64,000 bases of DNA from assembly GCA_038212275.1 (NCBI GenBank), contig JBBQUR010000007.1, positions 1 through 64,000 on the forward strand, given 5' to 3'. A program made the translations under genes and the position numbers. Source of the stretch: Planctomycetota bacterium (lineage in GTDB: Bacteria; Planctomycetota; B15-G4). The stretch's first letter is position 1, and every line of letters begins with the position of its first letter. This document shows, piece after piece, positions 1-64,000 of this stretch. The notes below the pieces were generated by a model. It was given only the letters and a program-made list of their open reading frames with translations. It was not told the DNA's origin and ran no database searches.

Positions 1-2
1 AG

Positions 3-107
3 GCGGTCGAGGACGAGCTTGCCAACGTCAAGAGTGACCGCGAACGTGTGCGCGCTTTCTTCGGCCACCCCGAAGTGAGCTACATCCGCGAGGCACTCGG
101 ATGGTGA
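3..107 (+). mobile_element. 3' end of a probable IS630-family transposase (truncated by window start)
   Basis: Frame reads AVEDELANVKSDRERVRAFFGHPEVSYIREALGW*, resembling the 'VRxFFxxPxVxYI' C-terminus of IS630 transposases. A lower-GC tail ends in ...ACTCAGTA (TA at 140-141), consistent with an IS630 end and TA target. Confidence 0.6.
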
Positions 108-268
108 CACGTTCACTCCCTATCCAATGCAAGACTCAGTATGTCTGTGCGGCCTGACGAACTCTCGCTGCGCGACATCGTGGCGGCAGCCGCGTCGATC
201 GACCGATTTCTCGATCGTGCGTCGGAGAGCTGAGGCGCGCAGCACGCGATCAATGAGTCGAGGCCGAC

Positions 269-3200
269 TCACGCGCCTGGAGCGGTCCTCGCCGGATCGG
301 GCTGCACGAAGCGCCACCCGAACCGCCCCTTGATGCAGAGGTTGCCCAGCGTGATCGCATTGTCGAGGCCCGACGTCGCCTTCACGATGCGGCCGTCCTG
401 CACGTGCAGGCGCAGGCCGCAGCCCACGCCGCAGTATGGGCAGATGGTGTCCGTCTCGGTCTGGCGCGCCTCGTCCCAGGTGCCCAGCTTTCGCAGGTCG
501 AACTCGTCCTTCGCCATGAGCGCGCCGGTCGGGCACACGGCGATGCAGTTGCCGCAGTAGACGCAGGCGGAGTCCGTGAGCGGCGCGTTGAACTCCGTGG
601 AGATGCGCGCGTCGAAGCCGCGCCCCGCCACCGCGATGGCGAAGGAGTTCTGGTGATCCTCACCGCAGGCCTCGACGCATTTGTAGCAGAGCACGCACTT
701 GGCGTAGTCGCGGATGTAGAGGTCGTTGTCGATCTTCACCGGCTGGTGGACGTTGGCAGCGAAGTTCGGGTCGGCGTGCGCGTGATGGCCGGGCAGCGCG
801 TGGTCGCGACAGGTCGTCGGCGCGGCGGCGGGCCCGAAGCGCGCGGGCTGCGCGCCGTACTCGGTGATGAGTTCCGCGAGGCCCGGCGCGGTGGAGAGAT
901 CCACCGACGACGCGAGCAGCTCGAGCACGAGCTTGCGCGAGTGCTGCACGCGCGCGGACTTCGTGTGCACCTTCATGCCCGGCTCGACAGCGCGTGAGCA
1001 GCTCGGCGCGAGGACGCGCGCGCCCTCCACTTCCACCACGCACAGTCGGCACGCGTTGGCCGGCGCGAGCGTCTCGAGGTAGCAGAGCGTCGGCACCTCC
1101 ACGCCCAGCTCGCGGCACGCCCCGAGAATCGTGGTGCCGGGCGTCACGCGGACAGCGCGGCCGTCGACGACGAGCTCCACCGCAGCCTCGGCACGCGCGG
1201 CGCCTGGCGGCACGGGCATCGCGTCCTTGCCGTGCATTCCGGCTGCGAGTTGCGCGGCGGCTGCGGGCTTCGCGGCCGTCGACGGCTGAGCGGGCTTTGT
1301 CGCGGCGCTGGCGGGGAGCGCGGCAGGTGATGCGGCGAGAGGCGCGCTGGATGCTGCCGGCGCGTGCGGTGCGCGGACGGCAGCATCGCCGAAGGGCCGC
1401 AGGCGCTTGATGGCGGACTCGATCGCAGCGTAGGCCGTCTGGCCGAGGCCGCAGATCGAGGCGTCGCGCATCGCCTCGCCCACGTCTTCGAGCAGCGCGA
1501 GTTCGGCGGCCACGCCGCCGTGCGTGCAGCCGGAAGCGATGCGCGCGAGCGACTCCTGCTGCCGCACCGTGCCGACGCGACAGGGCACGCACTGCCCGCA
1601 CGACTCGTCGCGGAAGAACGCGGCGATGCGCCCCAGCAGCCGCGGCAGGTCGGCCGTCTCGTCGAAGAGCATGACGACGCCCGAGCCCAGCGTGGCGCCC
1701 GCGGCGCGCGCGTCCTCCAGCGTGAGCGGGAGATCGATTTCGTCGGGGCGCAGCACGGTGCCGGCGGCGCCGCCCAGCAGCACCGCCAGCAGTGCGTGGC
1801 CGCCCGGCACGCCGCCCGCGAGCTCGATGAGCGCGCGCAGTGTCGTGCCCGACGACACTTCGTACACGCCGGGGCGCGCGACATGCCGGCTCAGGCAGAA
1901 CAGCCGCGTGCCCGTGGATTGCGGCGTGCCCACCTGCGCGAACGCCGCGCCGCCGCGCAGCACGATGGGCAGCACGTTGACCAGCGTCTCCACGTTGTTC
2001 ACCACCGTGGGTTTGCCGAAGAGGCCTTCCTGCACGGGAAACGGCGGCTTGCTGCGCGGCTCGCCGCGGCGACCCTCGATGGACTCGAAGAGCGCGGTCT
2101 CCTCGCCGCAGATGTAGGCGCCCGCGCCGCGGCGCAGTTCGATGTCGAAGGACAGGCCGCTGCCGAGGATGTCGCTGCCGAGCAGGCCGGCCTCGCGCGC
2201 CTGCTCCATGGCGTTCGCGATGCGCGCGTGCGCGAGCGGATATTCGGCGCGCACATAGAGGTAGCCGCGCTCGCAGCCGGTCGCGAAGGCCGCGATGGTC
2301 ATGGACTCGACCACCGCGAACGGATCGCCCACGAGCAGCACGCGATCCTTGAACGTGCCCGGCTCGGATTCGTCCGCGTTGCACACGAGGTAGCGGGGAT
2401 GCGCGGGTTGCGCGCGCACCGCTGCCCACTTGCGGCCCGTGGGAAACGCCGCCCCGCCCCGCCCCACGAGGTTGGCCTCGGTCACCTCGCGGATGACGGC
2501 CTCGGGCCCCAGCTCCAGCGCACGCTTCAGAGCGGTGTAGCCGCCCGACGCGCGGTACGCGTCGAGACTCGTCGGGTCGACGACGCCGACGCGCGCGAGC
2601 AGCACGAGTGACGGGTCACCGCGCTGCGGCAGCGGCGGATCGGCGGCGCCGTCCGCGCTGGCATCAGCGGCCGCGGCACGCGCGGTCCCGCCTGGCGCTG
2701 TGTCCGCGAGCAGGGCTGTCAGCGCTTCGGGTGTCGCGTGGCCGAGGGATCGCTCGATGGGTGTTTCGCCGGCTTCGACGAGCAGCGCCGCGGGCGCGAC
2801 ATCGCACAGCCCGAGGCACGGCGAGTGCATCCACGCGGGGCGCTCCGGGTCGACCTCCACGTGATCGCGCTCCGGCGCGTGACCGATCGGCGGTCCGACG
2901 CCGGCTTGAAGAGCCGCGCACAGGTCCGCGCCGCCGCGCAACCGGCAGGCGAGGTCGTCGCACACGTGCAGCACGCGGCGCGGGCGCGGCGTCGTCGCGA
3001 GCAGCGCGTAGAACGTGGCCACGCCCCACGCGTCGGCCGGCGGAACACCGAGCCGCTCGCAGACGAGATTGAGCCCGCCCTCGCTGATCCAGCCGACGCG
3101 CGCCTGCAGCGCCTGCAGCGCGGGCAGCAGCAGATGACGCCGCTCGCGGGTCGCGTGTCCGCCGTGCGCCACGTGCATGTCGCGCGTCGAGCCGCGCTCG

Positions 3201-3295
3201 CCGCCGTCCCACGCCGTGGCGGCTGCGCCAAGCAGCGCGTCGATGGCCGCGCGCTCCTCGGCGCCGGGCTCGGCATCGCGCAGGCGGATGTCCAT
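269..3295 (-). CDS. Fused NuoE-NuoF-NuoG(N-terminal)-like NAD(H)-binding Fe-S subunit of formate dehydrogenase
   Basis: NuoE-type Cys (CDDLAC, CLGLC); NuoF motifs GRGGAAFPTG, NADESEPGTFKDR, YICGEETAL, CGQCVPC...SICGLG; 2Fe-2S (C...CRLC...C); two 4Fe-4S motifs (CVLCYKCVEAC, CVYCGNCIAVCP); terminal CPYCGVGC...CIKG. ATG overlaps the upstream stop (TGATG). Confidence 0.88.
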   Translation of the reverse strand: MDIRLRDAEPGAEERAAIDALLGAAATAWDGGERGSTRDMHVAHGGHATRERRHLLLPALQALQARVGWISEGGLNLVCERLGVPPADAWGVATFYALLATTPRPRRVLHVCDDLACRLRGGADLCAALQAGVGPPIGHAPERDHVEVDPERPAWMHSPCLGLCDVAPAALLVEAGETPIERSLGHATPEALTALLADTAPGGTARAAAADASADGAADPPLPQRGDPSLVLLARVGVVDPTSLDAYRASGGYTALKRALELGPEAVIREVTEANLVGRGGAAFPTGRKWAAVRAQPAHPRYLVCNADESEPGTFKDRVLLVGDPFAVVESMTIAAFATGCERGYLYVRAEYPLAHARIANAMEQAREAGLLGSDILGSGLSFDIELRRGAGAYICGEETALFESIEGRRGEPRSKPPFPVQEGLFGKPTVVNNVETLVNVLPIVLRGGAAFAQVGTPQSTGTRLFCLSRHVARPGVYEVSSGTTLRALIELAGGVPGGHALLAVLLGGAAGTVLRPDEIDLPLTLEDARAAGATLGSGVVMLFDETADLPRLLGRIAAFFRDESCGQCVPCRVGTVRQQESLARIASGCTHGGVAAELALLEDVGEAMRDASICGLGQTAYAAIESAIKRLRPFGDAAVRAPHAPAASSAPLAASPAALPASAATKPAQPSTAAKPAAAAQLAAGMHGKDAMPVPPGAARAEAAVELVVDGRAVRVTPGTTILGACRELGVEVPTLCYLETLAPANACRLCVVEVEGARVLAPSCSRAVEPGMKVHTKSARVQHSRKLVLELLASSVDLSTAPGLAELITEYGAQPARFGPAAAPTTCRDHALPGHHAHADPNFAANVHQPVKIDNDLYIRDYAKCVLCYKCVEACGEDHQNSFAIAVAGRGFDARISTEFNAPLTDSACVYCGNCIAVCPTGALMAKDEFDLRKLGTWDEARQTETDTICPYCGVGCGLRLHVQDGRIVKATSGLDNAITLGNLCIKGRFGWRFVQPDPARTAPGA

Positions 3296-5289
3296 CAGCG
3301 CGGACCCGCCGGAGCCACGCCGGCCGGCCGCGTGCCGGCATCGACATGCGCGGCGGTGGCGCCGCGGGAGGAGCCGGTGACTTCGGCGCGCTCGAGGCGC
3401 ACGGCGCAGGCCTTGAACTCGGACGTTCCGGACAAAGGGTCGTTCTCGTCCACGGTCAGCATGTTGGTGGGCACCTGGTCGGGGAAGTGCAGCGTCATGA
3501 AGACCATGCCGGCGCGCAAGGCCCGGTCGATGCGCGCCGGCGCATGCACGCGGCCGCGGCGCGAGACGATGGCGAGCAGGTCGCCGTCCGCGATGCCCAG
3601 CCGCGCAGCATCCTCGGGCGAGAGATCGAGCGTCTCACCGAAGCGCAGCGGCGAGTCGTAGCCCGCGGTCTGCACGCCTGTGTTGTAGGACTCGAGCCGG
3701 CGCCCCGTGGTGAGCAGCAGCGGGTACTCCGCGGAGACCACTTCCGCCGGGCCCTTCTGGAACACCACGGAAAACGGCGCGGGCTCGCTGCGCAGCGGCC
3801 GCTCCCAGAGCCGCGCGTGCAGGAACTGCGTGCCGGGGTGCGACTCATCGGGGCACGGCCACTGCAAGCCCGAGAGCGCCTCCAGCCGCGCGTAACTCAT
3901 GCCGCCGGCGAACTCCGGCGCCACCGCGCGGAACTCGTCCCACACCGACTCGGCGGTGGGCTGGCCGAAGTCGGCGCCGAGGCGTCGCGCCAGCTCGGCG
4001 AGAATCCACAGCTCATCACGCGCTTCGCCGGGCGGGTCGAGCGCCTTGCGCACGCGCTGCACCCGTCGCTCGCTGTTGGTCACGGTGCCGTCGCCCTCGC
4101 ACCAGGTGGCGGCGGCGGGCAGCACGACGTCCGCGAGCTGCGCGGTCTTCGTGAGGAAGATCTCCTGCACGACCAGGTGGTCGAGGCTTTGCAGCGCCTC
4201 CATCACGTGCGCGGTGTTCGCGTCGGATTGCGCCGGGTTCTCGCCGATCACGAAGAGCGCGCTCATCCTGCCGTGCGCCATGGCCTCGAGCATCTCGGTG
4301 AGATTCAGGCCGTGCTTTGCGGCGATGGGCACGCCCCACGCGCGCTCGAAGCGCTGGCGGACGGCCGGCTCCAAGATCTCCTGGAAGCCGGGCAGCCGAT
4401 TGGGAATCGCGCCCATGTCGCCACCGCCCTGGACGTTGTTCTGTCCGCGCAGCGGATTGCAGCCCGAGCCGTACTTGCCGATGTGCCCGGTGAGAAGGCA
4501 GAGATTGATGAGCGCCAGCACGTTGTCCACCGCATCGTGGTGCTCGGTGATGCCCAGCGTCCAGCAGACCATCGCGTTCTTCGCGGCCGCGAAGCGGTGC
4601 GCGGCCTCGCGGATGACGTCGGCCGGCACGCCGGTGACGGTTTCAGCGCGCTCCAGCGTGTACGACTCGACCGAGGCGCGGTAGGCGTCGAAGCCCGTCG
4701 TGGCGTGCGCGATGAACTCCTTGTGGTGCAGGTCCGCGCGCACGATTTCGCGCGCCATCGCATTGGACAGCTCGATGTCGCTGCCCACGTTCAGGCCCAG
4801 CCACACGTCGGCCCACTGCGCGGACGACGTGCGTCGCGGATCCATCACGTAAAGGCGGGCGCCCTTGTGGATGCCCTTGAGCAGGTGGTGGAACCAGATC
4901 GGGTGCGCCTCGCGGGCATTGCTGCCCCACAGGAAGACGACGTCGGCGTCCTCCACCTCGCGGTAGGAGTTGGTGCCGCCACCCGCCCCGAAGACTGTCG
5001 CCAGACCGACGACCGATGGTGCGTGTCAGGTTCTGTTGCAGCTGTCGATGTTGTGCGTGCGGAAAGCCACGCGCGCGAGTTTCTGGGCCAGGAAGTTCAC
5101 CTCGTTGGTGGACTTGCTGCAGGAGAAGATTCCGAGCGCATCCGGCCCGCGCGCCGCAAGGTTGCGGCGGAAGCCTTCGGCCGCGCGGTCGAGCGCCTCG
5201 TCCCACGTGGCGGGACGCAACGCGCCGTGCTCGCGCACGAGCGGCTGCGTGAGGCGCGGATAGGAACCCTGTGTCTTGCGCTGCTTCAC
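3295..5289 (-). CDS. fdhF: Selenocysteine-containing formate dehydrogenase catalytic (Mo/W-bisPGD) subunit; Sec codon TGA at 5026-5028
   Basis: ORFs 5026-5289 and 3295-4956 are in one frame and read IDSCNRT-U-HAPSVVGL, matching FdhF CARVUHGPSVAGL. LRGQNNVQG is present. GTG start with AAGGAGG RBS. Confidence 0.9.
4997..5028 (-). promoter_or_regulatory. Bacterial SECIS element
   Basis: UGA CACGCACCAUCG GUCGUC-GGUCU-GGCGAC: a 6-bp stem starting 13 nt after UGA, with a GGUCU loop similar to the E. coli fdhF SECIS apex. Confidence 0.75.
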
Positions 5290-5387
5290 GGTGGACCTCC
5301 TTCGCGCCGCTCGGTGCGGCGCCCGTGCAGGATCCCCGAAGCGGCCGACCGGGGCAAGAAATCAGGCGCGTTCTTCACGCGGACGCC

Positions 5388-5417
5388 TTGACGGCTTCGT
5401 TGCCCCGGGCCTAGCCT
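5388..5417 (+). promoter_or_regulatory. Sigma70-like promoter for the EF-G2 gene (probably leaderless)
   Basis: TTGACG-18 nt-TAGCCT, then 8 nt to ATG 5426; no SD sequence. Confidence 0.5.
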
Positions 5418-5425
5418 TGGTCGCC

Positions 5426-7438
5426 ATGGGCAAGCACTCGCCGGGCGATGTTCGCAACCTTGCACTCATCGGTGGGCCGCGCACCGGAAAGACCACTCTC
5501 GCCGAGGCCATCCTCGTGCACTGCGGCGCCGTCGCGAGGCGCGGCACCGTTGCCGAGGGCAACACCGTCTCGGACTACGAGCCGGAGGAGCGCGAGAAGA
5601 AGCACTCCGTCCAGCTCGGCGTGCTGCACGCCGAGTGGAAGAACCACGTCCTGAACCTGCTCGACGCCCCGGGCTACCCGGACTTCATCGGCGAGACCGC
5701 CGCCGCCCTCGCGGCGTGCGAGACGGCTGCCATGTGCGTCGACGTCACCAAGGGCCTGTCCTTCCCCGGGCGCAAGGCCTGGGAGCTTGCGGGCCGGGCG
5801 GGCAAGGCGCGCTGCATCGTCGCGACGCACGTGGATGCGGCGGCCTTCGACTGGGACGCCTGGCTCGGTTCGCTCTCGCAGGACCTCGGCTGCCGCTGCG
5901 TGGCCGTGATGATTCCCCGCGGGAGCGGAACCGGTTTCAGCGGCTGCGATCTCGTGCCGCTGGCGGGCGACGCCGGGGGGGCGCTCGGCGCCGCGCGCGA
6001 CGCGCTCATCGAGGCGGCCGTCGAGATCGACGAGGCCGCGCTCACGCGCTTCCTCGAGAACGATCAGCGCCCCACCGAGGCGCAGGCCGTCCAGCTCGTC
6101 GTGCGCTCCACGGTGGCGGGCGCCCTCGTGCCGGTGCTCTGCGTGTCGGCGCTCGACGGCCGCGGCGTCGACGAGCTGCTGCAATACGTCACGCGCTGCC
6201 TACCCTCGCCCCTGGATGGCCCGCCCATCAAGGACGAGCAGGGCGCTCCCGTGCCCGCGACGGCCCCGGAGTTCTCGGCGCTGGTGTTCAAGACGGTCAT
6301 CGACCCGTTCGTCGGCCGCCTGGCGATGCTGCGCGTGGTGTCGGGCCGGCTCGAACTGAACATGTCGCCGCTGAACCCGCGCACGCAGAAGACCGAAAAG
6401 ATTCATCACCTGCAGCTGACGCAGGGCAAGGAGCACGTGCCGGTGACCTCCGCGGAGGCCGGCGACATCGTGGCGGTCACGAAGCTGGAGACGCTGGAGA
6501 CCTCGGACACGCTCTGCGACGCCGCGCACCCGCATCTCCTCGCGCGCCCCGCCCTGCCGCGACCGATGGTCGCCCGCGCCATCGAGCCCGTGAACCACGC
6601 GGACGAGGTCAAGCTCTCCGTCGCGCTCAAGCGCGCCGTTTCGGAAGACCCCACCTTCACCTTCGAGCGCGACGAGGCCACCGGCCAGCTCATCGCGCAC
6701 GGCATCTCGACCATGCACCTCGAGACGGTCCTGCGGCGCATCAAGGAGCGCGGCCACGTGGAGGTGAAGGTCAGCGTGCCGCGCGTGCCGCTGCGCGAGA
6801 CGATTACGCGCTCGGCCGACGGCCACTACCGGCACAAGAAGCAGACCGGCGGGCGCGGCCAGTTCGCCGAGGTCTTCGTGAAGCTGTCGCCTGCGCCGCG
6901 CGGCGCCGGCCTCGTCTTCCAGGACGACACCGTGGGCGGCTCCGTGCCGCGGCAGTTCATCCCCGCCGTGGAGAAGGGCGCCCGCGCCGCCATGGGCAAG
7001 GGCGTCATCGCCGGCTACCCGGTCGTTGACGTCACCGTCAGCGTGGTCGACGGCAAATTTCACGACGTGGACAGCGACGAGGCCTCGTTCAAGATCGCCG
7101 GCACGCGCGCCTTCCGTGACGCCTTCCTGAAGTGCCACCCGGTGATGCTCGAGCCGCTGCTGGATCTCGAGGTGGCCATTCCATCGCGCTTCATGGGCGC
7201 CATCACTTCCGACCTCACGGGCCGGCGCGGCCACATCACCGGCATGGACACGCTGGGCGACACGCAGATCATCAAGGCGCGCGTCCCGCAGCGCGAGGCG
7301 CTCACCTATCCCACGGTGCTGCGCTCGCTGACGTCCGGCGAGGGCAGTTTCAGCTCCACCTTCCACGACTACGAGGTCGTGCCGGCCAACGTGCAGCAGG
7401 AGATCATGTCCGGCTTCACGCTGGCCGACGAGGACTGA
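5426..7438 (+). CDS. fusA2: Elongation factor G paralogue (EF-G2 / EF-G II)
   Basis: G1 GGPRTGKTT, G3 DAPGYPDF, HKKQTGGRGQFAEV, DGKFHDVDSDE, LEP domain V; GTPase motifs are divergent. Confidence 0.85.
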   Translation: MGKHSPGDVRNLALIGGPRTGKTTLAEAILVHCGAVARRGTVAEGNTVSDYEPEEREKKHSVQLGVLHAEWKNHVLNLLDAPGYPDFIGETAAALAACETAAMCVDVTKGLSFPGRKAWELAGRAGKARCIVATHVDAAAFDWDAWLGSLSQDLGCRCVAVMIPRGSGTGFSGCDLVPLAGDAGGALGAARDALIEAAVEIDEAALTRFLENDQRPTEAQAVQLVVRSTVAGALVPVLCVSALDGRGVDELLQYVTRCLPSPLDGPPIKDEQGAPVPATAPEFSALVFKTVIDPFVGRLAMLRVVSGRLELNMSPLNPRTQKTEKIHHLQLTQGKEHVPVTSAEAGDIVAVTKLETLETSDTLCDAAHPHLLARPALPRPMVARAIEPVNHADEVKLSVALKRAVSEDPTFTFERDEATGQLIAHGISTMHLETVLRRIKERGHVEVKVSVPRVPLRETITRSADGHYRHKKQTGGRGQFAEVFVKLSPAPRGAGLVFQDDTVGGSVPRQFIPAVEKGARAAMGKGVIAGYPVVDVTVSVVDGKFHDVDSDEASFKIAGTRAFRDAFLKCHPVMLEPLLDLEVAIPSRFMGAITSDLTGRRGHITGMDTLGDTQIIKARVPQREALTYPTVLRSLTSGEGSFSSTFHDYEVVPANVQQEIMSGFTLADED

Positions 7439-7448
7439 CCCGGGGCAA

Positions 7449-7488
7449 GGGCGAGCTGGTGAGCGGGCGAGCTGGTGAGCGGTCGAGC
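7449..7488 (+). repeat. 16-bp tandem repeat GGGCGAGCTGGTGAGC x2 plus a partial copy
   Basis: Seen directly, 10 nt after the fusA2 stop. Confidence 0.8.
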
Positions 7489-7564
7489 CTTGCATGGCCA
7501 GTCCGCCGGCGGGCATGCTGCGGACAACATGACACGACCGCACGTCCGGAAGAGAGGCACCCAC

Positions 7565-9043
7565 ATGGCTTGCAGCACCCACCACGGATTCCAGCTGGCG
7601 CTTGCGAACGCAATCGCGGCAGCGCTGCTCGCGGGTTGCGCCACGAAGGGCGACGCCATCTCGGCCGCGTCCCACGCGGACGCCATGGCCGGCAGCTCCG
7701 CGCCGGGCATCTTCGAGACGAAGGCGATCGCCGAGGAGGGCTTCATCTACGGCCTGCCCATCGTGATGAACTACGCCGTCATGTACGAGTACGCGGTGGA
7801 TCGGGACTCGGGCCAGTTCAAGGCGCCGTTCAACGAGATTCTCAACGAAGCCCGCGTGTTCACGTACGAGGACACCGCCATCGTCACGCCGAACAGCGAC
7901 ACGCCCTACTCCTTCCTCTGGATGGACCTGCGCGCCGAGCCGCTGGTGCTCTCCGTGCCCGCCGTGGAAAAGGGCCGCTACTACGCGGTGCAGCTCGAGG
8001 ACGGCAACACCTTCAACTACGGCTACATCGGCAGCCGCACGACGGGCAACGACGCCGGCCAGTTCATGGTGGTCGGCCCCGACTGGAAGGGCGCGACGCC
8101 GCCCGGCATCAAGAAGGTGTTCCGTTCGACCACGCAGCTGTCGGTCGCCGGCTACCGCACGCAGCTCTTCGATGCGGCGGACATGCCGAATGTCCAGAAG
8201 GTGCAGGCCGGCTACAAGGTGCAGCCGCTCTCGGCCTTCCTGCACCAGCCCGCTCCCGCTGCGGCGCCGGAGATCCACTTTCCGAAGATCGACAAGGCGA
8301 TGGTGACGGACGGCTTCTTCGGATACCTCGACTTCGCGCTGCAATTCGCGCCCCCCGGCCCGGAGGAAGTCGGCATCCGGGCGAAGCTGGCCAGCATCGG
8401 CGTCGGACCGGGCAAGAGCTTCGACTACGCCGATCTCTCGCTGGAACACAAGGCCGCCATCCTGCTGGCGATGAAGGACGGCAACGAGAAGATCGAGACG
8501 TATCTCGCCACGAAGCAGAAGAGCGTCAACGGCTGGAAGATCAGCTCCTTGTTCGGAGATCGCGCCTTCTTCAACGGCGACTGGCTGCTGCGCGCCGCCG
8601 GCGCGAAGGCAGGCATCTACGGCAACGACGCCCTCGAGGCCACCTACGCCATGACGCGCGTCACCGCGAACGGCGAGCCGCTCGACGGCAGCAGGCACGA
8701 CTACACGCTGACCTTTCCCGCCGGAAGCCTGCCGCCCGTGAACGCTTTCTGGTCGGTGACGATGTATGACGGCAAGAGCCAGCTGCTCGTCGAGAACCCG
8801 ATCGGCCGCTACCTCATCAACTCGCCGATGCTCCCGGACCTGAAGCTCAACGCGGACGGTTCGCTGACGCTCTCCATCCAGAAGGACAGCCCGGGTGCGG
8901 ACAAGGAGAGCAACTGGCTCCCGGCGCCGGACGGCCTGATCTATCTGGTCATGCGCCTCTACTGGCCGAAGGCCGTCGCGCCGTCGGTGCTTCCGCCCGG
9001 CGCGGGAAGCTGGTCGCCGCCGGCCGTCACCGTCGTGAGGTGA
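7565..9043 (+). CDS. DUF1254/DUF1214 lipoprotein
   Basis: TPNSDTPYS...WMDLRAEP, RYYAVQL, FWSVTMYD, SNWLPAP...MRLYWP motifs; lipobox LLAGC. Confidence 0.85.
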   Translation: MACSTHHGFQLALANAIAAALLAGCATKGDAISAASHADAMAGSSAPGIFETKAIAEEGFIYGLPIVMNYAVMYEYAVDRDSGQFKAPFNEILNEARVFTYEDTAIVTPNSDTPYSFLWMDLRAEPLVLSVPAVEKGRYYAVQLEDGNTFNYGYIGSRTTGNDAGQFMVVGPDWKGATPPGIKKVFRSTTQLSVAGYRTQLFDAADMPNVQKVQAGYKVQPLSAFLHQPAPAAAPEIHFPKIDKAMVTDGFFGYLDFALQFAPPGPEEVGIRAKLASIGVGPGKSFDYADLSLEHKAAILLAMKDGNEKIETYLATKQKSVNGWKISSLFGDRAFFNGDWLLRAAGAKAGIYGNDALEATYAMTRVTANGEPLDGSRHDYTLTFPAGSLPPVNAFWSVTMYDGKSQLLVENPIGRYLINSPMLPDLKLNADGSLTLSIQKDSPGADKESNWLPAPDGLIYLVMRLYWPKAVAPSVLPPGAGSWSPPAVTVVR

Positions 9044-10088
9044 CGGATCCGTCCGGCGCGCGGCGCCGCAGCTCGGGATTGCCGAGCTGCCCGCAGGCGC
9101 CCATGACGCTGCGGCCCTTGGTCTGTCGCCGGCGCACGAACTGGCGGTTGGCGACCGCGCGATCCACGAAGCGCTCGACCTCGGCTTCCGTCGGCGCGCG
9201 CCAGGGCGAGTCGCGGCGCGGGTTGTACGGGATGACGTTGAGCGAGCAGCGGATGCCGGACAGCCAGGCGCAGAGCTCGTCGCAGTGCTCGTCCGCGTCG
9301 TTCACGCCGGGGATGAGCACGTATTCCACGCAGAGCGCGCCCTTGGGACGCACGGGAAACGCGAGCATCGCCTCGCGCAGCTCCGCCATCGGGTGCCTGC
9401 GGTTGATGGGCATGATCGAGGAGCGGATCTCGTCGTTGGGTGCATTGAGCGATACGGCGAGGTTGGCCTTGTGGAAGCCGGGCTCGCGGATGAACTCGCC
9501 GTAGCGGCGCATGCCGTCCACGCGCCCCACTGTCGAGACCGCGATCTGCGCCGCGCCGAGCGCCGGCCCGTGGTGGCCGCACAGCACGCGCAGGGATTGC
9601 AGCACCGCGTCGAGGTTGTCCAGCGGCTCGCCCATGCCCATGAAGACGAGGTTCTTCGGGCGCTCGCCCAGCTCGAAGGTCGCCGCGAACCACTGCGCGA
9701 CGATGTCGGCCGCGTCGAGGTTCTTGAGGAAACCCATCTGCGCGGTCTCGCAGAAGCTGCAGCCCATCGCGCAGCCCACCTGGCTCGACACGCAGAGCGT
9801 GCGCGTCATGCCCGTCAGCCGGTTGCGCCCACGACCCACCATCGGGATGAGCACGGACTCCGTCTGCAGTCCGTCCGCAAGCCCCTGGCAGAACTTGATC
9901 GTGTCGCCTTCGACCTCCCGCGCGACGATCGGCGGGCGCCGGATCGAGACCCACGGCTCCAGCGCGACGCCCTCGCGGAAGGCCGCGTGGTAGCAGGCCA
10001 GCGCGCGCGGCTCCTTCGCTCCGTGCTCTCGCGCCAGCGGCAGGAACTCCGCCAGCGTGAGGCCGAGGATGTCGACGGGGGCGGGCAT
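9027..10088 (-). CDS. rlmN: 23S rRNA m2A2503 methyltransferase (radical SAM)
   Basis: CVSSQVGCAMGCSFC, MGMGEP, SLNAP, ACGQL. Confidence 0.9.
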   Translation of the reverse strand: MPAPVDILGLTLAEFLPLAREHGAKEPRALACYHAAFREGVALEPWVSIRRPPIVAREVEGDTIKFCQGLADGLQTESVLIPMVGRGRNRLTGMTRTLCVSSQVGCAMGCSFCETAQMGFLKNLDAADIVAQWFAATFELGERPKNLVFMGMGEPLDNLDAVLQSLRVLCGHHGPALGAAQIAVSTVGRVDGMRRYGEFIREPGFHKANLAVSLNAPNDEIRSSIMPINRRHPMAELREAMLAFPVRPKGALCVEYVLIPGVNDADEHCDELCAWLSGIRCSLNVIPYNPRRDSPWRAPTEAEVERFVDRAVANRQFVRRRQTKGRSVMGACGQLGNPELRRRAPDGSVTSRR

Positions 10089-10175
10089 GAATCTCGTCAG
10101 CAACCGGGGTGAAGGCGCGGGACCGTATCACGGCGATGGCGGCCCGCGCGCGGGCCGCGGGCCGCGGGCTGCCCA

Positions 10176-10210
10176 CGCGTGCGGCCGGCGCGTGCGGCCG
10201 GCGCGTGCGG
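10176..10210 (+). repeat. 13-bp tandem repeat CGCGTGCGGCCGG x2.7
   Basis: Seen directly in the divergent intergenic region. Confidence 0.7.
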
Positions 10211-10330
10211 GCAGCCGGATCCCGGGCTGAAGTTCGGGCTTCCATCCTGTCGAAAGCGGCAGGCGTTCCCTCGTGCCTGTGCGGATTCCGGCAGGTCGCG
10301 TGACGTCCGACCCACCCGAGCAGGCGACCG

Positions 10331-13210
<2,880 letters not shown>

Positions 13211-15383
13211 AGGCCGCCTGGGCGCTGTTGGCCGATCCGCCATGGCCGCCCTCGATGTTCTCGTAGTAGAGCGGCGCGTGGCCGCGCTCCAGCAGGCGCG
13301 CGACCATCTTGCGCGCGTGGCCGGGGTGCACGCGGTCGTCGCGCGTCGAGGTCATGAAGAGCGTCGGCGGCAAGCTGCTGCCGGCGCGCACGCCGTGGTA
13401 GGGCGAGTAGCGCTGCAGGAACTCCCATGCCTGCGGGTCGTCCGGGTCGCCGTACTCCGCGGCCCATGAGGCGCCTGCGAGCAGCTTCGTGTAGCGGCGC
13501 ATGTCGAGCAGCGGCACGCGGCACACGATGGCGCCGAAGAGCTGCGGATACGTCGTGAGCATGTTGCCCACGAGCAGCCCGCCGTTGCTGCCGCCCTCGC
13601 AGCCGAGGTGCGCCGGCGAGGTGACGCGACGGGCGACGAGGTCCCGCGCCACCGCAGCGAAGTCCTCGTAGGCCTTGTGCCGCTTGGCCTTCAGCGCAGC
13701 CTGATGCCAGCCCGGCCCGAACTCGCCTCCGCCACGGATATTCGCCACGACGAACACGCCGCCACGCTCTAGCCAGCCCGCGCCGACGGCCGCCTTGTAG
13801 CCGGGCGTGAGCGGCACCTCGAAGCCTCCGTAGCCGTAGAGGATCGTCGGCGCGCTTCCGTCGAGCGCCGTCGATGCGCGCCCGCGCCGGCCGTCGCGCC
13901 CGAGCCGGCGCTCGCGTCCGATCTGGCAGTAGGGAATGGCCGTGCCGTCGTCGGACGCGGCCTCGTGCCAGGTGATCGCGACGCCGCTCGCGTCGAAGAA
14001 GGCCGGCAGCTGGCGCAGCAGCTCGGGTGGTGCGGCGGCATCCGGCGTGCCTGCGGTGTTCAACGCGCCGGTGGTGTTCAGCGTGCCCAGCAGCAGGCTG
14101 GTCGGCGTGCGCTCGTCGGTGACATCGAGGAAGCAGTCGTCGGACTCGTCGGGGTCCACGGGGCGCGCGCCGACGCTGCCGACGTCGGGCGCGCCGGCCA
14201 GCGGCACGCGCGTCCAGCCATCCGGCCCGTGCGTCACGACGTAGAGCCGGTTGCGCACATTGTCGAGCACGTTGAGCAGGAAGGCGTGCTTCGTCGCGGC
14301 GAAGCCGGCCAGCGACGTGCGCTCGCCGGGCTCGAAGAGGAGGTCGACGCTGCGCCCTCCCGCGATCCAGTCCTCGAAGCGCGTCGCGATCAGCGAACCT
14401 GCGCGGAGCGTCCGGCCGTCGAGCATCCAGTCGCTGCGCAGCTCGATGAGCAACCACTCGCGCATCGCGCTGGCGCTGGCGTCGTCGGGCTTCTCGATGC
14501 GCACGAGTCCGCCGCCGCGCAGCCAGAACTGCTCGTTGGTGTAGAACGTGACGGAGCGCGACACGAAGTCGCGCTGAAAGCCCGGCGTGTGATCGCGCCA
14601 CGCGGAGACGGAGACGTCCGCGCTCCGACCCTCGAAGACGGTTTCCGCCGTGTCGAGCGGCGTGCCCCGGCGCCACAGCTTCGCGAGGCGCGGATAGCCG
14701 GAGTCCGTCATTGAACCCGGGCCGAAGTCCGTGGCGACGAAGACACTGTCCGCGTCGCGCCAGCTCATGCCGCCCTTGGCCTCGGGCAGCACGAAGCCGC
14801 CCGGAACGAAGGCCCGCGTGGTCAGGTCGAACTCGCGCACGACGGTCGCGTCGGCGCCGCCGCGCGACAGGGCGATGAGTGCGCGCGTGCGGTCGGGACG
14901 GCGCATCTCCGCCCCGTGCCAGACCCAGTTCTCGCCCTCCGCCGCGGCCAGCGCGTCCAGGTCCAGCACGATGTCCCAGTCAGGCGCGGGCTTCCTGTAC
15001 TCGGCCAGCGTCGTGCGCCGCCACAGGCCGCGCACATGCTGCGCATCGCGCCAGAAGTTGTAGAAGAACTCACCGTGCTTGCCGACGTAGGGAATGCGCT
15101 CCTGCGAATCGAAGATCGCGAGCAGGCGCGCCTGCAACGCCAGGAACTCGCTCGACTCCGCCAGCGCGTGCGTCGTCACCGCGTTGCGAGCCCGCACCCA
15201 GTCAAGCGCGCGCTCGCCGGTCACGTCCTCGAGCCACAGATACGGATCATCCAGCGCGGCGTCATTGCTCATGCTGCGACGGTAGCGCGGCCGATGCGGC
15301 TTCGTCCACGGCGAGTCGGAGGCGAGTCGGAGCGGACAGTGTGCGCAGCGGGCATCGGGTCTGACGCCGCCCGCACTGCGAGG

Positions 15384-16592
15384 TCAGCGGGGAACCAGAC
15401 TCACGACCAGCTCGAGCCCCATCGTCCCGGGGAAGAGGTCCAGCGGCGTCACGCGATCCAGGGCGTAGCCGGCGGCCTTCCACTCTTTCGTGCTGCGTGC
15501 GAGTTCGTCGGGGCCGCAGAAGACCTCGACGATGCGGCGCGGCGTCAGGTGCTGCGCGACCGCGGCGATCACCCCGGGCGGCGTGCCGGCGCGCGGCGGG
15601 TCGAGCAGCACGATGCTGCTGTCGGCAGCGACGTCGCGGCGCGTGAGCTGAGCAGCGGCGCGCGCGATGGCCTCGATGTCGTCGCGACCGCGCAGCGTTC
15701 TTCGCAGCGCAAGCACGATCCCGCCGGCGCGGTGCACGGCGTGACGCGCGTTGTCCACCGTGGCCTCGTCGGCGTCCACCGCGACGACACGCCGCACGTC
15801 GCGCGCGAAGGCGGCGCCGAACAGGCCGTAGCCGCAGTAGAGGTCCCACAGCTCGTCGTCGCGGCGCGCGCGCGCGTGCTGCTTCACGACGCCGATGAGC
15901 GCCGGTACCATCGCGAGATTCACCTGGCTGAACGAGAAGACGCCCACCTGGTGGCTGACCCCGCCGACCTGCTGGCGCCACGCGGCCGCGCCGAAGAGCT
16001 TCTTCGCGCCGACGCCATCGGCCGGGCGCTCCAGCTCCAGGTAGTAGCGGCTGCCTTTCGGGTCGTGATAGATCCACGCGTGCCGCACCGCGGCGTGCGC
16101 CTCCGCGACGCGCTCGGCCAGCGTGCGCAGGCTGCGCACGACGCGCGCGTCGAGGATCCGCACATTGAGGATGAGCACCAGTTCCTCGTAGCTGCCGCGC
16201 AGGATGACGTGGTTCACGGCACGCGCCAGCGCCGGCGTCATCGCGCCCAGCAGTCGCGCGACGGTCGCGTAAACCGCCGCGTGCAGCTCCGGCTCCAGCG
16301 GGCTGCCGTCCTGCGCCTTGCCGCCGCCGCCATGCACGAGGCGCGCCCCGCCGCGCGGAAACTCCGCGCGGCGTCGCGACGTCGTGCGATAGCCGCGCGG
16401 CTCCGGCGCCGGCAGCAGCTCGTCCGTCAGCGCCGGCGCGATGTCCAGCGTCGCCAGGAAGGCCGCGACGCCCTCGCGCTTCACGGCCAGCTCGACCTCG
16501 TAGGGCAGGTGCGCGAAGGGCTCGACGGCGTCGCCGAGCGCGACGCGCTGACGTCGCGCGGCGTCGCGCAGGCACGTGTCGAGAGTCGTCAT
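15384..16592 (-). CDS. RlmD/TrmA-family RNA m5U methyltransferase
   Basis: FSQVN, DLYCGYGLFG, LLDPPRAG, catalytic Cys (FCGP), DLFPGT..LE; no TRAM domain or CxxxxxCGGC motif visible. Confidence 0.8.
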   Translation of the reverse strand: MTTLDTCLRDAARRQRVALGDAVEPFAHLPYEVELAVKREGVAAFLATLDIAPALTDELLPAPEPRGYRTTSRRRAEFPRGGARLVHGGGGKAQDGSPLEPELHAAVYATVARLLGAMTPALARAVNHVILRGSYEELVLILNVRILDARVVRSLRTLAERVAEAHAAVRHAWIYHDPKGSRYYLELERPADGVGAKKLFGAAAWRQQVGGVSHQVGVFSFSQVNLAMVPALIGVVKQHARARRDDELWDLYCGYGLFGAAFARDVRRVVAVDADEATVDNARHAVHRAGGIVLALRRTLRGRDDIEAIARAAAQLTRRDVAADSSIVLLDPPRAGTPPGVIAAVAQHLTPRRIVEVFCGPDELARSTKEWKAAGYALDRVTPLDLFPGTMGLELVVSLVPR

Positions 16593-16628
16593 GAGGTCCT
16601 TGCGGCGGCGGCGTGCATGCCCGGACGC

Positions 16629-18401
16629 CTACCAGTCCGTCGGCCGGTAGTCCTTCAGGAACTTGCCCCAGAGGTGCTCGCCCGTGTTGAGGCCCGACAT
16701 GATGGGGTCCACGATGCGCGCCGCGCCGTCCACGATGTCGAGCGGCGGGTGGAAGCGGTGCTCGGAGACCTTGCGCGCGGCGATCTCCGCCGGGTCCTCA
16801 TCGGTGACCCAGCCGGTGTCCACGCTGTTCATGTGGATGCCGTCGGCGTGGTACTCGGCCGCGGAGGTGCGCGTCATCATGTTGAGCGCGGCCTTGGCCA
16901 TGTTCGTGTGCGGATGCCGCGTGGACTTCTGCCGCCGGTAGAACTGCCCCTCCACCGCGGACACGTTGACGATGTGCTTGTCGCGCCCCGGCGTGCGCAG
17001 CATGAGCGCCTTGAGCCGCGCATTGAAGATGAAGGGTGCGACGGCGTTCACGAGCTGCACCTCGAGGAACTCCACCGCCGGCACGTCGGCCAGCAGCATG
17101 CGCCACGAGTTGCGCGCGCGCAGGTCCACCTGCTGCATGTCCGCGTCGAGGCGGCCCTGCGGAAAGAGGTCCGCGCGCGCCTGCAGCTCTTCGGGCAGCA
17201 GCGGCACCTGCGAAAGCTCGGCGGCGTGCGTGAGGCCGGCGACCTCCGACAGCCCGCGCGGCAGCCGCGCCTCGGGCGTGCCGGCGGCGAGGTCTGCGGC
17301 ACCGGCACGCGCCGCTGCGAGGGACTGCTCTGCCTCGCCCTCGGGCAGCATGCTGTAGCCGCGCAGGCCTTCGTAGGCGCCGAGCAGCTTGCGCACTCGC
17401 TCCGGCATGCCGTTCAGCGCTGCCGTCTCGCCCTGCATCATGTGCGCATAGAAATCGGGCGGGCGCCGCACGGTCTGGCAGGCATTGTTGATGATGAAGT
17501 CCAGCCGCTCGTGCGTGGCGATGAGCTCGCGGCAGAAGGCTTCGACGCTGGGCGTGTGGCGCAGGTCGAGGCCGAAGATCTCCAGCCGGTGCCCCCACGT
17601 CTCGAAGTCCGGCTCCCGGGCGTAGCGCGCCGCCGAGTCGCGCGGGAAACGCGTCGTGACGATGAGCTGCGCCCCGGCGCGCAGCAGCTTGAGCCCGGCC
17701 TGGTAGCCGATCTTCACGCGCCCGCCGGTGAGCAGCGCCACGCGGCCGGTGAGGTCCGCCAGTTCGGTGCGCTTGTCGTAGTTGAACGCCGCGCACGCGG
17801 GGCACAGCTGGTCGTAGAAGTGGTGGATGATCTCGTAGGTGGTCTTGCAGACGTAGCAGACCTGCGGCTCAGCCACCTGGCGCGGCGCGTCGAAGGAGCC
17901 CGCTGCCGCGTGCGGCGCGTGCGCGTCGCCCCCCTCCGTGATCGCCAGCGGCTGGAAGCCGGCCGGCGCGAAGACGTTGGGCGAGGCGAAGACCGGCTTG
18001 CGCCGCAGCTTGCGGATGCCCGTGTCGTGCAGCACGACCTCCTCGCGCCGGATGCGCGCCGCCTTGCGCTCGCGCTTGCTGGCCTTCACCACGCGGCGAC
18101 GCGAGGCCGCATCGGGCCGCGACACGAGGCCCGCGGCGCGCACGAGCCGCATGCGGTCGTCGCTGGACACGCCGACGAGCAGCTCGCGGTTGTCGACCAC
18201 TGCCTCGAGCAGCAACGCCGCCTCGCGCAGGCGCTGCACGAAGGCCGGGTCGCCGGGAGCAGGAGCGGACGCGGGATCAGGCGCCGGAGCGGGAGCAGGA
18301 GAAGCAGCCGCGCCATCCGCGCTGGCACCGACACCGGCATCGGCATCGGCGCCGGCGTCGACACTGGCGTCGGCGCTGGCATCGGGAAAACTAGCTGACA
18401 T
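16629..18401 (-). CDS. SDR-family oxidoreductase with a CxxC...CxxC module before the Rossmann fold
   Basis: CYVC...CPAC, TGGRVKIG, INNA, HTNMAKAALNM, VDTGW. Confidence 0.8.
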   Translation of the reverse strand: MSASFPDASADASVDAGADADAGVGASADGAAASPAPAPAPDPASAPAPGDPAFVQRLREAALLLEAVVDNRELLVGVSSDDRMRLVRAAGLVSRPDAASRRRVVKASKRERKAARIRREEVVLHDTGIRKLRRKPVFASPNVFAPAGFQPLAITEGGDAHAPHAAAGSFDAPRQVAEPQVCYVCKTTYEIIHHFYDQLCPACAAFNYDKRTELADLTGRVALLTGGRVKIGYQAGLKLLRAGAQLIVTTRFPRDSAARYAREPDFETWGHRLEIFGLDLRHTPSVEAFCRELIATHERLDFIINNACQTVRRPPDFYAHMMQGETAALNGMPERVRKLLGAYEGLRGYSMLPEGEAEQSLAAARAGAADLAAGTPEARLPRGLSEVAGLTHAAELSQVPLLPEELQARADLFPQGRLDADMQQVDLRARNSWRMLLADVPAVEFLEVQLVNAVAPFIFNARLKALMLRTPGRDKHIVNVSAVEGQFYRRQKSTRHPHTNMAKAALNMMTRTSAAEYHADGIHMNSVDTGWVTDEDPAEIAARKVSEHRFHPPLDIVDGAARIVDPIMSGLNTGEHLWGKFLKDYRPTDW

Positions 18402-18596
18402 GGGCGTGAAACCGGGGCCCTCCGGCGGCCCGTCCCGCAGGCGGACCGATGCCGGAGCACCATGAGTGGTGACGAACAGGGCCTCCAAGATACCGACCGT
18501 GCCGGGGAGGGAGGGCATCCCGCCCCGACACGATCGGCTTCCGGAGGCCGGCTCGCGGCGTCGGGCGGCCGGGCGGCGCGCTCTCGCTCCGCCCGT

Positions 18597-18649
18597 CCTG
18601 CCGCGCCCGACCTGCCGCGCCCGACCTGCCGCGCGCGGCCTGCGCCCGA
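18597..18649 (+). repeat. 14-bp tandem repeat CCTGCCGCGCCCGA, about 3.8 copies, degenerating
   Basis: Seen directly, abutting the stop of the 18651-19916 gene. Confidence 0.75.
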
Positions 18650-18650
18650 A

Positions 18651-19916
18651 CTACGGCTCGTTCACGTAGATCAGGTGCTCCGTCGGCCGGATGCTGCCCA
18701 GGATCGGCAGCGGATACGGCCCGAGCAGCGGCGCGCTGTAGTTGTCCGCGATGTCCGTGAAGTTCGTGACGACCACCGGGATCGGCAGCAGCACGGCCCA
18801 GCCGTCCCTCGTCGAGCCGCCGTACTTCAGCTCCAGGAAGTCGCCCGTGCAGGCATCCTGCTGCACGAAGAGGCCCTCATCCACCCAGGCGGTCTCCTTG
18901 CCGGGATACATGTTCGGGTTGGACCACGTGCCCACGCTCGTGGTCACCATGTGCATCCACGGCAGCGTGGGGAAGTTGATGTTCAGCGACGCCCACGCAC
19001 CCTGCACGCCGGTCGCGCTGACGCACGCCGTCGTGCCCGTGAACTGCCGCAGCGTGTGCTGTTTGGGCGTGCTGGCGATGTTCGCCAGGCAGCCGGCGCC
19101 CAGCTTGGTCATCGCGCCCTGCAGCACGCGATCCTCGGCCAGGCAGACGGCCGGCGGGATGCCCGGGACATTCACGTCGCGCGTCGCCTCGCCGAAGAGC
19201 GGGCCGCCGACGGCCATCGTGTTGCCCGGGATGAACGGCTGCAGCGCCGAGTGCGGGGCGATGATCGCGTAGGACTGGCCGGGGTGGAAGACGCCGGGCT
19301 TGTCGGAGAGACCCGGCGCGTGGATGAAGCGGTCGGGCGCGTGGTTCAGCACGAGCACGTTCTGCCAGGCGCCCGTCACGTTGCAGGTGGCGTAGTCCAC
19401 GTAGCCGTAGAAGAACGCGGTCGGGTGCGGCCCGAACGGCGCGATGCAGCTGGGGATCGGGCAGTTCGCGGCGAGGCCGCCGGGAACGAAGCTGAGGTCG
19501 GCCTTCGCGGTGAAGCGCCAGACCTGGATCGCGTTGCCGACCGGGTCGATCTCGCGCCAGGTGCGCGTGTAGTTCAGCACCATGGGACCTGACATGAGCG
19601 GCAGGCCGGAGACGGCGTCGTTCACGACGAGCTTGGTTTTGTACTCGGTGCAGGCCGGCTGATTCGGCGTGCTCCAGGTGACCTGCAGCGGGCGCTGCAG
19701 ACCCTGCGTGCAGCGGTCCCAGCAGGCACCCAGCCCGGGAAGCGCCACCGCCGGAAACTGCGGCAGGTTGGGGAAGACCTGGCCGCAGCACGGCCCGAGG
19801 TCAAGGCCATCGGGCCCGAAGCATTGCGCGGACGCGGTGGGCGATGGGCCACAGAAAAGCAGTGCGGCCGCGAGCAGCGGAGCCAGCACGAAGGGATGAC
19901 CGGACAGGATCTTCAC
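18651..19916 (-). CDS. Secreted Cys-rich hypothetical protein
   Basis: GGAGG RBS with GTG start; signal peptide ending ASA|Q; about 13 Cys in the mature part; typical codon bias. Confidence 0.75.
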   Translation of the reverse strand: MKILSGHPFVLAPLLAAALLFCGPSPTASAQCFGPDGLDLGPCCGQVFPNLPQFPAVALPGLGACWDRCTQGLQRPLQVTWSTPNQPACTEYKTKLVVNDAVSGLPLMSGPMVLNYTRTWREIDPVGNAIQVWRFTAKADLSFVPGGLAANCPIPSCIAPFGPHPTAFFYGYVDYATCNVTGAWQNVLVLNHAPDRFIHAPGLSDKPGVFHPGQSYAIIAPHSALQPFIPGNTMAVGGPLFGEATRDVNVPGIPPAVCLAEDRVLQGAMTKLGAGCLANIASTPKQHTLRQFTGTTACVSATGVQGAWASLNINFPTLPWMHMVTTSVGTWSNPNMYPGKETAWVDEGLFVQQDACTGDFLELKYGGSTRDGWAVLLPIPVVVTNFTDIADNYSAPLLGPYPLPILGSIRPTEHLIYVNEP

Positions 19917-20185
19917 GAGCGAACCTCCGAGGCGAGAGAGAGTGGGAGAGAGGCACGACGGCCAGGCCGGAGCAGCGAGGCCCAGCCGCATGAACCCGAG
20001 GCCTCCACGAAATGGCAGGCGAGTCACGAGCAGGAGCACGCCCGCGCATCGTGCAGCGCATGAGGTCCGGAGTGCCATGCTGGTTCCGTGCGGACTGGCT
20101 GCTTCGGGAAGCTGCCGAGTCTCACTGCACATGCATGCTGTCGCGGCTCGGGCCCCATCGCGCGAGTCGACGAACACCTGCCCCC

Positions 20186-20220
20186 TTGACGGCCGCCGCC
20201 GCGTCAACTACATCTGTAGT
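20186..20220 (+). promoter_or_regulatory. BlaI/MecI/CopY-type operator ACTACA-TC-TGTAGT (20207-20220) overlapping a putative promoter
   Basis: Perfect TACA-N2-TGTA palindrome. TTGACG at 20186-20191 puts the -10 position inside the operator. Confidence 0.85.
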
Positions 20221-20256
20221 CGTACGGGCACGATGCACAGGATGCACGGGACGACC

Positions 20257-20643
20257 ATGGCCTCGACCAAGCGCACCATTCACCTTTCCGAACTGCAGCT
20301 CGCGGTGATCCGCGTGCTCTGGAAGCGCGGCGAGGCCTCCACGGCCGAGGTCGTCGCGGACCTCGGCCCCAAGCGCGGGCTGGCGACGACCACGGTGGCC
20401 ACGCTGCTCACGCGCCTCGGCAAGCGCGGCGTGCTCGGCCAGCGCCGCGAAGGCCGCACGCTCATCTACCGCGCGCTGGTCACGGAGCAGCAGGTGCAGC
20501 GCTCGATGGTCGCCGACCTCATCGCGACGCTGTTCAAGGGCGACCCGGCCGCGCTCGTCGCGCACCTGGTCGACGAGGAAGACGTGGCCCCCGGTGACGT
20601 GGCAAAGGTGCGCGCGCGCCTGAAGGAGTCCGACCGTGGGTGA
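20257..20643 (+). CDS. blaI: BlaI/MecI/CopY-family repressor
   Basis: LSELQLAVIRVLW...TTVATLLTRL.KRG...R.GR..IY winged HTH; upstream operator; overlaps the M56 gene. Confidence 0.9.
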   Translation: MASTKRTIHLSELQLAVIRVLWKRGEASTAEVVADLGPKRGLATTTVATLLTRLGKRGVLGQRREGRTLIYRALVTEQQVQRSMVADLIATLFKGDPAALVAHLVDEEDVAPGDVAKVRARLKESDRG

Positions 20644-22903
20644 GCTTGCCGCGCTGCTGGTGCTCTGGCTCGCCACGTGGATGCTGCACTCGACGCTGCT
20701 CTACGGGAGCGCATGGTTGATCGAGCGGCTGGGCCTGCTGCGTGCACCGGCCGCGCGCGAGCACCTCTGGCGCGCGGCGATGCTCGGCGCGCTGCTGACC
20801 GCCGGCGTGCAGAGCGCCGGCCTCGTGCAGCGCCTGTCCCCGGGCACACTCGCCATGCTCACTGCACCGCGTGCGACGGCGAGCGAACGCGCGCCGGTTG
20901 CCGACCCCGCCGAGCCGGAGCGTGCGACACGACTCGCAGCCGTCGCGGCGCTCGCAACACCCGATGCACGCACGACACCCGCGGCGCAGCCCGCGGCGCC
21001 GAGTCTGGCGGAGCGCGCGCGGGATACGGTCGCGGAGCACTGGGCCGGCGCGTTGCTCGTGCTCTGGCTCGTCGGGGCCGGCCTCGCCGTGCTTCGGCTG
21101 GTCGCGCTCGCCTGGCTGGCGCAGCGCGAGCTGATCGATCGCGTGCCGGCCGACGGCGCCGTGGCGGCCGAGTTCGTCGCGCTGTGCGACGAGCAGGGCG
21201 TCGCGAGGCCCGTTTTTTCCGTGGCGCCCTCGCTGTCCGGGCCGCTGTCGTTGCCCAACGGCGAGATCGTCGTGCCGCCGTGGGCCGTTGCGGCGCTGAA
21301 CGGACGTCAGCGCCGCGCGATGCTCGCGCACGAACTCGCCCATCAGGTGCGCCGCGACCCGCAATGGCGGAGCTTCGCGCTGGCGCTGCACGCGCTGCTC
21401 TGGCTGCAGCCGCTGCACGGCCTGGCGCGCGCGCGACTCTCGGCGCTGGCTGAACTGCAGGCCGACGCCTGGGCCGCACGCGCCGTCGACGATCCGCGCG
21501 CCCTCGCCGAGTGCCTCGCGGAGTGCGCGGAACGCCTGACCGACCGACGCGCGGCCCTGTTCGGCGCCGCGATGACCAGCCACAGCCTGCTCGTCGAGCG
21601 GGTGGACCAGCTTCTGGAGGGAACTTGCATGCGCGCACAGACGACATCGTGGCAGCTTCGCACCGGCGTGCTGGCGGCGCTGACCGCCGCGGCTTTCGTG
21701 CTCCCCGGGTGCGACATGCAGTCCATCCACCTGAACGGATTCGGCGACTCGACCTCCATCACCATCGCCAACGACGGCGAGACGCATGTGAAGGTCCGTC
21801 GCTCCGGCTACTCGCTGCAGCTGGAGAGCGACGGCCGGGTGGGCTTCCTGGACGACGAATCCGATGTCGCGACGCTCGCGCCCGACTGCAAGTTCACGTT
21901 CAAGGAGACGCTCGATGGCGTGACACACGAGTATTCGGTGAAAGCCGATGCCTCCGGCACGCTCACGCGCAGCTTCGATGGCGTGGCCGGGCCGCTGAAA
22001 GCCGAAGACCGGCAGTGGCTGGCGCTCGCGCTGCCGCGCATGTTCCGCGAATCCGGCTTCGATGCCGAAGCCCGCGTCGCGCGGCTGCTCGCGAGCGGCG
22101 GACCGGCGGCCGTGATCGCCGAGGCGAACCTCACCCTCGCCGACTTCGCGAAGGCCACATACCTCGGCACGCTGCTCGCCACGGCGAAGCTCGACGACGA
22201 AGAGACCGGCGCCGCCCTCGCCTGCGCCGCCACGATCGACTCCGACTACGAGCTGCGCCGGGCGCTCACTGCCGCGCTGGAGACGCAGTCGCTGGACGCG
22301 CCGCGCTTCGTGCTGCTGCTGCAGGCCGCCTCCGGGCTGGGCTCGGACTACGACAAGGCCGAGCTGCTGCTCGAGGCGTCCAAGCGCCTGCCCGCCGATC
22401 CGGCCGCGCACGCCGCGTGGATTGCCGCCACGGACGACATCGGCTCCGACTACGACCTCGGCCGCACGCTGCAGGCCGGGCTCGACCGGTCCGTGAACGA
22501 CGGCGCCTTCACCGCGCTGCTCATCGACTGCGCCGCGGAGCACATCGGTTCGGACTACGAGCTGGGCCAGGTGCTCCAGCAGGTGGCCGCGCGCGGCTCC
22601 GATCCGGCCCTCGCCGCGGCCTATCTCGCGGCCACGCGCCGGCTCGGCTCGGACTACGAATGCCGCACCGCGCTCATGGCCCTGATCGACGAGGCGAAGC
22701 TGGACAACGCCGGCCTCGCGGCCACGCTCGACGTCACGGCCCGGCTCGGGTCGGACTACGAGCGAAGCACGGTGCTCAAGGCGCTGGCCCGGCAGGTCGC
22801 CGCCGACGCGGAGCTCAGTCGACGCTACCGCGAGGTGGCCAGCACGATGTCCGACTACGAGCGCGGCGCAGCGCTGCTGGCGCTCGACGACGCCAGCCGC
22901 TGA
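20636..22903 (+). CDS. BlaR1-type M56 metallopeptidase sensor with a C-terminal SDY[ED] helical-repeat domain
   Basis: TM segments, AHELAH Zn motif, ELQAD; seven repeats of about 37 aa containing SDY[ED]. Confidence 0.85.
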   Translation: MGELAALLVLWLATWMLHSTLLYGSAWLIERLGLLRAPAAREHLWRAAMLGALLTAGVQSAGLVQRLSPGTLAMLTAPRATASERAPVADPAEPERATRLAAVAALATPDARTTPAAQPAAPSLAERARDTVAEHWAGALLVLWLVGAGLAVLRLVALAWLAQRELIDRVPADGAVAAEFVALCDEQGVARPVFSVAPSLSGPLSLPNGEIVVPPWAVAALNGRQRRAMLAHELAHQVRRDPQWRSFALALHALLWLQPLHGLARARLSALAELQADAWAARAVDDPRALAECLAECAERLTDRRAALFGAAMTSHSLLVERVDQLLEGTCMRAQTTSWQLRTGVLAALTAAAFVLPGCDMQSIHLNGFGDSTSITIANDGETHVKVRRSGYSLQLESDGRVGFLDDESDVATLAPDCKFTFKETLDGVTHEYSVKADASGTLTRSFDGVAGPLKAEDRQWLALALPRMFRESGFDAEARVARLLASGGPAAVIAEANLTLADFAKATYLGTLLATAKLDDEETGAALACAATIDSDYELRRALTAALETQSLDAPRFVLLLQAASGLGSDYDKAELLLEASKRLPADPAAHAAWIAATDDIGSDYDLGRTLQAGLDRSVNDGAFTALLIDCAAEHIGSDYELGQVLQQVAARGSDPALAAAYLAATRRLGSDYECRTALMALIDEAKLDNAGLAATLDVTARLGSDYERSTVLKALARQVAADAELSRRYREVASTMSDYERGAALLALDDASR

Positions 22904-23076
22904 GCAAAGCGAATCCCGCCGCACGCCCGGCGCCTCTCCCTCGCTCGTCGCCGCGACCGCTCCGCCCACCGGCCAGACCGGCGTGCGCGTGTCACACGCT
23001 TCCTCGGAATCCGATTCAGGGGCCACGCGATTGCTGCCGCGAAGCGCGCGGCGGACCGCCCTTGGTCGGAGCACCC

Positions 23077-24066
23077 ATGCCTCTCTCGCCCCCCCTGTTC
23101 CTCCTCCTGGCGACCTGCTGCCTGGCCGGCGCGGCGCCGGCCCAGCAGATCTACACCGACGAGACGTCCTTCCTCGTGGCCAGCGGCTCGCTGGGCGTGG
23201 AGAGCTTCGAATGCTTCCCGGCCGGGGATGTGGCGAGTTCCGCCCCCATCGAGACACCGGCCTTCCTGATGACGATCCAGCCCGCGCTCGGCAGCACGCT
23301 CGCGCCGATGAATGTGCAGGCGGCGCCCAATCCCAGCGGCCCGCACGCGACGGACGGCACGCGCTTCGTGCAGCTCGGCGCGACAGCATTCACCAACGGG
23401 CAGTTCGATCTGACCATCACGCTGGCCGGGCCCGTGGAGGAGTTCGGGTTCACGTACACGGACTTCGGCGAGTACGCCAACCTGCCCGGGTCGCTCACGG
23501 CGACGGTGCTCGGCGTCACCCACACTCTCGCATCCAACCCTCCGGTGCAGCCCAACGCGGTCGAGCGCTTCTGGGGCATCCGCACGCCGGGCACGCCGTT
23601 CACCAGCCTCGTGCTGCGCAAGTCCACGCAGGGTGACGGCATGGGCATCGACGAGGTCTATCACTCCGACCTCGGCGTGCCGAACCACTGCGCGGCGACG
23701 TGGACGGACCTTGGCTTCGCGAAGGCGGGCGTCAACGGCCCGCCGCTGCTCACGGGCCTCGGCCGCTTGAACGCGGGTTCGAACAATCAGCTCGACCTCA
23801 CGTCCGCGAAACCCTCCTCCACCGCCACGCTGATCTTCGGCATCACGCAGCTCAACGCGCCGTTCAAGGGTGGCACGCTCGTCCCGCAACCGCTGCTCTA
23901 CCTCACGCTGCCGACGAACGCCCTCGGCGCCACGAGCCTGCCCTTCGTCTTCCCCGCCGGAGTTCCTGCGGGACTCACGCTCTACTTCCAATTCTGGATG
24001 GCTGACCCTGCAGCATCCGGTCCCGGATTCGCGGCGAGCAACGGACTGCGCGGACTGACCTCCTGA
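23077..24066 (+). CDS. Secreted protein with C-terminal 'WTDLG-FKGG' module
   Basis: GGAG RBS, signal peptide (APA|Q); 3' part of ORF 21511-24066; module at 23701-24066. Confidence 0.8.
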   Translation: MPLSPPLFLLLATCCLAGAAPAQQIYTDETSFLVASGSLGVESFECFPAGDVASSAPIETPAFLMTIQPALGSTLAPMNVQAAPNPSGPHATDGTRFVQLGATAFTNGQFDLTITLAGPVEEFGFTYTDFGEYANLPGSLTATVLGVTHTLASNPPVQPNAVERFWGIRTPGTPFTSLVLRKSTQGDGMGIDEVYHSDLGVPNHCAATWTDLGFAKAGVNGPPLLTGLGRLNAGSNNQLDLTSAKPSSTATLIFGITQLNAPFKGGTLVPQPLLYLTLPTNALGATSLPFVFPAGVPAGLTLYFQFWMADPAASGPGFAASNGLRGLTS

Positions 24067-24241
24067 CAGGCGCTCACGCTGTCGGTCCGGGGCCGCAGCC
24101 CGTTCGGCCCGGGCGGCGCGTTGGGCACGGACGTGTACGCGATCGACTCCGTCGCCGGGACGGTTGCAGTGGGCGATCCAGGATCCGGCGGCGGTGCACG
24201 GCGTCGCGCTGTCCAACGCCGTGCGGGGCATCACGCCGTAG
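24067..24241 (+). pseudogene. Remnant of another 'WTDLG-FKGG' module gene
   Basis: 24164-24241 reads LQWAIQDPAAVHGVALSNAVRGITP*, matching the module C-terminus; no in-frame upstream gene body. Confidence 0.7.
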
Positions 24242-24316
24242 CGCGCGGGGGCGGCAGAAACGCCGCTGGCGGTATCCGGCTTCGGTGGGTGGCAGGTCAC
24301 TTCGCGGCCTGCTCCC

Positions 24317-24358
24317 GCCATGTCCCCCGCCCCATGTCCCCTGCCCCATGTCCCCCGC
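24317..24358 (+). repeat. 14-bp tandem repeat (C/G)CCATGTCCCC(C/T)GC x3
   Basis: Seen directly, just before the RBS of the next gene. Confidence 0.75.
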
Positions 24359-24370
24359 AGAGGTCCGATC

Positions 24371-26071
24371 GTGAACCACCACCGCCTGCAGCGCTGCGCC
24401 CTCCTCCTCGCCGTGCTCGTCACGGCTGCTTCCGCGACCCCGCCCACGGCCTGCGCGCAGGACCAGACCTGGTTCGACCTCGACGGCAGTTACGTGACCA
24501 CCGGCGATCACTGGGGCACCTCCGTGGCGCTGCTGCCCGATGTGAACTCCGACGGTTACGCGGACATGATCGTCGGCGCCCCGCAGGACGCGGCCGCCGG
24601 CTCCGCGTACCTCATCAGCGGCAAGGCGCCGCACCTGCCGCTGAAACAATTCCACGGCGACAGCAGCGGCAGCACCTTCGGGCAGGTCGTCGCGCTGGCC
24701 GGACTCGTGAATGGCGACAGCGTGCCCGACGTGCTGGTGAGCGCACCGCGCGAAGACGTCTTCACCGGATTCTTCGTCCTGGCTGACGCGGGCCGCGTCA
24801 CGCTCTACAACGGCAGCACCGGCGCGGTGCTGCGCACCTTCTTGGGCACCGGAGCCGGCGCGCGCTTCGGCGACTCCATCGCCAGCAACGCCGACGTCAC
24901 CAACGATGGCATCCCGGATGTCCTCATCGGCGCGCCGCACTGGGACAAGACCGGGACGACCGACAACGAGGGCTACGCCTCGCTCTACAACGGCGCCACC
25001 GGCGCGCTCATCGTGCGCCACGAGGGCGTCCAGGACGGCGCCCTCTTCGGCTGGTCGGTCGCCTTCGTCGGCGATCTCACCGGAGACGGGCGCAGCGAGT
25101 ACGCGATCGGTGCGCCCAGCACCGACGTGCTCGACTTCATTCCTCCCGACAACCTTGCCCCCGATGCCGGCACCGTCACCGTGTACAACGGCCTGACGCA
25201 CGCGCCGCTCTTCACGAAGCATGGTGTGGAAGGCGCCGAACTCGGCACGGCCGTCTGCGGCGTCGGCGACACCGACGGGGACGGCGTGCGCGAGCTCCTG
25301 GTCGGCGCGCCCGGCGCGCTCGGCGACAAGGGAGTCGCCTACCTCTACGAAGGCAGCAGCGGCGTTCTCGTGCGCGTGTTTTCCGGCAGCAACGCCGGCG
25401 AGCGCATGGGCACCTGGCTCTGCAAGGCCGGCGACGTGGACAAGGACGGACACGGCGATCTGGCCATCGGCGGGACGGAGGCAAGCGTGCCCTCGGGCGG
25501 CGGCCTCATCCGCGTGTTCGACGGACAGGACGGCAGCCTCGTCAAGCAGCACGACTTCCTCACCGGCTCCGGCGTGTCCAAGCACGCGAGCTTCGACGGC
25601 GGCCTCGACGTGAACGCCGACGGCTGGCCCGACCTGCTCGTCGGCCTGCCGGACAGCGACGTTGCCGCGAGCAACGCCGGCGGTGCGGTGTGCAAGGGCC
25701 AGCTCCACATCCAGCCCGATCTCGGCTTCCAGGGCCCGCACCTCGCGACCTTCTCCATCAAGGGCGGCAAGCTCGCAAGCGGCAGCAAGGCGGACTTTCT
25801 GCTCACCGGCGCGCCCTTCGGCGGCACGCCCTTCCTGATGCTGTCGGCGGGCCTCGGCCTCACGTCGTTCAAGGGCGGCACGCTCGTGCCCAAGTTCGCG
25901 GGCTCGGTGCTCCTGAGCTTCCCGCCCCTCCCGACCGGCAACCTCTCGATCCCGAGCATCCCGGGCGGCGGCGGCCCGCTGAACCTCTACGCGCAGTTCA
26001 TCATCGCCGGTTACGCCGGCAGCGAGCCCATCGGCCTGAGCAACGCGCTGATCATCCAGCTCGAGCCGTGA
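24371..26071 (+). CDS. Secreted FG-GAP/integrin-alpha-like beta-propeller protein with a variant C-terminal FKGG module
   Basis: Repeated D-x-[NDT]-x-D-G...VGAP blades; signal peptide; C-terminus DLG...SFKGGTLVP...YAQ...LSNAL. Confidence 0.85.
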   Translation: MNHHRLQRCALLLAVLVTAASATPPTACAQDQTWFDLDGSYVTTGDHWGTSVALLPDVNSDGYADMIVGAPQDAAAGSAYLISGKAPHLPLKQFHGDSSGSTFGQVVALAGLVNGDSVPDVLVSAPREDVFTGFFVLADAGRVTLYNGSTGAVLRTFLGTGAGARFGDSIASNADVTNDGIPDVLIGAPHWDKTGTTDNEGYASLYNGATGALIVRHEGVQDGALFGWSVAFVGDLTGDGRSEYAIGAPSTDVLDFIPPDNLAPDAGTVTVYNGLTHAPLFTKHGVEGAELGTAVCGVGDTDGDGVRELLVGAPGALGDKGVAYLYEGSSGVLVRVFSGSNAGERMGTWLCKAGDVDKDGHGDLAIGGTEASVPSGGGLIRVFDGQDGSLVKQHDFLTGSGVSKHASFDGGLDVNADGWPDLLVGLPDSDVAASNAGGAVCKGQLHIQPDLGFQGPHLATFSIKGGKLASGSKADFLLTGAPFGGTPFLMLSAGLGLTSFKGGTLVPKFAGSVLLSFPPLPTGNLSIPSIPGGGGPLNLYAQFIIAGYAGSEPIGLSNALIIQLEP

Positions 26072-26205
26072 CGGCACCGCGGGGATCACTCGGGAGCTGC
26101 CCCGCGAGACACCCGGCCAGCGCTCCGGATTCAGGAAGGGAGAGGCACCTGCCGCGAACTGCGCGGGGCCCGTCGCATCACCTTCCTGCCGGTGAAAGGA
26201 TCCCC

Positions 26206-27633
26206 ATGAAGACTTGCCTGGCCTCCGCTCTCGCGACCCTCGTGCTTGCGACCGCCGCCTCCGCGCAGGCCGGCGGCTTCCACACCGGCGACGTCTGGGA
26301 ATCCAATGACGCGCTGGCCGGCCAGGGATCCGCGCTGACGCGCATCGATCCGCTCACCGGCGTCACCACGGCCATGCACGCCTCCCCCTCCCAGAACGGC
26401 GGCGGCGGGCTGGCCTGGGACGGCTACCGCCACCGCCTCCTCTGGCGCGCCTCCGTCGCGGAGAAGCCGGGCCAGCACACCTGGCTGGTGGACGGCGCGG
26501 GCCAGGTGTCCGACACCGGCATCCCCGTCCAGCTCGGCTGGTTCGCGCCGACGGGCGACGGCCGCATCTACTGCATCGAGAACACCGGCGGTCCGCAGTA
26601 TCCGGTGTGGATCGACGCCGCGAACCGCCACCACCGCGTGCTGGATGCCGCCGGCCTGCTCCCCTACCAGCTGCCCGCAGGCACCTTCACCAGCCTCCGC
26701 GGCCTGGCCTATGACGCCGGCACGAACGCCTTGTACGCCTGCTCGCACCTCGACTGCGACGGGATGAGCCACCAGCAGATCGTGATGGGCAAGCTGGCGC
26801 TCTCGGCGGACGGCACGCGCGTGCTCGGCCCGCCGACCTGCACGTCGATGGACATCGGCACCGGCTTCGACACGCCGCAGGCTCTCGCACACCTGCCGAA
26901 CGGCAGCCTGCTGGTGACCTGCGTCGCGTCTCAACAGGTCCCGGCAGTTCCGCTGCCCAACCTGCTCTCCTACGATCCGGCCACGAGCAGCTTCTCGACC
27001 TATGCGCTCACCGGCGTCCAGGACCAGAACGACCCCTACATCCTGAACGACGGCGTGTATTCGAGCGCGCTCGGCGCCGCCCTCATCCTGGACACGTTCA
27101 AGGACCATCTGCGCGTCTTCACGCAGGGCAGCAGCGGCAACGGCACGGTGATCACGCCCACGGGCGTCGGCGTCTCCACCGTCGGCGGCTCCTCCGAGGC
27201 CGAGCAGCTGGCCGAGATCTCACCTACGGCCTGCAGCGGCGCCTGGGTGCCGTACTCGCTCGGCCTCGCCGGCAAGGGCGCCTTCGTGCCGACGCTCATC
27301 GGCCAGGGCTGCCCGGTGCCCGGCGGCGCACTCACGCTCAAGATCGCCGACGTCGTCGGCGGCGCGAGCGGCTCGCTGCTCGTCGGTCTCGCTCCCGCAG
27401 CCATTCCCTTCAAGGGCGGCATCTTCGCAGTCGGAGCCCTCACGCTGAACCTGACGATCGGCGTCGGCGGCACGAGCGGCGTCGCCGGCGCGGGCACGCT
27501 CAGCCTGCCGGCCGCGCTGCCCGCGCTCCCCATGCTCAGCGGCGTGAGCGTCTTCCTGCAGTGCGGCTTCGCGGACGCCGCCGCGGTGAAGGGCGTCTCG
27601 CTGACGCAGGGATTGCAGCTCGAGATCGGGTGA
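26206..27633 (+). CDS. Secreted probable beta-propeller protein with C-terminal FKGG module
   Basis: AAGGA RBS, signal peptide ASA|Q; GLAWD/GLAYD blades; C-terminus PFKGG...FLQ..FADAAAVKGVSLTQGL. Confidence 0.8.
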   Translation: MKTCLASALATLVLATAASAQAGGFHTGDVWESNDALAGQGSALTRIDPLTGVTTAMHASPSQNGGGGLAWDGYRHRLLWRASVAEKPGQHTWLVDGAGQVSDTGIPVQLGWFAPTGDGRIYCIENTGGPQYPVWIDAANRHHRVLDAAGLLPYQLPAGTFTSLRGLAYDAGTNALYACSHLDCDGMSHQQIVMGKLALSADGTRVLGPPTCTSMDIGTGFDTPQALAHLPNGSLLVTCVASQQVPAVPLPNLLSYDPATSSFSTYALTGVQDQNDPYILNDGVYSSALGAALILDTFKDHLRVFTQGSSGNGTVITPTGVGVSTVGGSSEAEQLAEISPTACSGAWVPYSLGLAGKGAFVPTLIGQGCPVPGGALTLKIADVVGGASGSLLVGLAPAAIPFKGGIFAVGALTLNLTIGVGGTSGVAGAGTLSLPAALPALPMLSGVSVFLQCGFADAAAVKGVSLTQGLQLEIG

Positions 27634-27761
27634 ACGGAAGGACGGGGCGGGCGAGAAGCGGCGGATGAGCGCGCCGCTCGCGCCGGAGATCAGGCTGAAC
27701 GCGCAGTCGCTCTCGTGCTGGCCTGCAGCTCCGGCAACACTCGGACCGGTCGCATGTCGTC

Positions 27762-28250
27762 TCAGTCGAGCCGCGCGAAGATGGCTTCGTTGATGCGCAG
27801 GGTGTCGCCGGAGTAGGTGGGCACGTGAAAGAACTGCTCCCCGATGCTCACGTCGTCGTCCGGACGGTCCGGCACGAGGCCGCGGCTCTCCAGTTGCCAC
27901 ACGACGGCGTGCTTGAAGCTGTAGGTCCGCCCGACGTGTGACACGGTCAGCACCGTGCCGGCCGGCAGCAGCGCGACCACGTCCGACTGCTCACGCAGCA
28001 GCGCGCGGTATTTCTCGACGCTGATGGGGCCATGCTCGGACTGCCAGCGGGCCCGCTCCAGCGCCACCAGCTCCAGGTGGGAGCCTCCGAACAGTCCACC
28101 GTCCTCATAAACGACGCCTTCCTGGAGCAGTTGGAGTCGGTGCCCCACGAGGTCGGCGGCCACGCGCTCGTGCGTCACGTCGGAGACGCAGCCGGTGGCG
28201 AACAGCAGGGACATCGCGACGATCCAGCCGCCTGGACGATGTGGCCGCAT
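27762..28250 (-). CDS. Hypothetical lipoprotein
   Basis: TAGCCT -10, GGAGG RBS, lipobox-like ATGC after a hydrophobic stretch. Confidence 0.6.
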   Translation of the reverse strand: MRPHRPGGWIVAMSLLFATGCVSDVTHERVAADLVGHRLQLLQEGVVYEDGGLFGGSHLELVALERARWQSEHGPISVEKYRALLREQSDVVALLPAGTVLTVSHVGRTYSFKHAVVWQLESRGLVPDRPDDDVSIGEQFFHVPTYSGDTLRINEAIFARLD

Positions 28251-28340
28251 GCTGCGCCTCCGGGGAAGGGCGCAGGCTAACCCGCCGCCGGAGCGCATGC
28301 CACGGGATCGCGCGCGGCGTGCTGCCAGACCACTCGCTCG

Positions 28341-29924
28341 CTACAGCGGAATGTTCCCGTGCTTGCGCGGCGGGTTGCGATCGCGCTTCGTCGCCAGCAG
28401 GCGCAATGCGGCGATGAGCCTCGCGCGCGTCTGCCGCGGCTCGATGACCGCATCCACGTAGCCACGCGCGGCGGCTTCGTAGGGGCTGCAGAAGCGGGTC
28501 TCGTATTCCTTGATCAGGCGCGCGGCCTCCGCGTCCTTGTCCTTTGCGGCGGCGATCTCCTTCTTGAAGATGATCTCGACGGCGCCTTTCGCGCCCATGA
28601 CCGCGATTTCGGCCGTCGGCCAGGCGAGGTTCAGGTCGCCGCGGATGTGCTTGCTGGACATCACGTCGTAGGCGCCGCCGTAGGCCTTGCGGCAGATGAC
28701 GGTGAGCTTGGGCACCGTCGCCTCGCAGTAGGCGTAGAGCAGCTTGGCGCCGTGGCGGATGATGCCGCCGTGCTCCTGTGCGGTGCCGGGCAGGAAGCCG
28801 GGCACGTCCTCGAAGGTGATGATCGGCAGGTTGAAGGCGTCGCAGAAGCGCACGAAGCGCCCGGCCTTGTCGGATGAGTCGATGTCGAGCACGCCCGCGA
28901 GCACGGCCGGCTGGTTGCCGACGATGCCCACCGGCCGCCCGTCGAGGCGCGCGAAGCCGACGACGATGTTCGCCGCGAAGTCCGCGTGCACCTCGAGGAA
29001 GTCGCCCGAGCCGCGGCCTTCGCCGCCCTTCGCGCCGCGCGAGCCGGCCGGCACGTCGACGACGCGCGTGATGACGTCGCGGATGTCGTAGGGCTTGGTG
29101 GCGCTCTCGGGGACCAGCGTGTCCAGCGCGACGTCGGCGCGCGCCGGGTCGTCGTCGCAGGCGAGGCGCGGCGGGTCCTCGCGGTTGTTGAGCGGCAGGA
29201 AGCCGAAGAGCCGGCGCAGCAGCGAAAGCGCCTCGGCATCGTTGCCCGCGCGGAAGTGCGAGACGCCGCTGCGCGAGCCGTGCACGCGCGCGCCGCCGAG
29301 GTCCTCGCTGGAGACCTCCTCGTGCGTGACCGTCTTCACCACGTTCGGGCCGGTCACGAACATGTAGCTGGTGTTCTCGACCATCACGATGAGGTCCGTG
29401 ATCGCCGGGCTGTAGACGGCACCGCCCGCGCACGGACCCATGATGGCCGAGAGCTGCGGCACGACGCCGCTCGCCAGCGTGTTGCGCAGGAAGATGTCCG
29501 CGTAGCCGCCCAGCGACACGACGCCTTCCTGGATGCGCGCGCCGCCGCTGTCGTTGAGCCCGATGACCGGCACGCCCACCTTCAGCGCCTTGTCCATGAG
29601 CGTGCAGATCTTGGCGGCGAAAGCCTCGCCGAGGCTGCCGCCGTACACGGTGAAGTCCTGGCTGAACACCGCGACGGGCCGGCCGTCGATCGCGCCGAAG
29701 CCCGTGACCACGCCGTCGCCCGGCACGCTCTTCACGCCGAAGTCGGTGTTGCGCGTCTCGATGAAGCGCCCTTCTTCCTGGAAGCTGCCCTCGTCGAGCA
29801 GCAGGTCCAGCCGCTCGCGCGCCGAGAGCTTGCCCTTCCCGTGCTGGGCGTCGATGCGCGCCTTGCCGCCGCCGAGCAGGGCGGCCTCGTTGCGCAGGCG
29901 CAGGTCGTCAACACGCTGGGACAT
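28341..29924 (-). CDS. pccB: Acyl-CoA carboxylase carboxyltransferase subunit (propionyl-CoA carboxylase beta / MmdA-like)
   Basis: [51 protein letters not shown] -10 at 29963-29968. Confidence 0.9.
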
Positions 29925-30227
29925 CGGGCGCTCCGGAAAGGCGTCGATTGGCAGAGCGCGGGATTGTAGGCCAGCGATGGACGCCGCCGCGAGCCTGCGC
30001 GACCTGCCGACGCGGGGGACCACGTCGGGAGTTCTCGCATGTCTTCAGGCGCCGACCACTCGCACCCGCTGTCACACCCGGCCGCACAGGCCGCCCGGTC
30101 CTGAGCAAGGGCCGGCGCCTGGCTCGCGCACGCTCAGGCAAGCAGTCGCCTCACGCCGGTGATCGGCATGGTGGATGGCGCGGATGCGGTGGTCTGCCTG
30201 AAGGGCAATCGCGATATCGTGGAAGGC

Positions 30228-31367
30228 ATGCCTGCTCCCGACGCCGCACACCGGCTGCTCGCGTGGCGCCAGCTGGAAGGGCTTGCACCGGGCCTGTCGC
30301 TCGATATCCATCCGCGCGACGAGATGCTGCAGGGCGTCGCCGAGCCGGCCGCCGTGCGACCCGGCCGCGAACAACTCACTTACCTGCGCAGCGGGCAGGA
30401 GGCCGCGCTCGTGCTCGAGCACGCGCTGCCGGCGTTCGGGCGCGGGCTGCACGCACCGAACCGACTGCTCGAACTTGCCAGCGGCTACGGCCGCGTGACG
30501 CGGCACCTGCTCCAGCGCATCGAGCGGGAGCGGCTCGCCACGTGCGAGATCGTTCCCGCCGCGGCCGAACACGTCGCGCGCAGCTTCGGCGTGGAAAGCC
30601 TGCCGTCGGGCACGGACCCCGCGGCCCTGACGTGGCCGCGCGCCTTCGACGCGATCTTCGTCGCCTCGCTCTTCAGCCACCTGCCGCGTCCACGCTGCGA
30701 GAGCTGGTTGCGACACCTGCGCCGCTCGCTGACGCAAGACGGCGTGGTGGTGCTCTCCACGCATGGCCCGTGGATGCCGCAGGCCCCCGCCGACGACGGC
30801 CGGGGCTACGCCTTTCATCCCGAGAGCGAGTCGCTGAACCTGGCCGGCCACGAGTACGGCACGACCTTCATCGCCCCCGCGGAACTGGTGCGGATGGCGC
30901 ACGAGGCCGGCTTCGCCGACGTGCGCTGGCTCGAGCGGGAGTTGTGGATGCTGCAGGACGTGTTCGTGCTGGCGCCGCGCCCGCTGCGGGAGGCCAGGCC
31001 GTGGCGCCCCGCGCCCGTGCTCGACGGCGCGATCGATGGCGTGCAGTCCAGCGCGACCGGCGAGCTCTGGCTGCACGGCTGGGTGGCGTGCCGCGATCCC
31101 GATCAGCCGGTCGAGCGCGCGAGCCTGCACTTCGGCGAGCACGCCGCCGTGCCCGTGTCGCTGCACGCGTCGCGACGCGAGGAGCGCGGCCCGCCGGATC
31201 CGATGCGACGCGCCTTCTCGGAGTGGCACCACCACGCCGTGCTCCCGCGCGAACTCACCGGCCGCTCGACGCTCGCCCTGGTCGCCGAGAGCTCCGGCCA
31301 GCGGCGCTGCGTCGACGTGCGCACGCTCGACCTGCAGCGCCGTCTCTTCATCGACGGCGAGGCCTGA
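30228..31367 (+). CDS. Class I SAM-dependent methyltransferase with C-terminal extension
   Basis: LLELASGYGRVTRHL, FDAIFVASLFSHLP, STHG. Confidence 0.75.
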   Translation: MPAPDAAHRLLAWRQLEGLAPGLSLDIHPRDEMLQGVAEPAAVRPGREQLTYLRSGQEAALVLEHALPAFGRGLHAPNRLLELASGYGRVTRHLLQRIERERLATCEIVPAAAEHVARSFGVESLPSGTDPAALTWPRAFDAIFVASLFSHLPRPRCESWLRHLRRSLTQDGVVVLSTHGPWMPQAPADDGRGYAFHPESESLNLAGHEYGTTFIAPAELVRMAHEAGFADVRWLERELWMLQDVFVLAPRPLREARPWRPAPVLDGAIDGVQSSATGELWLHGWVACRDPDQPVERASLHFGEHAAVPVSLHASRREERGPPDPMRRAFSEWHHHAVLPRELTGRSTLALVAESSGQRRCVDVRTLDLQRRLFIDGEA

Positions 31368-31517
31368 ACGCGTGGTGCTCATCGTGATCGCCTGCCCGCA
31401 GCACGACAGGCGCCTCGACCCGCGGGCTCTGCGCGCACCCGAACACGAGGAGCGCCTGCGGTGCGGGGAGACGCGAGTGACTCGATCGACGCGCATCGCG
31501 CACGACTTGCGCATCGC

Positions 31518-31558
31518 GCGCGATGCGCGCCTCATGCGCGATGCGCGCCTCATGCGCC
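31518..31558 (+). repeat. 18-bp tandem repeat GCGCGATGCGCGCCTCAT x2 plus a partial copy
   Basis: Seen directly, adjoining the MFS gene stop. Confidence 0.7.
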
Positions 31559-32779
31559 TCACGCGGCCGGAGGACGCTCCGCGACATGGCGCGGGACGAG
31601 CGGGAGCGCCAGCAGCGAGACGGTCGCCAGCGCCGCGAGCGCACCGGAGTAGCCCCAGGCCGGCAGCAGGCGGCCCACCGCCAGCGTGGACCACGCCTCG
31701 CAGCCGTTGGTCGCGCCCATGTAGGCGCTGAACTGCGTGGCGACGAGACGCGGCGAGGTGAGGTCCATGAGCAGCGTGTACGACGCCGCCGTGAACAGCC
31801 CGATGCTCAGGTAGAGCGCCAGCAGCGCGGCCAGCGTCGCGGTGCCGCCGCCGAGGCCCGCGACATCCAGGCCCGCCACGGCCAGCACGCACGCGGCGGT
31901 GGCTGCCTGGAAGATGAACGTGCTGCGGCTCGGGCCCCAGCGGTCGCACAGCCGCCCGCCGAGCAGCGCGCCCGCCGCCATCGCGACGACTTTGGGAAGC
32001 TCGAAGGCACGCGCGATGAAGCTGCTGTCGAGGCCGCGGTCCACCAGGTACGGGCCCGCCACGGCGCCGGCCGCCTCGAAGCCGGCTGCTGCCACGAGCG
32101 CGAAGGCCAGCGCGCGCCAGGTGATCGCCATGCGCAGCACCGCGCCGAGCGCCGCGCGCAACTCCGTGAAGGGGTGCACCACTCTCGCTGCGCCGGCGGC
32201 CGCCGGCACGGCGACGAAGACGACGGCCAGCACCGCCAGCACCACGCCGATGAGGCACTGCGGCGGCGCGGCAGGCCCCCAGCTCGCGGCCATCAGCAGC
32301 GCTCCGCCGCCGAAGGCCCCGCGCCCCACCAGCATGCCGGCCTGCATCCAGCCGTTGACGCGGCCCCGCTCTTCCGGCGGCGTGACCGAGAGACACAGCG
32401 CATCCACGATGACGTCCTGCATCGCGGCGGCGACGGCGTGCAGCAGCAGCAGCGTGGACAGCGCGTGGAGGTCATCGAGTGCGCCGGGCCTGGCCAGCGG
32501 CAGCAGCGTCGCCGCCATCGCGAGCTGCGCGACGACGAGCATGCGCCTCAGCGGCCAGCCGTGGCCGCGCGCCAGATCCACGAGCGGCCCTCCCAGCAGC
32601 TTCAGCGTCCACGGCAGCGCGATGAGTGCGGTGAGCGCCGTGATGGCGCCCATCTCCTGCCCGGCCTGCCGCAACATCGTCGGCAGCGCCCACCAGAGGA
32701 AGCCGATGGGAGCGCCCTCCGCGAGATAGAGCAGCGTGAAGAGCACGCGTCGGCCGCGCGGCGTGGCTGTGAGATCCAT
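31559..32779 (-). CDS. MFS transporter, AmpG-like
   Basis: LYLAEGAP.G, PWTLKLL..P.VD, AMQDVIVDAL, ATQFSAYMG; about 12 TM helices. Confidence 0.8.
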   Translation of the reverse strand: MDLTATPRGRRVLFTLLYLAEGAPIGFLWWALPTMLRQAGQEMGAITALTALIALPWTLKLLGGPLVDLARGHGWPLRRMLVVAQLAMAATLLPLARPGALDDLHALSTLLLLHAVAAAMQDVIVDALCLSVTPPEERGRVNGWMQAGMLVGRGAFGGGALLMAASWGPAAPPQCLIGVVLAVLAVVFVAVPAAAGAARVVHPFTELRAALGAVLRMAITWRALAFALVAAAGFEAAGAVAGPYLVDRGLDSSFIARAFELPKVVAMAAGALLGGRLCDRWGPSRSTFIFQAATAACVLAVAGLDVAGLGGGTATLAALLALYLSIGLFTAASYTLLMDLTSPRLVATQFSAYMGATNGCEAWSTLAVGRLLPAWGYSGALAALATVSLLALPLVPRHVAERPPAA

Positions 32780-32890
32780 GCGCTCTCCGGCACCCGGCCT
32801 GCAACCCGGACTCGCCGCCTGTCGTTCGTGCGCACAGGTCGCTAGGGTGGCCAGCCGCATCGTCCCCCATCCTGCAGCCGGAGACCACCC

Positions 32891-33778
32891 TTGGACCGCT
32901 TTCGCATCGCCTCGCTGCAGTACTTCATCCGGCCCGTGCAGACCTTCGAGCAGTTCCAGGACCAGGTCGAGTCGCTGGTGGACACCGCCGCGGACTATCG
33001 CTGCAAGCTCCTGCTCTTCCCGGAGTGGTTCTGCGTGCAGCTGCTCACGCTGGGCAACGTGCGCCGCCCCATCGCCGAGCAGGTGCGGGACCTGGCGGCT
33101 CAAGCGCCGCGCATCCACGCGCTGTTCAAGCGCCTCGCGAGCGAGCACGGCCTGTACATCGCGGCGGGAACCGTTCCGGTCATCGACCAGGGCTCGGACG
33201 AGGTGCACAACGAGTGCATGCTCGTCGCACCGTCCGGCAGCATCGGCTACCAGCGCAAACTGCACATGACCCGTTTCGAGGCCGAAGAGTGGTTCGTGTC
33301 GCCGGGCACGCGCATGCGGGTCTTCGACACCGAGCTCGGGCGTCTGGCCATCACCATCTGCTACGACGTCGAGTTCCCCGAGCTGGCCCGCGCCGCCGCG
33401 CGCGCCGGGGCCGAGGTCCTGCTCGTGCCGAGCTGCACCGACGAGCGCCAGGGCTACCTGCGCGTGCGCTACTGCTCCCAGGCCCGCGCCATCGAGAACC
33501 AGCTCTTCGTGGTGCAGTCGTCGACGGTGGGCTCGCTGCCGATGGTGCCCGCCGTCTCGCTCAACTGGGGACAGGCGGCCATCATGACCCCGTCGGACTT
33601 CTCCTTCTCGCGCGACGGCATCCTGGCCGAGGGCGTTCCCAATCAGGAGAGCATGGTCATCGGCGATCTGAATCTGGCGCTCATCCGCGAGGGGCGCTCC
33701 AGCGGCACCGTGCTGCCGCTGCGCGACTGCCAGTCCAGCGCCGAAGTGGCCAGCCGCCTGGAGACCATCTCGCTGTGA
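32891..33778 (+). CDS. Carbon-nitrogen hydrolase (nitrilase superfamily)
   Basis: E-K-C triad in FPEW, QRKLH, ICYDVEFPE; ARAIENQ; TTG start with GGAG RBS. Confidence 0.88.
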   Translation: MDRFRIASLQYFIRPVQTFEQFQDQVESLVDTAADYRCKLLLFPEWFCVQLLTLGNVRRPIAEQVRDLAAQAPRIHALFKRLASEHGLYIAAGTVPVIDQGSDEVHNECMLVAPSGSIGYQRKLHMTRFEAEEWFVSPGTRMRVFDTELGRLAITICYDVEFPELARAAARAGAEVLLVPSCTDERQGYLRVRYCSQARAIENQLFVVQSSTVGSLPMVPAVSLNWGQAAIMTPSDFSFSRDGILAEGVPNQESMVIGDLNLALIREGRSSGTVLPLRDCQSSAEVASRLETISL

Positions 33779-33780
33779 CC

Positions 33781-34473
33781 ATGCAGGTGCGCAACACGCG
33801 GCCGGAGGACTTCGCGCAGATCATCGCGATGTGCCGCCGTGTCTACCCGGACAGTCCGTCGTGGACGGAGGATCAGCTCGCGAGCCACGTGCGCATCTTC
33901 CCCGAGGGGCAGTTCGTGGCCGTGCGCGACGGGAGCATCGTGGGCATGGCCGCAAGCCTGATCGTGCTCTGGGACGACTACGAGATGGACACGTCGTGGC
34001 GCCACTTCACCGACCACGGCCTCTTCACGAATCACGATGCGGCGCACGGGCGCACGCTCTACGCGGCCGAGGTCATGGTGGATCCCTCGATCCAGGGTGG
34101 CGGCATCGGCAGCCGGCTCTACGCCGCGCGGCAGAAACTGGCGGAGCACCTCGGGCTGCTGCGCATCCGCGCCGGAGCGCGCTTGCGCGGCTACCACCGT
34201 CACGCGAACCGGCTGTCGGTCGAGGACTATCTCGAGCAGGTCGCGCGCGGGCAGCTCTACGATCCGACGCTCAGCTTCCAGCTCCGGCGCGGCTTCCGCG
34301 TGCTCGGTCCGATCCCCGGCTACCTGCGCCATGACCCGGAGAGCCTCGGCCACGCCGCGTGCATCGAATGGCTCAACGAGAGCGTCGCGACGCCGGCCGA
34401 TCGCGCGGCGGGCGAGCCCCGCTATCACGTGCCGTTCGTCCCGCCCGCGCGGCCGCGCAAGCCGTCACCGTAG
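33781..34473 (+). CDS. GNAT-family acetyltransferase (YkwB-like)
   Basis: FPEGQFVA, EVMVDP..QGGGIG..LY, DPTLSFQL; 2 nt after the hydrolase stop. Confidence 0.85.
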   Translation: MQVRNTRPEDFAQIIAMCRRVYPDSPSWTEDQLASHVRIFPEGQFVAVRDGSIVGMAASLIVLWDDYEMDTSWRHFTDHGLFTNHDAAHGRTLYAAEVMVDPSIQGGGIGSRLYAARQKLAEHLGLLRIRAGARLRGYHRHANRLSVEDYLEQVARGQLYDPTLSFQLRRGFRVLGPIPGYLRHDPESLGHAACIEWLNESVATPADRAAGEPRYHVPFVPPARPRKPSP

Positions 34474-34475
34474 GC

Positions 34476-35654
34476 ATGGACGGGGCGCTTCAGCACTACT
34501 CCTACCTGGGCCTGCTCTTCGCGCTCTTCGTGGTGCCGCGGGTCCTGCAGCGCTTCCGGATCCCGACGGCGATCACGAGCTTCGCCCTGGGTGCGCTCTG
34601 CTCGCTGCAGCTCGGGTACTTCCTCGAGGATCAGACGGTCAAGCTGCTGGCCACGCTGGGCATCGTCTCGCTCTTCCTCTTCGCAGGGCTGGACGTCGAA
34701 CTCCGCGAGCTGCGCGAGCACGCGGCCGTGCTGCTCCAGCACGTGGGCATCCAGGTGGCCAGCCTGGCGCTCCTGGCGATCGGACTCGTGTGGCAGTTCC
34801 AGCTTCCGAACCAGCAGGCCACGCTCATCGCGCTGGCCCTGCTCACCCCGTCCACGGGCTTCATCCTCGACACCATCGACAGCTTCGGCCTGCCCGAGAA
34901 GGTCCGCTTCTGGATCAAGTCCAAGGCGATCGCCACGGAACTCGTGGCGCTCGGCGTGCTCTTCGTGACGCTGCAGTCGAGCTCGGCCCGGATGCTGGGC
35001 TTCTCCTCGATCATCCTCGTCGCGATGCTCGTCTTCGTCCCGGTCGTGTTCCGCGTGTTCGCCGTCGTGGTGATGCCGCACGCGCCCAAGTCCGAATTCG
35101 CCTTCCTGCTCATGGTGGCCGTGGCGTGCGGCGTCATCACGCACGAGCTCGGCGTGTACTACCTCGTCGGCGCGTTCATCGTCGGCATGTCCGCCCAGCG
35201 GCTGCGCAAGGGCATCCCGACGCTGGCCTCGGAAAAGATGCTGTCCTCCGTCGAGGCCTTCGCCTCGCTTTTCGTGCCCTTCTACTTCTTCAATGCCGGC
35301 ATGGAGCTCCGCGCGGGCGACTTCAGCCTTGCCGCACTGGGCATCGGCCTGCTGTTCTGCGTCGTCGGCATCTCGATGCGCCTCGTCCCGAACTGGCTGC
35401 ACCACCGGCTCGTCTTCGGCGAGGGGCTGCGCGAAAGCCTGCTCGTCGGCGCGCCGATGCTGCCCACGCTGGTGTTCACGCTGGTCATCGCCGGGATCCT
35501 CCGCGAGCGCTTCTCGATCGGCTCGCATCTCTACGGAGGCCTGGTCATCTACGCGATCCTGAACTCGCTCATCCCCGGGCTGCTCCTGCGCATGCGGCTC
35601 CCCGAGGTGGAGGACGAGCTGCTTCAGGAGAGCCCCGTCCCACCCGTGGCCTGA
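34476..35654 (+). CDS. Cation:proton antiporter (CPA2-like)
   Basis: Polytopic membrane protein; LFLFAGLDV, LLTPSTG, LVGAFIVG, FVPFYFF..G. Confidence 0.75.
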   Translation: MDGALQHYSYLGLLFALFVVPRVLQRFRIPTAITSFALGALCSLQLGYFLEDQTVKLLATLGIVSLFLFAGLDVELRELREHAAVLLQHVGIQVASLALLAIGLVWQFQLPNQQATLIALALLTPSTGFILDTIDSFGLPEKVRFWIKSKAIATELVALGVLFVTLQSSSARMLGFSSIILVAMLVFVPVVFRVFAVVVMPHAPKSEFAFLLMVAVACGVITHELGVYYLVGAFIVGMSAQRLRKGIPTLASEKMLSSVEAFASLFVPFYFFNAGMELRAGDFSLAALGIGLLFCVVGISMRLVPNWLHHRLVFGEGLRESLLVGAPMLPTLVFTLVIAGILRERFSIGSHLYGGLVIYAILNSLIPGLLLRMRLPEVEDELLQESPVPPVA

Positions 35655-35670
35655 GGGGCGGCGCACGGCG

Positions 35671-35766
35671 GCCGGCTCGCACGCCGTGGCCGGCTCGCAC
35701 GCCGTGGCCGGCTCGCACGCCGTAGCCGGCTCGTGCGCGACGGCCGGCTCGTGCGCGACGGCCGGC
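35671..35766 (+). repeat. 18-bp minisatellite: GCCGGCTCGCACGCCGT(G/A) x3 then GCCGGCTCGTGCGCGACG x2
   Basis: Five contiguous 18-bp units of two variants, seen directly. Confidence 0.9.
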
Positions 35767-35866
35767 CGGAGCGATCCGCTAGACTGCGCCCCGCACGGAC
35801 CGGCGACGCCTGGCGCACAGCATCCACGGGCGGCTCGCGATCACCGACCACCCCACGGACCACGGC

Positions 35867-38770
35867 ATGCACCTGGGAGGCAACGAGCCCGCGACGGGCG
35901 CCGGGCCGCAGGGCCAGTCCTCGCTCGCCGACCTGGTGGCGAAGGCGCTCGAGCATCTCGAGCGGGACGGCCCGGACGCACTCGAGGCACTGTGTCGCGA
36001 GCACCCCGCCCGGGCTGCGGCGCTGCGTGCACGCGTCCAGCAGCTGCGCGCGATCGGCTTCGTCGGCGCGCCGTCGACGGATGCGCCGCTGCCCGAACGC
36101 ATCGGCGGCTTCCGCATCCTCTCACGCCTCGGCGGCGGCGGCATGGGCGTGGTCTTCCTCGCGGAGCAGGAAGGACTCGGACGCCAGGTCGCGCTGAAGC
36201 TCGTGCGCCCCGACCTGCTGTATTTCCCCGGCGCGCGGGAGCGCTTCGCGCGCGAAGTCGAGGCCGTGGCGCGGCTCGCGCACCCCGGCATCGTGCCCGT
36301 CTTCGCGGGCGGCGAGGACAACGGCATCCCGTACTACGCGATGGAGCGCGTGCGCGGCGCCTCGCTCGAGGAAGTGCTGGCCTCGCTCGCGGGCCGCGAT
36401 CCGTCGCAGCTCTCGGGAGCGGACCTCCGGCGAGCGGTCGAGCAGCTCGTCGCCGCGCGCGAGGCGCCGCGCAAGGCCTCGCGCGGCGAAAGCCGGCACA
36501 GCGGAGCCGGCGAACTGCTCTTCGCCGGATCCTGGAGCTCCGCCTGCCTGCGCATCGCGCGCGCCGTGGCGCTGGCCCTGCAGCACGCGCACGAGTGCGG
36601 CGTGCTGCACCGCGACATCAAGCCCAGCAACATCATGCTCACGCCCGATGGCCGCGTGCTGCTGCTGGACTTCGGCCTGGCCACCGCGGAGGGCAGCGAG
36701 CGGCTCACCGGCACCGGCGCGCAGCTGGGTTCGCTGGCCTGGATGTCCCCCGAGCAGGTGCGCGGCGAGCACGCCACGCTGGACGGCCGCACCGACGTCT
36801 ACTCGCTGGGCGCCACGCTCTACGAGTAGACGTCGGTGCGTTCACCCTTCACGGGCGGCGACGCGGAGACCACGCGCCAGCGCATCCTCGACGGCCGGTT
36901 GATCCCGCTGCGCGACCTCAACTCCGCCGTGCCGCGCGACGCGGAAACCGTATGCCAGCGCGCGATGGACCGCGAGCGCGAGCGGCGCTACGCCGGCGCC
37001 CTCGCCTTTGCCGACGATCTCGACAACGCGCTGCAGCTGCGGCCGGTGCTCGCGCGGCGTCCCGGCGCGGCGCTGAAGCTGCGCCGCTGGGCGCAGCGGC
37101 ATCCGACGGCGAGCCTGGGCCTCGTCGCCGGCCTGCTGCTGTTCGTCGGCGGGCCGCTGGCCTACGCGTGGCAGCAGCATCAGGCCCGGCTGCAGATCAC
37201 CGCGGCCTACGACGAGGCCGACGCTCAGCGCACGCGCGCCGAGGCCAACTTCTCGCGCGCCCAGCAGGCCGTGGACGTGCTGCTCACGCAGGTCGCGGAG
37301 GAAGACCTGCTGGCCGTGCCCCACCTGGAGCCCGTCCGCCGCCGGCTGCTCGAGAGCGCGCTGTCCTTCTACGAGGACTTCCTCGCCGAGCGCGCCGACG
37401 ACCCGGCCATGAAGCGCCTCGTCGCGCGAGCCAACGATCGCTGCGGCTACCTGCTCATGGAACTCGGGCGCAACACGGAGGTGTGCCAGGTCTACGAGCG
37501 TCAGGCGGCTCTTGCGCGCGAACTCCTCGTCCTCTCGCCGGACGACGGTGAGCTGCTGGATCTCCTCGGCAACGCGGAGGCCGGCCGCGCCTTCACGCTG
37601 CATGAGCTGGGCCGGCTGGACGAAGCCGTCACGGCCAGTGCGGAGGGCCTGCGCGTACGGCGCGAACGCGTCCTCCTCTTCCCGGACGACTGGGGCGCGC
37701 TGCGCGACGTGGACGAGTCGCTCGGGCAGCGGTCGGCCCTGCAGTCCTCCCTCGGCAACGCCGACGCGGCGGTCGACGCGGACCGGGAATCGGTGAGCTG
37801 GAACGAGTCGGTCCGGCACCATGCCGGCACGCCCGAGCAGGAGCTTCAGGGCCTCGCGAGCCTGGTCACGTCGCTCGGAAACCTGGCCGTGCACCTCAAG
37901 CAGTCGGGCCACGAGGACGAGGCCGCCGAGGTGATCGACCGCGGCATCGAGCTCTCCGCGCCGCATCTCGAGCAACTGGCCACCGACCCGCAGCAGGCGC
38001 TCGGCGCTGCCAACGTGCGCATGATCCGCCTGCGAGACGACGCTGCGGGCGCGAACGAGGCGCGCCTGCTCGACGCGATCGCCATCCTCGACCTCTCGCT
38101 CGAGCACTCGCCGCAACACGTGGTGCTGCGCCGCATGCAGGCCAGCGCCTGGAACAACCTGGGCACCCTGCTGCTGGACGAACCGGATCGCAGGGAAGAA
38201 GCGCGAGCCGCGCTGCAGCACGCCATCGACGCCCTCCGACTCCTCGTGGCGGACTGTCCCGAGGTCCCGGGACTTGCGAGCAACCTTGCCGGCAGCCTGG
38301 TGAACCTCGGCTCCATCACGCGGGACGACGGGGACGCCGATGCCGCACGCATTCTCTTCGAGGAAGCGGTCGCACGCGCGATCCCCGCGATCGAAAGCCT
38401 TCCCGATGACCCGGCCTCGCGCTCCGCGCTGTTCAACTCGGCCTGGTATCTGGCGCTGACCAGCCTGCAGCTGAACGACGCCGAGGGCTGCGTCGACGCG
38501 GCGGACGAGATCGTGCGACGGCTGCCGGACGATGCCAAGGCGCTGCGGGTCGCGGCCGGCCTGCTCGCACGCGCGGCGGCGGCCGGCTCGCCGGAGGCAG
38601 CGCCTGACCGGCTCGCACGCAGCATGGCCGCCCTGCGCATGGCCATCGCCGCAGGCTGGACGGACACCGCCGATCTCGATCACGCGAACGATTTCGTCGA
38701 GTTGCGCGCCCTGCCGGAGTTCGCGGAAGCGCGCGCTGCCGCAGCAGCCGGAGTTCCGGCCCTGCCCTGA
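35867..38770 (+). pseudogene. Hanks-type Ser/Thr kinase with TM helix and TPR-like region, interrupted by in-frame TAG (36827-36829)
   Basis: GGGGMGVV, ALK, HRDIKPSN, DFGLA, MSPE, DVYSLGATLYE*; the same frame continues ...RSPF...RRY, then a TM segment and helical repeats. Confidence 0.8.
36788..36840. repeat. Perfect 18-bp inverted repeat with 17-nt spacer
   Basis: CGCACCGACGTCTACTCG (36788-36805) and CGAGTAGACGTCGGTGCG (36823-36840). Confidence 0.95.
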
Positions 38771-38797
38771 GTTCCTGCGCGCGCCGCGGACGCGGGC

Positions 38798-39556
38798 TCA
38801 GTGCAGCAGGCGGTACGCGAACCTGCCGACCCATTCGTGCGTGGCCAGGCTCGTGTCGCGCAGGCCGGACCAGTGCGGCAGCAGGCTGGCCCAGCCATCG
38901 AAGGGCGGCGGCCGGAAGCCCGTGGGCGCCGGCACCACGTCCAGGCCCTGCGCCACGAAACTCTCCACGGCGCGCGGCAGGTGCCAGGCGCTGCTGACCA
39001 GCAGGATGCGCTGCACCCCGTCCGCGCGCAGCATCCGCGCCGAGAACTCCGCGTTCTCCCACGTGTCCGTGGAGCGGTCCTCGACCCAGCGCACCGGCAC
39101 GCCGAGCTCGTTGCGGCACAGGTCGGCCATCATGCCGGCAAGAGGCGGAAGATCGGTGCCGGGCACGCCGCCGCTCACCAGCAGCGGCAGGCCGGTGCGT
39201 CGCTGCAGCGAAGCCGCGTAGCGCACGCGCTGCAGCGTCATCGGGCCGACGGTGGCGCCGCCGTACTCGCCGCCGGTGCGGTCGGCCTCGGCGCTCAGCA
39301 CGACGATGGCCTGCGCGTCCGGCAACGCGCCGTCGGCGGGCAGCGCCGGCGACGTCTGCAGCGTGTGCAGCAGCGCCTTGCCGACGAAGGGCGTGGAGGC
39401 GCACCACAGCAGCAGCAGCGCACCGACCTGCAGCGCGCGCCCGAGTCGCGGCCACGAGACACGCGCCGAACGTCGGCGCAGCAGCGTGCCGATCAGCCAC
39501 AGACACAGCGCCGATGCCGGCGGCAGCAGCAGGGTCTCGAGCACGCGGTGCAGCAT
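38798..39556 (-). CDS. YdcF/ElyC (DUF218) family protein
   Basis: AIVVL, LLVSGG, EDRSTDTWENA, LVSSAWHLPRA, HEWVG. Confidence 0.88.
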   Translation of the reverse strand: MLHRVLETLLLPPASALCLWLIGTLLRRRSARVSWPRLGRALQVGALLLLWCASTPFVGKALLHTLQTSPALPADGALPDAQAIVVLSAEADRTGGEYGGATVGPMTLQRVRYAASLQRRTGLPLLVSGGVPGTDLPPLAGMMADLCRNELGVPVRWVEDRSTDTWENAEFSARMLRADGVQRILLVSSAWHLPRAVESFVAQGLDVVPAPTGFRPPPFDGWASLLPHWSGLRDTSLATHEWVGRFAYRLLH

Positions 39557-39665
39557 GCCGGCAGCATACGGGCGCGGCGCGACGCGACGCAGTGACCGTG
39601 CAGACCGGCCGGCGCGCTCCCGGGCAGGCCGCGCCAGCGCGCCAGCGTGTGAGCGAGTCAGCGCG

Positions 39666-41243
39666 TCAGGGCGTCAGCGCCGACAGTCCGTTGGAGCTGA
39701 TGAAGCCCGTGGGCGACGCGGGCACCATGAACCACATCTGGTGAAAGATGTTGAGGCCCGACGGCACGCCGCTGGGGAAGTTGAGCGAGAACTCCAGCGT
39801 GCCCGTGCCGGAGGTCTGGTAGCCCGTGACCACGATGTCGGGCGACGGCACCATCGTGCCGCCCTTGAACGGCGCGAAGATCGTGTTGAGTCCCGCGACG
39901 AGGAAGCCCGACGTGGTGGCCGGCCCCGTCAGCACGTCGTACGTGGTCAGGGTCGCGGGCGCCAGCGTGCCGCTGCCCTTGAGGCGCGGCGTCGCGCTGG
40001 TCGGGTAGTAGGCGAGGCCCATGTCCTTCCAGGTGCGGCCGCGATTGCGGTAGATGAAGTCGTCGCCGCCGAGCGTGTTGGCGAAGAGGACCTCGGGAAA
40101 GGAGTCCTTGTCGAGATCGGCCACCGCCACGTCGCGCGAGTTGCCGCCCGCATTGGGGATGTCGCCGTAGTCGATGTTGGTGAAGGTGCCGTCGCCGTTG
40201 TTGATGTAGAAGAAGTTGTTGGCGACGCGATTGGCCACGAGCAGGTCGAGGTCCCCGTCGCGATCGAGATCGCCCCACGCCGAGCGATAGCAGTCGCTGG
40301 CTCCCTGCGACGGCGCAAGCGCGAGCATAGGCTGGAAGTGGGCCGTGCCGTCGTTGCGGTACAGGATGTTTCCCTGGAAGAAGCGGCGCGAAACGAAGAG
40401 GTCGAGGTCGCCGTCCTTGTCGTAGTCGGCCAGCGACACGCCGTAGGTCTCGCCCACGGCATCCGCCGCAGGGTCGTTGGTGAGCCGCAGGAAGGTGCCT
40501 TCCGTGCCGCCCTGCGTTCCGCCCTGATTGATGTAGATGAAGTTCTGCTCGTTCTCGCTGTTCGCGACGACGATGTCGGTGTCGCCGTCGTTGTCGAGGT
40601 CGCCGACCGCGACGTCGCGCGACGTGCCCGGGTCCGTCACGAAGGGCCCCGTGGTCACCTCCGTGAAGTTGCCGGTGCCATCGTTGAGATACATCGTGTT
40701 GGTCTGCAGCCGGTTCACGAAGATCAGGTCGAGGTCGCCGTCGCCCTCGGTGTCGATCCACGCGACGGCGTAGGTCTCGCCCATCGCGCTTGGGATCGGC
40801 CCGGTGGTGATCTTCTGGAAGCGCCCGGGGCTGCCGCCCGACGTCGAGCCGGCATTCCTGAAGACCTCGTTCGGCGTGCCGGGCCCGTTCGGCGGCGGCA
40901 TGAGGCTGCCGTTGGCGACGGCGAGGTCCAGATCACCGTCGCCGTCCATGTCGCCCCACGCGGCGTCGTAGGAATACTGCGGCGTCGAGGTCAGGTTGGA
41001 GGGCGGAATGATCGTGAAGTTGCCGAAGCCGTCGTTGCGATACGCCACGCTGATCTGCCCGAAGTTCGCGGCGAACAGATCCATGTCGCCGTCGTTGTCG
41101 AAGTCGCCCGGGACCAGGCTGCGCGTCTCCATGCCGTCCATGGAAATCGGCGATGCCGGTTCACTGAACAGGACCGGGTAGTTCTGCGCGGAAGCCGCGC
41201 CGAAAACCCCAAACCAGACAACCCAAAAGTGTGGAGTGCGCAT
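39666..41243 (-). CDS. Secreted FG-GAP/VCBS-repeat protein with C-terminal FKGG module
   Basis: Seven D-x-D-x-D-G/S-D-x-D-type blades; GAGGTG RBS; signal peptide ASA|Q; module at 39666-40031. Confidence 0.88.
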   Translation of the reverse strand: MRTPHFWVVWFGVFGAASAQNYPVLFSEPASPISMDGMETRSLVPGDFDNDGDMDLFAANFGQISVAYRNDGFGNFTIIPPSNLTSTPQYSYDAAWGDMDGDGDLDLAVANGSLMPPPNGPGTPNEVFRNAGSTSGGSPGRFQKITTGPIPSAMGETYAVAWIDTEGDGDLDLIFVNRLQTNTMYLNDGTGNFTEVTTGPFVTDPGTSRDVAVGDLDNDGDTDIVVANSENEQNFIYINQGGTQGGTEGTFLRLTNDPAADAVGETYGVSLADYDKDGDLDLFVSRRFFQGNILYRNDGTAHFQPMLALAPSQGASDCYRSAWGDLDRDGDLDLLVANRVANNFFYINNGDGTFTNIDYGDIPNAGGNSRDVAVADLDKDSFPEVLFANTLGGDDFIYRNRGRTWKDMGLAYYPTSATPRLKGSGTLAPATLTTYDVLTGPATTSGFLVAGLNTIFAPFKGGTMVPSPDIVVTGYQTSGTGTLEFSLNFPSGVPSGLNIFHQMWFMVPASPTGFISSNGLSALTP

Positions 41244-41502
41244 GTTCAATCACCTCACGACGGGCCGGAATCAAACCACTGGCCGCTCAGGGCGCACCGC
41301 GATCCCGCGCCATGCAGAGTAGCCGCCTCGAAGGCATCAGGCGCCAGAAAGCCTCTGAATTCAAGGTGGGCGACTCAACCGGTCAGCGCGGGACATGTTG
41401 CTGCCCGTCCATGTGAAGCGGCAACGGATTCAGGCGCCGGAAGCCCCGAGCCTGTCGCGCGGCGCCGTCGGAACAGCCGGGTGCGACCGACGGACGGGCC
41501 GC

Positions 41503-44500
41503 CTACTCGATGATCTCGCGCAGCTCCACCCGCCGGAACTCGATGGGCGCGCCCTCGCTCTGCAGGGCAATGCCGCCAGGCAGCTCGGCGCACCAGTGCG
41601 CACGGTTCTGCACCTGCCCGTTGACCTCCAGGGCGAGGTCGCCGTCGCGCAGCGTGATGCGGTAGGTGTTCCACTCGCCGAGCGGGCGCTCGCTGGACGG
41701 CAGCAGTTTCACGGTGCGCCGGCCGCTCGTGCGCGCCGCGTCGGCAACCATCGGGAAGTCGCCGATGTTCCAGATGTCGCCCGCGTCGCCGCTGTTGAGC
41801 TGGCACTCGATGCTGCGCGGCCAGACCTCGTCGGGCGACTGCACGCGCAGCAGGGCGCCGCTGTTGCCGGGCCTCGCAGGATCGGGGAAGCGCCACTCGA
41901 CGGTCAGTTCGAAACTGGTGAACGCACGCTGCGTGCGGATGTAGCCGACGGGTTGGCCTTCGTCGTGGAGCACCGCGGCGCCATCCACGGTGCGCACGGA
42001 CCACGCGGAGGTGTTCGGCACCGCGTCCCAGCCGGCGAGATTCGCGCCGTTCCACAGCGTGACGGGCGGGCCGAAGCGCGGCGGCGCATCGGGATCGTGC
42101 GCGAGGAAGGCGCACAGGTCGGCGAGCTGCTGCGGCGAGAGCCCGCGCGCGATGTCCTGTGGCATGAGCGACAGCTTGCTCGCGCGGCGCTCGACGATGT
42201 CCGCGGCGTCGAACGCGTGGCGCGCGCCGGTGCCGTCCTTCAACAGCACGGTCGCGCCGTCGGCCTGGAGCAGGCCGGCGAGCATGCGGCCGTCGCGCAG
42301 GGTGAGCGTCACGCTCTCGAAGCCGGCGCCGATCGCCGCGCTCGGATTGAGGATCGCGTCAAGCAGCTCGGCGCGGCCGAGCTTGGTGCGGATCGCGGTG
42401 AGCTCAGGGCCCACGTCACCGCCGCGGCCGGACATCGCGTGGCAACTGCTGCAGCGTGCCTCGCCGAAGAACAGCGCCGCGCCGGCGCGGCGGTCGCCCG
42501 GCAGCGCCACCAGCTCCGACATCGGCGGCAGAGCCGGCAGGTCGGGCCGCGTGAAGTGCTCGCTGGCCAGCGCACGCACGCCGAGATCCGGGTTGGTGAA
42601 GATCGCGGCCGCAATCGCGTCGAGCAGCTCGGCGCGCGCCTCGTCGGGCGCGAGCGCGTCGAGCCGCCCCGCCGCCGCCTCCGCGAGCAGCTGCGCGCCG
42701 CCCTGCGGATCGGCGGCGAGCTTCTCGGCGGCCGTGATGCGCGCCCCGAGATCCGCGCCCGGCGTGCGCAGCGTCTCGAGCAGCGCGGCTCGTTGCGCGA
42801 CCTCCGCGGCCGCCGCCGCTTCCGCCACCGCGGCGCGATCCGCGTAGACGATGAACTCCACCTTGGTCGGTGCGCCCGGCTGCTGCGTGCCGCCGTCGTC
42901 GAGCGCCGCCGTCACGGACAGTCGCGCCGCGCCTTCCGGCACCGCGAAGCTGATCTCGCTGGGCGCGTGCGTGCCGAAGCCCTCGCTGTACGCGACGCCG
43001 TCCACCGCGAGCGGCCCGCCGTCGCAGTTCGCGCCGACATGCACGCTGCCCCACCCCGCGCTCGCCGACAGCGGCGCCGGCGCGCCGGCCACCGCGAGGC
43101 GGATGTCGTGTGGTGAGGCGGGCGCGCTCGTCACGCCGGTGAAGCGCGGTGCGAGCCAATCGGCCCAGTCGGCGCCATTGCCGTTGTCGGCGGGCGTGGC
43201 GACGAGGGCGACGCGGCGCGAGCCGGAGATGTCCACGTCCACCGGCAGGCTGCCGCCCGTGACGGGGCCGCTGCGCCAGACGATCTGCGCGTCGGTCCAC
43301 GCCTCCGCAGTCTGCAGGTGCCGCGCGAGATCGTAGGCGCGCCAGTCGGCGGCGTCGTTGTGCCGCACCCAGAACGCCGCAACTTCGCGCGTGTCCGCCG
43401 GCCCGGCGAGCGCCAGCGTGAGCATGCCCTCCGCGGCTTCGCGCGAGCGGCAGAAGGCCAGCGCAGTCAGCGACTCCTCGCGTGCCGCGCGATCGAGTCG
43501 CTCCGAGCCAGCGCGCGTGGCGAAGGCCGGCACGAGAGACTCCGTGTGGAGTTGGCAGGCCAGCCGGGCGCGCATGCCCGACCACTGCAGCGGTTCGTCG
43601 AGTTCCTCCCCGGCCTGGCTGCGCCAGTCCGCCACGAACTCATCCCCCTTGCCTTCCCATGCGAGCCAGCCGAAGTGGCCCAACTGGAACGCCCGGAAGA
43701 GCCCGGCGTGCGCGGCGAACGGCGCGCCCCGCAGCGCACTCGCCAGCACCGGATCCAACTCCGGGAAACCCGCGAAGAGGTCTTCGGGCACCAGGTCTTC
43801 GATGTCCGCGCCCCTGGTGAGCGCCGCCCGCGCCCACGCACTGGCCGCGTGCCAATCCCGGTCCGCGCCGGCCGGACGCGGCGGCACGCGCGGCGAGTGG
43901 TCGGCGGCCGCACGCGCCCAGATGAGCCGCGCACCGAGGGCGGAGTCGGGCGCTTCCGCAGCGCACCGCGCATCGATGGCGTCCAGCCCGTCCGCGTCCA
44001 CGTCGGCGAGAGCGGCCCAGCCCTGCGCACGGACGGACATCGAGGGACTGCCCAGCGCGTCGAGTGCCTGCGCGAGATCTGCCGGTGGCGAGGCCTGCGC
44101 GCCGAGCGTCTTTCCGCTGCCCGTGGCCGAGACGCGCAGCAGCCGGCCGTAGGCCTCGCGATCTCCCGCCATGTGGCCGCCCACGCCCGGATCGAACCAG
44201 TCCGCGACGAGCACCGAGCCATCCGGCGCCACGCACACATCGCTCGGGCGGAAGAGCCGCCAAGTCTCGTCGCCTTCGTGCGACGGTCTGCTGACCAGCA
44301 ATCCCGTCAACTGCCTGCCGTAGGGTGTCAGGCCGTTGACGGGCGGTGCGGCGTCGACGGGCCAGAGGAACACGCCTTGGCTGCGATCCGGCGCCTGCTT
44401 GAGCGCGAACACGCAGTTGCGTCCCGCGTCCGCGCAGAACAGCGCGCCGCGCAGCGGCTCCGGCAGCGCGTCACCTTCGTACACGCACACGCCCGTCGGG

Positions 44501-45549
44501 CCGCCGCTGCCGGTGATGAGCGTGGTGGGCGCGACGCCGGGGTCGTCCTGATGCCAGTGCGCGCGTTGCGTGTTCTGGCCGGGGCGCCGGTCGGCTTGCC
44601 AGAAGCGGCTGCCGTCGGCGGACATGTAGCCGTAGTTGCCACCTTCGATCACGTTCGTGACGCGGCAGCCCTGGTTGCCGTCGTCGTCGTTGTCGAAGGT
44701 CCACAGGTCACCAAAGGAATCGACCGCGACCTCGTACGGATTGCGGAAGTTGTGCGCGAGCACGGTGAGTCCTGTGCCGTCCGTGTTGCAGCGCAGGATG
44801 AGGCCGCCGACGTAGGCGCGGCCGTCATCGCTCACGAGGCCGGGGCGATTGCCCGCGAGACGCTCGCCGCCGCCGTCGTACGCGCTGCCGCTGCGCAGCG
44901 TCCAGCCGGAGCGGTCCGTGACGATGTGCGGGCCTGCGTTGCCCAGCGCCATGTAGAGGCGACCGTCCGGCCCCTGCGTGAAACTGTGCGCGCCATGATC
45001 GTGGTTCGGGCCGCCGAAACCGGTGAGGAACACCTCCTTGCGGTCCGCGTGCAGGTCGCCGTCGTCGTCGTAGTAGGCCCACACCGTCGGCGAGCACGAC
45101 ACGAGCACCTTGTCGGGCAGCCAGCAGATGCCGAGCGGCGAGACGAGGTCGGCGTCCTGGGCAAACACGGAACTGGACTCCGCGACGCCGTCGCCGTCCT
45201 TGTCCTCCAGCACCATGACGCGATCTCCCGCGTCGTGGTGCAGCCCCGGATTGCGCCCGTCCCACTGCCGATAGTTGACGGCTTCGGTCACCCACACGCG
45301 GCCCTGCGGATCGATGTCGATCGCCGTCGGGTTGTAGAAGAGCGGCGACTCGGCCCAGAGCGAGACCTCGCAGCCCGCCGGCACCGCGAAGCCGGCGGTG
45401 AGGTCACCCGATGCGGACGCCGGCGTGCCGCTGCCGGATGCCGCTGGATCGCGAGCGGCTGCGGCAGCCGTCGCGTCCGATTGGGCAGGCGCGCAGATTT
45501 CGAGGCATGCCAGCGCGAGCGCCGTGCGGCGGAAGGCGGATGCGGACAT
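41503..45549 (-). CDS. PVC-type membrane-bound dehydrogenase-like protein: beta-propeller, NPCBM, cytochrome c (CxxCH) and DUF1080
   Basis: NPTAIDID..GRVWV, FRNPYE, RPSDV..APDG; GTHAPSEI (NPCBM); CSSCH, GPELT, SLMP; GNSG, GEWNTY, IALQSEG. Confidence 0.82.
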   Translation of the reverse strand: MSASAFRRTALALACLEICAPAQSDATAAAAARDPAASGSGTPASASGDLTAGFAVPAGCEVSLWAESPLFYNPTAIDIDPQGRVWVTEAVNYRQWDGRNPGLHHDAGDRVMVLEDKDGDGVAESSSVFAQDADLVSPLGICWLPDKVLVSCSPTVWAYYDDDGDLHADRKEVFLTGFGGPNHDHGAHSFTQGPDGRLYMALGNAGPHIVTDRSGWTLRSGSAYDGGGERLAGNRPGLVSDDGRAYVGGLILRCNTDGTGLTVLAHNFRNPYEVAVDSFGDLWTFDNDDDGNQGCRVTNVIEGGNYGYMSADGSRFWQADRRPGQNTQRAHWHQDDPGVAPTTLITGSGGPTGVCVYEGDALPEPLRGALFCADAGRNCVFALKQAPDRSQGVFLWPVDAAPPVNGLTPYGRQLTGLLVSRPSHEGDETWRLFRPSDVCVAPDGSVLVADWFDPGVGGHMAGDREAYGRLLRVSATGSGKTLGAQASPPADLAQALDALGSPSMSVRAQGWAALADVDADGLDAIDARCAAEAPDSALGARLIWARAAADHSPRVPPRPAGADRDWHAASAWARAALTRGADIEDLVPEDLFAGFPELDPVLASALRGAPFAAHAGLFRAFQLGHFGWLAWEGKGDEFVADWRSQAGEELDEPLQWSGMRARLACQLHTESLVPAFATRAGSERLDRAAREESLTALAFCRSREAAEGMLTLALAGPADTREVAAFWVRHNDAADWRAYDLARHLQTAEAWTDAQIVWRSGPVTGGSLPVDVDISGSRRVALVATPADNGNGADWADWLAPRFTGVTSAPASPHDIRLAVAGAPAPLSASAGWGSVHVGANCDGGPLAVDGVAYSEGFGTHAPSEISFAVPEGAARLSVTAALDDGGTQQPGAPTKVEFIVYADRAAVAEAAAAAEVAQRAALLETLRTPGADLGARITAAEKLAADPQGGAQLLAEAAAGRLDALAPDEARAELLDAIAAAIFTNPDLGVRALASEHFTRPDLPALPPMSELVALPGDRRAGAALFFGEARCSSCHAMSGRGGDVGPELTAIRTKLGRAELLDAILNPSAAIGAGFESVTLTLRDGRMLAGLLQADGATVLLKDGTGARHAFDAADIVERRASKLSLMPQDIARGLSPQQLADLCAFLAHDPDAPPRFGPPVTLWNGANLAGWDAVPNTSAWSVRTVDGAAVLHDEGQPVGYIRTQRAFTSFELTVEWRFPDPARPGNSGALLRVQSPDEVWPRSIECQLNSGDAGDIWNIGDFPMVADAARTSGRRTVKLLPSSERPLGEWNTYRITLRDGDLALEVNGQVQNRAHWCAELPGGIALQSEGAPIEFRRVELREIIE

Positions 45550-45744
45550 GCCTGTGCTCCAGGGAGAATGCAGCCTGCAGCCACCGGACACGGCGCGCCC
45601 GAACCGCATCCTTGCATGCTCTCATGCGGAGCCTCGGCACGCACCTGCGCCCGCAGCACACACCTGCAGCCGCAGCGCGCGCCTGACCCTGCGCGCGAAG
45701 GAGTCCGCAAGCGACATCGTGCAGTCGGCATGCTGCGCGCAGCG

Positions 45745-46407
45745 CTAGCCGGAGCTGTCGTCGGCGAGCAGGCGCACGAGCAGCGCGACGCCGGAGGCGC
45801 GGCTCCCGCCGAGTTCGAGCTGCGGCACCGTCGGCTCGTCGTGCACCGGCGCCTCCCCGTCGCGAGCCGCCGGCGCGCCGCCGACCCAGAGGCTCTCGCC
45901 CGCGGCCAGGAGCAGGCTTCCGCCCGAGCCCGTCACGCGCGCGTCGATCGCACCGGAGATCACGTGCACGAAGGTGTGTCCGGGGCCGGGCAGCTCGAGC
46001 ACGTGCAGGCTGCGGGCTCCCGGCCGCAGCAGCGTCACCACGGCGTGCACGAGGCCGCGCCGCACCAGGATGTTGAGGTCCGTCACCGGTCCGTCGATGA
46101 GCGTCGCGCTCGTCGACCAGTCGCCGGAGAAACGCTGCGGCGACAGCGGCAGCACGCGCACGCGCGGCGCGCTGCGGCCGTGCTGCAGGCGCAGTCCCGC
46201 CCCGGAGGTCACGACGAGCACGCGATCGAAACCCGGAAACGCGGAGAAGGGCCCGGGCTCGTCCACCGCGGCGCGGGCGATGCGCCAGTCGTAGTCGCCG
46301 CGCTCGAAGGCTGCGCCCTCCGGCCACAGCGCCAGTTCGTCGGTGAAGCCACGGCCGTTCTTCCACGCGACGCGGCGCGCGTCGGCCGCCGTGAGGTGGC
46401 GGATCAT
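45745..46407 (-). CDS. HutD/Ves-family cupin
   Basis: WKNGRG.T.E, WRI..A, GPFSAFPGFDR, DLNI. Confidence 0.85.
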   Translation of the reverse strand: MIRHLTAADARRVAWKNGRGFTDELALWPEGAAFERGDYDWRIARAAVDEPGPFSAFPGFDRVLVVTSGAGLRLQHGRSAPRVRVLPLSPQRFSGDWSTSATLIDGPVTDLNILVRRGLVHAVVTLLRPGARSLHVLELPGPGHTFVHVISGAIDARVTGSGGSLLLAAGESLWVGGAPAARDGEAPVHDEPTVPQLELGGSRASGVALLVRLLADDSSG

Positions 46408-46518
46408 GCGCACGGGCGCACTCCCGGCAGAGACGGGCGCCACGCGACGCTCACGGCGCGGGCCCCAAGCTCTCCGCCTCGCCCTCCTCGATGCGCCCGG
46501 GCCGGAGCAGGCATGGCG

Positions 46519-46550
46519 CGAGCTGCGACCCGAGCTGCGACCCGAGCTGC
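46519..46550 (+). repeat. 12-bp tandem repeat CGAGCTGCGACC x2.7
   Basis: Seen directly, downstream of the sigma factor stop. Confidence 0.7.
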
Positions 46551-46576
46551 TGCGGAGAGGCGTGGCCGCCGCTCCG

Positions 46577-47209
46577 TCACCCGGGTGCCTGTCCGTCATC
46601 GAGGTGCGTGGCCAGCTCGGCCAGCGCGCGCGAGAGCAGATTGCGCACGGACGCTTCCGTACGGCCCATGCGCTCCGCGATCTCCGCCCGCGACAGGCCG
46701 ACGATGCGCGAGAGCACGATGACCTCGCGGTAGTCCTCGGGCAGTTTCTCGAAGGCGCTCTCGAGGCGGTCCATGAGCTCGCGTCCCATGGCGACGCGGC
46801 TGGGCGACGACAGGCTGCAGTACACGGCCGCGAGGCGCGCGTCCCGGTCGCCATCGCTGCCGCCGGGTGGCGCGTCCAGCGCCATCGCCTCGCGGCGGAC
46901 GTCGCGCTTTCCAGCCGTCCAGTGCTCGGCGCGGTCCGCGATCTTGCGCATGGCCGTCGCGTACAGCCAGGCCCGGAAGGCCGATTCGCCCGGGTAGCGG
47001 AAGCGGTCGATGTTCTCGAGCACGTCCCGGCAGACGGACTGGACGAGGTCGCTCGCCGACTCGCGCGCGCGCAGCATCGGCCCGGCGCGCAGGCGCACGT
47101 AGGCGCGCAGGCCGGGCAGATGCTGGTGCAGGAGGGCCTCCACGGCCGCCGCATCGCCCGCCGCGGCGGCCTCCACGAGCACTCGGCTCTTGTCGCAATC
47201 CTCCGGCAT
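46577..47209 (-). CDS. ECF RNA polymerase sigma factor (planctomycete type)
   Basis: SASDLVQ, FRAWL, SSPSR, LPEDYREVI.L, EIAERMGRTEASVRNLLSRAL. Confidence 0.88.
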   Translation of the reverse strand: MPEDCDKSRVLVEAAAAGDAAAVEALLHQHLPGLRAYVRLRAGPMLRARESASDLVQSVCRDVLENIDRFRYPGESAFRAWLYATAMRKIADRAEHWTAGKRDVRREAMALDAPPGGSDGDRDARLAAVYCSLSSPSRVAMGRELMDRLESAFEKLPEDYREVIVLSRIVGLSRAEIAERMGRTEASVRNLLSRALAELATHLDDGQAPG

Positions 47210-47291
47210 GTCGAGGATCCTACCTTGACCCCACGGCGCCGATCGGCGACGCGTAGTGGGCCGCCCGACCCCGGGCCCCGAGGAGCCAACC

Positions 47292-48389
47292 ATGTTTCAC
47301 GAGTTCCGGACCGCGCGAGGCCTTTGTCTCGTCCTGCTGTCGACGCTTTGCGCCGGCCCTGCCGCGAGTGCCTTGCAGACTGCGGAACAGCCCGGCGAGC
47401 AGCCGTCGGCGGCCTCCGGCACTCCGGGTGCCTGGGGCCGCACCGACACGGCGACCGCGGCGCCGCCGGCCATCGTGGCGAGCGCGCAGTACGTCGGCGC
47501 GACGGTGCACTCGAGCGACGGCAAGGTCCTCGGGCCCGTCGTGGACCTCGGCATCGACGGTCGCGACGGCGCCGTGCTCTTCGTGGCCATCGCGTCGGAC
47601 AAGGGCATCGGCACCAGGGATCGCCTCACCGCCGTGCCGATCAAGCTGCTCGCCTTCGGTCCCGACGGGCTGGGGCTCGTGGGCGTCAGCCGGGCGCGCT
47701 TCGCCGGCGCACCGAGGTTCATGCCCGAGACCTGGCCGGACGCCTCCGACGTCGTCGCGTACGCGGCGTGGACCGCCACCGTCTGGCACTACTTCGACGA
47801 GACGCCGACGTGGAATTTCGACGGGCCCTACGAGCCCTACACCTCGGGAGAGCAGGAGCCGCCTGCAGACGGATCGCCGATTCCACGCGGGCACGAGGCG
47901 CCGGAGACTCCCGAGGAAGCCCGGATCCAGGAAGCCGGACGGGCGGCCAACCTCTTGAATCGTCCCGATGGCGTGCGCGCTTCGGCGCTGGTCACCGCGG
48001 ACGTGTTCGACGGCCAGAAGCAGCGCTGCGGTCGCGTGCGCGCCGTCTGCATCGACCAGCGCACGGGCAGGATCGCGTGCCTGGCCGTCGCGCGGCGCGA
48101 GACGAGCGGCGTGACGGGCAGCAGCGTGGACGACAGCGTGCTGTTGCCGCTGCCGTGGCGCGCTCTCAACTGCCGCCTCGCCGGCGAGCGGGTCTTCACC
48201 AACTTGACGCCCGAGCAATTCGACCAGGCGCCCGACTTCCCTGCCAGCACGTGGCCGGACCTCGCCGCGCCCGAGTGGCAGCAGCGCCTCGACACCTTCT
48301 ATCCGCCGATTGCGGAGGCGCCGGCCGAGGCACCGCAGGCGCCTCAGGCACACGAAGCGCAGGGAGCGCCCCCCGCCGCGGGCGGTTAG
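47292..48389 (+). CDS. Exported protein with two PRC-barrel domains
   Basis: AGGAG RBS, signal peptide; two copies of AS.L/Y....V....G...G.V....ID...G.....+..P+..L...AP.F...TWPD. Confidence 0.75.
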   Translation: MFHEFRTARGLCLVLLSTLCAGPAASALQTAEQPGEQPSAASGTPGAWGRTDTATAAPPAIVASAQYVGATVHSSDGKVLGPVVDLGIDGRDGAVLFVAIASDKGIGTRDRLTAVPIKLLAFGPDGLGLVGVSRARFAGAPRFMPETWPDASDVVAYAAWTATVWHYFDETPTWNFDGPYEPYTSGEQEPPADGSPIPRGHEAPETPEEARIQEAGRAANLLNRPDGVRASALVTADVFDGQKQRCGRVRAVCIDQRTGRIACLAVARRETSGVTGSSVDDSVLLPLPWRALNCRLAGERVFTNLTPEQFDQAPDFPASTWPDLAAPEWQQRLDTFYPPIAEAPAEAPQAPQAHEAQGAPPAAGG

Positions 48390-48425
48390 CATGCCCCGGC
48401 CCATTCCCGCCGCGGAGCCCGCACT

Positions 48426-49718
48426 TTGAACGTCCCACCACGCTCCGCCGGCCTCGCGGCCGCTTTCACCCTGTTGCTCGCCGTCGTTCCCGGAGCACGC
48501 GCCCAGGTCTGCTGCGATCCGTGGACCGACCTCGGGCAGAGCCTGCCCGGCACGCACGGCGCGCCACTGCTGGAGGCCTCGGGTTCGCTGGCCGAGCTCA
48601 CGCAGGTCACGCTCGATCTCGACAACGCACTGGAGAACTCGCAGGCGTGGTTGATCATCGGCGTCGCGCAGCTGGGCGCGCCGTTCAAGGGCGGCGTGCT
48701 CGTGCCGACGCCGGACGTCGTGCTGCCGCTCGTCACGAACGCGGCAGGCATGCTCGGCTTCACCGCCACGTTTCCCGCGGGCTTGCCGGTCGGCACGCAG
48801 CTGCTGCTGCAGTGCTGGATCCAGGATCCGGCGGCGGTCGCCGGTTACGCGGCGAGCAACGCGCAGCGCGGACTCATGCCGATGCCCCCGCCTGTCGGCA
48901 ACTTCCCGGCGGACTGGATCTTCGGCACCTGCGCGACCGACCCGAACATGCAAGTGCAGCAGTACGGCGAGAACACCTACATCCTGCGCCAGAGCCAGTG
49001 CTCCAACTTCGAGGGGCCCTTCGTCTTCCTGCTCTTCGGGCAGGACAAGGTGCTGCTGCTCGACACCGGCGCGACCGGCGCGCAGACCTACAACTACGTG
49101 CAGCAGGTCATCACGACGTGGCTCGCAGCGCACGGCAAGGCGTCCATCCCGCTGGTCGTGGCGCACACGCACGGCCACGGCGACCACGTCGCCGGCGACA
49201 GCCAGTTCACCGGCAAGCCGAACACCACGCTCGTCGGCACCTCCGTCACGGCGGTGCAGGCCTTCTGGGGTTTCCAGGACTGGCCCAATGACATCCGCCA
49301 CTACGACCTCGGCGGGCGCATGCTCGACATCATCGCGATCCCGGGCCACCAGGCCGCGCACATCGCGATCTACGACCACGAGACCGCGCTGCTGCTCACC
49401 GGCGACACGCTCTATCCGGGCTTCCTTTTCATCAGCGGCGCAGTGAGCGGCGGCAACTTCACCAAGTACAAGGCCAGCACGCAGCGCCTCGTGGACTTCA
49501 TCGCGGACAAGCCCGTCGCGTGGATCTTCGGCTGCCACGTCGAGATGAAGAGCACGCCCTTCCAGGCCTACACTTACGGCACGAAGCTCCAGCCCCTCGA
49601 GCGCGACCCGCAACTCACGCGCGAACACCTGCTCGAGTTGAACGCCGCGGTGCAGGCGATGGGCAACTCGCCCCACCAGGAGTATCACGCGGACTTTGTC
49701 ATCGATCCGAGCGGCTGA
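48426..49718 (+). CDS. Secreted MBL-fold metallo-hydrolase with N-terminal 'WTDLG-FKGG' module
   Basis: Signal peptide ARA|Q; module at 48522-48881; LLLDTG, HGHGDH, IPGH, TGDTLY, GCH. Confidence 0.85.
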   Translation: MNVPPRSAGLAAAFTLLLAVVPGARAQVCCDPWTDLGQSLPGTHGAPLLEASGSLAELTQVTLDLDNALENSQAWLIIGVAQLGAPFKGGVLVPTPDVVLPLVTNAAGMLGFTATFPAGLPVGTQLLLQCWIQDPAAVAGYAASNAQRGLMPMPPPVGNFPADWIFGTCATDPNMQVQQYGENTYILRQSQCSNFEGPFVFLLFGQDKVLLLDTGATGAQTYNYVQQVITTWLAAHGKASIPLVVAHTHGHGDHVAGDSQFTGKPNTTLVGTSVTAVQAFWGFQDWPNDIRHYDLGGRMLDIIAIPGHQAAHIAIYDHETALLLTGDTLYPGFLFISGAVSGGNFTKYKASTQRLVDFIADKPVAWIFGCHVEMKSTPFQAYTYGTKLQPLERDPQLTREHLLELNAAVQAMGNSPHQEYHADFVIDPSG

Positions 49719-49758
49719 GCGCCTGGGACGGCGGCCGTCCCGATTCGCTCGCGCTGCT

Positions 49759-50313
49759 TCAGTCCCGCTGGTGCCTGCGGCGGACGAGGAACGCAACCGC
49801 CCCCGCCAGCACGAGCGCTGCGTAGAGCGCGTACTGGTATTGCCGCACGTCGTCGATCACCAGCTCGATGACCGCGCCGAAGAGGTAGCCCGCACCCACC
49901 ATCGCAGCGGCCCAGAGCGCCGCGCCGACGGCGTTGAGCAGCACGAAGCGCGGCGTGGGAACGTCCGACATGCCGAAGGCGAACGAGAGCACGTTCCGCA
50001 GGCCGTAGAAGAAGCGGAAGCTGAGGATCAGTGCGGTGTAGTAGCGGTCGATGAGCGCCAGCGCACGCGCGACGCGCGGCTTCCACGACGGGTGCCTGTC
50101 CACCCAGCCCTGACCGTAGCGGCGGCCGAGCAGGAACCAGAGCTGATCCCCGCACAGGCTGCCGACGAAGGCGCACAGCATGACGAGGTCGAGGCGCAAC
50201 ACGCCGTTCTTGGCGGCAAAGCCGCCGAGGACGGCAATGGTCTCGCCCTCGAAGAACGTGCCCGCGAAGACTGCCAGCAGGCCCCACTCCGCGACCAGGC
50301 TCTCCAGCGTCAC
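49759..50313 (-). CDS. DedA-family membrane protein
   Basis: FFEGET, GDQLWFLLGR, FRFFYGLR, LNAVGAALW; GTG overlaps the epimerase stop. Confidence 0.88.
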   Translation of the reverse strand: MTLESLVAEWGLLAVFAGTFFEGETIAVLGGFAAKNGVLRLDLVMLCAFVGSLCGDQLWFLLGRRYGQGWVDRHPSWKPRVARALALIDRYYTALILSFRFFYGLRNVLSFAFGMSDVPTPRFVLLNAVGAALWAAAMVGAGYLFGAVIELVIDDVRQYQYALYAALVLAGAVAFLVRRRHQRD

Positions 50314-50813
50314 GCCACTCCGGCCTGGACCAGCTCCACAAGCACGCCGCCGGTGCTCTGCGGGTGCACGAAGCACACGGTCGTGCCGTGCGCGCCGGGG
50401 CGCGGCGCCTTGTCGATGAGGCGCACGCCGGCCGCGGTCAGCTTCGCGAAGAGCGCGTGGAGGTCGTCCACCTCGAGCGCGACGTGATGGATGCCAGGGC
50501 CGCGCTTGTCCATGAAGCGGCGCACCGGATTGTCGCCGGCATCAGGCTGCAGCAGCTCGATGCAGCCGCCGTGCGCGGGGGCACGGGCGTGAGCATCGGC
50601 GGCGTCGGTCGCCGCGCCGCCGGAGGCCGCGTGCGCGTGAGCTGCGGGTGCATCGCCGGGCGCCCCGCCGAGGCGCAGCATCGCGACGCTGACACCGTCG
50701 CTCGCGACGTGCTCCACGTGCTCCAGCGGCAGGCCGAGCAGGTCGCGCCAGAAATGCAGCACGTCCGCGTGTGCGGGCACCGCGATGCCGAGGTGCGAGA
50801 GGCGCGTTCCCAT
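50310..50813 (-). CDS. mce: Methylmalonyl-CoA epimerase (VOC fold) with an Ala-rich insertion
   Basis: SHLGIAV, IELL, GPGIHHVAL, FVHPQSTGGVLVELV; coupled to the mutase gene (TGATG). Confidence 0.88.
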   Translation of the reverse strand: MGTRLSHLGIAVPAHADVLHFWRDLLGLPLEHVEHVASDGVSVAMLRLGGAPGDAPAAHAHAASGGAATDAADAHARAPAHGGCIELLQPDAGDNPVRRFMDKRGPGIHHVALEVDDLHALFAKLTAAGVRLIDKAPRPGAHGTTVCFVHPQSTGGVLVELVQAGVA

Positions 50814-52522
50814 CAGAAGGACACCACGGGCTTGTAGTTGCCGAACACGGATTGCAGTGCGGTGCAGATCTCGCCCACCGTCGCATCGGCGTCGGTGGCG
50901 GCAAGAATGGGCGGCATGAGGTTCTTGTCCGGGTTGCGCGCGGCGGCGATCAGCGCGTCCAGCGCGGCGCGGCACGCGGGCTCGTTGCGCTTCGCGCGCC
51001 ACTGCGCGAGCTGCGCGGCGCGCGCCTGCCCCAGCGCTTCGTCCACGCGCAGGATCGGCGGCGTCGACTGCTCGGGCACCGTGTAGCAGTTCACGCCGAC
51101 GAGCTTGCGCGTGCCGGCCTCGAGCGCCTTCTGGTGCTCGTAGGCCGCGCGGTGGATCTGGTGCTGCTGGAAACCCTGCTCGACGGCGGCCAGCGCGCCG
51201 CCGCGCTTGTCGATTTCCGCGATAAGCATGCGGGCCTCGCGCTCGAGCTGGTCCGTGAGCGCCTCGATGAAGGGCGCGCCGCCCAGCGGGTCGATGACCT
51301 GCGTGACGCCGCTCTCCTCGGCCAGCACCTGCTGCGTGCGCAGCGCGAGCAGCGCGGCCTCCGCGGTGGGCAGGCCCAGCGCCTCGTCGCGGCTGTTGGT
51401 GTGCAGCGACTGCGTGCCGCCCAGCACCGCGGACAGTGCCTGCAGCGTGACGCGCACGACGTTCACGTCGGGCTGCTGGCTGGTGAGCGTGCTGCCCGCG
51501 GTCTGCGTGTGGAAGCGCAGCCGCAGCGCGTCGGGCCGCGAGGCGCCGAAACGCTCCACGAGCAGATTGGCCCACAGCCGCCGCGCGGCGCGGAACTTGC
51601 ACACTTCCTCGAACAGGTCGTTGTGCGCGTTGAAGAAGAAGGAGAGCTGCCCCGCGAACTCGTTCACGTCCAGCCCGCGCGCCACCGCGCCGGCCACGTA
51701 CTGCAGGCCGTTGGAGAGCGTGAAGGCAAGCTCCTGAGGCGCGGTGCAGCCGGCCTCGCGCATGTGGTAGCCGCTGATCGAAATCGGGTTGAAGCGCGGC
51801 AGATGCTCGTGGCAGTAGGCGATGACGTCGGTGACGAGGCGCAGCGACGGCGTCGGCGGGAAGCGATAGGTGCCGCGCGCGATGTACTCCTTGAGCAGGT
51901 CGTTCTGCAGCGTGCCGCGCAGCGCCTGGGGCGCGATGCCCTGCTCGCGCGCCGTGCCGATGAGGAAGGCGAGCAGCACCGGCGCGGTGGAGTTGATGGT
52001 CATCGAGACCGAGACGCGGTCCAGCGGGATGCCCTGGAAGAGCCGCGCCACGTCGGCGCGCGTCGCGATGGAGACGCCCACCTTGCCCACTTCGCCCGCG
52101 GCCAGCGCGGCATCGGGGTCGTGCCCCATCTGCGTCGGCAGGTCGAAGGCGACGGAGAGCCCGGACTGTCCGCGCTCGAGCAGGTAGCGGAAGCGCGCGT
52201 TGGTCTCCTCCGCGGTGGAGAAGCCGCTGTACTGGCGCATCGTCCACGGCTTGCCGCGGTACATGGTGGGGTACGGGCCGCGCGTGAACGGGAACTCGCC
52301 GGGGAAGCCCAGGGCCGGCCGCGCGTCGCCGGCGGCGGGCGCGTGGCCTGCATGGCCTGCGGCGGACGCCTGGCCGTCGAGGCCCGGCACGTAGAGCGGT
52401 TCGAGCGGCAGGCCTGAGCCGGTGTGGCCGAGTTCGGAAACGCCGGCGGCGAGGGCCGGTCGGTAGACCTCCGCGCGCCAGCGGGCCAGGTCCGCGTGAA
52501 GGCCCGGCCTGTCCGGGTTCAC
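50813..52522 (-). CDS. Methylmalonyl-CoA mutase, large (substrate-binding) subunit of a split-type enzyme
   Basis: PFTRGPY, WTMRQYSGF, GLSVAFDLPT, QNDLLKEYIAR, SISGYHMREAG; no DxHxxG B12-binding domain. Confidence 0.9.
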   Translation of the reverse strand: MNPDRPGLHADLARWRAEVYRPALAAGVSELGHTGSGLPLEPLYVPGLDGQASAAGHAGHAPAAGDARPALGFPGEFPFTRGPYPTMYRGKPWTMRQYSGFSTAEETNARFRYLLERGQSGLSVAFDLPTQMGHDPDAALAAGEVGKVGVSIATRADVARLFQGIPLDRVSVSMTINSTAPVLLAFLIGTAREQGIAPQALRGTLQNDLLKEYIARGTYRFPPTPSLRLVTDVIAYCHEHLPRFNPISISGYHMREAGCTAPQELAFTLSNGLQYVAGAVARGLDVNEFAGQLSFFFNAHNDLFEEVCKFRAARRLWANLLVERFGASRPDALRLRFHTQTAGSTLTSQQPDVNVVRVTLQALSAVLGGTQSLHTNSRDEALGLPTAEAALLALRTQQVLAEESGVTQVIDPLGGAPFIEALTDQLEREARMLIAEIDKRGGALAAVEQGFQQHQIHRAAYEHQKALEAGTRKLVGVNCYTVPEQSTPPILRVDEALGQARAAQLAQWRAKRNEPACRAALDALIAAARNPDKNLMPPILAATDADATVGEICTALQSVFGNYKPVVSF

Positions 52523-53532
52523 GCAACGACCTCGGAGGCGAGCTCGATGAGCTCGGCCATGTCGGCCGGCAGCGGCGCTTCGTACGTGACCATCGCTCCG
52601 GAGAGCGGGTGCTCGACGGTGATCGCGCGGGCGTGCAACGCGTGGCGCGCCAGCGTCGGCGTGCGCTTGCCGTCGGCGCGACGCCGCTCGACCCAGCGGC
52701 CGTACTGCACCTGCGCGCTGCGCCCGTAGCTCTGGTCGCCGACGATCGGGTAGCCGATGTGTTCGAGGTGCACGCGGATCTGGTGCGTGCGTCCGGTGCG
52801 TGGTTCCGCGGTGAGCACCGTCATCGGGGGCAGGCGGTGCTCGACCCGGTAGAAGGTGGAGGCCGACTGCCCGCCGTCACGCACGACCGCCCGCATCGCG
52901 GGCTTCTTCGGGTCGGGACCCAGGGGCAGGTCGATCCAGTCGCTGTCAAAGGGCAGCACGCCCCACACCACGGCGGTGTACTGCTTGTGGATGGTCTTCC
53001 GCTTGAACTGGTTGACCAGCGACTTTGCTGCCTCGTTGGTGCGGGCCACCAGCATCACCCCGGAGGTGTCCCGGTCCAGCCGGTGGACGATGCCGGGGCG
53101 GTCGGCGCGGCCGACGGCCGAGAGCTCCGGGAAGAGCCCGAGCAACCCGTTGACCAGCGTGCCGTGCTTCGCTCCGGTGCCTGGGTGGATCACCAGTCCT
53201 ACCGGCTTGTTCACAACGATCAACGCCTCGTCCACATGCAGCAACTGCAGCGGCATGTCCTCGGCCTGAGGCAGGGAATCGGCCGGAACACCCAATTCTC
53301 CCTCGATGAGCTGCCCCGGGTTGACCCGGAACGAAGACTTCACGGGTCGGTCGTCCACAAGGATCGAGCCCTGCTCGACCAGCGCCGAAAGGAAGGACCT
53401 GGAGAACTGCGGAGCGAGGACCCGGCCGAGGAGCCGGTCGATGCGCGCCCCGCTGTCGGTCGAGTCCACCACCAGGCGCAAGTGGCCGTCGGCGTCCACC
53501 GCGCTCGCACCTGGTTCCGCCGCATCGACCAT
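52519..53532 (-). CDS. rluD: RluA-family pseudouridine synthase with S4 domain
   Basis: RIDR, VNKP.GLVIHP, GIVHRLDRDTSG, TGRTHQIRVH, ALHA. Confidence 0.88.
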   Translation of the reverse strand: MVDAAEPGASAVDADGHLRLVVDSTDSGARIDRLLGRVLAPQFSRSFLSALVEQGSILVDDRPVKSSFRVNPGQLIEGELGVPADSLPQAEDMPLQLLHVDEALIVVNKPVGLVIHPGTGAKHGTLVNGLLGLFPELSAVGRADRPGIVHRLDRDTSGVMLVARTNEAAKSLVNQFKRKTIHKQYTAVVWGVLPFDSDWIDLPLGPDPKKPAMRAVVRDGGQSASTFYRVEHRLPPMTVLTAEPRTGRTHQIRVHLEHIGYPIVGDQSYGRSAQVQYGRWVERRRADGKRTPTLARHALHARAITVEHPLSGAMVTYEAPLPADMAELIELASEVVA

Positions 53533-53566
53533 ACTGTGGACACGTCCTTGAGAAGGGGCGGAAACC

Positions 53567-53594
53567 TTGACAGAAAACCCCACGCGGTTACAGT
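53567..53594 (+). promoter_or_regulatory. Sigma70 promoter
   Basis: TTGACA-16 nt-TACAGT in a lower-GC divergent intergenic region. Confidence 0.6.
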
Positions 53595-53743
53595 CCCGCG
53601 GCCGATAGAATATAGCGCTGGCCGAACTTCCAGTGCACGGACGGCACTCCGCACGATTCCCCGAAGATCGTGCGGTCGGTGGCTGCGCCTGCCTCTCTCT
53701 CCACTCGACCGCCCGAACGCGTCCCGAGGAGTGCCCCGCGAAC

Positions 53744-55546
53744 GTGATCAACCCCTACTTCGCTGTTCTCGCCCTCGCGACCGGGCCAGCATGTTTCGCG
53801 CAGAGCACCTTGCAGGCTCCGGCTCCCGCTCCTGCCCGCGCGGCCAAGGCCGCCACGGTGCGGGTCGAGGCCAGCGACCTCCGCGTGCTGGCGCGCCAGT
53901 GGCCCGACACCGCCGCCCAACCCGTGCCGTACGCCATGGTGCTCATCCCCGGCGGCGACACGATCGTGGGCACGGACTCGACCAAGGTGCCGGAATACGG
54001 CCAGAACCTCGCCGACAGGATGCGCGATGTCGCGGGTGAGACGCCCAGGCACACCGTCAAGGTGGACCCCTTCTACATCGACCTGACCGAGGTCACGAAT
54101 CTTCAGTGGAAGGTCTATCTGGACGCCACGCATCGCAAGCCCTCCAGCGCGCTCCTGGACTACAACTGGCGCGGCGGCGAGCACGGCGGCGAGATTCCTG
54201 ACGGCCAGGAGCAGTTCCCCATCAGCAATGTGAACATCCCGGAGATCCGGGATTTCCTCCAATGGTGCGGCAAGCGCCTGCCCACGGAGGACGAGTGGAC
54301 CCGCGCCGCGCGGGGCAACGACGACCGCCTCTACCCGTGGGGCAGCAAGTGGGACAGCAGCCTGTGCCGCTCGGGATCCAACGGCGACGCCGGACCGGCC
54401 GCGGTCGGCTCCTTTCCCGGCGGCGCCAGCCCGTATGGCGTGCTGGACATGGTGGGCAATGTCTTCGAGTGGGTGGACTCGCCCTTCACGCCCTTCGTCA
54501 CCCCGTTCGTGGCCTACGACCTCAAGGTGGGCAAGAAGACCATTCCGCTGAGCCCCGCCTTCAACAGCACCAACAAGGTCTACAAGGGCGGCGGGTTCTC
54601 GACGGTGCGCCTCGACTCCCGCATCGACACGAGGCTGGGACTGTCCCCGACGTCCAGCGACGCGGTCATCGGCTTCCGCGCGGCCCGTACCGAAGTGCCG
54701 GGCGTGGACGTCATCCGTCACGCGCTCGATCGGCTGCTGCCGCCGGCGTTCAGCAAGCCCGGCTCGCTGGACCTGGCCGACATCTTCGCCAAGGAGGTCA
54801 GCGGCTATGACGAGGCGCGCCACGTCCTGACCAGCTTTCGCTACGTGGGCTTCGGTCACCGCTCGCCCAGCCGCCTGCCGCCGCTTTCGAAGATGCGCGA
54901 TGAGTCGATCAATGAGCCGCTGCCCCTCGGCGTGCTGACGACGAGCGAGCCGCTCGTCATGAAGGACATGAAGGCGTCGAACATGATCCCGGCCGGCGGC
55001 GCCGCCGTCGCGCACTCGGCGGACGCCGTGACGCTCATCCCCGCCGGCGAGTTCACGCTGGCCTTCAAGGGGAAGGGCTCGTCCAAGGCTTACAAGGAAA
55101 AGCTCAAGCAGGACAAGAAGAACGGGAAGAAGCCCGAACCGGTGAAGGAAGAGCCCAAGCCGACGCGAGGCAAGCCCGATGCGAAGGCGAAGGACGCTGG
55201 CGAGAGCGCGCCAGGAAGCGGCGACGATGGCGCCACGCCGACGGCTGACGAGCCCAGCCCCGGCGGCGCGGTCGTGCCGTGGCCCGGCCTGGGCTCGATC
55301 CACGACGTCCAGGAGGACGTGGACTTCCCGCAGGATGAGGACGTGGTCCTGTTCTACAACGCCAACAACGTCGTGGTGGCGTGGGTGAAGTGCGAGGAGA
55401 TCCACGAGGCCGAGGTAGGTCCGGTGACCTTCCACTCCGACGAAGAAGGCCGGATCTGGACGATCGATTTCTCGATCGACTCGCTGTCCAGAAAGACCCC
55501 GCGCTTCACGCTCCCCATCCAGCTCGGCGGTGCGGGCCTGCGCTGA
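53744..55546 (+). CDS. Exported FGE-sulfatase (SUMF1/EgtB/PvdO) domain protein with long C-terminal extension
   Basis: IPGG, P.H.V.VDPFYID.TEVTN, KRLPTEDEW..AARG, YPWG, DMVGNVFEW, IGFR. Confidence 0.8.
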   Translation: MINPYFAVLALATGPACFAQSTLQAPAPAPARAAKAATVRVEASDLRVLARQWPDTAAQPVPYAMVLIPGGDTIVGTDSTKVPEYGQNLADRMRDVAGETPRHTVKVDPFYIDLTEVTNLQWKVYLDATHRKPSSALLDYNWRGGEHGGEIPDGQEQFPISNVNIPEIRDFLQWCGKRLPTEDEWTRAARGNDDRLYPWGSKWDSSLCRSGSNGDAGPAAVGSFPGGASPYGVLDMVGNVFEWVDSPFTPFVTPFVAYDLKVGKKTIPLSPAFNSTNKVYKGGGFSTVRLDSRIDTRLGLSPTSSDAVIGFRAARTEVPGVDVIRHALDRLLPPAFSKPGSLDLADIFAKEVSGYDEARHVLTSFRYVGFGHRSPSRLPPLSKMRDESINEPLPLGVLTTSEPLVMKDMKASNMIPAGGAAVAHSADAVTLIPAGEFTLAFKGKGSSKAYKEKLKQDKKNGKKPEPVKEEPKPTRGKPDAKAKDAGESAPGSGDDGATPTADEPSPGGAVVPWPGLGSIHDVQEDVDFPQDEDVVLFYNANNVVVAWVKCEEIHEAEVGPVTFHSDEEGRIWTIDFSIDSLSRKTPRFTLPIQLGGAGLR

Positions 55547-55573
55547 CGTCGCCGGCCGCAACCTCCGGTTCGA

Positions 55574-58399
55574 TCAGGAGGCCCGGCCAGCCAGCGCGGA
55601 GAGCAAGCCCACGAGGCGCTGGCGCTCGTCGGTCAGCTCCGCGAGGCGCGCGCGCTCCCTGGCCACGACCTCCGCCGGCGCCTTGCCCGCGAACTGCTCG
55701 TTGGAGAGCTTTGCCGCCACGCCCTGAAGCTGCTTCTCGACCTTGTCGAGGTTCCGCTGCAGGTCCTCGCGCTGCGCCGAGACGTCCACCAGCCCCTCGA
55801 GGTCGAGCGAGACCTCGACGCCGTCGGCAAGATCCACCGCGCCGCCCGCCGGACGCGGCGGATCGGTGCCCACCACGAGACTCTCCAGGCTGCCAAGCCG
55901 CACGGTGAGTTCCTCCGCGCGGCGCAGGCCGGCCACGGCCGCCTCGTCGGGCAGCGCCACGGTGACGCGCACCGCCTTGCGCTCCGCCACGTTGCTCTGT
56001 TGTCGCAGCTTGCGCACGGAGGACACGACCGCCTGCGCCAGCGCGAGGTCGGCCTCGGCGCGCTCGTCGCGCCGCAGGCCGGCACCATCCGGCCAGCTCG
56101 CAGCGTAGAGCGCGGGCGCCAGCGGCTTGTCGCTCGCCGCGCGCAGTCGCTGCCACACAGCCTCGGTGACGAACGGCGCCACCGGATGCAGCAGCGCGAG
56201 CAGGTCCTGCAGCACGCGGCCGAGCACGGCCGCCGCCACCGGGTCGGTGGTCACGGACGCATCGGGTCCGCCACCGAGCCGCGGCTTCACCGCCTCCACG
56301 TACCAGTCGCAGAAGTCGTTCCAGGTGAAGCGGTAGAGCAGCTGCGCGGCGTCATTGAAGTCGTAGCGTTCCCACGCCGCGGAGACGGACTCGATCGTCG
56401 CGGCGAGGCGCGACAGGATCCAGCGATCCTCCAGCGCCGTCACGGCGACGCTGCCGTCCGCGCCACGCGCCGGCTCCGGCAGGCGCCCCGCGCGAGAGAG
56501 CACGAAGCGGCTCGCATTCCAGAGCTTGTTCACGAAGTTCCGCCCCATCTCGAACTTCTCGGGCGAGAGCTTGGTGTCCTGGCCTTCCTTCGTGAGCATC
56601 ACCAGCGAGAAGCGCACCGCGTCCGCGCCGTACTGCTCGATCATGTCGATCGGGTCGATGCCGTTGCCGAGGCTCTTGCTCATGCGCCGCCCCTGCCCGT
56701 CCAGCACGGTGGCGTGGATGTAGCAGACGGCGAAGGGACAGCGCTTGTCCTCCGGCAGCTCGTCCATGAAGGCGTAGCCGGCCATGACCATGCGCGCGAC
56801 CCAGAGATAGATGATCTCGCTCGCGGTGGACAGGAACTGCGTGGGGTAGTAGCGGGCGAGGTCCGCCGACGCCGCGGGCCAGCCCAGCGTCGCGAAGGGC
56901 CAGAGCCACGAGGAGGCCCAGGTGTCCAGCACGTCCTCGTCCTGGCGCACGATGGGCTTGCCGGTCTTCGGGTGCGGGCTGCCGAGCGCGAGATCCGTGC
57001 GCGACGCGACCGCCACGTTGTCCTCGTCGTACCAGACCGGGATGCGATGGCCCCACCAGAGCTGGCGCGAGATGCACCAGTCGCGCACGTTGGTCAGCCA
57101 GTCGAGATAGACCTTGGACCAGCGCTCGGGCTTGAAGCGCAGCGCGCCGCTCTTCACGGCGGCGATGGCCGGCTGCGCGAGAGGCGCCATCTTCACGAAC
57201 CACTGCTCGGAGACCACGGGCTCGATGACGCTCTTGCTCCGGTCGGACACCGGCACGCTGTGCTCGATCTCCTCCACCTTGCCCAGCAGTCGGAGCTCGT
57301 CGAGCGCCTTCACGACGCCCTCGCGCGCCTTCTCGCGCGACAGGCCGGTGAAGCGCCCGGCCTCCTGGTTGAGCGTGCCGTCCTTGTTCAGCAGCGAGAT
57401 GATGGGCAGCTTGTGGCGCGCGCCGCGCTCGTAGTCGGCCACGTCGTGGCCGGGCGTGATCTTCACCGCACCGGTGCCGAACTCGCGCGTCACGCCCTCG
57501 TCCGCCACGACGGGGATGTCGCGGTCCACCAGCGGCAGGCGCAGTGTCGCACCGATGAGTCCGACCCAGCGTGCATCCTCCGGGTGCACCGCCACGCCGG
57601 AGTCGCCGAGCATCGTCTCGGGGCGCGTCGTCGCCACGGTCACGTGCGTGGGCGTGCCGCGCGTGCCGGGCGGACTGCCGTCCGCGAGACGCAGCACGGG
57701 GTAGCGCAGCTGGTAGAGCTTGCCCTTGCGCGTCGCGTGCTCGATCTCGTCGTCGCTCACGGCGGTCTGCAGCACGCAGTCCCAGTTCACCAGCCGCGCG
57801 CCGCGGTAGATGAGGCCGCGCTCCCACAGGCGCACGAAGGCCTCGCGCACCGCGGCCGACATGCCCGGCTCGAGCGTGAAGCGCGTGCGCGACCAGTCGC
57901 AGCTGCTGCCCAGGCGCGCGAACTGCTCGAGGATCGCGTCGCCGTGCTTCTGCTTCCAGGCCCACACTTCGCCCAGGAAGGCCTCGCGTCCGAGCTGCTC
58001 GCGCGTGAGCTTGCGCTCCGCGAAAAGCCTCTTCTCCACCACGGCCTGCGTGGCGATGCCCGCGTGGTCCGTGCCCGGCACCCAGAGCACGTCGTACCCG
58101 AGCAGCCGGCGGTGGCGGATGACGATGTCCTGCAACGTGCCGTTGAGCGCGTGCCCCATGTGCAGGACGCCGGTCACGTTGGGCGGCGGGATCATCACGG
58201 TGAAGGGCTTGCGGTCCGCGCGCGTGCCGCCGGCCGTGTAGCCGCCGGCATCCTTCCACAGCGTGCGCATGGCCAGCTCCACCTGGCCCGGCTCGTAGCG
58301 CGCCGCCATGTCGTCGGCCGCGCCTGCCGCGTCGGCCGCGCCTGCCGCGCCTGCCGCCATGTCGGCCGCTGCACTCGTCGTGTTGCCTGGTGTGCTCAT
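55574..58399 (-). CDS. valS: Valine--tRNA ligase
   Basis: PPPNVTGVLHMGH, GTDHAGIATQ, ATTRPETMLGD, DWCISRQLWWGH, RMSKS, C-terminal coiled coil. Confidence 0.95.
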   Translation of the reverse strand: MSTPGNTTSAAADMAAGAAGAADAAGAADDMAARYEPGQVELAMRTLWKDAGGYTAGGTRADRKPFTVMIPPPNVTGVLHMGHALNGTLQDIVIRHRRLLGYDVLWVPGTDHAGIATQAVVEKRLFAERKLTREQLGREAFLGEVWAWKQKHGDAILEQFARLGSSCDWSRTRFTLEPGMSAAVREAFVRLWERGLIYRGARLVNWDCVLQTAVSDDEIEHATRKGKLYQLRYPVLRLADGSPPGTRGTPTHVTVATTRPETMLGDSGVAVHPEDARWVGLIGATLRLPLVDRDIPVVADEGVTREFGTGAVKITPGHDVADYERGARHKLPIISLLNKDGTLNQEAGRFTGLSREKAREGVVKALDELRLLGKVEEIEHSVPVSDRSKSVIEPVVSEQWFVKMAPLAQPAIAAVKSGALRFKPERWSKVYLDWLTNVRDWCISRQLWWGHRIPVWYDEDNVAVASRTDLALGSPHPKTGKPIVRQDEDVLDTWASSWLWPFATLGWPAASADLARYYPTQFLSTASEIIYLWVARMVMAGYAFMDELPEDKRCPFAVCYIHATVLDGQGRRMSKSLGNGIDPIDMIEQYGADAVRFSLVMLTKEGQDTKLSPEKFEMGRNFVNKLWNASRFVLSRAGRLPEPARGADGSVAVTALEDRWILSRLAATIESVSAAWERYDFNDAAQLLYRFTWNDFCDWYVEAVKPRLGGGPDASVTTDPVAAAVLGRVLQDLLALLHPVAPFVTEAVWQRLRAASDKPLAPALYAASWPDGAGLRRDERAEADLALAQAVVSSVRKLRQQSNVAERKAVRVTVALPDEAAVAGLRRAEELTVRLGSLESLVVGTDPPRPAGGAVDLADGVEVSLDLEGLVDVSAQREDLQRNLDKVEKQLQGVAAKLSNEQFAGKAPAEVVARERARLAELTDERQRLVGLLSALAGRAS

Positions 58400-59751
58400 C
58401 GTGCTCCCGCGGCCGATCCGGCCTGTCCCGACGCCGGATTTCCGGACGCTTCCTCCGCGCGCGGTGCAGGCGCCGACGGCGGCAGGGCGCCGGCCAGCAC
58501 GAACTCCAGCAGCGTATGCCCCGCTTCCACGTTCAACTCGCCCTGCGCGGCGACGGCCTCGGTGAAGCGCGTCGCACGCAACGGCTCGATGCCAGGCCCC
58601 CACAGCGCGAACGGCACGTGGCTCGTCGAGCGTTCGCGCTCGACCGCGGACGTCATGTGGTCCGTGGTGAGCAGCAGCCGGCAGTCGCCGCGCGTCCGCA
58701 ACGCCATGCGGAGCGGTCCGACGACGTAGCGGTCCAGCTCCTCGATGACGCAGATCTTCTTGCGCACGTCGCTCTCGTGGCAGGCCTCGTTGGCGGCCGC
58801 GTAGTGCAGCACCACGACATCGTGCGTGTCGAGTGCGGCCAGCGCGCAGCGCAGCTTGCCGGCCCAGTCGGTGTCGTAGTGGCCGGTGGCGCCCGGCACC
58901 GTTGGCACGTCCGCGCCCAGCATGACGCCGAGGCCCCGCACGAGCGGCACGGCCGCCACGACTGCAAGCGTGCGTCCCGTGCGCAGCTCGAAGGGCTCGA
59001 GGTCCGTGCGCCAGCCCCGGCCCCAGGGCCAGATGCGGTCCGCGGGATTCTCGCCAAGATCCACGCGCACGCGGTTGATGTCGTGCGCCGCGAGCACGGT
59101 GCTGGCGCGCTCGATGAGATCGCGCAGCAGCCCCGCGTCGGGGCCATAAGGCTGGTAGTCCGACAGCGCCTGTCCCTGGACTTCCTGCGGCGGCACGGTC
59201 TCGATCTGCAGCCGGCGCCCGCCGCGGATCACGAGCAGGTTGCGGTAGCCGAGGCCCGGGTGGAACTCGACGCTGAGCCCCGGCGTCGCGCCCGACGCAG
59301 CGCCCGCACGGCCGCGCGCGCCGGTTGTCCCGGCCTTGGCGCCCCCCGACAGCGGTCCGCCGAGCTGCTGCTGGAGCGCCTCCACGAGCAGGCGAGACTC
59401 CACGCCGCCGATATGCCCCGCGTTGAAGTCCACGAGGTGCCCGCGGAACGTGGACACGAAGTTCATGCGGAAGGCGACGTCGTCCGGCGCGAGCTCCACG
59501 CCCATGCCCGCCGCCTCGATGCCGCCGCGCGTCGCGTCCGTGCGACGCGGATCGCAGCCCAGCACGGAGAGCACGGCGACATCACTGCTGTTGGACCTGC
59601 CCTCGGGCACCTGACGCACCAGCCCGAGCCGCGACTGCTGCGCGAGCCGGTCGAGGTGCGGGGTGTTCGCAGCCTGCAGGGGCGTGGCGCCATCGAGCGC
59701 GGCCACGGGCACGTCCGCGATTCCGGTCGGCAACAGGATGAAGGTTTTCAT
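58396..59751 (-). CDS. ApgM-type (cofactor-independent phosphoglycerate mutase family) homologue with degenerate metal sites
   Basis: LDG.TPLQAANTP.LD, SDVA, RGGIEAAGMG, DVAFRMN, YRNLLV, IWPWG.G, VPGATG.YDT. Confidence 0.8.
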   Translation of the reverse strand: MKTFILLPTGIADVPVAALDGATPLQAANTPHLDRLAQQSRLGLVRQVPEGRSNSSDVAVLSVLGCDPRRTDATRGGIEAAGMGVELAPDDVAFRMNFVSTFRGHLVDFNAGHIGGVESRLLVEALQQQLGGPLSGGAKAGTTGARGRAGAASGATPGLSVEFHPGLGYRNLLVIRGGRRLQIETVPPQEVQGQALSDYQPYGPDAGLLRDLIERASTVLAAHDINRVRVDLGENPADRIWPWGRGWRTDLEPFELRTGRTLAVVAAVPLVRGLGVMLGADVPTVPGATGHYDTDWAGKLRCALAALDTHDVVVLHYAAANEACHESDVRKKICVIEELDRYVVGPLRMALRTRGDCRLLLTTDHMTSAVERERSTSHVPFALWGPGIEPLRATRFTEAVAAQGELNVEAGHTLLEFVLAGALPPSAPAPRAEEASGNPASGQAGSAAGAR

Positions 59752-59905
59752 GGGTGCGCCACGGCAACACGCGGCCGGCGCATTGTCCACCCGCCGCGCA
59801 CGAAGAAAAGTCGCGCTGCTCGCGCCGACCGTCACACGCCGCGGCCGCGCCGCCGCGCCACGCGTCCCGGCATGCCGGACGCGGGCGGGCGGCGGGCAGC
59901 GTCCG

Positions 59906-62176
59906 CTACCTGGCCGGTGCCACCGGCGGCTCCGCGGCCGCGGCGGCCGCTTCGGCGTCGAGCCGGGCCTGGACGGCTGCTTCTTCCTCGGCGCTGAGCT
60001 TGCGGTCGCCGAGCGTGACGCCGACCGCCTCCTGGAAAGCCGAACCCGGCTGCGTCAGCGACCAGATCCAGCCCTGCGAATTCGCGAAGCTCAGCAGGAA
60101 CCACACGACCACCACGATCTTGATGAGCCTGGGCCACGGGCTCGGCTTGTCGCCGTAAGGGTCCACGCCCGGAACCGAGCCCTCGGGCAGTTTGGCGACG
60201 GAGGTCAGCGAGGCGCCGAACGACACGTTCAGCTTCACGCGGCCGTTCACGGCCCAACCGTTGGCATCCAGAATCGGCCCCAGATTGCGCTGCCTGAGCT
60301 TGAGCCACGCGATGATCATCGAGGGGCCGGAGATCACGAGCAGGATCCCGCCGAACACCAGGCAGAGCTGCCAGAAGGGAAGCGTGAACACGCCGGCCAG
60401 CGAGCCGATGACGGTGGTGGCCAGGGCGCCGATGCCGGCGATGGCCACGCTGATCGCGGCCACGGTGCCGACGTCGATCTTCCTGGGCGGCGCCTTGTCG
60501 ACATTCACCGTGCCGCTGGCCGTCGAGGCCAGCTTGGCATCGGCCTCGGCGTCCTTCTCGGCGGCGCGCTTGGCCGCCAACTCTTCGATCATGCGCACGA
60601 GCTTCTTGTAGGGCGACCAGAAGGCCTGCCGCACCGAGATCGGGTTCTCGACCACACGCGTGATCGTCGCGTCCCAGTCCCGGCCCTTGCGGTCGTAGAA
60701 GACGCCGTTGCGGCCCACCATGAGGTAGTCGCTGTCGCCGTCCGTGAACGCCGCCGCGATGCTCAGCTTCTCGCCGGACGGCCGCGTGCAGTCGCAGTAA
60801 GCGAGGTAGGCCTTGGACAGGCCGGCGAGCGCCGCGTGCTTGGCTGCGTCATCGACGCGGACCACGAGCTCGCACTCGCGCGCATCGAGGAACAACCGGC
60901 CCACCTGGAAGATGGCGGCCTTCGTCGGCGAGTAGAAGTCCGCGAAGTTCACGAAGTTGCAGAGGAGTTGATACAGGTCGCGCTGGTAGCGCACGAGGCG
61001 TTCGACCTGCGCGATGGAGTGGAACTCCTGCTCGACGGCCCTGTCGGCGGCGATCGCCTCGAGGATCGCGGCCTTCGCCTTGCCCGCGAGAATCTCGCTC
61101 ACGCGCGCGAGTCCGAGGCTCTCGACGGACGTCGCCGGGCGGCTGCCGCGCCACGCCGCGAAGGCAGCCAGCTTGCCGCCGAGCGCGGTCCATTCCTCCA
61201 CCGAGATCGCGGTCTTGCCCTTGCCCAGCAGCGGTTCGACCGCCGCGGTGCGCAGCGTTCCGATGGCTGCGGACCAGGCCGGGTTGATGCCATCCACGAG
61301 CGGCAGGGGCCTGGCCACCTCGATGCGCGCGACGGGAAAGCCCGTGATCTCCTGCACCGTGATGCTGAGATCCTGTGCCGCGATGGCGAGGAATTCCTCC
61401 TCTCGACGATTCAACGCCGCCAGCGCCCGGCCGTCGAAGGCCGCGAGGCGGCAGCGCGCGAAGAAGTCGTCCACCTTGGCGCGCACGGCTTCCCACGCGT
61501 CGCAGGCCGCGGCCGTCGCCTCTCCGAGCGGAAGGATGGCCGCGTCGGACGCCGCCCGTGCAGACCACGCGGCGAACGCGGCGCACTCGTCGTAGAAGGC
61601 TCCGAGCTTGCCCGCATCGAGCCCGGGCCTGCCGCTGCGATCGGCCACGGGTCCGAGGCACGCGAGAACGTCGCCGAGCACCTTGCGCGCGGCCTCGTCC
61701 GTCACGGACTCCGCGGTGACCACGCCGTCGCCGTTGTACTTCGTCCCGGCGAAGAGCGCGGCCGTGTCCTCGACGTCGGCGAGCGAGATCGCGGTCGCGT
61801 CGCCCTTGCCGAGGCCCTTCAGGATCTGGCGTGCCGACGCGAGAATCGCCTGCCCCGACGCCGTCGTCTCGTTGATGTGGGAGAGCTGCACCACATCCGC
61901 GCCGGCCTTGAGCAGCATGAGGTCCTTGAGGTGTTCCTCGCACCACTGCACCGCCGCGATGATCTCGGGCACGCGCACGCGACCGTCGTGGTCTTCATCG
62001 ATCAGCGCGAGAGTCTGTTCGTCGAACTCCAGCCCCTTGACCGGGCACGCGAGCGCGGCCCACAGCTTCAGGTCGAGTTCCTCGAGCCGCGCGAAGTCCT
62101 GCGCCGTCTCGAAGCGCACCTGATCGAAGCCGCCGGAGCGTGAGAATTGCCAGATGTGCCCGGATGCTGCGGCCAT
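59906..62176 (-). CDS. Large hypothetical membrane protein with an EF-hand-like loop
   Basis: DEDHDGRVRVPE loop; long soluble region; about 3 C-terminal TM helices; typical codon bias. Confidence 0.7.
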   Translation of the reverse strand: MAAASGHIWQFSRSGGFDQVRFETAQDFARLEELDLKLWAALACPVKGLEFDEQTLALIDEDHDGRVRVPEIIAAVQWCEEHLKDLMLLKAGADVVQLSHINETTASGQAILASARQILKGLGKGDATAISLADVEDTAALFAGTKYNGDGVVTAESVTDEAARKVLGDVLACLGPVADRSGRPGLDAGKLGAFYDECAAFAAWSARAASDAAILPLGEATAAACDAWEAVRAKVDDFFARCRLAAFDGRALAALNRREEEFLAIAAQDLSITVQEITGFPVARIEVARPLPLVDGINPAWSAAIGTLRTAAVEPLLGKGKTAISVEEWTALGGKLAAFAAWRGSRPATSVESLGLARVSEILAGKAKAAILEAIAADRAVEQEFHSIAQVERLVRYQRDLYQLLCNFVNFADFYSPTKAAIFQVGRLFLDARECELVVRVDDAAKHAALAGLSKAYLAYCDCTRPSGEKLSIAAAFTDGDSDYLMVGRNGVFYDRKGRDWDATITRVVENPISVRQAFWSPYKKLVRMIEELAAKRAAEKDAEADAKLASTASGTVNVDKAPPRKIDVGTVAAISVAIAGIGALATTVIGSLAGVFTLPFWQLCLVFGGILLVISGPSMIIAWLKLRQRNLGPILDANGWAVNGRVKLNVSFGASLTSVAKLPEGSVPGVDPYGDKPSPWPRLIKIVVVVWFLLSFANSQGWIWSLTQPGSAFQEAVGVTLGDRKLSAEEEAAVQARLDAEAAAAAAEPPVAPAR

Positions 62177-62282
62177 GGTCGGATCTCGGCTGAGAGCAGG
62201 GCCGCGCCCTTTCGACAAAAGAGGCGGCTCAAGAGCGGCGAAGGCTAGCAGAATGGATTCGCCCGGGTCCACGCACGGCGCG

Positions 62283-63191
62283 TCACGCCAGCATGCGTGG
62301 CGTCCAGCCGAGCAGCATCGTCAGGCGACTGCTGTCGAGCGAGAGATCGGCGGGACGCTCCGCGGCGAGACCTGCCTCCGCGCGCGTCGTCGGGACGATG
62401 GACGACGCGTCGGCGTCGGCGGCCTCCGCTTCGGCAAGGCCCAGCTCGAGGCGGGAGAGCGCGCGAGGCCCGCCGCAGTGCAGCAGGCCCGAAACGTCGC
62501 GGCGTTCGACGAGGTCGGCGAGCGCGCGCGCCACATCGACGACGGCGACCGGCGTGCGGATCTCGTCGGTGAACAGGCGGACCGCGTCGCCGACGGCGAG
62601 CGCCGTGAGCAGTGCGGTGCTCACCGAGCGACCGCCGATGACCTCGCGCCCCGTGATGAGCGCCGGGCGCAGCACCGCGGCGCCCGGGCAGGCCGCAAGC
62701 ACCGCGGCGTCGCCGGCCGCCTTGCTCTCGCCGTAGACGTGCAGCGGCCGCGGCTCGTCGCTCTCGCGCCAGCCGCCGCGCGCTCCGTCGAAGACCTGGT
62801 CCGTGGAGACGTGCACGAGTCGCGCGTCACGCGCGGCGCACCAGCGCGCGATCTCCTCCGGCAGGCCCGCATTCATGCGCATGGCGAGCGCCGGATCCGC
62901 GCGGCACGGCGCGATGTTCGCCAGCGCCGCGACGTGCACCACCGCATCCGGCTGCAGCTCGTCCAGCACGGCCGTGACGGCGCCCGGCGCCGCGAGATCG
63001 GCGACATGGCTCTCCACGCCCCAGTCGCGGCCACGACCGCCCAGCGCCAGCTTTCCGCCCACCACGGAAACGCCCACGCCGCCGACGGCCGAGCGCGCCA
63101 CGCCCAGCAGTTCCGCCTTCCGCTCGTGCCGCAATTCCCGCACGACCGCGCCTCCGAGGAAGCCGGTCCAACCCGTGACGAGGACGCGCAT
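62283..63191 (-). CDS. dTDP-4-dehydrorhamnose reductase-like extended SDR
   Basis: VLVTGWTGFLG, HVSTDQVFDG, YGESK, RPADLSLD. Confidence 0.82.
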   Translation of the reverse strand: MRVLVTGWTGFLGGAVVRELRHERKAELLGVARSAVGGVGVSVVGGKLALGGRGRDWGVESHVADLAAPGAVTAVLDELQPDAVVHVAALANIAPCRADPALAMRMNAGLPEEIARWCAARDARLVHVSTDQVFDGARGGWRESDEPRPLHVYGESKAAGDAAVLAACPGAAVLRPALITGREVIGGRSVSTALLTALAVGDAVRLFTDEIRTPVAVVDVARALADLVERRDVSGLLHCGGPRALSRLELGLAEAEAADADASSIVPTTRAEAGLAAERPADLSLDSSRLTMLLGWTPRMLA

Positions 63192-63320
63192 GCTGGCTGA
63201 TCCGGAGCGATGACCTGCAAGCGTCCCGCATCATCGGGCGACGGGCCGCAGGCGGGGCCGCCCGCTCGCACCGGCCCTCGCGAGCAACATAAGATGCCAG
63301 ATCACGAGGAGCAGTCAGCC

Positions 63321-64000
63321 ATGCAGATCGGCAGCATCCACATCGAGCGCGGCGGGCCGCTGTTCCTGCTGGCGGGGCCGTGCGTCATCGAGAACGACAC
63401 GGGGCCCTTCGCCATCGCGCGCGAGCTGCGCGATCTGTGCGCCTCGCTCGGCATGCCCTTCGTCTTCAAGGCCAGCTTCGACAAGGCCAACCGCACGTCG
63501 GGCAGCTCCTTCCGCGGCCCTGGTCCGACGGAGGGCCTCGCCATCCTGGAAGGAGTGCGCCGGGAGGTCGGCGTCCCGGTGCTCACCGACATTCACGAGC
63601 CCGGCCAGGCAGATCTCTGCGCCGGCCGCGTGGACGTCGTGCAGATCCCCGCGATGCTCTCGCGCCAGACGGACCTGCTGCTCGCCGCGGGCCGCAGCGG
63701 CTGCGCCGTGAACATCAAGAAGGGCCAGGGCATGGCGCCCTGGGACATCGGCTGGTGCATCGACAAGGTGCTGTCCACCGGCAACGAGCGCGTGCTGGTC
63801 ACCGAGCGCGGCGCGAGCTTCGGCTACAACACGCTGGTCAACGACATGCGCGCGCTGCCCGAGATGGCGAAGTTCGGCAAGCCCGTGGTCTTCGACGCCA
63901 CGCACAGCGCGCAGAAGCCCTCCGCGAGCAGCGGCAAGAGCGGCGGCGACCGCGAGCTGGCCAAGATTCTGGCGCGCGCGGCCGTGGCCGCGGGCTGCGA
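63321..64000 (+). CDS. kdsA: KDO-8-phosphate synthase, 3'-truncated by window end (absent from the ORF track)
   Basis: GAGGAG RBS; MQIGSIHIERGGPLFLLAGPCVIE, KASFDKANRTS, TDIHE, RQTDLL, NIKKGQ, ERG.SFGY, FDATHS.Q. Confidence 0.93.
   Translation, partial: MQIGSIHIERGGPLFLLAGPCVIENDTGPFAIARELRDLCASLGMPFVFKASFDKANRTSGSSFRGPGPTEGLAILEGVRREVGVPVLTDIHEPGQADLCAGRVDVVQIPAMLSRQTDLLLAAGRSGCAVNIKKGQGMAPWDIGWCIDKVLSTGNERVLVTERGASFGYNTLVNDMRALPEMAKFGKPVVFDATHSAQKPSASSGKSGGDRELAKILARAAVAAGC

Follow-up and report, generated by a model that had tools for sequence, protein, structure and literature searches.

What does a single module of about 120 residues do on exported proteins whose remaining regions differ from one protein to the next? 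The question is raised by five genes in the window, by which we mean the whole 64,000-nucleotide stretch of DNA analyzed here, from a Planctomycetota MAG (91% complete, 4.65 Mb). To our knowledge, the transport of proteins across or onto the outer membrane of Planctomycetota is largely unknown.

Five exported proteins share one module

The initial annotation had placed five modules in the window and quoted an FKGG string for each. Translation and alignment find all five where it put them, at 23701-24066(+), 25712-26071(+), 27244-27633(+), 39666-40031(-) and 48522-48881(+), with the strings APFKGGTLVP, TSFKGGTLVP, IPFKGGIFAV, APFKGGTMVP and APFKGGVLVP, one per module. F-K-G-G and one later Q are invariant in the alignment of the five, and the other copies are 28-50% identical to the first in pairwise comparison. 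An HMM built from 108 module copies, all lying outside the window (the leave-out HMM), detects the five with E-values of 4e-46, 1.5e-43, 1.3e-32, 3.6e-28 and 9.8e-18, so the likeness exceeds chance. All five proteins have signal-peptide-like N-termini, as judged from the translations, and their passengers differ.

Gene 1 (23077..24066, plus strand) encodes a predicted exported protein of 329 residues, identical to the database protein P0007 (329 aa), in which a passenger without known family precedes the C-terminal module (leave-out HMM E 4e-46). Between genes 1 and 2 lies a remnant copy, suspected earlier and found to be real: the final 25 module codons and a stop (24164..24238, plus strand; leave-out HMM E 1e-6), whose DNA shares 87% identity with the 3' terminus of a module gene from another contig (C23:7238-7316). 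Gene 2 (24371..26071, plus strand) encodes a signal peptide, an FG-GAP propeller (E 3e-35) and the module. In gene 3 (26206..27633, plus strand), the passenger between signal peptide and module has no Pfam match and belongs to a set of seven paralogues; it is assigned as a six-bladed beta-propeller by its fold, the model (pLDDT about 80 across residues 1-310) matching Kelch and TolB propellers with E about 1e-7 and TM up to 0.66 (on target). Gene 4 (39666..41249, minus strand), whose closest paralogue is at C4:45202-46881, encodes a signal peptide, an FG-GAP/VCBS passenger (FG-GAP_3, E 4e-54) and the module. The module forms the protein end in these four. Gene 5 (48426..49718, plus strand) carries it after the signal peptide, at the N-terminus of the mature protein, followed by a Pro-rich linker and a metallo-beta-lactamase-fold (MBL) domain at ~49020-49538 (Pfam Lactamase_B).

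Family size and distribution

The local copies had been taken earlier as a sign of a large genome-wide family, which the rest of the genome bears out: 129 ORFs carry the module, rising to 140 once the profile is iterated, or about 4% of genes (131 of 3,389 crude gene calls). Across a library of 1.84 billion representatives, 9,298 clusters contain the module. It is present in 56 of 301 sampled Planctomycetota genomes, all 56 from uncultured lineages, and in every one of the 15 sampled genomes of the host's own order, with 25-286 first-look candidates each. The family is lineage-confined and expanded inside its lineage, and copies within one genome are deeply divergent (median end branch in the module tree, 0.45 changes per column).

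The DNA occurs in sediment metagenome runs and, to a small extent, in runs from activated sludge; no RNA run is listed for it. The listings and abstract openings returned by full-text literature search do not mention the domain. In the ESM Atlas, the closest named clusters (0.79-0.82) are planctomycete CHRD proteins, which are module carriers and not a new family.

Position of the module in the protein

The C-terminal position described for the window holds for nearly the whole family. At most 10 residues separate the module from the stop codon in 126 of the 129 ORFs, and in 116 of 129 the module is flush with it (at most 1 residue); the same placement is found in 267 of 272 matches among database relatives and in 106 of 109 closed ORFs at the relatives' loci. 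The final residue is Pro in 82 of 111 modules. What does not stand is a strictly C-terminal rule. The module can also be N-terminal or internal, as in 4 of the 140 copies in the genome, and this minority is conserved: the N-terminal fusion to MBL recurs in 8 of 301 genomes, in two families at 51-66% identity, and in 3 of 109 relatives' ORFs. An export signal acting only from the C-terminus could not function in that architecture, while a binding module could. No carrier in the genome has a second significant copy. Some stand-alone genes of about 150-230 aa are dominated by the module and encode little else.

Fold, composition and conserved residues

The predicted structure of the module is all-beta, with nine strands (mean pLDDT 87.4), and its fold class is a generic Ig-like beta-sandwich. 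Structural matches are correspondingly unspecific, with a top Foldseek hit of E 1.7e-3 at TM 0.39 and VIA Z<=8.3, the background level of that tool. Sequence databases agree that the domain is unnamed, as the initial annotation had supposed without being able to confirm it: no characterized match was found in Pfam, NCBIfam or PDB. Specifically, no Pfam or NCBIfam family falls on the module in the five window proteins at E<=0.1; among 31 modules searched at E<=1, each family is matched by at most one; and the PDB holds no sequence match.

The module is poor in charge: charged residues account for 6.8% of it, compared with 15.4% of its own passengers and 21.3% genome-wide (R 0.8%, E 0.9%, D+E 3.8%), a near-absence suggesting that the entire surface is under selection. 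Model confidence is lowest (pLDDT 59-75) in the best-conserved segment, PFKGG-(T/V)LVP, which would fit a loop whose structure depends on a partner. In the alignment of 382 sequences, a Gln (Q97) is present in 381 and Ser or Thr at one position (S/T112) in 379, and no His is conserved. A Lys-Asn isopeptide bond was considered and rejected, because K56 and N113 are lost independently of each other. The C-terminal end reads ...SNGLxxxTP. At the other end, alignment A2 shows no conservation in columns 1-12, and no conserved cleavage motif lies upstream of the module.

Proteins that carry the module

A link between module and signal peptide, proposed from the five window genes, extends to the genome: by a crude heuristic, 114 of 129 carriers begin with a signal-peptide-like sequence, and about 8 more can be recognized by eye. 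In a Pfam survey of all 129, FG-GAP-type passengers account for 33, and 52 have no passenger match; other cargo includes beta-helix proteins, M10/M12/S8 peptidases, sulfatases, LTD+nuclease, DUF642/CBM, CHRD and Laminin_B proteins. Among the carriers is a multihaem cytochrome of the MtrC/MtrF-like type, whose signal peptide is plain and lacks a lipobox cysteine; in known members of that family, a lipid anchor holds the protein on the outside of the outer membrane. No C25 peptidase occurs among the 129, and a relative elsewhere (P0111) joins C25 to the module. Judged from these families, the cargo is predicted to be surface or extracellular in type. The survey shows no cytoplasmic-type placement, as had been anticipated, and one apparent cytoplasmic carrier, P0063 ('GT1 + module'), was discarded, as it seems to be a gene call in a shifted frame, its middle being rich in Arg, Ser and Pro. 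One carrier in the genome is an inner-membrane GT-C enzyme that bears the module on a (Gly-Ala)n tether.

Two further features of the carriers were considered. Passenger paralogues without the module bear no other anchor, so this 'choice-of-anchor' comparison lends no support. Gln follows the signal peptide at +1 in 27% of cargo and 11% of other proteins, according to a crude site prediction that covered only 41 cargo proteins; this was dropped as a signal because it is too noisy.

Gene surroundings and search for machinery

A BlaI-type repressor (20233..20643, plus strand) and a BlaR1/M56 membrane sensor-protease (20660..22903, plus strand) sit immediately upstream of the three tandem cargo genes 1-3, and an ECF sigma factor (46577..47182, minus strand) lies beside gene 5; we treat all three as context, not shown to belong to the system. 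The ECF sigma factor's paralogue family is over-represented next to cargo genes in the genome, where neighbor enrichment yields only regulators and no conserved non-regulatory neighbor. The word GTCACAC occurs upstream of 10 of 110 cargo genes and 16 of 3,258 other genes. It has no clear -35 partner upstream of cargo genes, and we set it aside as a regulon signal, regarding it as a weak lead only.

Searches for components of known export systems were negative in the 91%-complete genome. The models TIGR04189, NF033710, PF11751 and PF18962 have no match there, the control genome being positive for the PorV search only. SprA, PorV, PorP/SprF, Por_Secre_tail, Slam (PF04575) and FadL were likewise not found, with controls silent for SprA, PorP, Por_Secre_tail and Slam. 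The genome encodes two Omp85 proteins, which are uninformative. Outer-membrane-like candidates, defined by a signal peptide and a C-terminal aromatic residue, number 23; the 14 run against Pfam include one SusC-like TonB receptor adjoining a cargo cluster and two proteins without assignment. The latter two were rejected because they did not track the module in five genomes, a comparison in which single-sequence sensitivity is poor at phylum distance.

Two enzymes fused to the module were also rejected as machinery. Module+MBL occurs in only 8 of 16 own-order genomes (own genome included), other module-rich genomes have MBL homologues that lack the module, and we treat the enzyme as cargo. The GT-C (PMT_2) fusion is confined to the host genome, 1 of 301, in a stricter first look whose counts are a floor; by the same floor count, the enzyme body is found only in two others (G191 and G271), without the module. 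Own-genome searches, neighbor analysis and tagged candidates gave no partner that would read the module.

Proposed function

From its fold class, size, spread, position, cargo and composition, we infer that the module binds a partner, and we propose, with a probability of roughly 0.4, that it is a self-folding, nearly uncharged handle that docks cell-surface proteins to a common part of the envelope. Cargo would leave via Sec through its signal peptide, and the module would fold after export. The folded module would then bind one shared envelope component, which may be an outer-membrane protein, a scaffold or a surface glycan, and docking would hold propeller adhesins, beta-helix enzymes, proteases, sulfatases, nucleases and the multihaem cytochrome at the cell surface. 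Because the module also sits at N-terminal or internal positions, such docking logic is nearer to that of a dockerin or SLH anchor than to a cleavable export signal. Flush C-terminal placement and the prevalent final Pro count against a docking handle: both would be expected of a T9SS-type export signal and are superfluous for an anchoring module.

These same features favor a T9SS-like export signal, the foremost alternative, in which a dedicated, non-homologous outer-membrane translocon would recognize the module in the periplasm and export the cargo, followed by cleavage or covalent attachment, as for the C-terminal domain (CTD) of Bacteroidota type IX cargo, which a PorU-type sortase removes, with attachment to anionic LPS. 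More than 100 cargo proteins per genome, of the same kinds as T9SS cargo, would suit it, as would the Ig-like sandwich, which T9SS CTDs share (the PorU CTD aligns at Z 7.2, within background), and a low-charge surface could favor passage through a channel. The conserved N-terminal and internal copies speak against it, as do the failure of CTD models to match the module, the missing upstream cleavage motif, and the fact that no SprA, PorV, PorP/SprF or FadL-type barrel was found in the genome (for SprA and PorP the controls were silent). We consider this alternative rather unlikely. The same judgment applies to the broader formulation in which the module would be the cargo tag of a sorting pathway confined to one large, uncultured branch of Planctomycetota, a functional analogue of type IX secretion with non-homologous machinery; about 4% of called genes would then be routed to the cell surface.

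A ligand-binding or spacer domain serving its passenger, CBM- or lectin-like or an Ig stalk, with an external target in place of the cell's own envelope, seems improbable. In its favor are the Ig-like sandwich, weak fold neighbors (all E>1e-3) such as beta-glucan-binding GNBP3 domains, CBM56 and adhesin stalks, the tolerance of either protein end, and the many passengers that are adhesin-like or enzymes. However, CBMs and stalk domains do not normally sit flush at the C-terminus in >95% of their carriers and are seldom single-copy on every one, no CBM family matches, and cytochromes, proteases, nucleases and propellers would all have to be served by a single ligand. Least probable is homotypic assembly of modules into a surface lattice or coat, which the very low-charge surface, the stand-alone module genes and a GT-C enzyme that could be recruited to other modules through its tether would favor, but for which the deep divergence among copies of one genome is awkward and the GT-C fusion is unique to the host genome in the sample.

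One tag shared by over 100 surface-type proteins in each genome would delineate the surface proteome of this widespread and uncultured lineage. The module could be used as bait, or its profile for phylogenetic profiling, to find the machinery, and if the tag is movable between proteins, it could serve surface display. The family merits a database model, with which thousands of 'hypothetical proteins' would gain informative annotation.

Comparison with known systems

Among known sorting signals, PEP-CTERM, LPXTG and GlyGly-CTERM are readily distinguished, since the alignment of the 120-residue beta domain shows neither a hydrophobic helix nor a basic tail, in keeping with the initial annotation for the first two, and no NCBIfam model matches. 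The resemblance to T9SS CTDs is closer: both are folded Ig-like sandwiches at the extreme C-terminus of many unrelated signal-peptide proteins, lineage-restricted, with tens to hundreds of carriers per genome and a similar cargo repertoire, which for T9SS comprises proteases, FG-GAP/VCBS adhesins, beta-helix enzymes and LTD-nucleases. The two differ in sequence, as expected from the motifs: models for type A (Por_Secre_tail, PF18962/TIGR04183) and type B (TIGR04131) CTDs find no match among 31 modules at E<=1 or among the five whole window proteins at E<=0.1. The module is also longer (about 120 residues, against the 75 positions of the PF18962 model), nearly uncharged and sometimes N-terminal or internal, and its Planctomycetota host has no T9SS components found.

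No Pfam CBM falls on the module, and the GNBP3 and CBM56 fold neighbors are weak (E about 7e-3 to 2e-2, TM 0.43-0.46). Ig domains of Gram-positive adhesins with intramolecular ester or isopeptide bonds (such as PDB 8dj2, 8f90 and 4mkm), in which a Thr-Gln or Lys-Asn/Asp pair forms the bond with the aid of a catalytic His, Asp or Glu, head the Foldseek results (E 1.7e-3 to 5e-3), and the near-invariant Gln and Ser/Thr position of the module recall them; at TM 0.36-0.42 they differ in forming repeated stalk units, and the module has no conserved His. Non-covalent surface anchors such as SLH and CWB2, and PPC (pre-peptidase C-terminal) domains, are position-tolerant terminal modules that serve retention or help secretion. 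They do not match the module in Pfam and are usually repeated in tandem or limited to a narrower range of cargo, and PPC domains are removed on maturation.

The dockerin of cellulosomal enzymes, which docks many diverse secreted proteins to a common partner, is a small module that is mostly C-terminal and sometimes N-terminal or internal. The dockerin Pfam model does not match, and no cohesin-like partner is known here. Dockerins are helical and acidic, with calcium-binding duplicated segments of about 70 residues, whereas the module is all-beta and nearly uncharged. In logic the two are alike: one small module spread across a very large and diverse secreted set, mostly at the C-terminus and occasionally elsewhere.

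The module in the window and its genome

Translation and alignment of the window (positions 1-64000 of contig C7; ~71% GC), drawn from a 4.65-Mb assembly in 40 contigs (91% complete, 1% contaminated), bear out the initial annotation that the same ~120-residue module recurs at 23701-24066, 25712-26071, 27244-27633 and 48522-48881 on the plus strand and at 39666-40031 on the minus strand. Across these five copies the FKGG motif is invariant, as proposed, and so is one later Gln, and the other copies are 28–50% identical to the first. When scored with a profile built from 108 genomic copies, all from outside the window, the five reach E values of 1e-17 to 4e-46, so their likeness is not an alignment artefact. 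Four of them are indeed C-terminal, in proteins ending at 24066, 26071 and 27633 (+) and at 39666 (-). The fifth (48522-48881, +) directly follows the signal peptide of the 430-aa gene 5 protein, the rest of which is a metallo-beta-lactamase-fold (MBL) domain (Pfam Lactamase_B, E 3e-12). The suspected remnant also stands: 24164-24238 codes for the final 25 residues of the module and then a stop, and at the DNA level it shares 87% identity with the 3′ terminus of a module gene located on a different contig. The passenger of the third carrier (26206-27243) adopts a six-bladed propeller fold in its model (pLDDT ~80; Kelch/TolB matches, E ~1e-7). It forms with six paralogues a seven-member family (alignment A3) that Pfam does not recognise and whose members share the conserved start AQ(A/G)GGF..G(D/E)L past the signal peptide.

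The claim of a large genome-wide family holds as well, since a five-copy profile run against the six-frame translation of the genome finds the module in 129 ORFs. The genome-search profile gave 132 matches, and five rounds of iteration gave 140 copies. Several passenger paralogues missed by the profile, such as those at C15:98162-99919, C6:186037-187884 and C1:221390-223312 (C numbers denote contigs), have tails that resemble a diverged tag, for example ...FSSNALPLTLQP, suggesting that the family may be larger than 140. In 116 of the 129 ORFs no more than one residue separates the end of the module from the stop codon, in 126 no more than 10, and Pro is the last residue in 82 of 111. Four genes depart from C-terminal placement: in gene 5 and in two giant Kelch/malectin paralogues on C4 the module is N-terminal, and in a gene on C28 another domain, of ~170 residues, comes after it. 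The proposed linkage to signal peptides was upheld by a crude heuristic, which flags 114 of the 129 carriers as having a signal-peptide-like start; ~8 more have a plain signal peptide by eye, ~7 have an uncertain start or a truncated gene, and the start of a 1,554-aa WD40 ORF is likewise uncertain.

In a tree of 113 modules the FG-GAP label changes 21 times, compared with ~28 in shuffles, and the three tandem genes of the window are not mutually nearest relatives. This pattern indicates that the family has recently grown through duplication of whole genes; deeper in the tree there is either older mixing or too little resolution.

Distribution and naming

In an even sample of Planctomycetota, 56 of 301 genomes contain the module. 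Within its own order (families f1, f2 and f3) all 15 sampled genomes are positive, with 25–286 first-look candidates each, and other positive families include f7 (7/7), f14 (5/5) and f21 (2/2); none of the sampled genomes of f6 (0/15), f15 (0/15), f24 (0/10) or f27 (0/10) yielded it. A library of 1.84 billion representatives yields 9,298 module clusters at E ≤ 1e-3, 1,405 of them at E ≤ 1e-30. All 356 confirmed stretches in a species-level genome collection lie in MAGs, most of them labelled Planctomycetota or Phycisphaerales; the few otherwise-labelled MAGs, with the module on short contigs (2–10 kb), we take to be binning errors. C-terminal placement also prevails in relatives (267 of 272 database matches and, at relatives' loci, 106 of 109 closed ORFs), and the three exceptions among the 109 have a ~280-residue tail that matches the MBL architecture.

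That the module is unnamed was confirmed at several levels. No Pfam or NCBIfam family matches it in the five window proteins at E ≤ 0.1, and when 31 modules were scanned one by one at E ≤ 1, no family matched more than one of them. Searching every PDB sequence with a profile returned one chance-level row (E 0.26). Of the named matches in a 5.8-billion-protein collection, a few take their name from the passenger and all the others are 'hypothetical protein'; the precomputed Pfam lists of the named matches have no family in common. The listings of a full-text literature search contained nothing relevant to the module. The module family is thus real, large and still unnamed.

Conserved residues and predicted fold

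Among the 113 copies in this genome the most conserved positions are Gln97 (100%; 381 of 382 copies in all), Ser/Thr112 (99%; 379 of 382 in all), Gly76 (99%), Gly58 (97%), Asp102 (94%), Lys56, the FKGG lysine (88%), and Asn113 (84%). An isopeptide or ester cross-link was considered and receives no support, because Lys56 and Asn113 are lost independently of each other and the module has no conserved His. Lys, Arg, Asp and Glu together make up 6.8% of the module (R 0.8%, E 0.9%), compared with 15.4% of the passengers and 21.3% of the remaining proteome of this GC-rich genome, so that its uncharged surface has apparently been selected for.

The AlphaFold2 model, built with a 31-row alignment, is confident and all-beta, with nine strands (mean pLDDT 87.4, pTM 0.80). 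The stretch PFKGG-(T/V)LVP is the most conserved, yet it has the lowest model confidence (pLDDT 59–75); we infer that it is a candidate contact site. Foldseek against the PDB gave no match at E ≤ 1e-3, and its best rows were ester-bonded adhesin Ig domains (E 1.7e-3, TM 0.39). An exhaustive structural aligner returned macroglobulin and Ig domains at Z ≤ 8.3, the tool's stated background level, and the C-terminal domain of PorU at Z 7.2. On these matches the fold is a generic Ig-like sandwich, which by itself is uninformative on function.

Cargo

A Pfam scan of all 129 carriers finds FG-GAP-type propellers in 33 and no match at all in 52. Further cargo comprises right-handed beta-helices, DUF642/CBM_4_9, M10, M12 and S8 peptidases, sulfatases, LTD with endo/exonuclease-phosphatase, a phytase-like protein, a phosphoesterase, CHRD, Laminin_B, DUF7948, GSDH, Kelch, PD40 and WD40. 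No Pfam model covers the module in any carrier, and no cytoplasmic-type family occurs among them. Judged by these domains, the cargo is a putative surface or extracellular repertoire. The GT1-enzyme annotation of one module-bearing database relative looks like the product of a frame-shifted gene call.

Two carriers stand apart in architecture. One, at C25:40932-43262 (L105:6665-9205:-), is an MtrC/MtrF-like multihaem cytochrome with Big_9 and the tag domain; the lipobox cysteine is missing from its signal peptide, and no obvious MtrA/B-like genes lie nearby. The other, at C20:72769-75138 (L100:4300-6669:+), joins a polytopic PMT_2 membrane glycosyltransferase (GT-C) to a tag in which FRGG replaces FKGG, with ~50 residues of (Gly-Ala)n between them as a tether. 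The window also encodes, at 41503-45384 (-), a giant protein of the 'PSCyt-like' kind typical of planctomycetes; its 1,293 aa comprise DUF7133, NPCBM, cytochrome c and 3-keto-disaccharide hydrolase domains and no tag.

Neighbouring genes and candidate machinery

Of 3,258 background genes, 369 lie no more than two places away from cargo, and among these 369 two paralogue families alone are enriched, one of ~200 aa and one of 800–1,000 aa. The former includes the window's ECF sigma factor (46577-47182, -), the member checked against Pfam, and 4 of its 9 further paralogues lie within two genes of cargo. These neighbours point to regulation rather than transport. The three tandem cargo genes are immediately preceded by genes for a BlaI-type repressor and a BlaR1/M56 membrane sensor-protease (20233-22903). 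Of 110 cargo genes, 10 have the heptamer GTCACAC in the 150 nt upstream, compared with 16 of 3,258 other genes. Where longer stretches were read it mostly lies ~70–120 nt ahead of the start, and it may be part of a promoter.

PorU and PorZ served as the model for choosing candidate tagged machinery. The module–MBL protein is present in just 8 of 301 genomes, with untagged MBL homologues in other module-rich genomes, and the GT-C fusion was seen in this genome but not in the 300 others, searched with a stricter first look; both thus count as cargo or one-off fusions. The presence of outer-membrane-like proteins of no named family did not follow that of the module in a five-genome pre-screen. 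Searches of the genome for SprA, PorV, PorP, Slam and FadL, several of them run without a positive control, found none; two Omp85 proteins are present. A SusC-like TonB-dependent receptor (CarboxypepD_reg, Plug and barrel; C20:44526-47531, L209), with a TPR protein alongside, adjoins a cluster of three cargo genes.

Interpretation and comparison with known systems

Taken together, the findings fit a shared address or handle: one module, in single copy per protein, is carried by many varied exported surface-type proteins, and it is lineage-restricted, hugely expanded there and apparently selected for an uncharged surface. As a kind of feature, we infer a terminal sorting or anchoring domain, the biology of which is possibly important. 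The reading that we rank first, with a probability of roughly 0.4, is that the module would act as a position-tolerant docking or retention module for surface-type proteins.

The position of most copies, flush with the C-terminus, favours an export signal of the T9SS type, but the conserved N-terminal and internal copies speak against it, and we consider it unlikely. Less probable still is a ligand-binding or spacer domain that serves the passenger. A homotypic lattice seems improbable, as does any other explanation. Docking or retention is favoured by those same N-terminal and internal copies and, more weakly, by the MtrC-like cytochrome, which also counts against a T9SS-like signal: it bears the module where its relatives have a lipid anchor.
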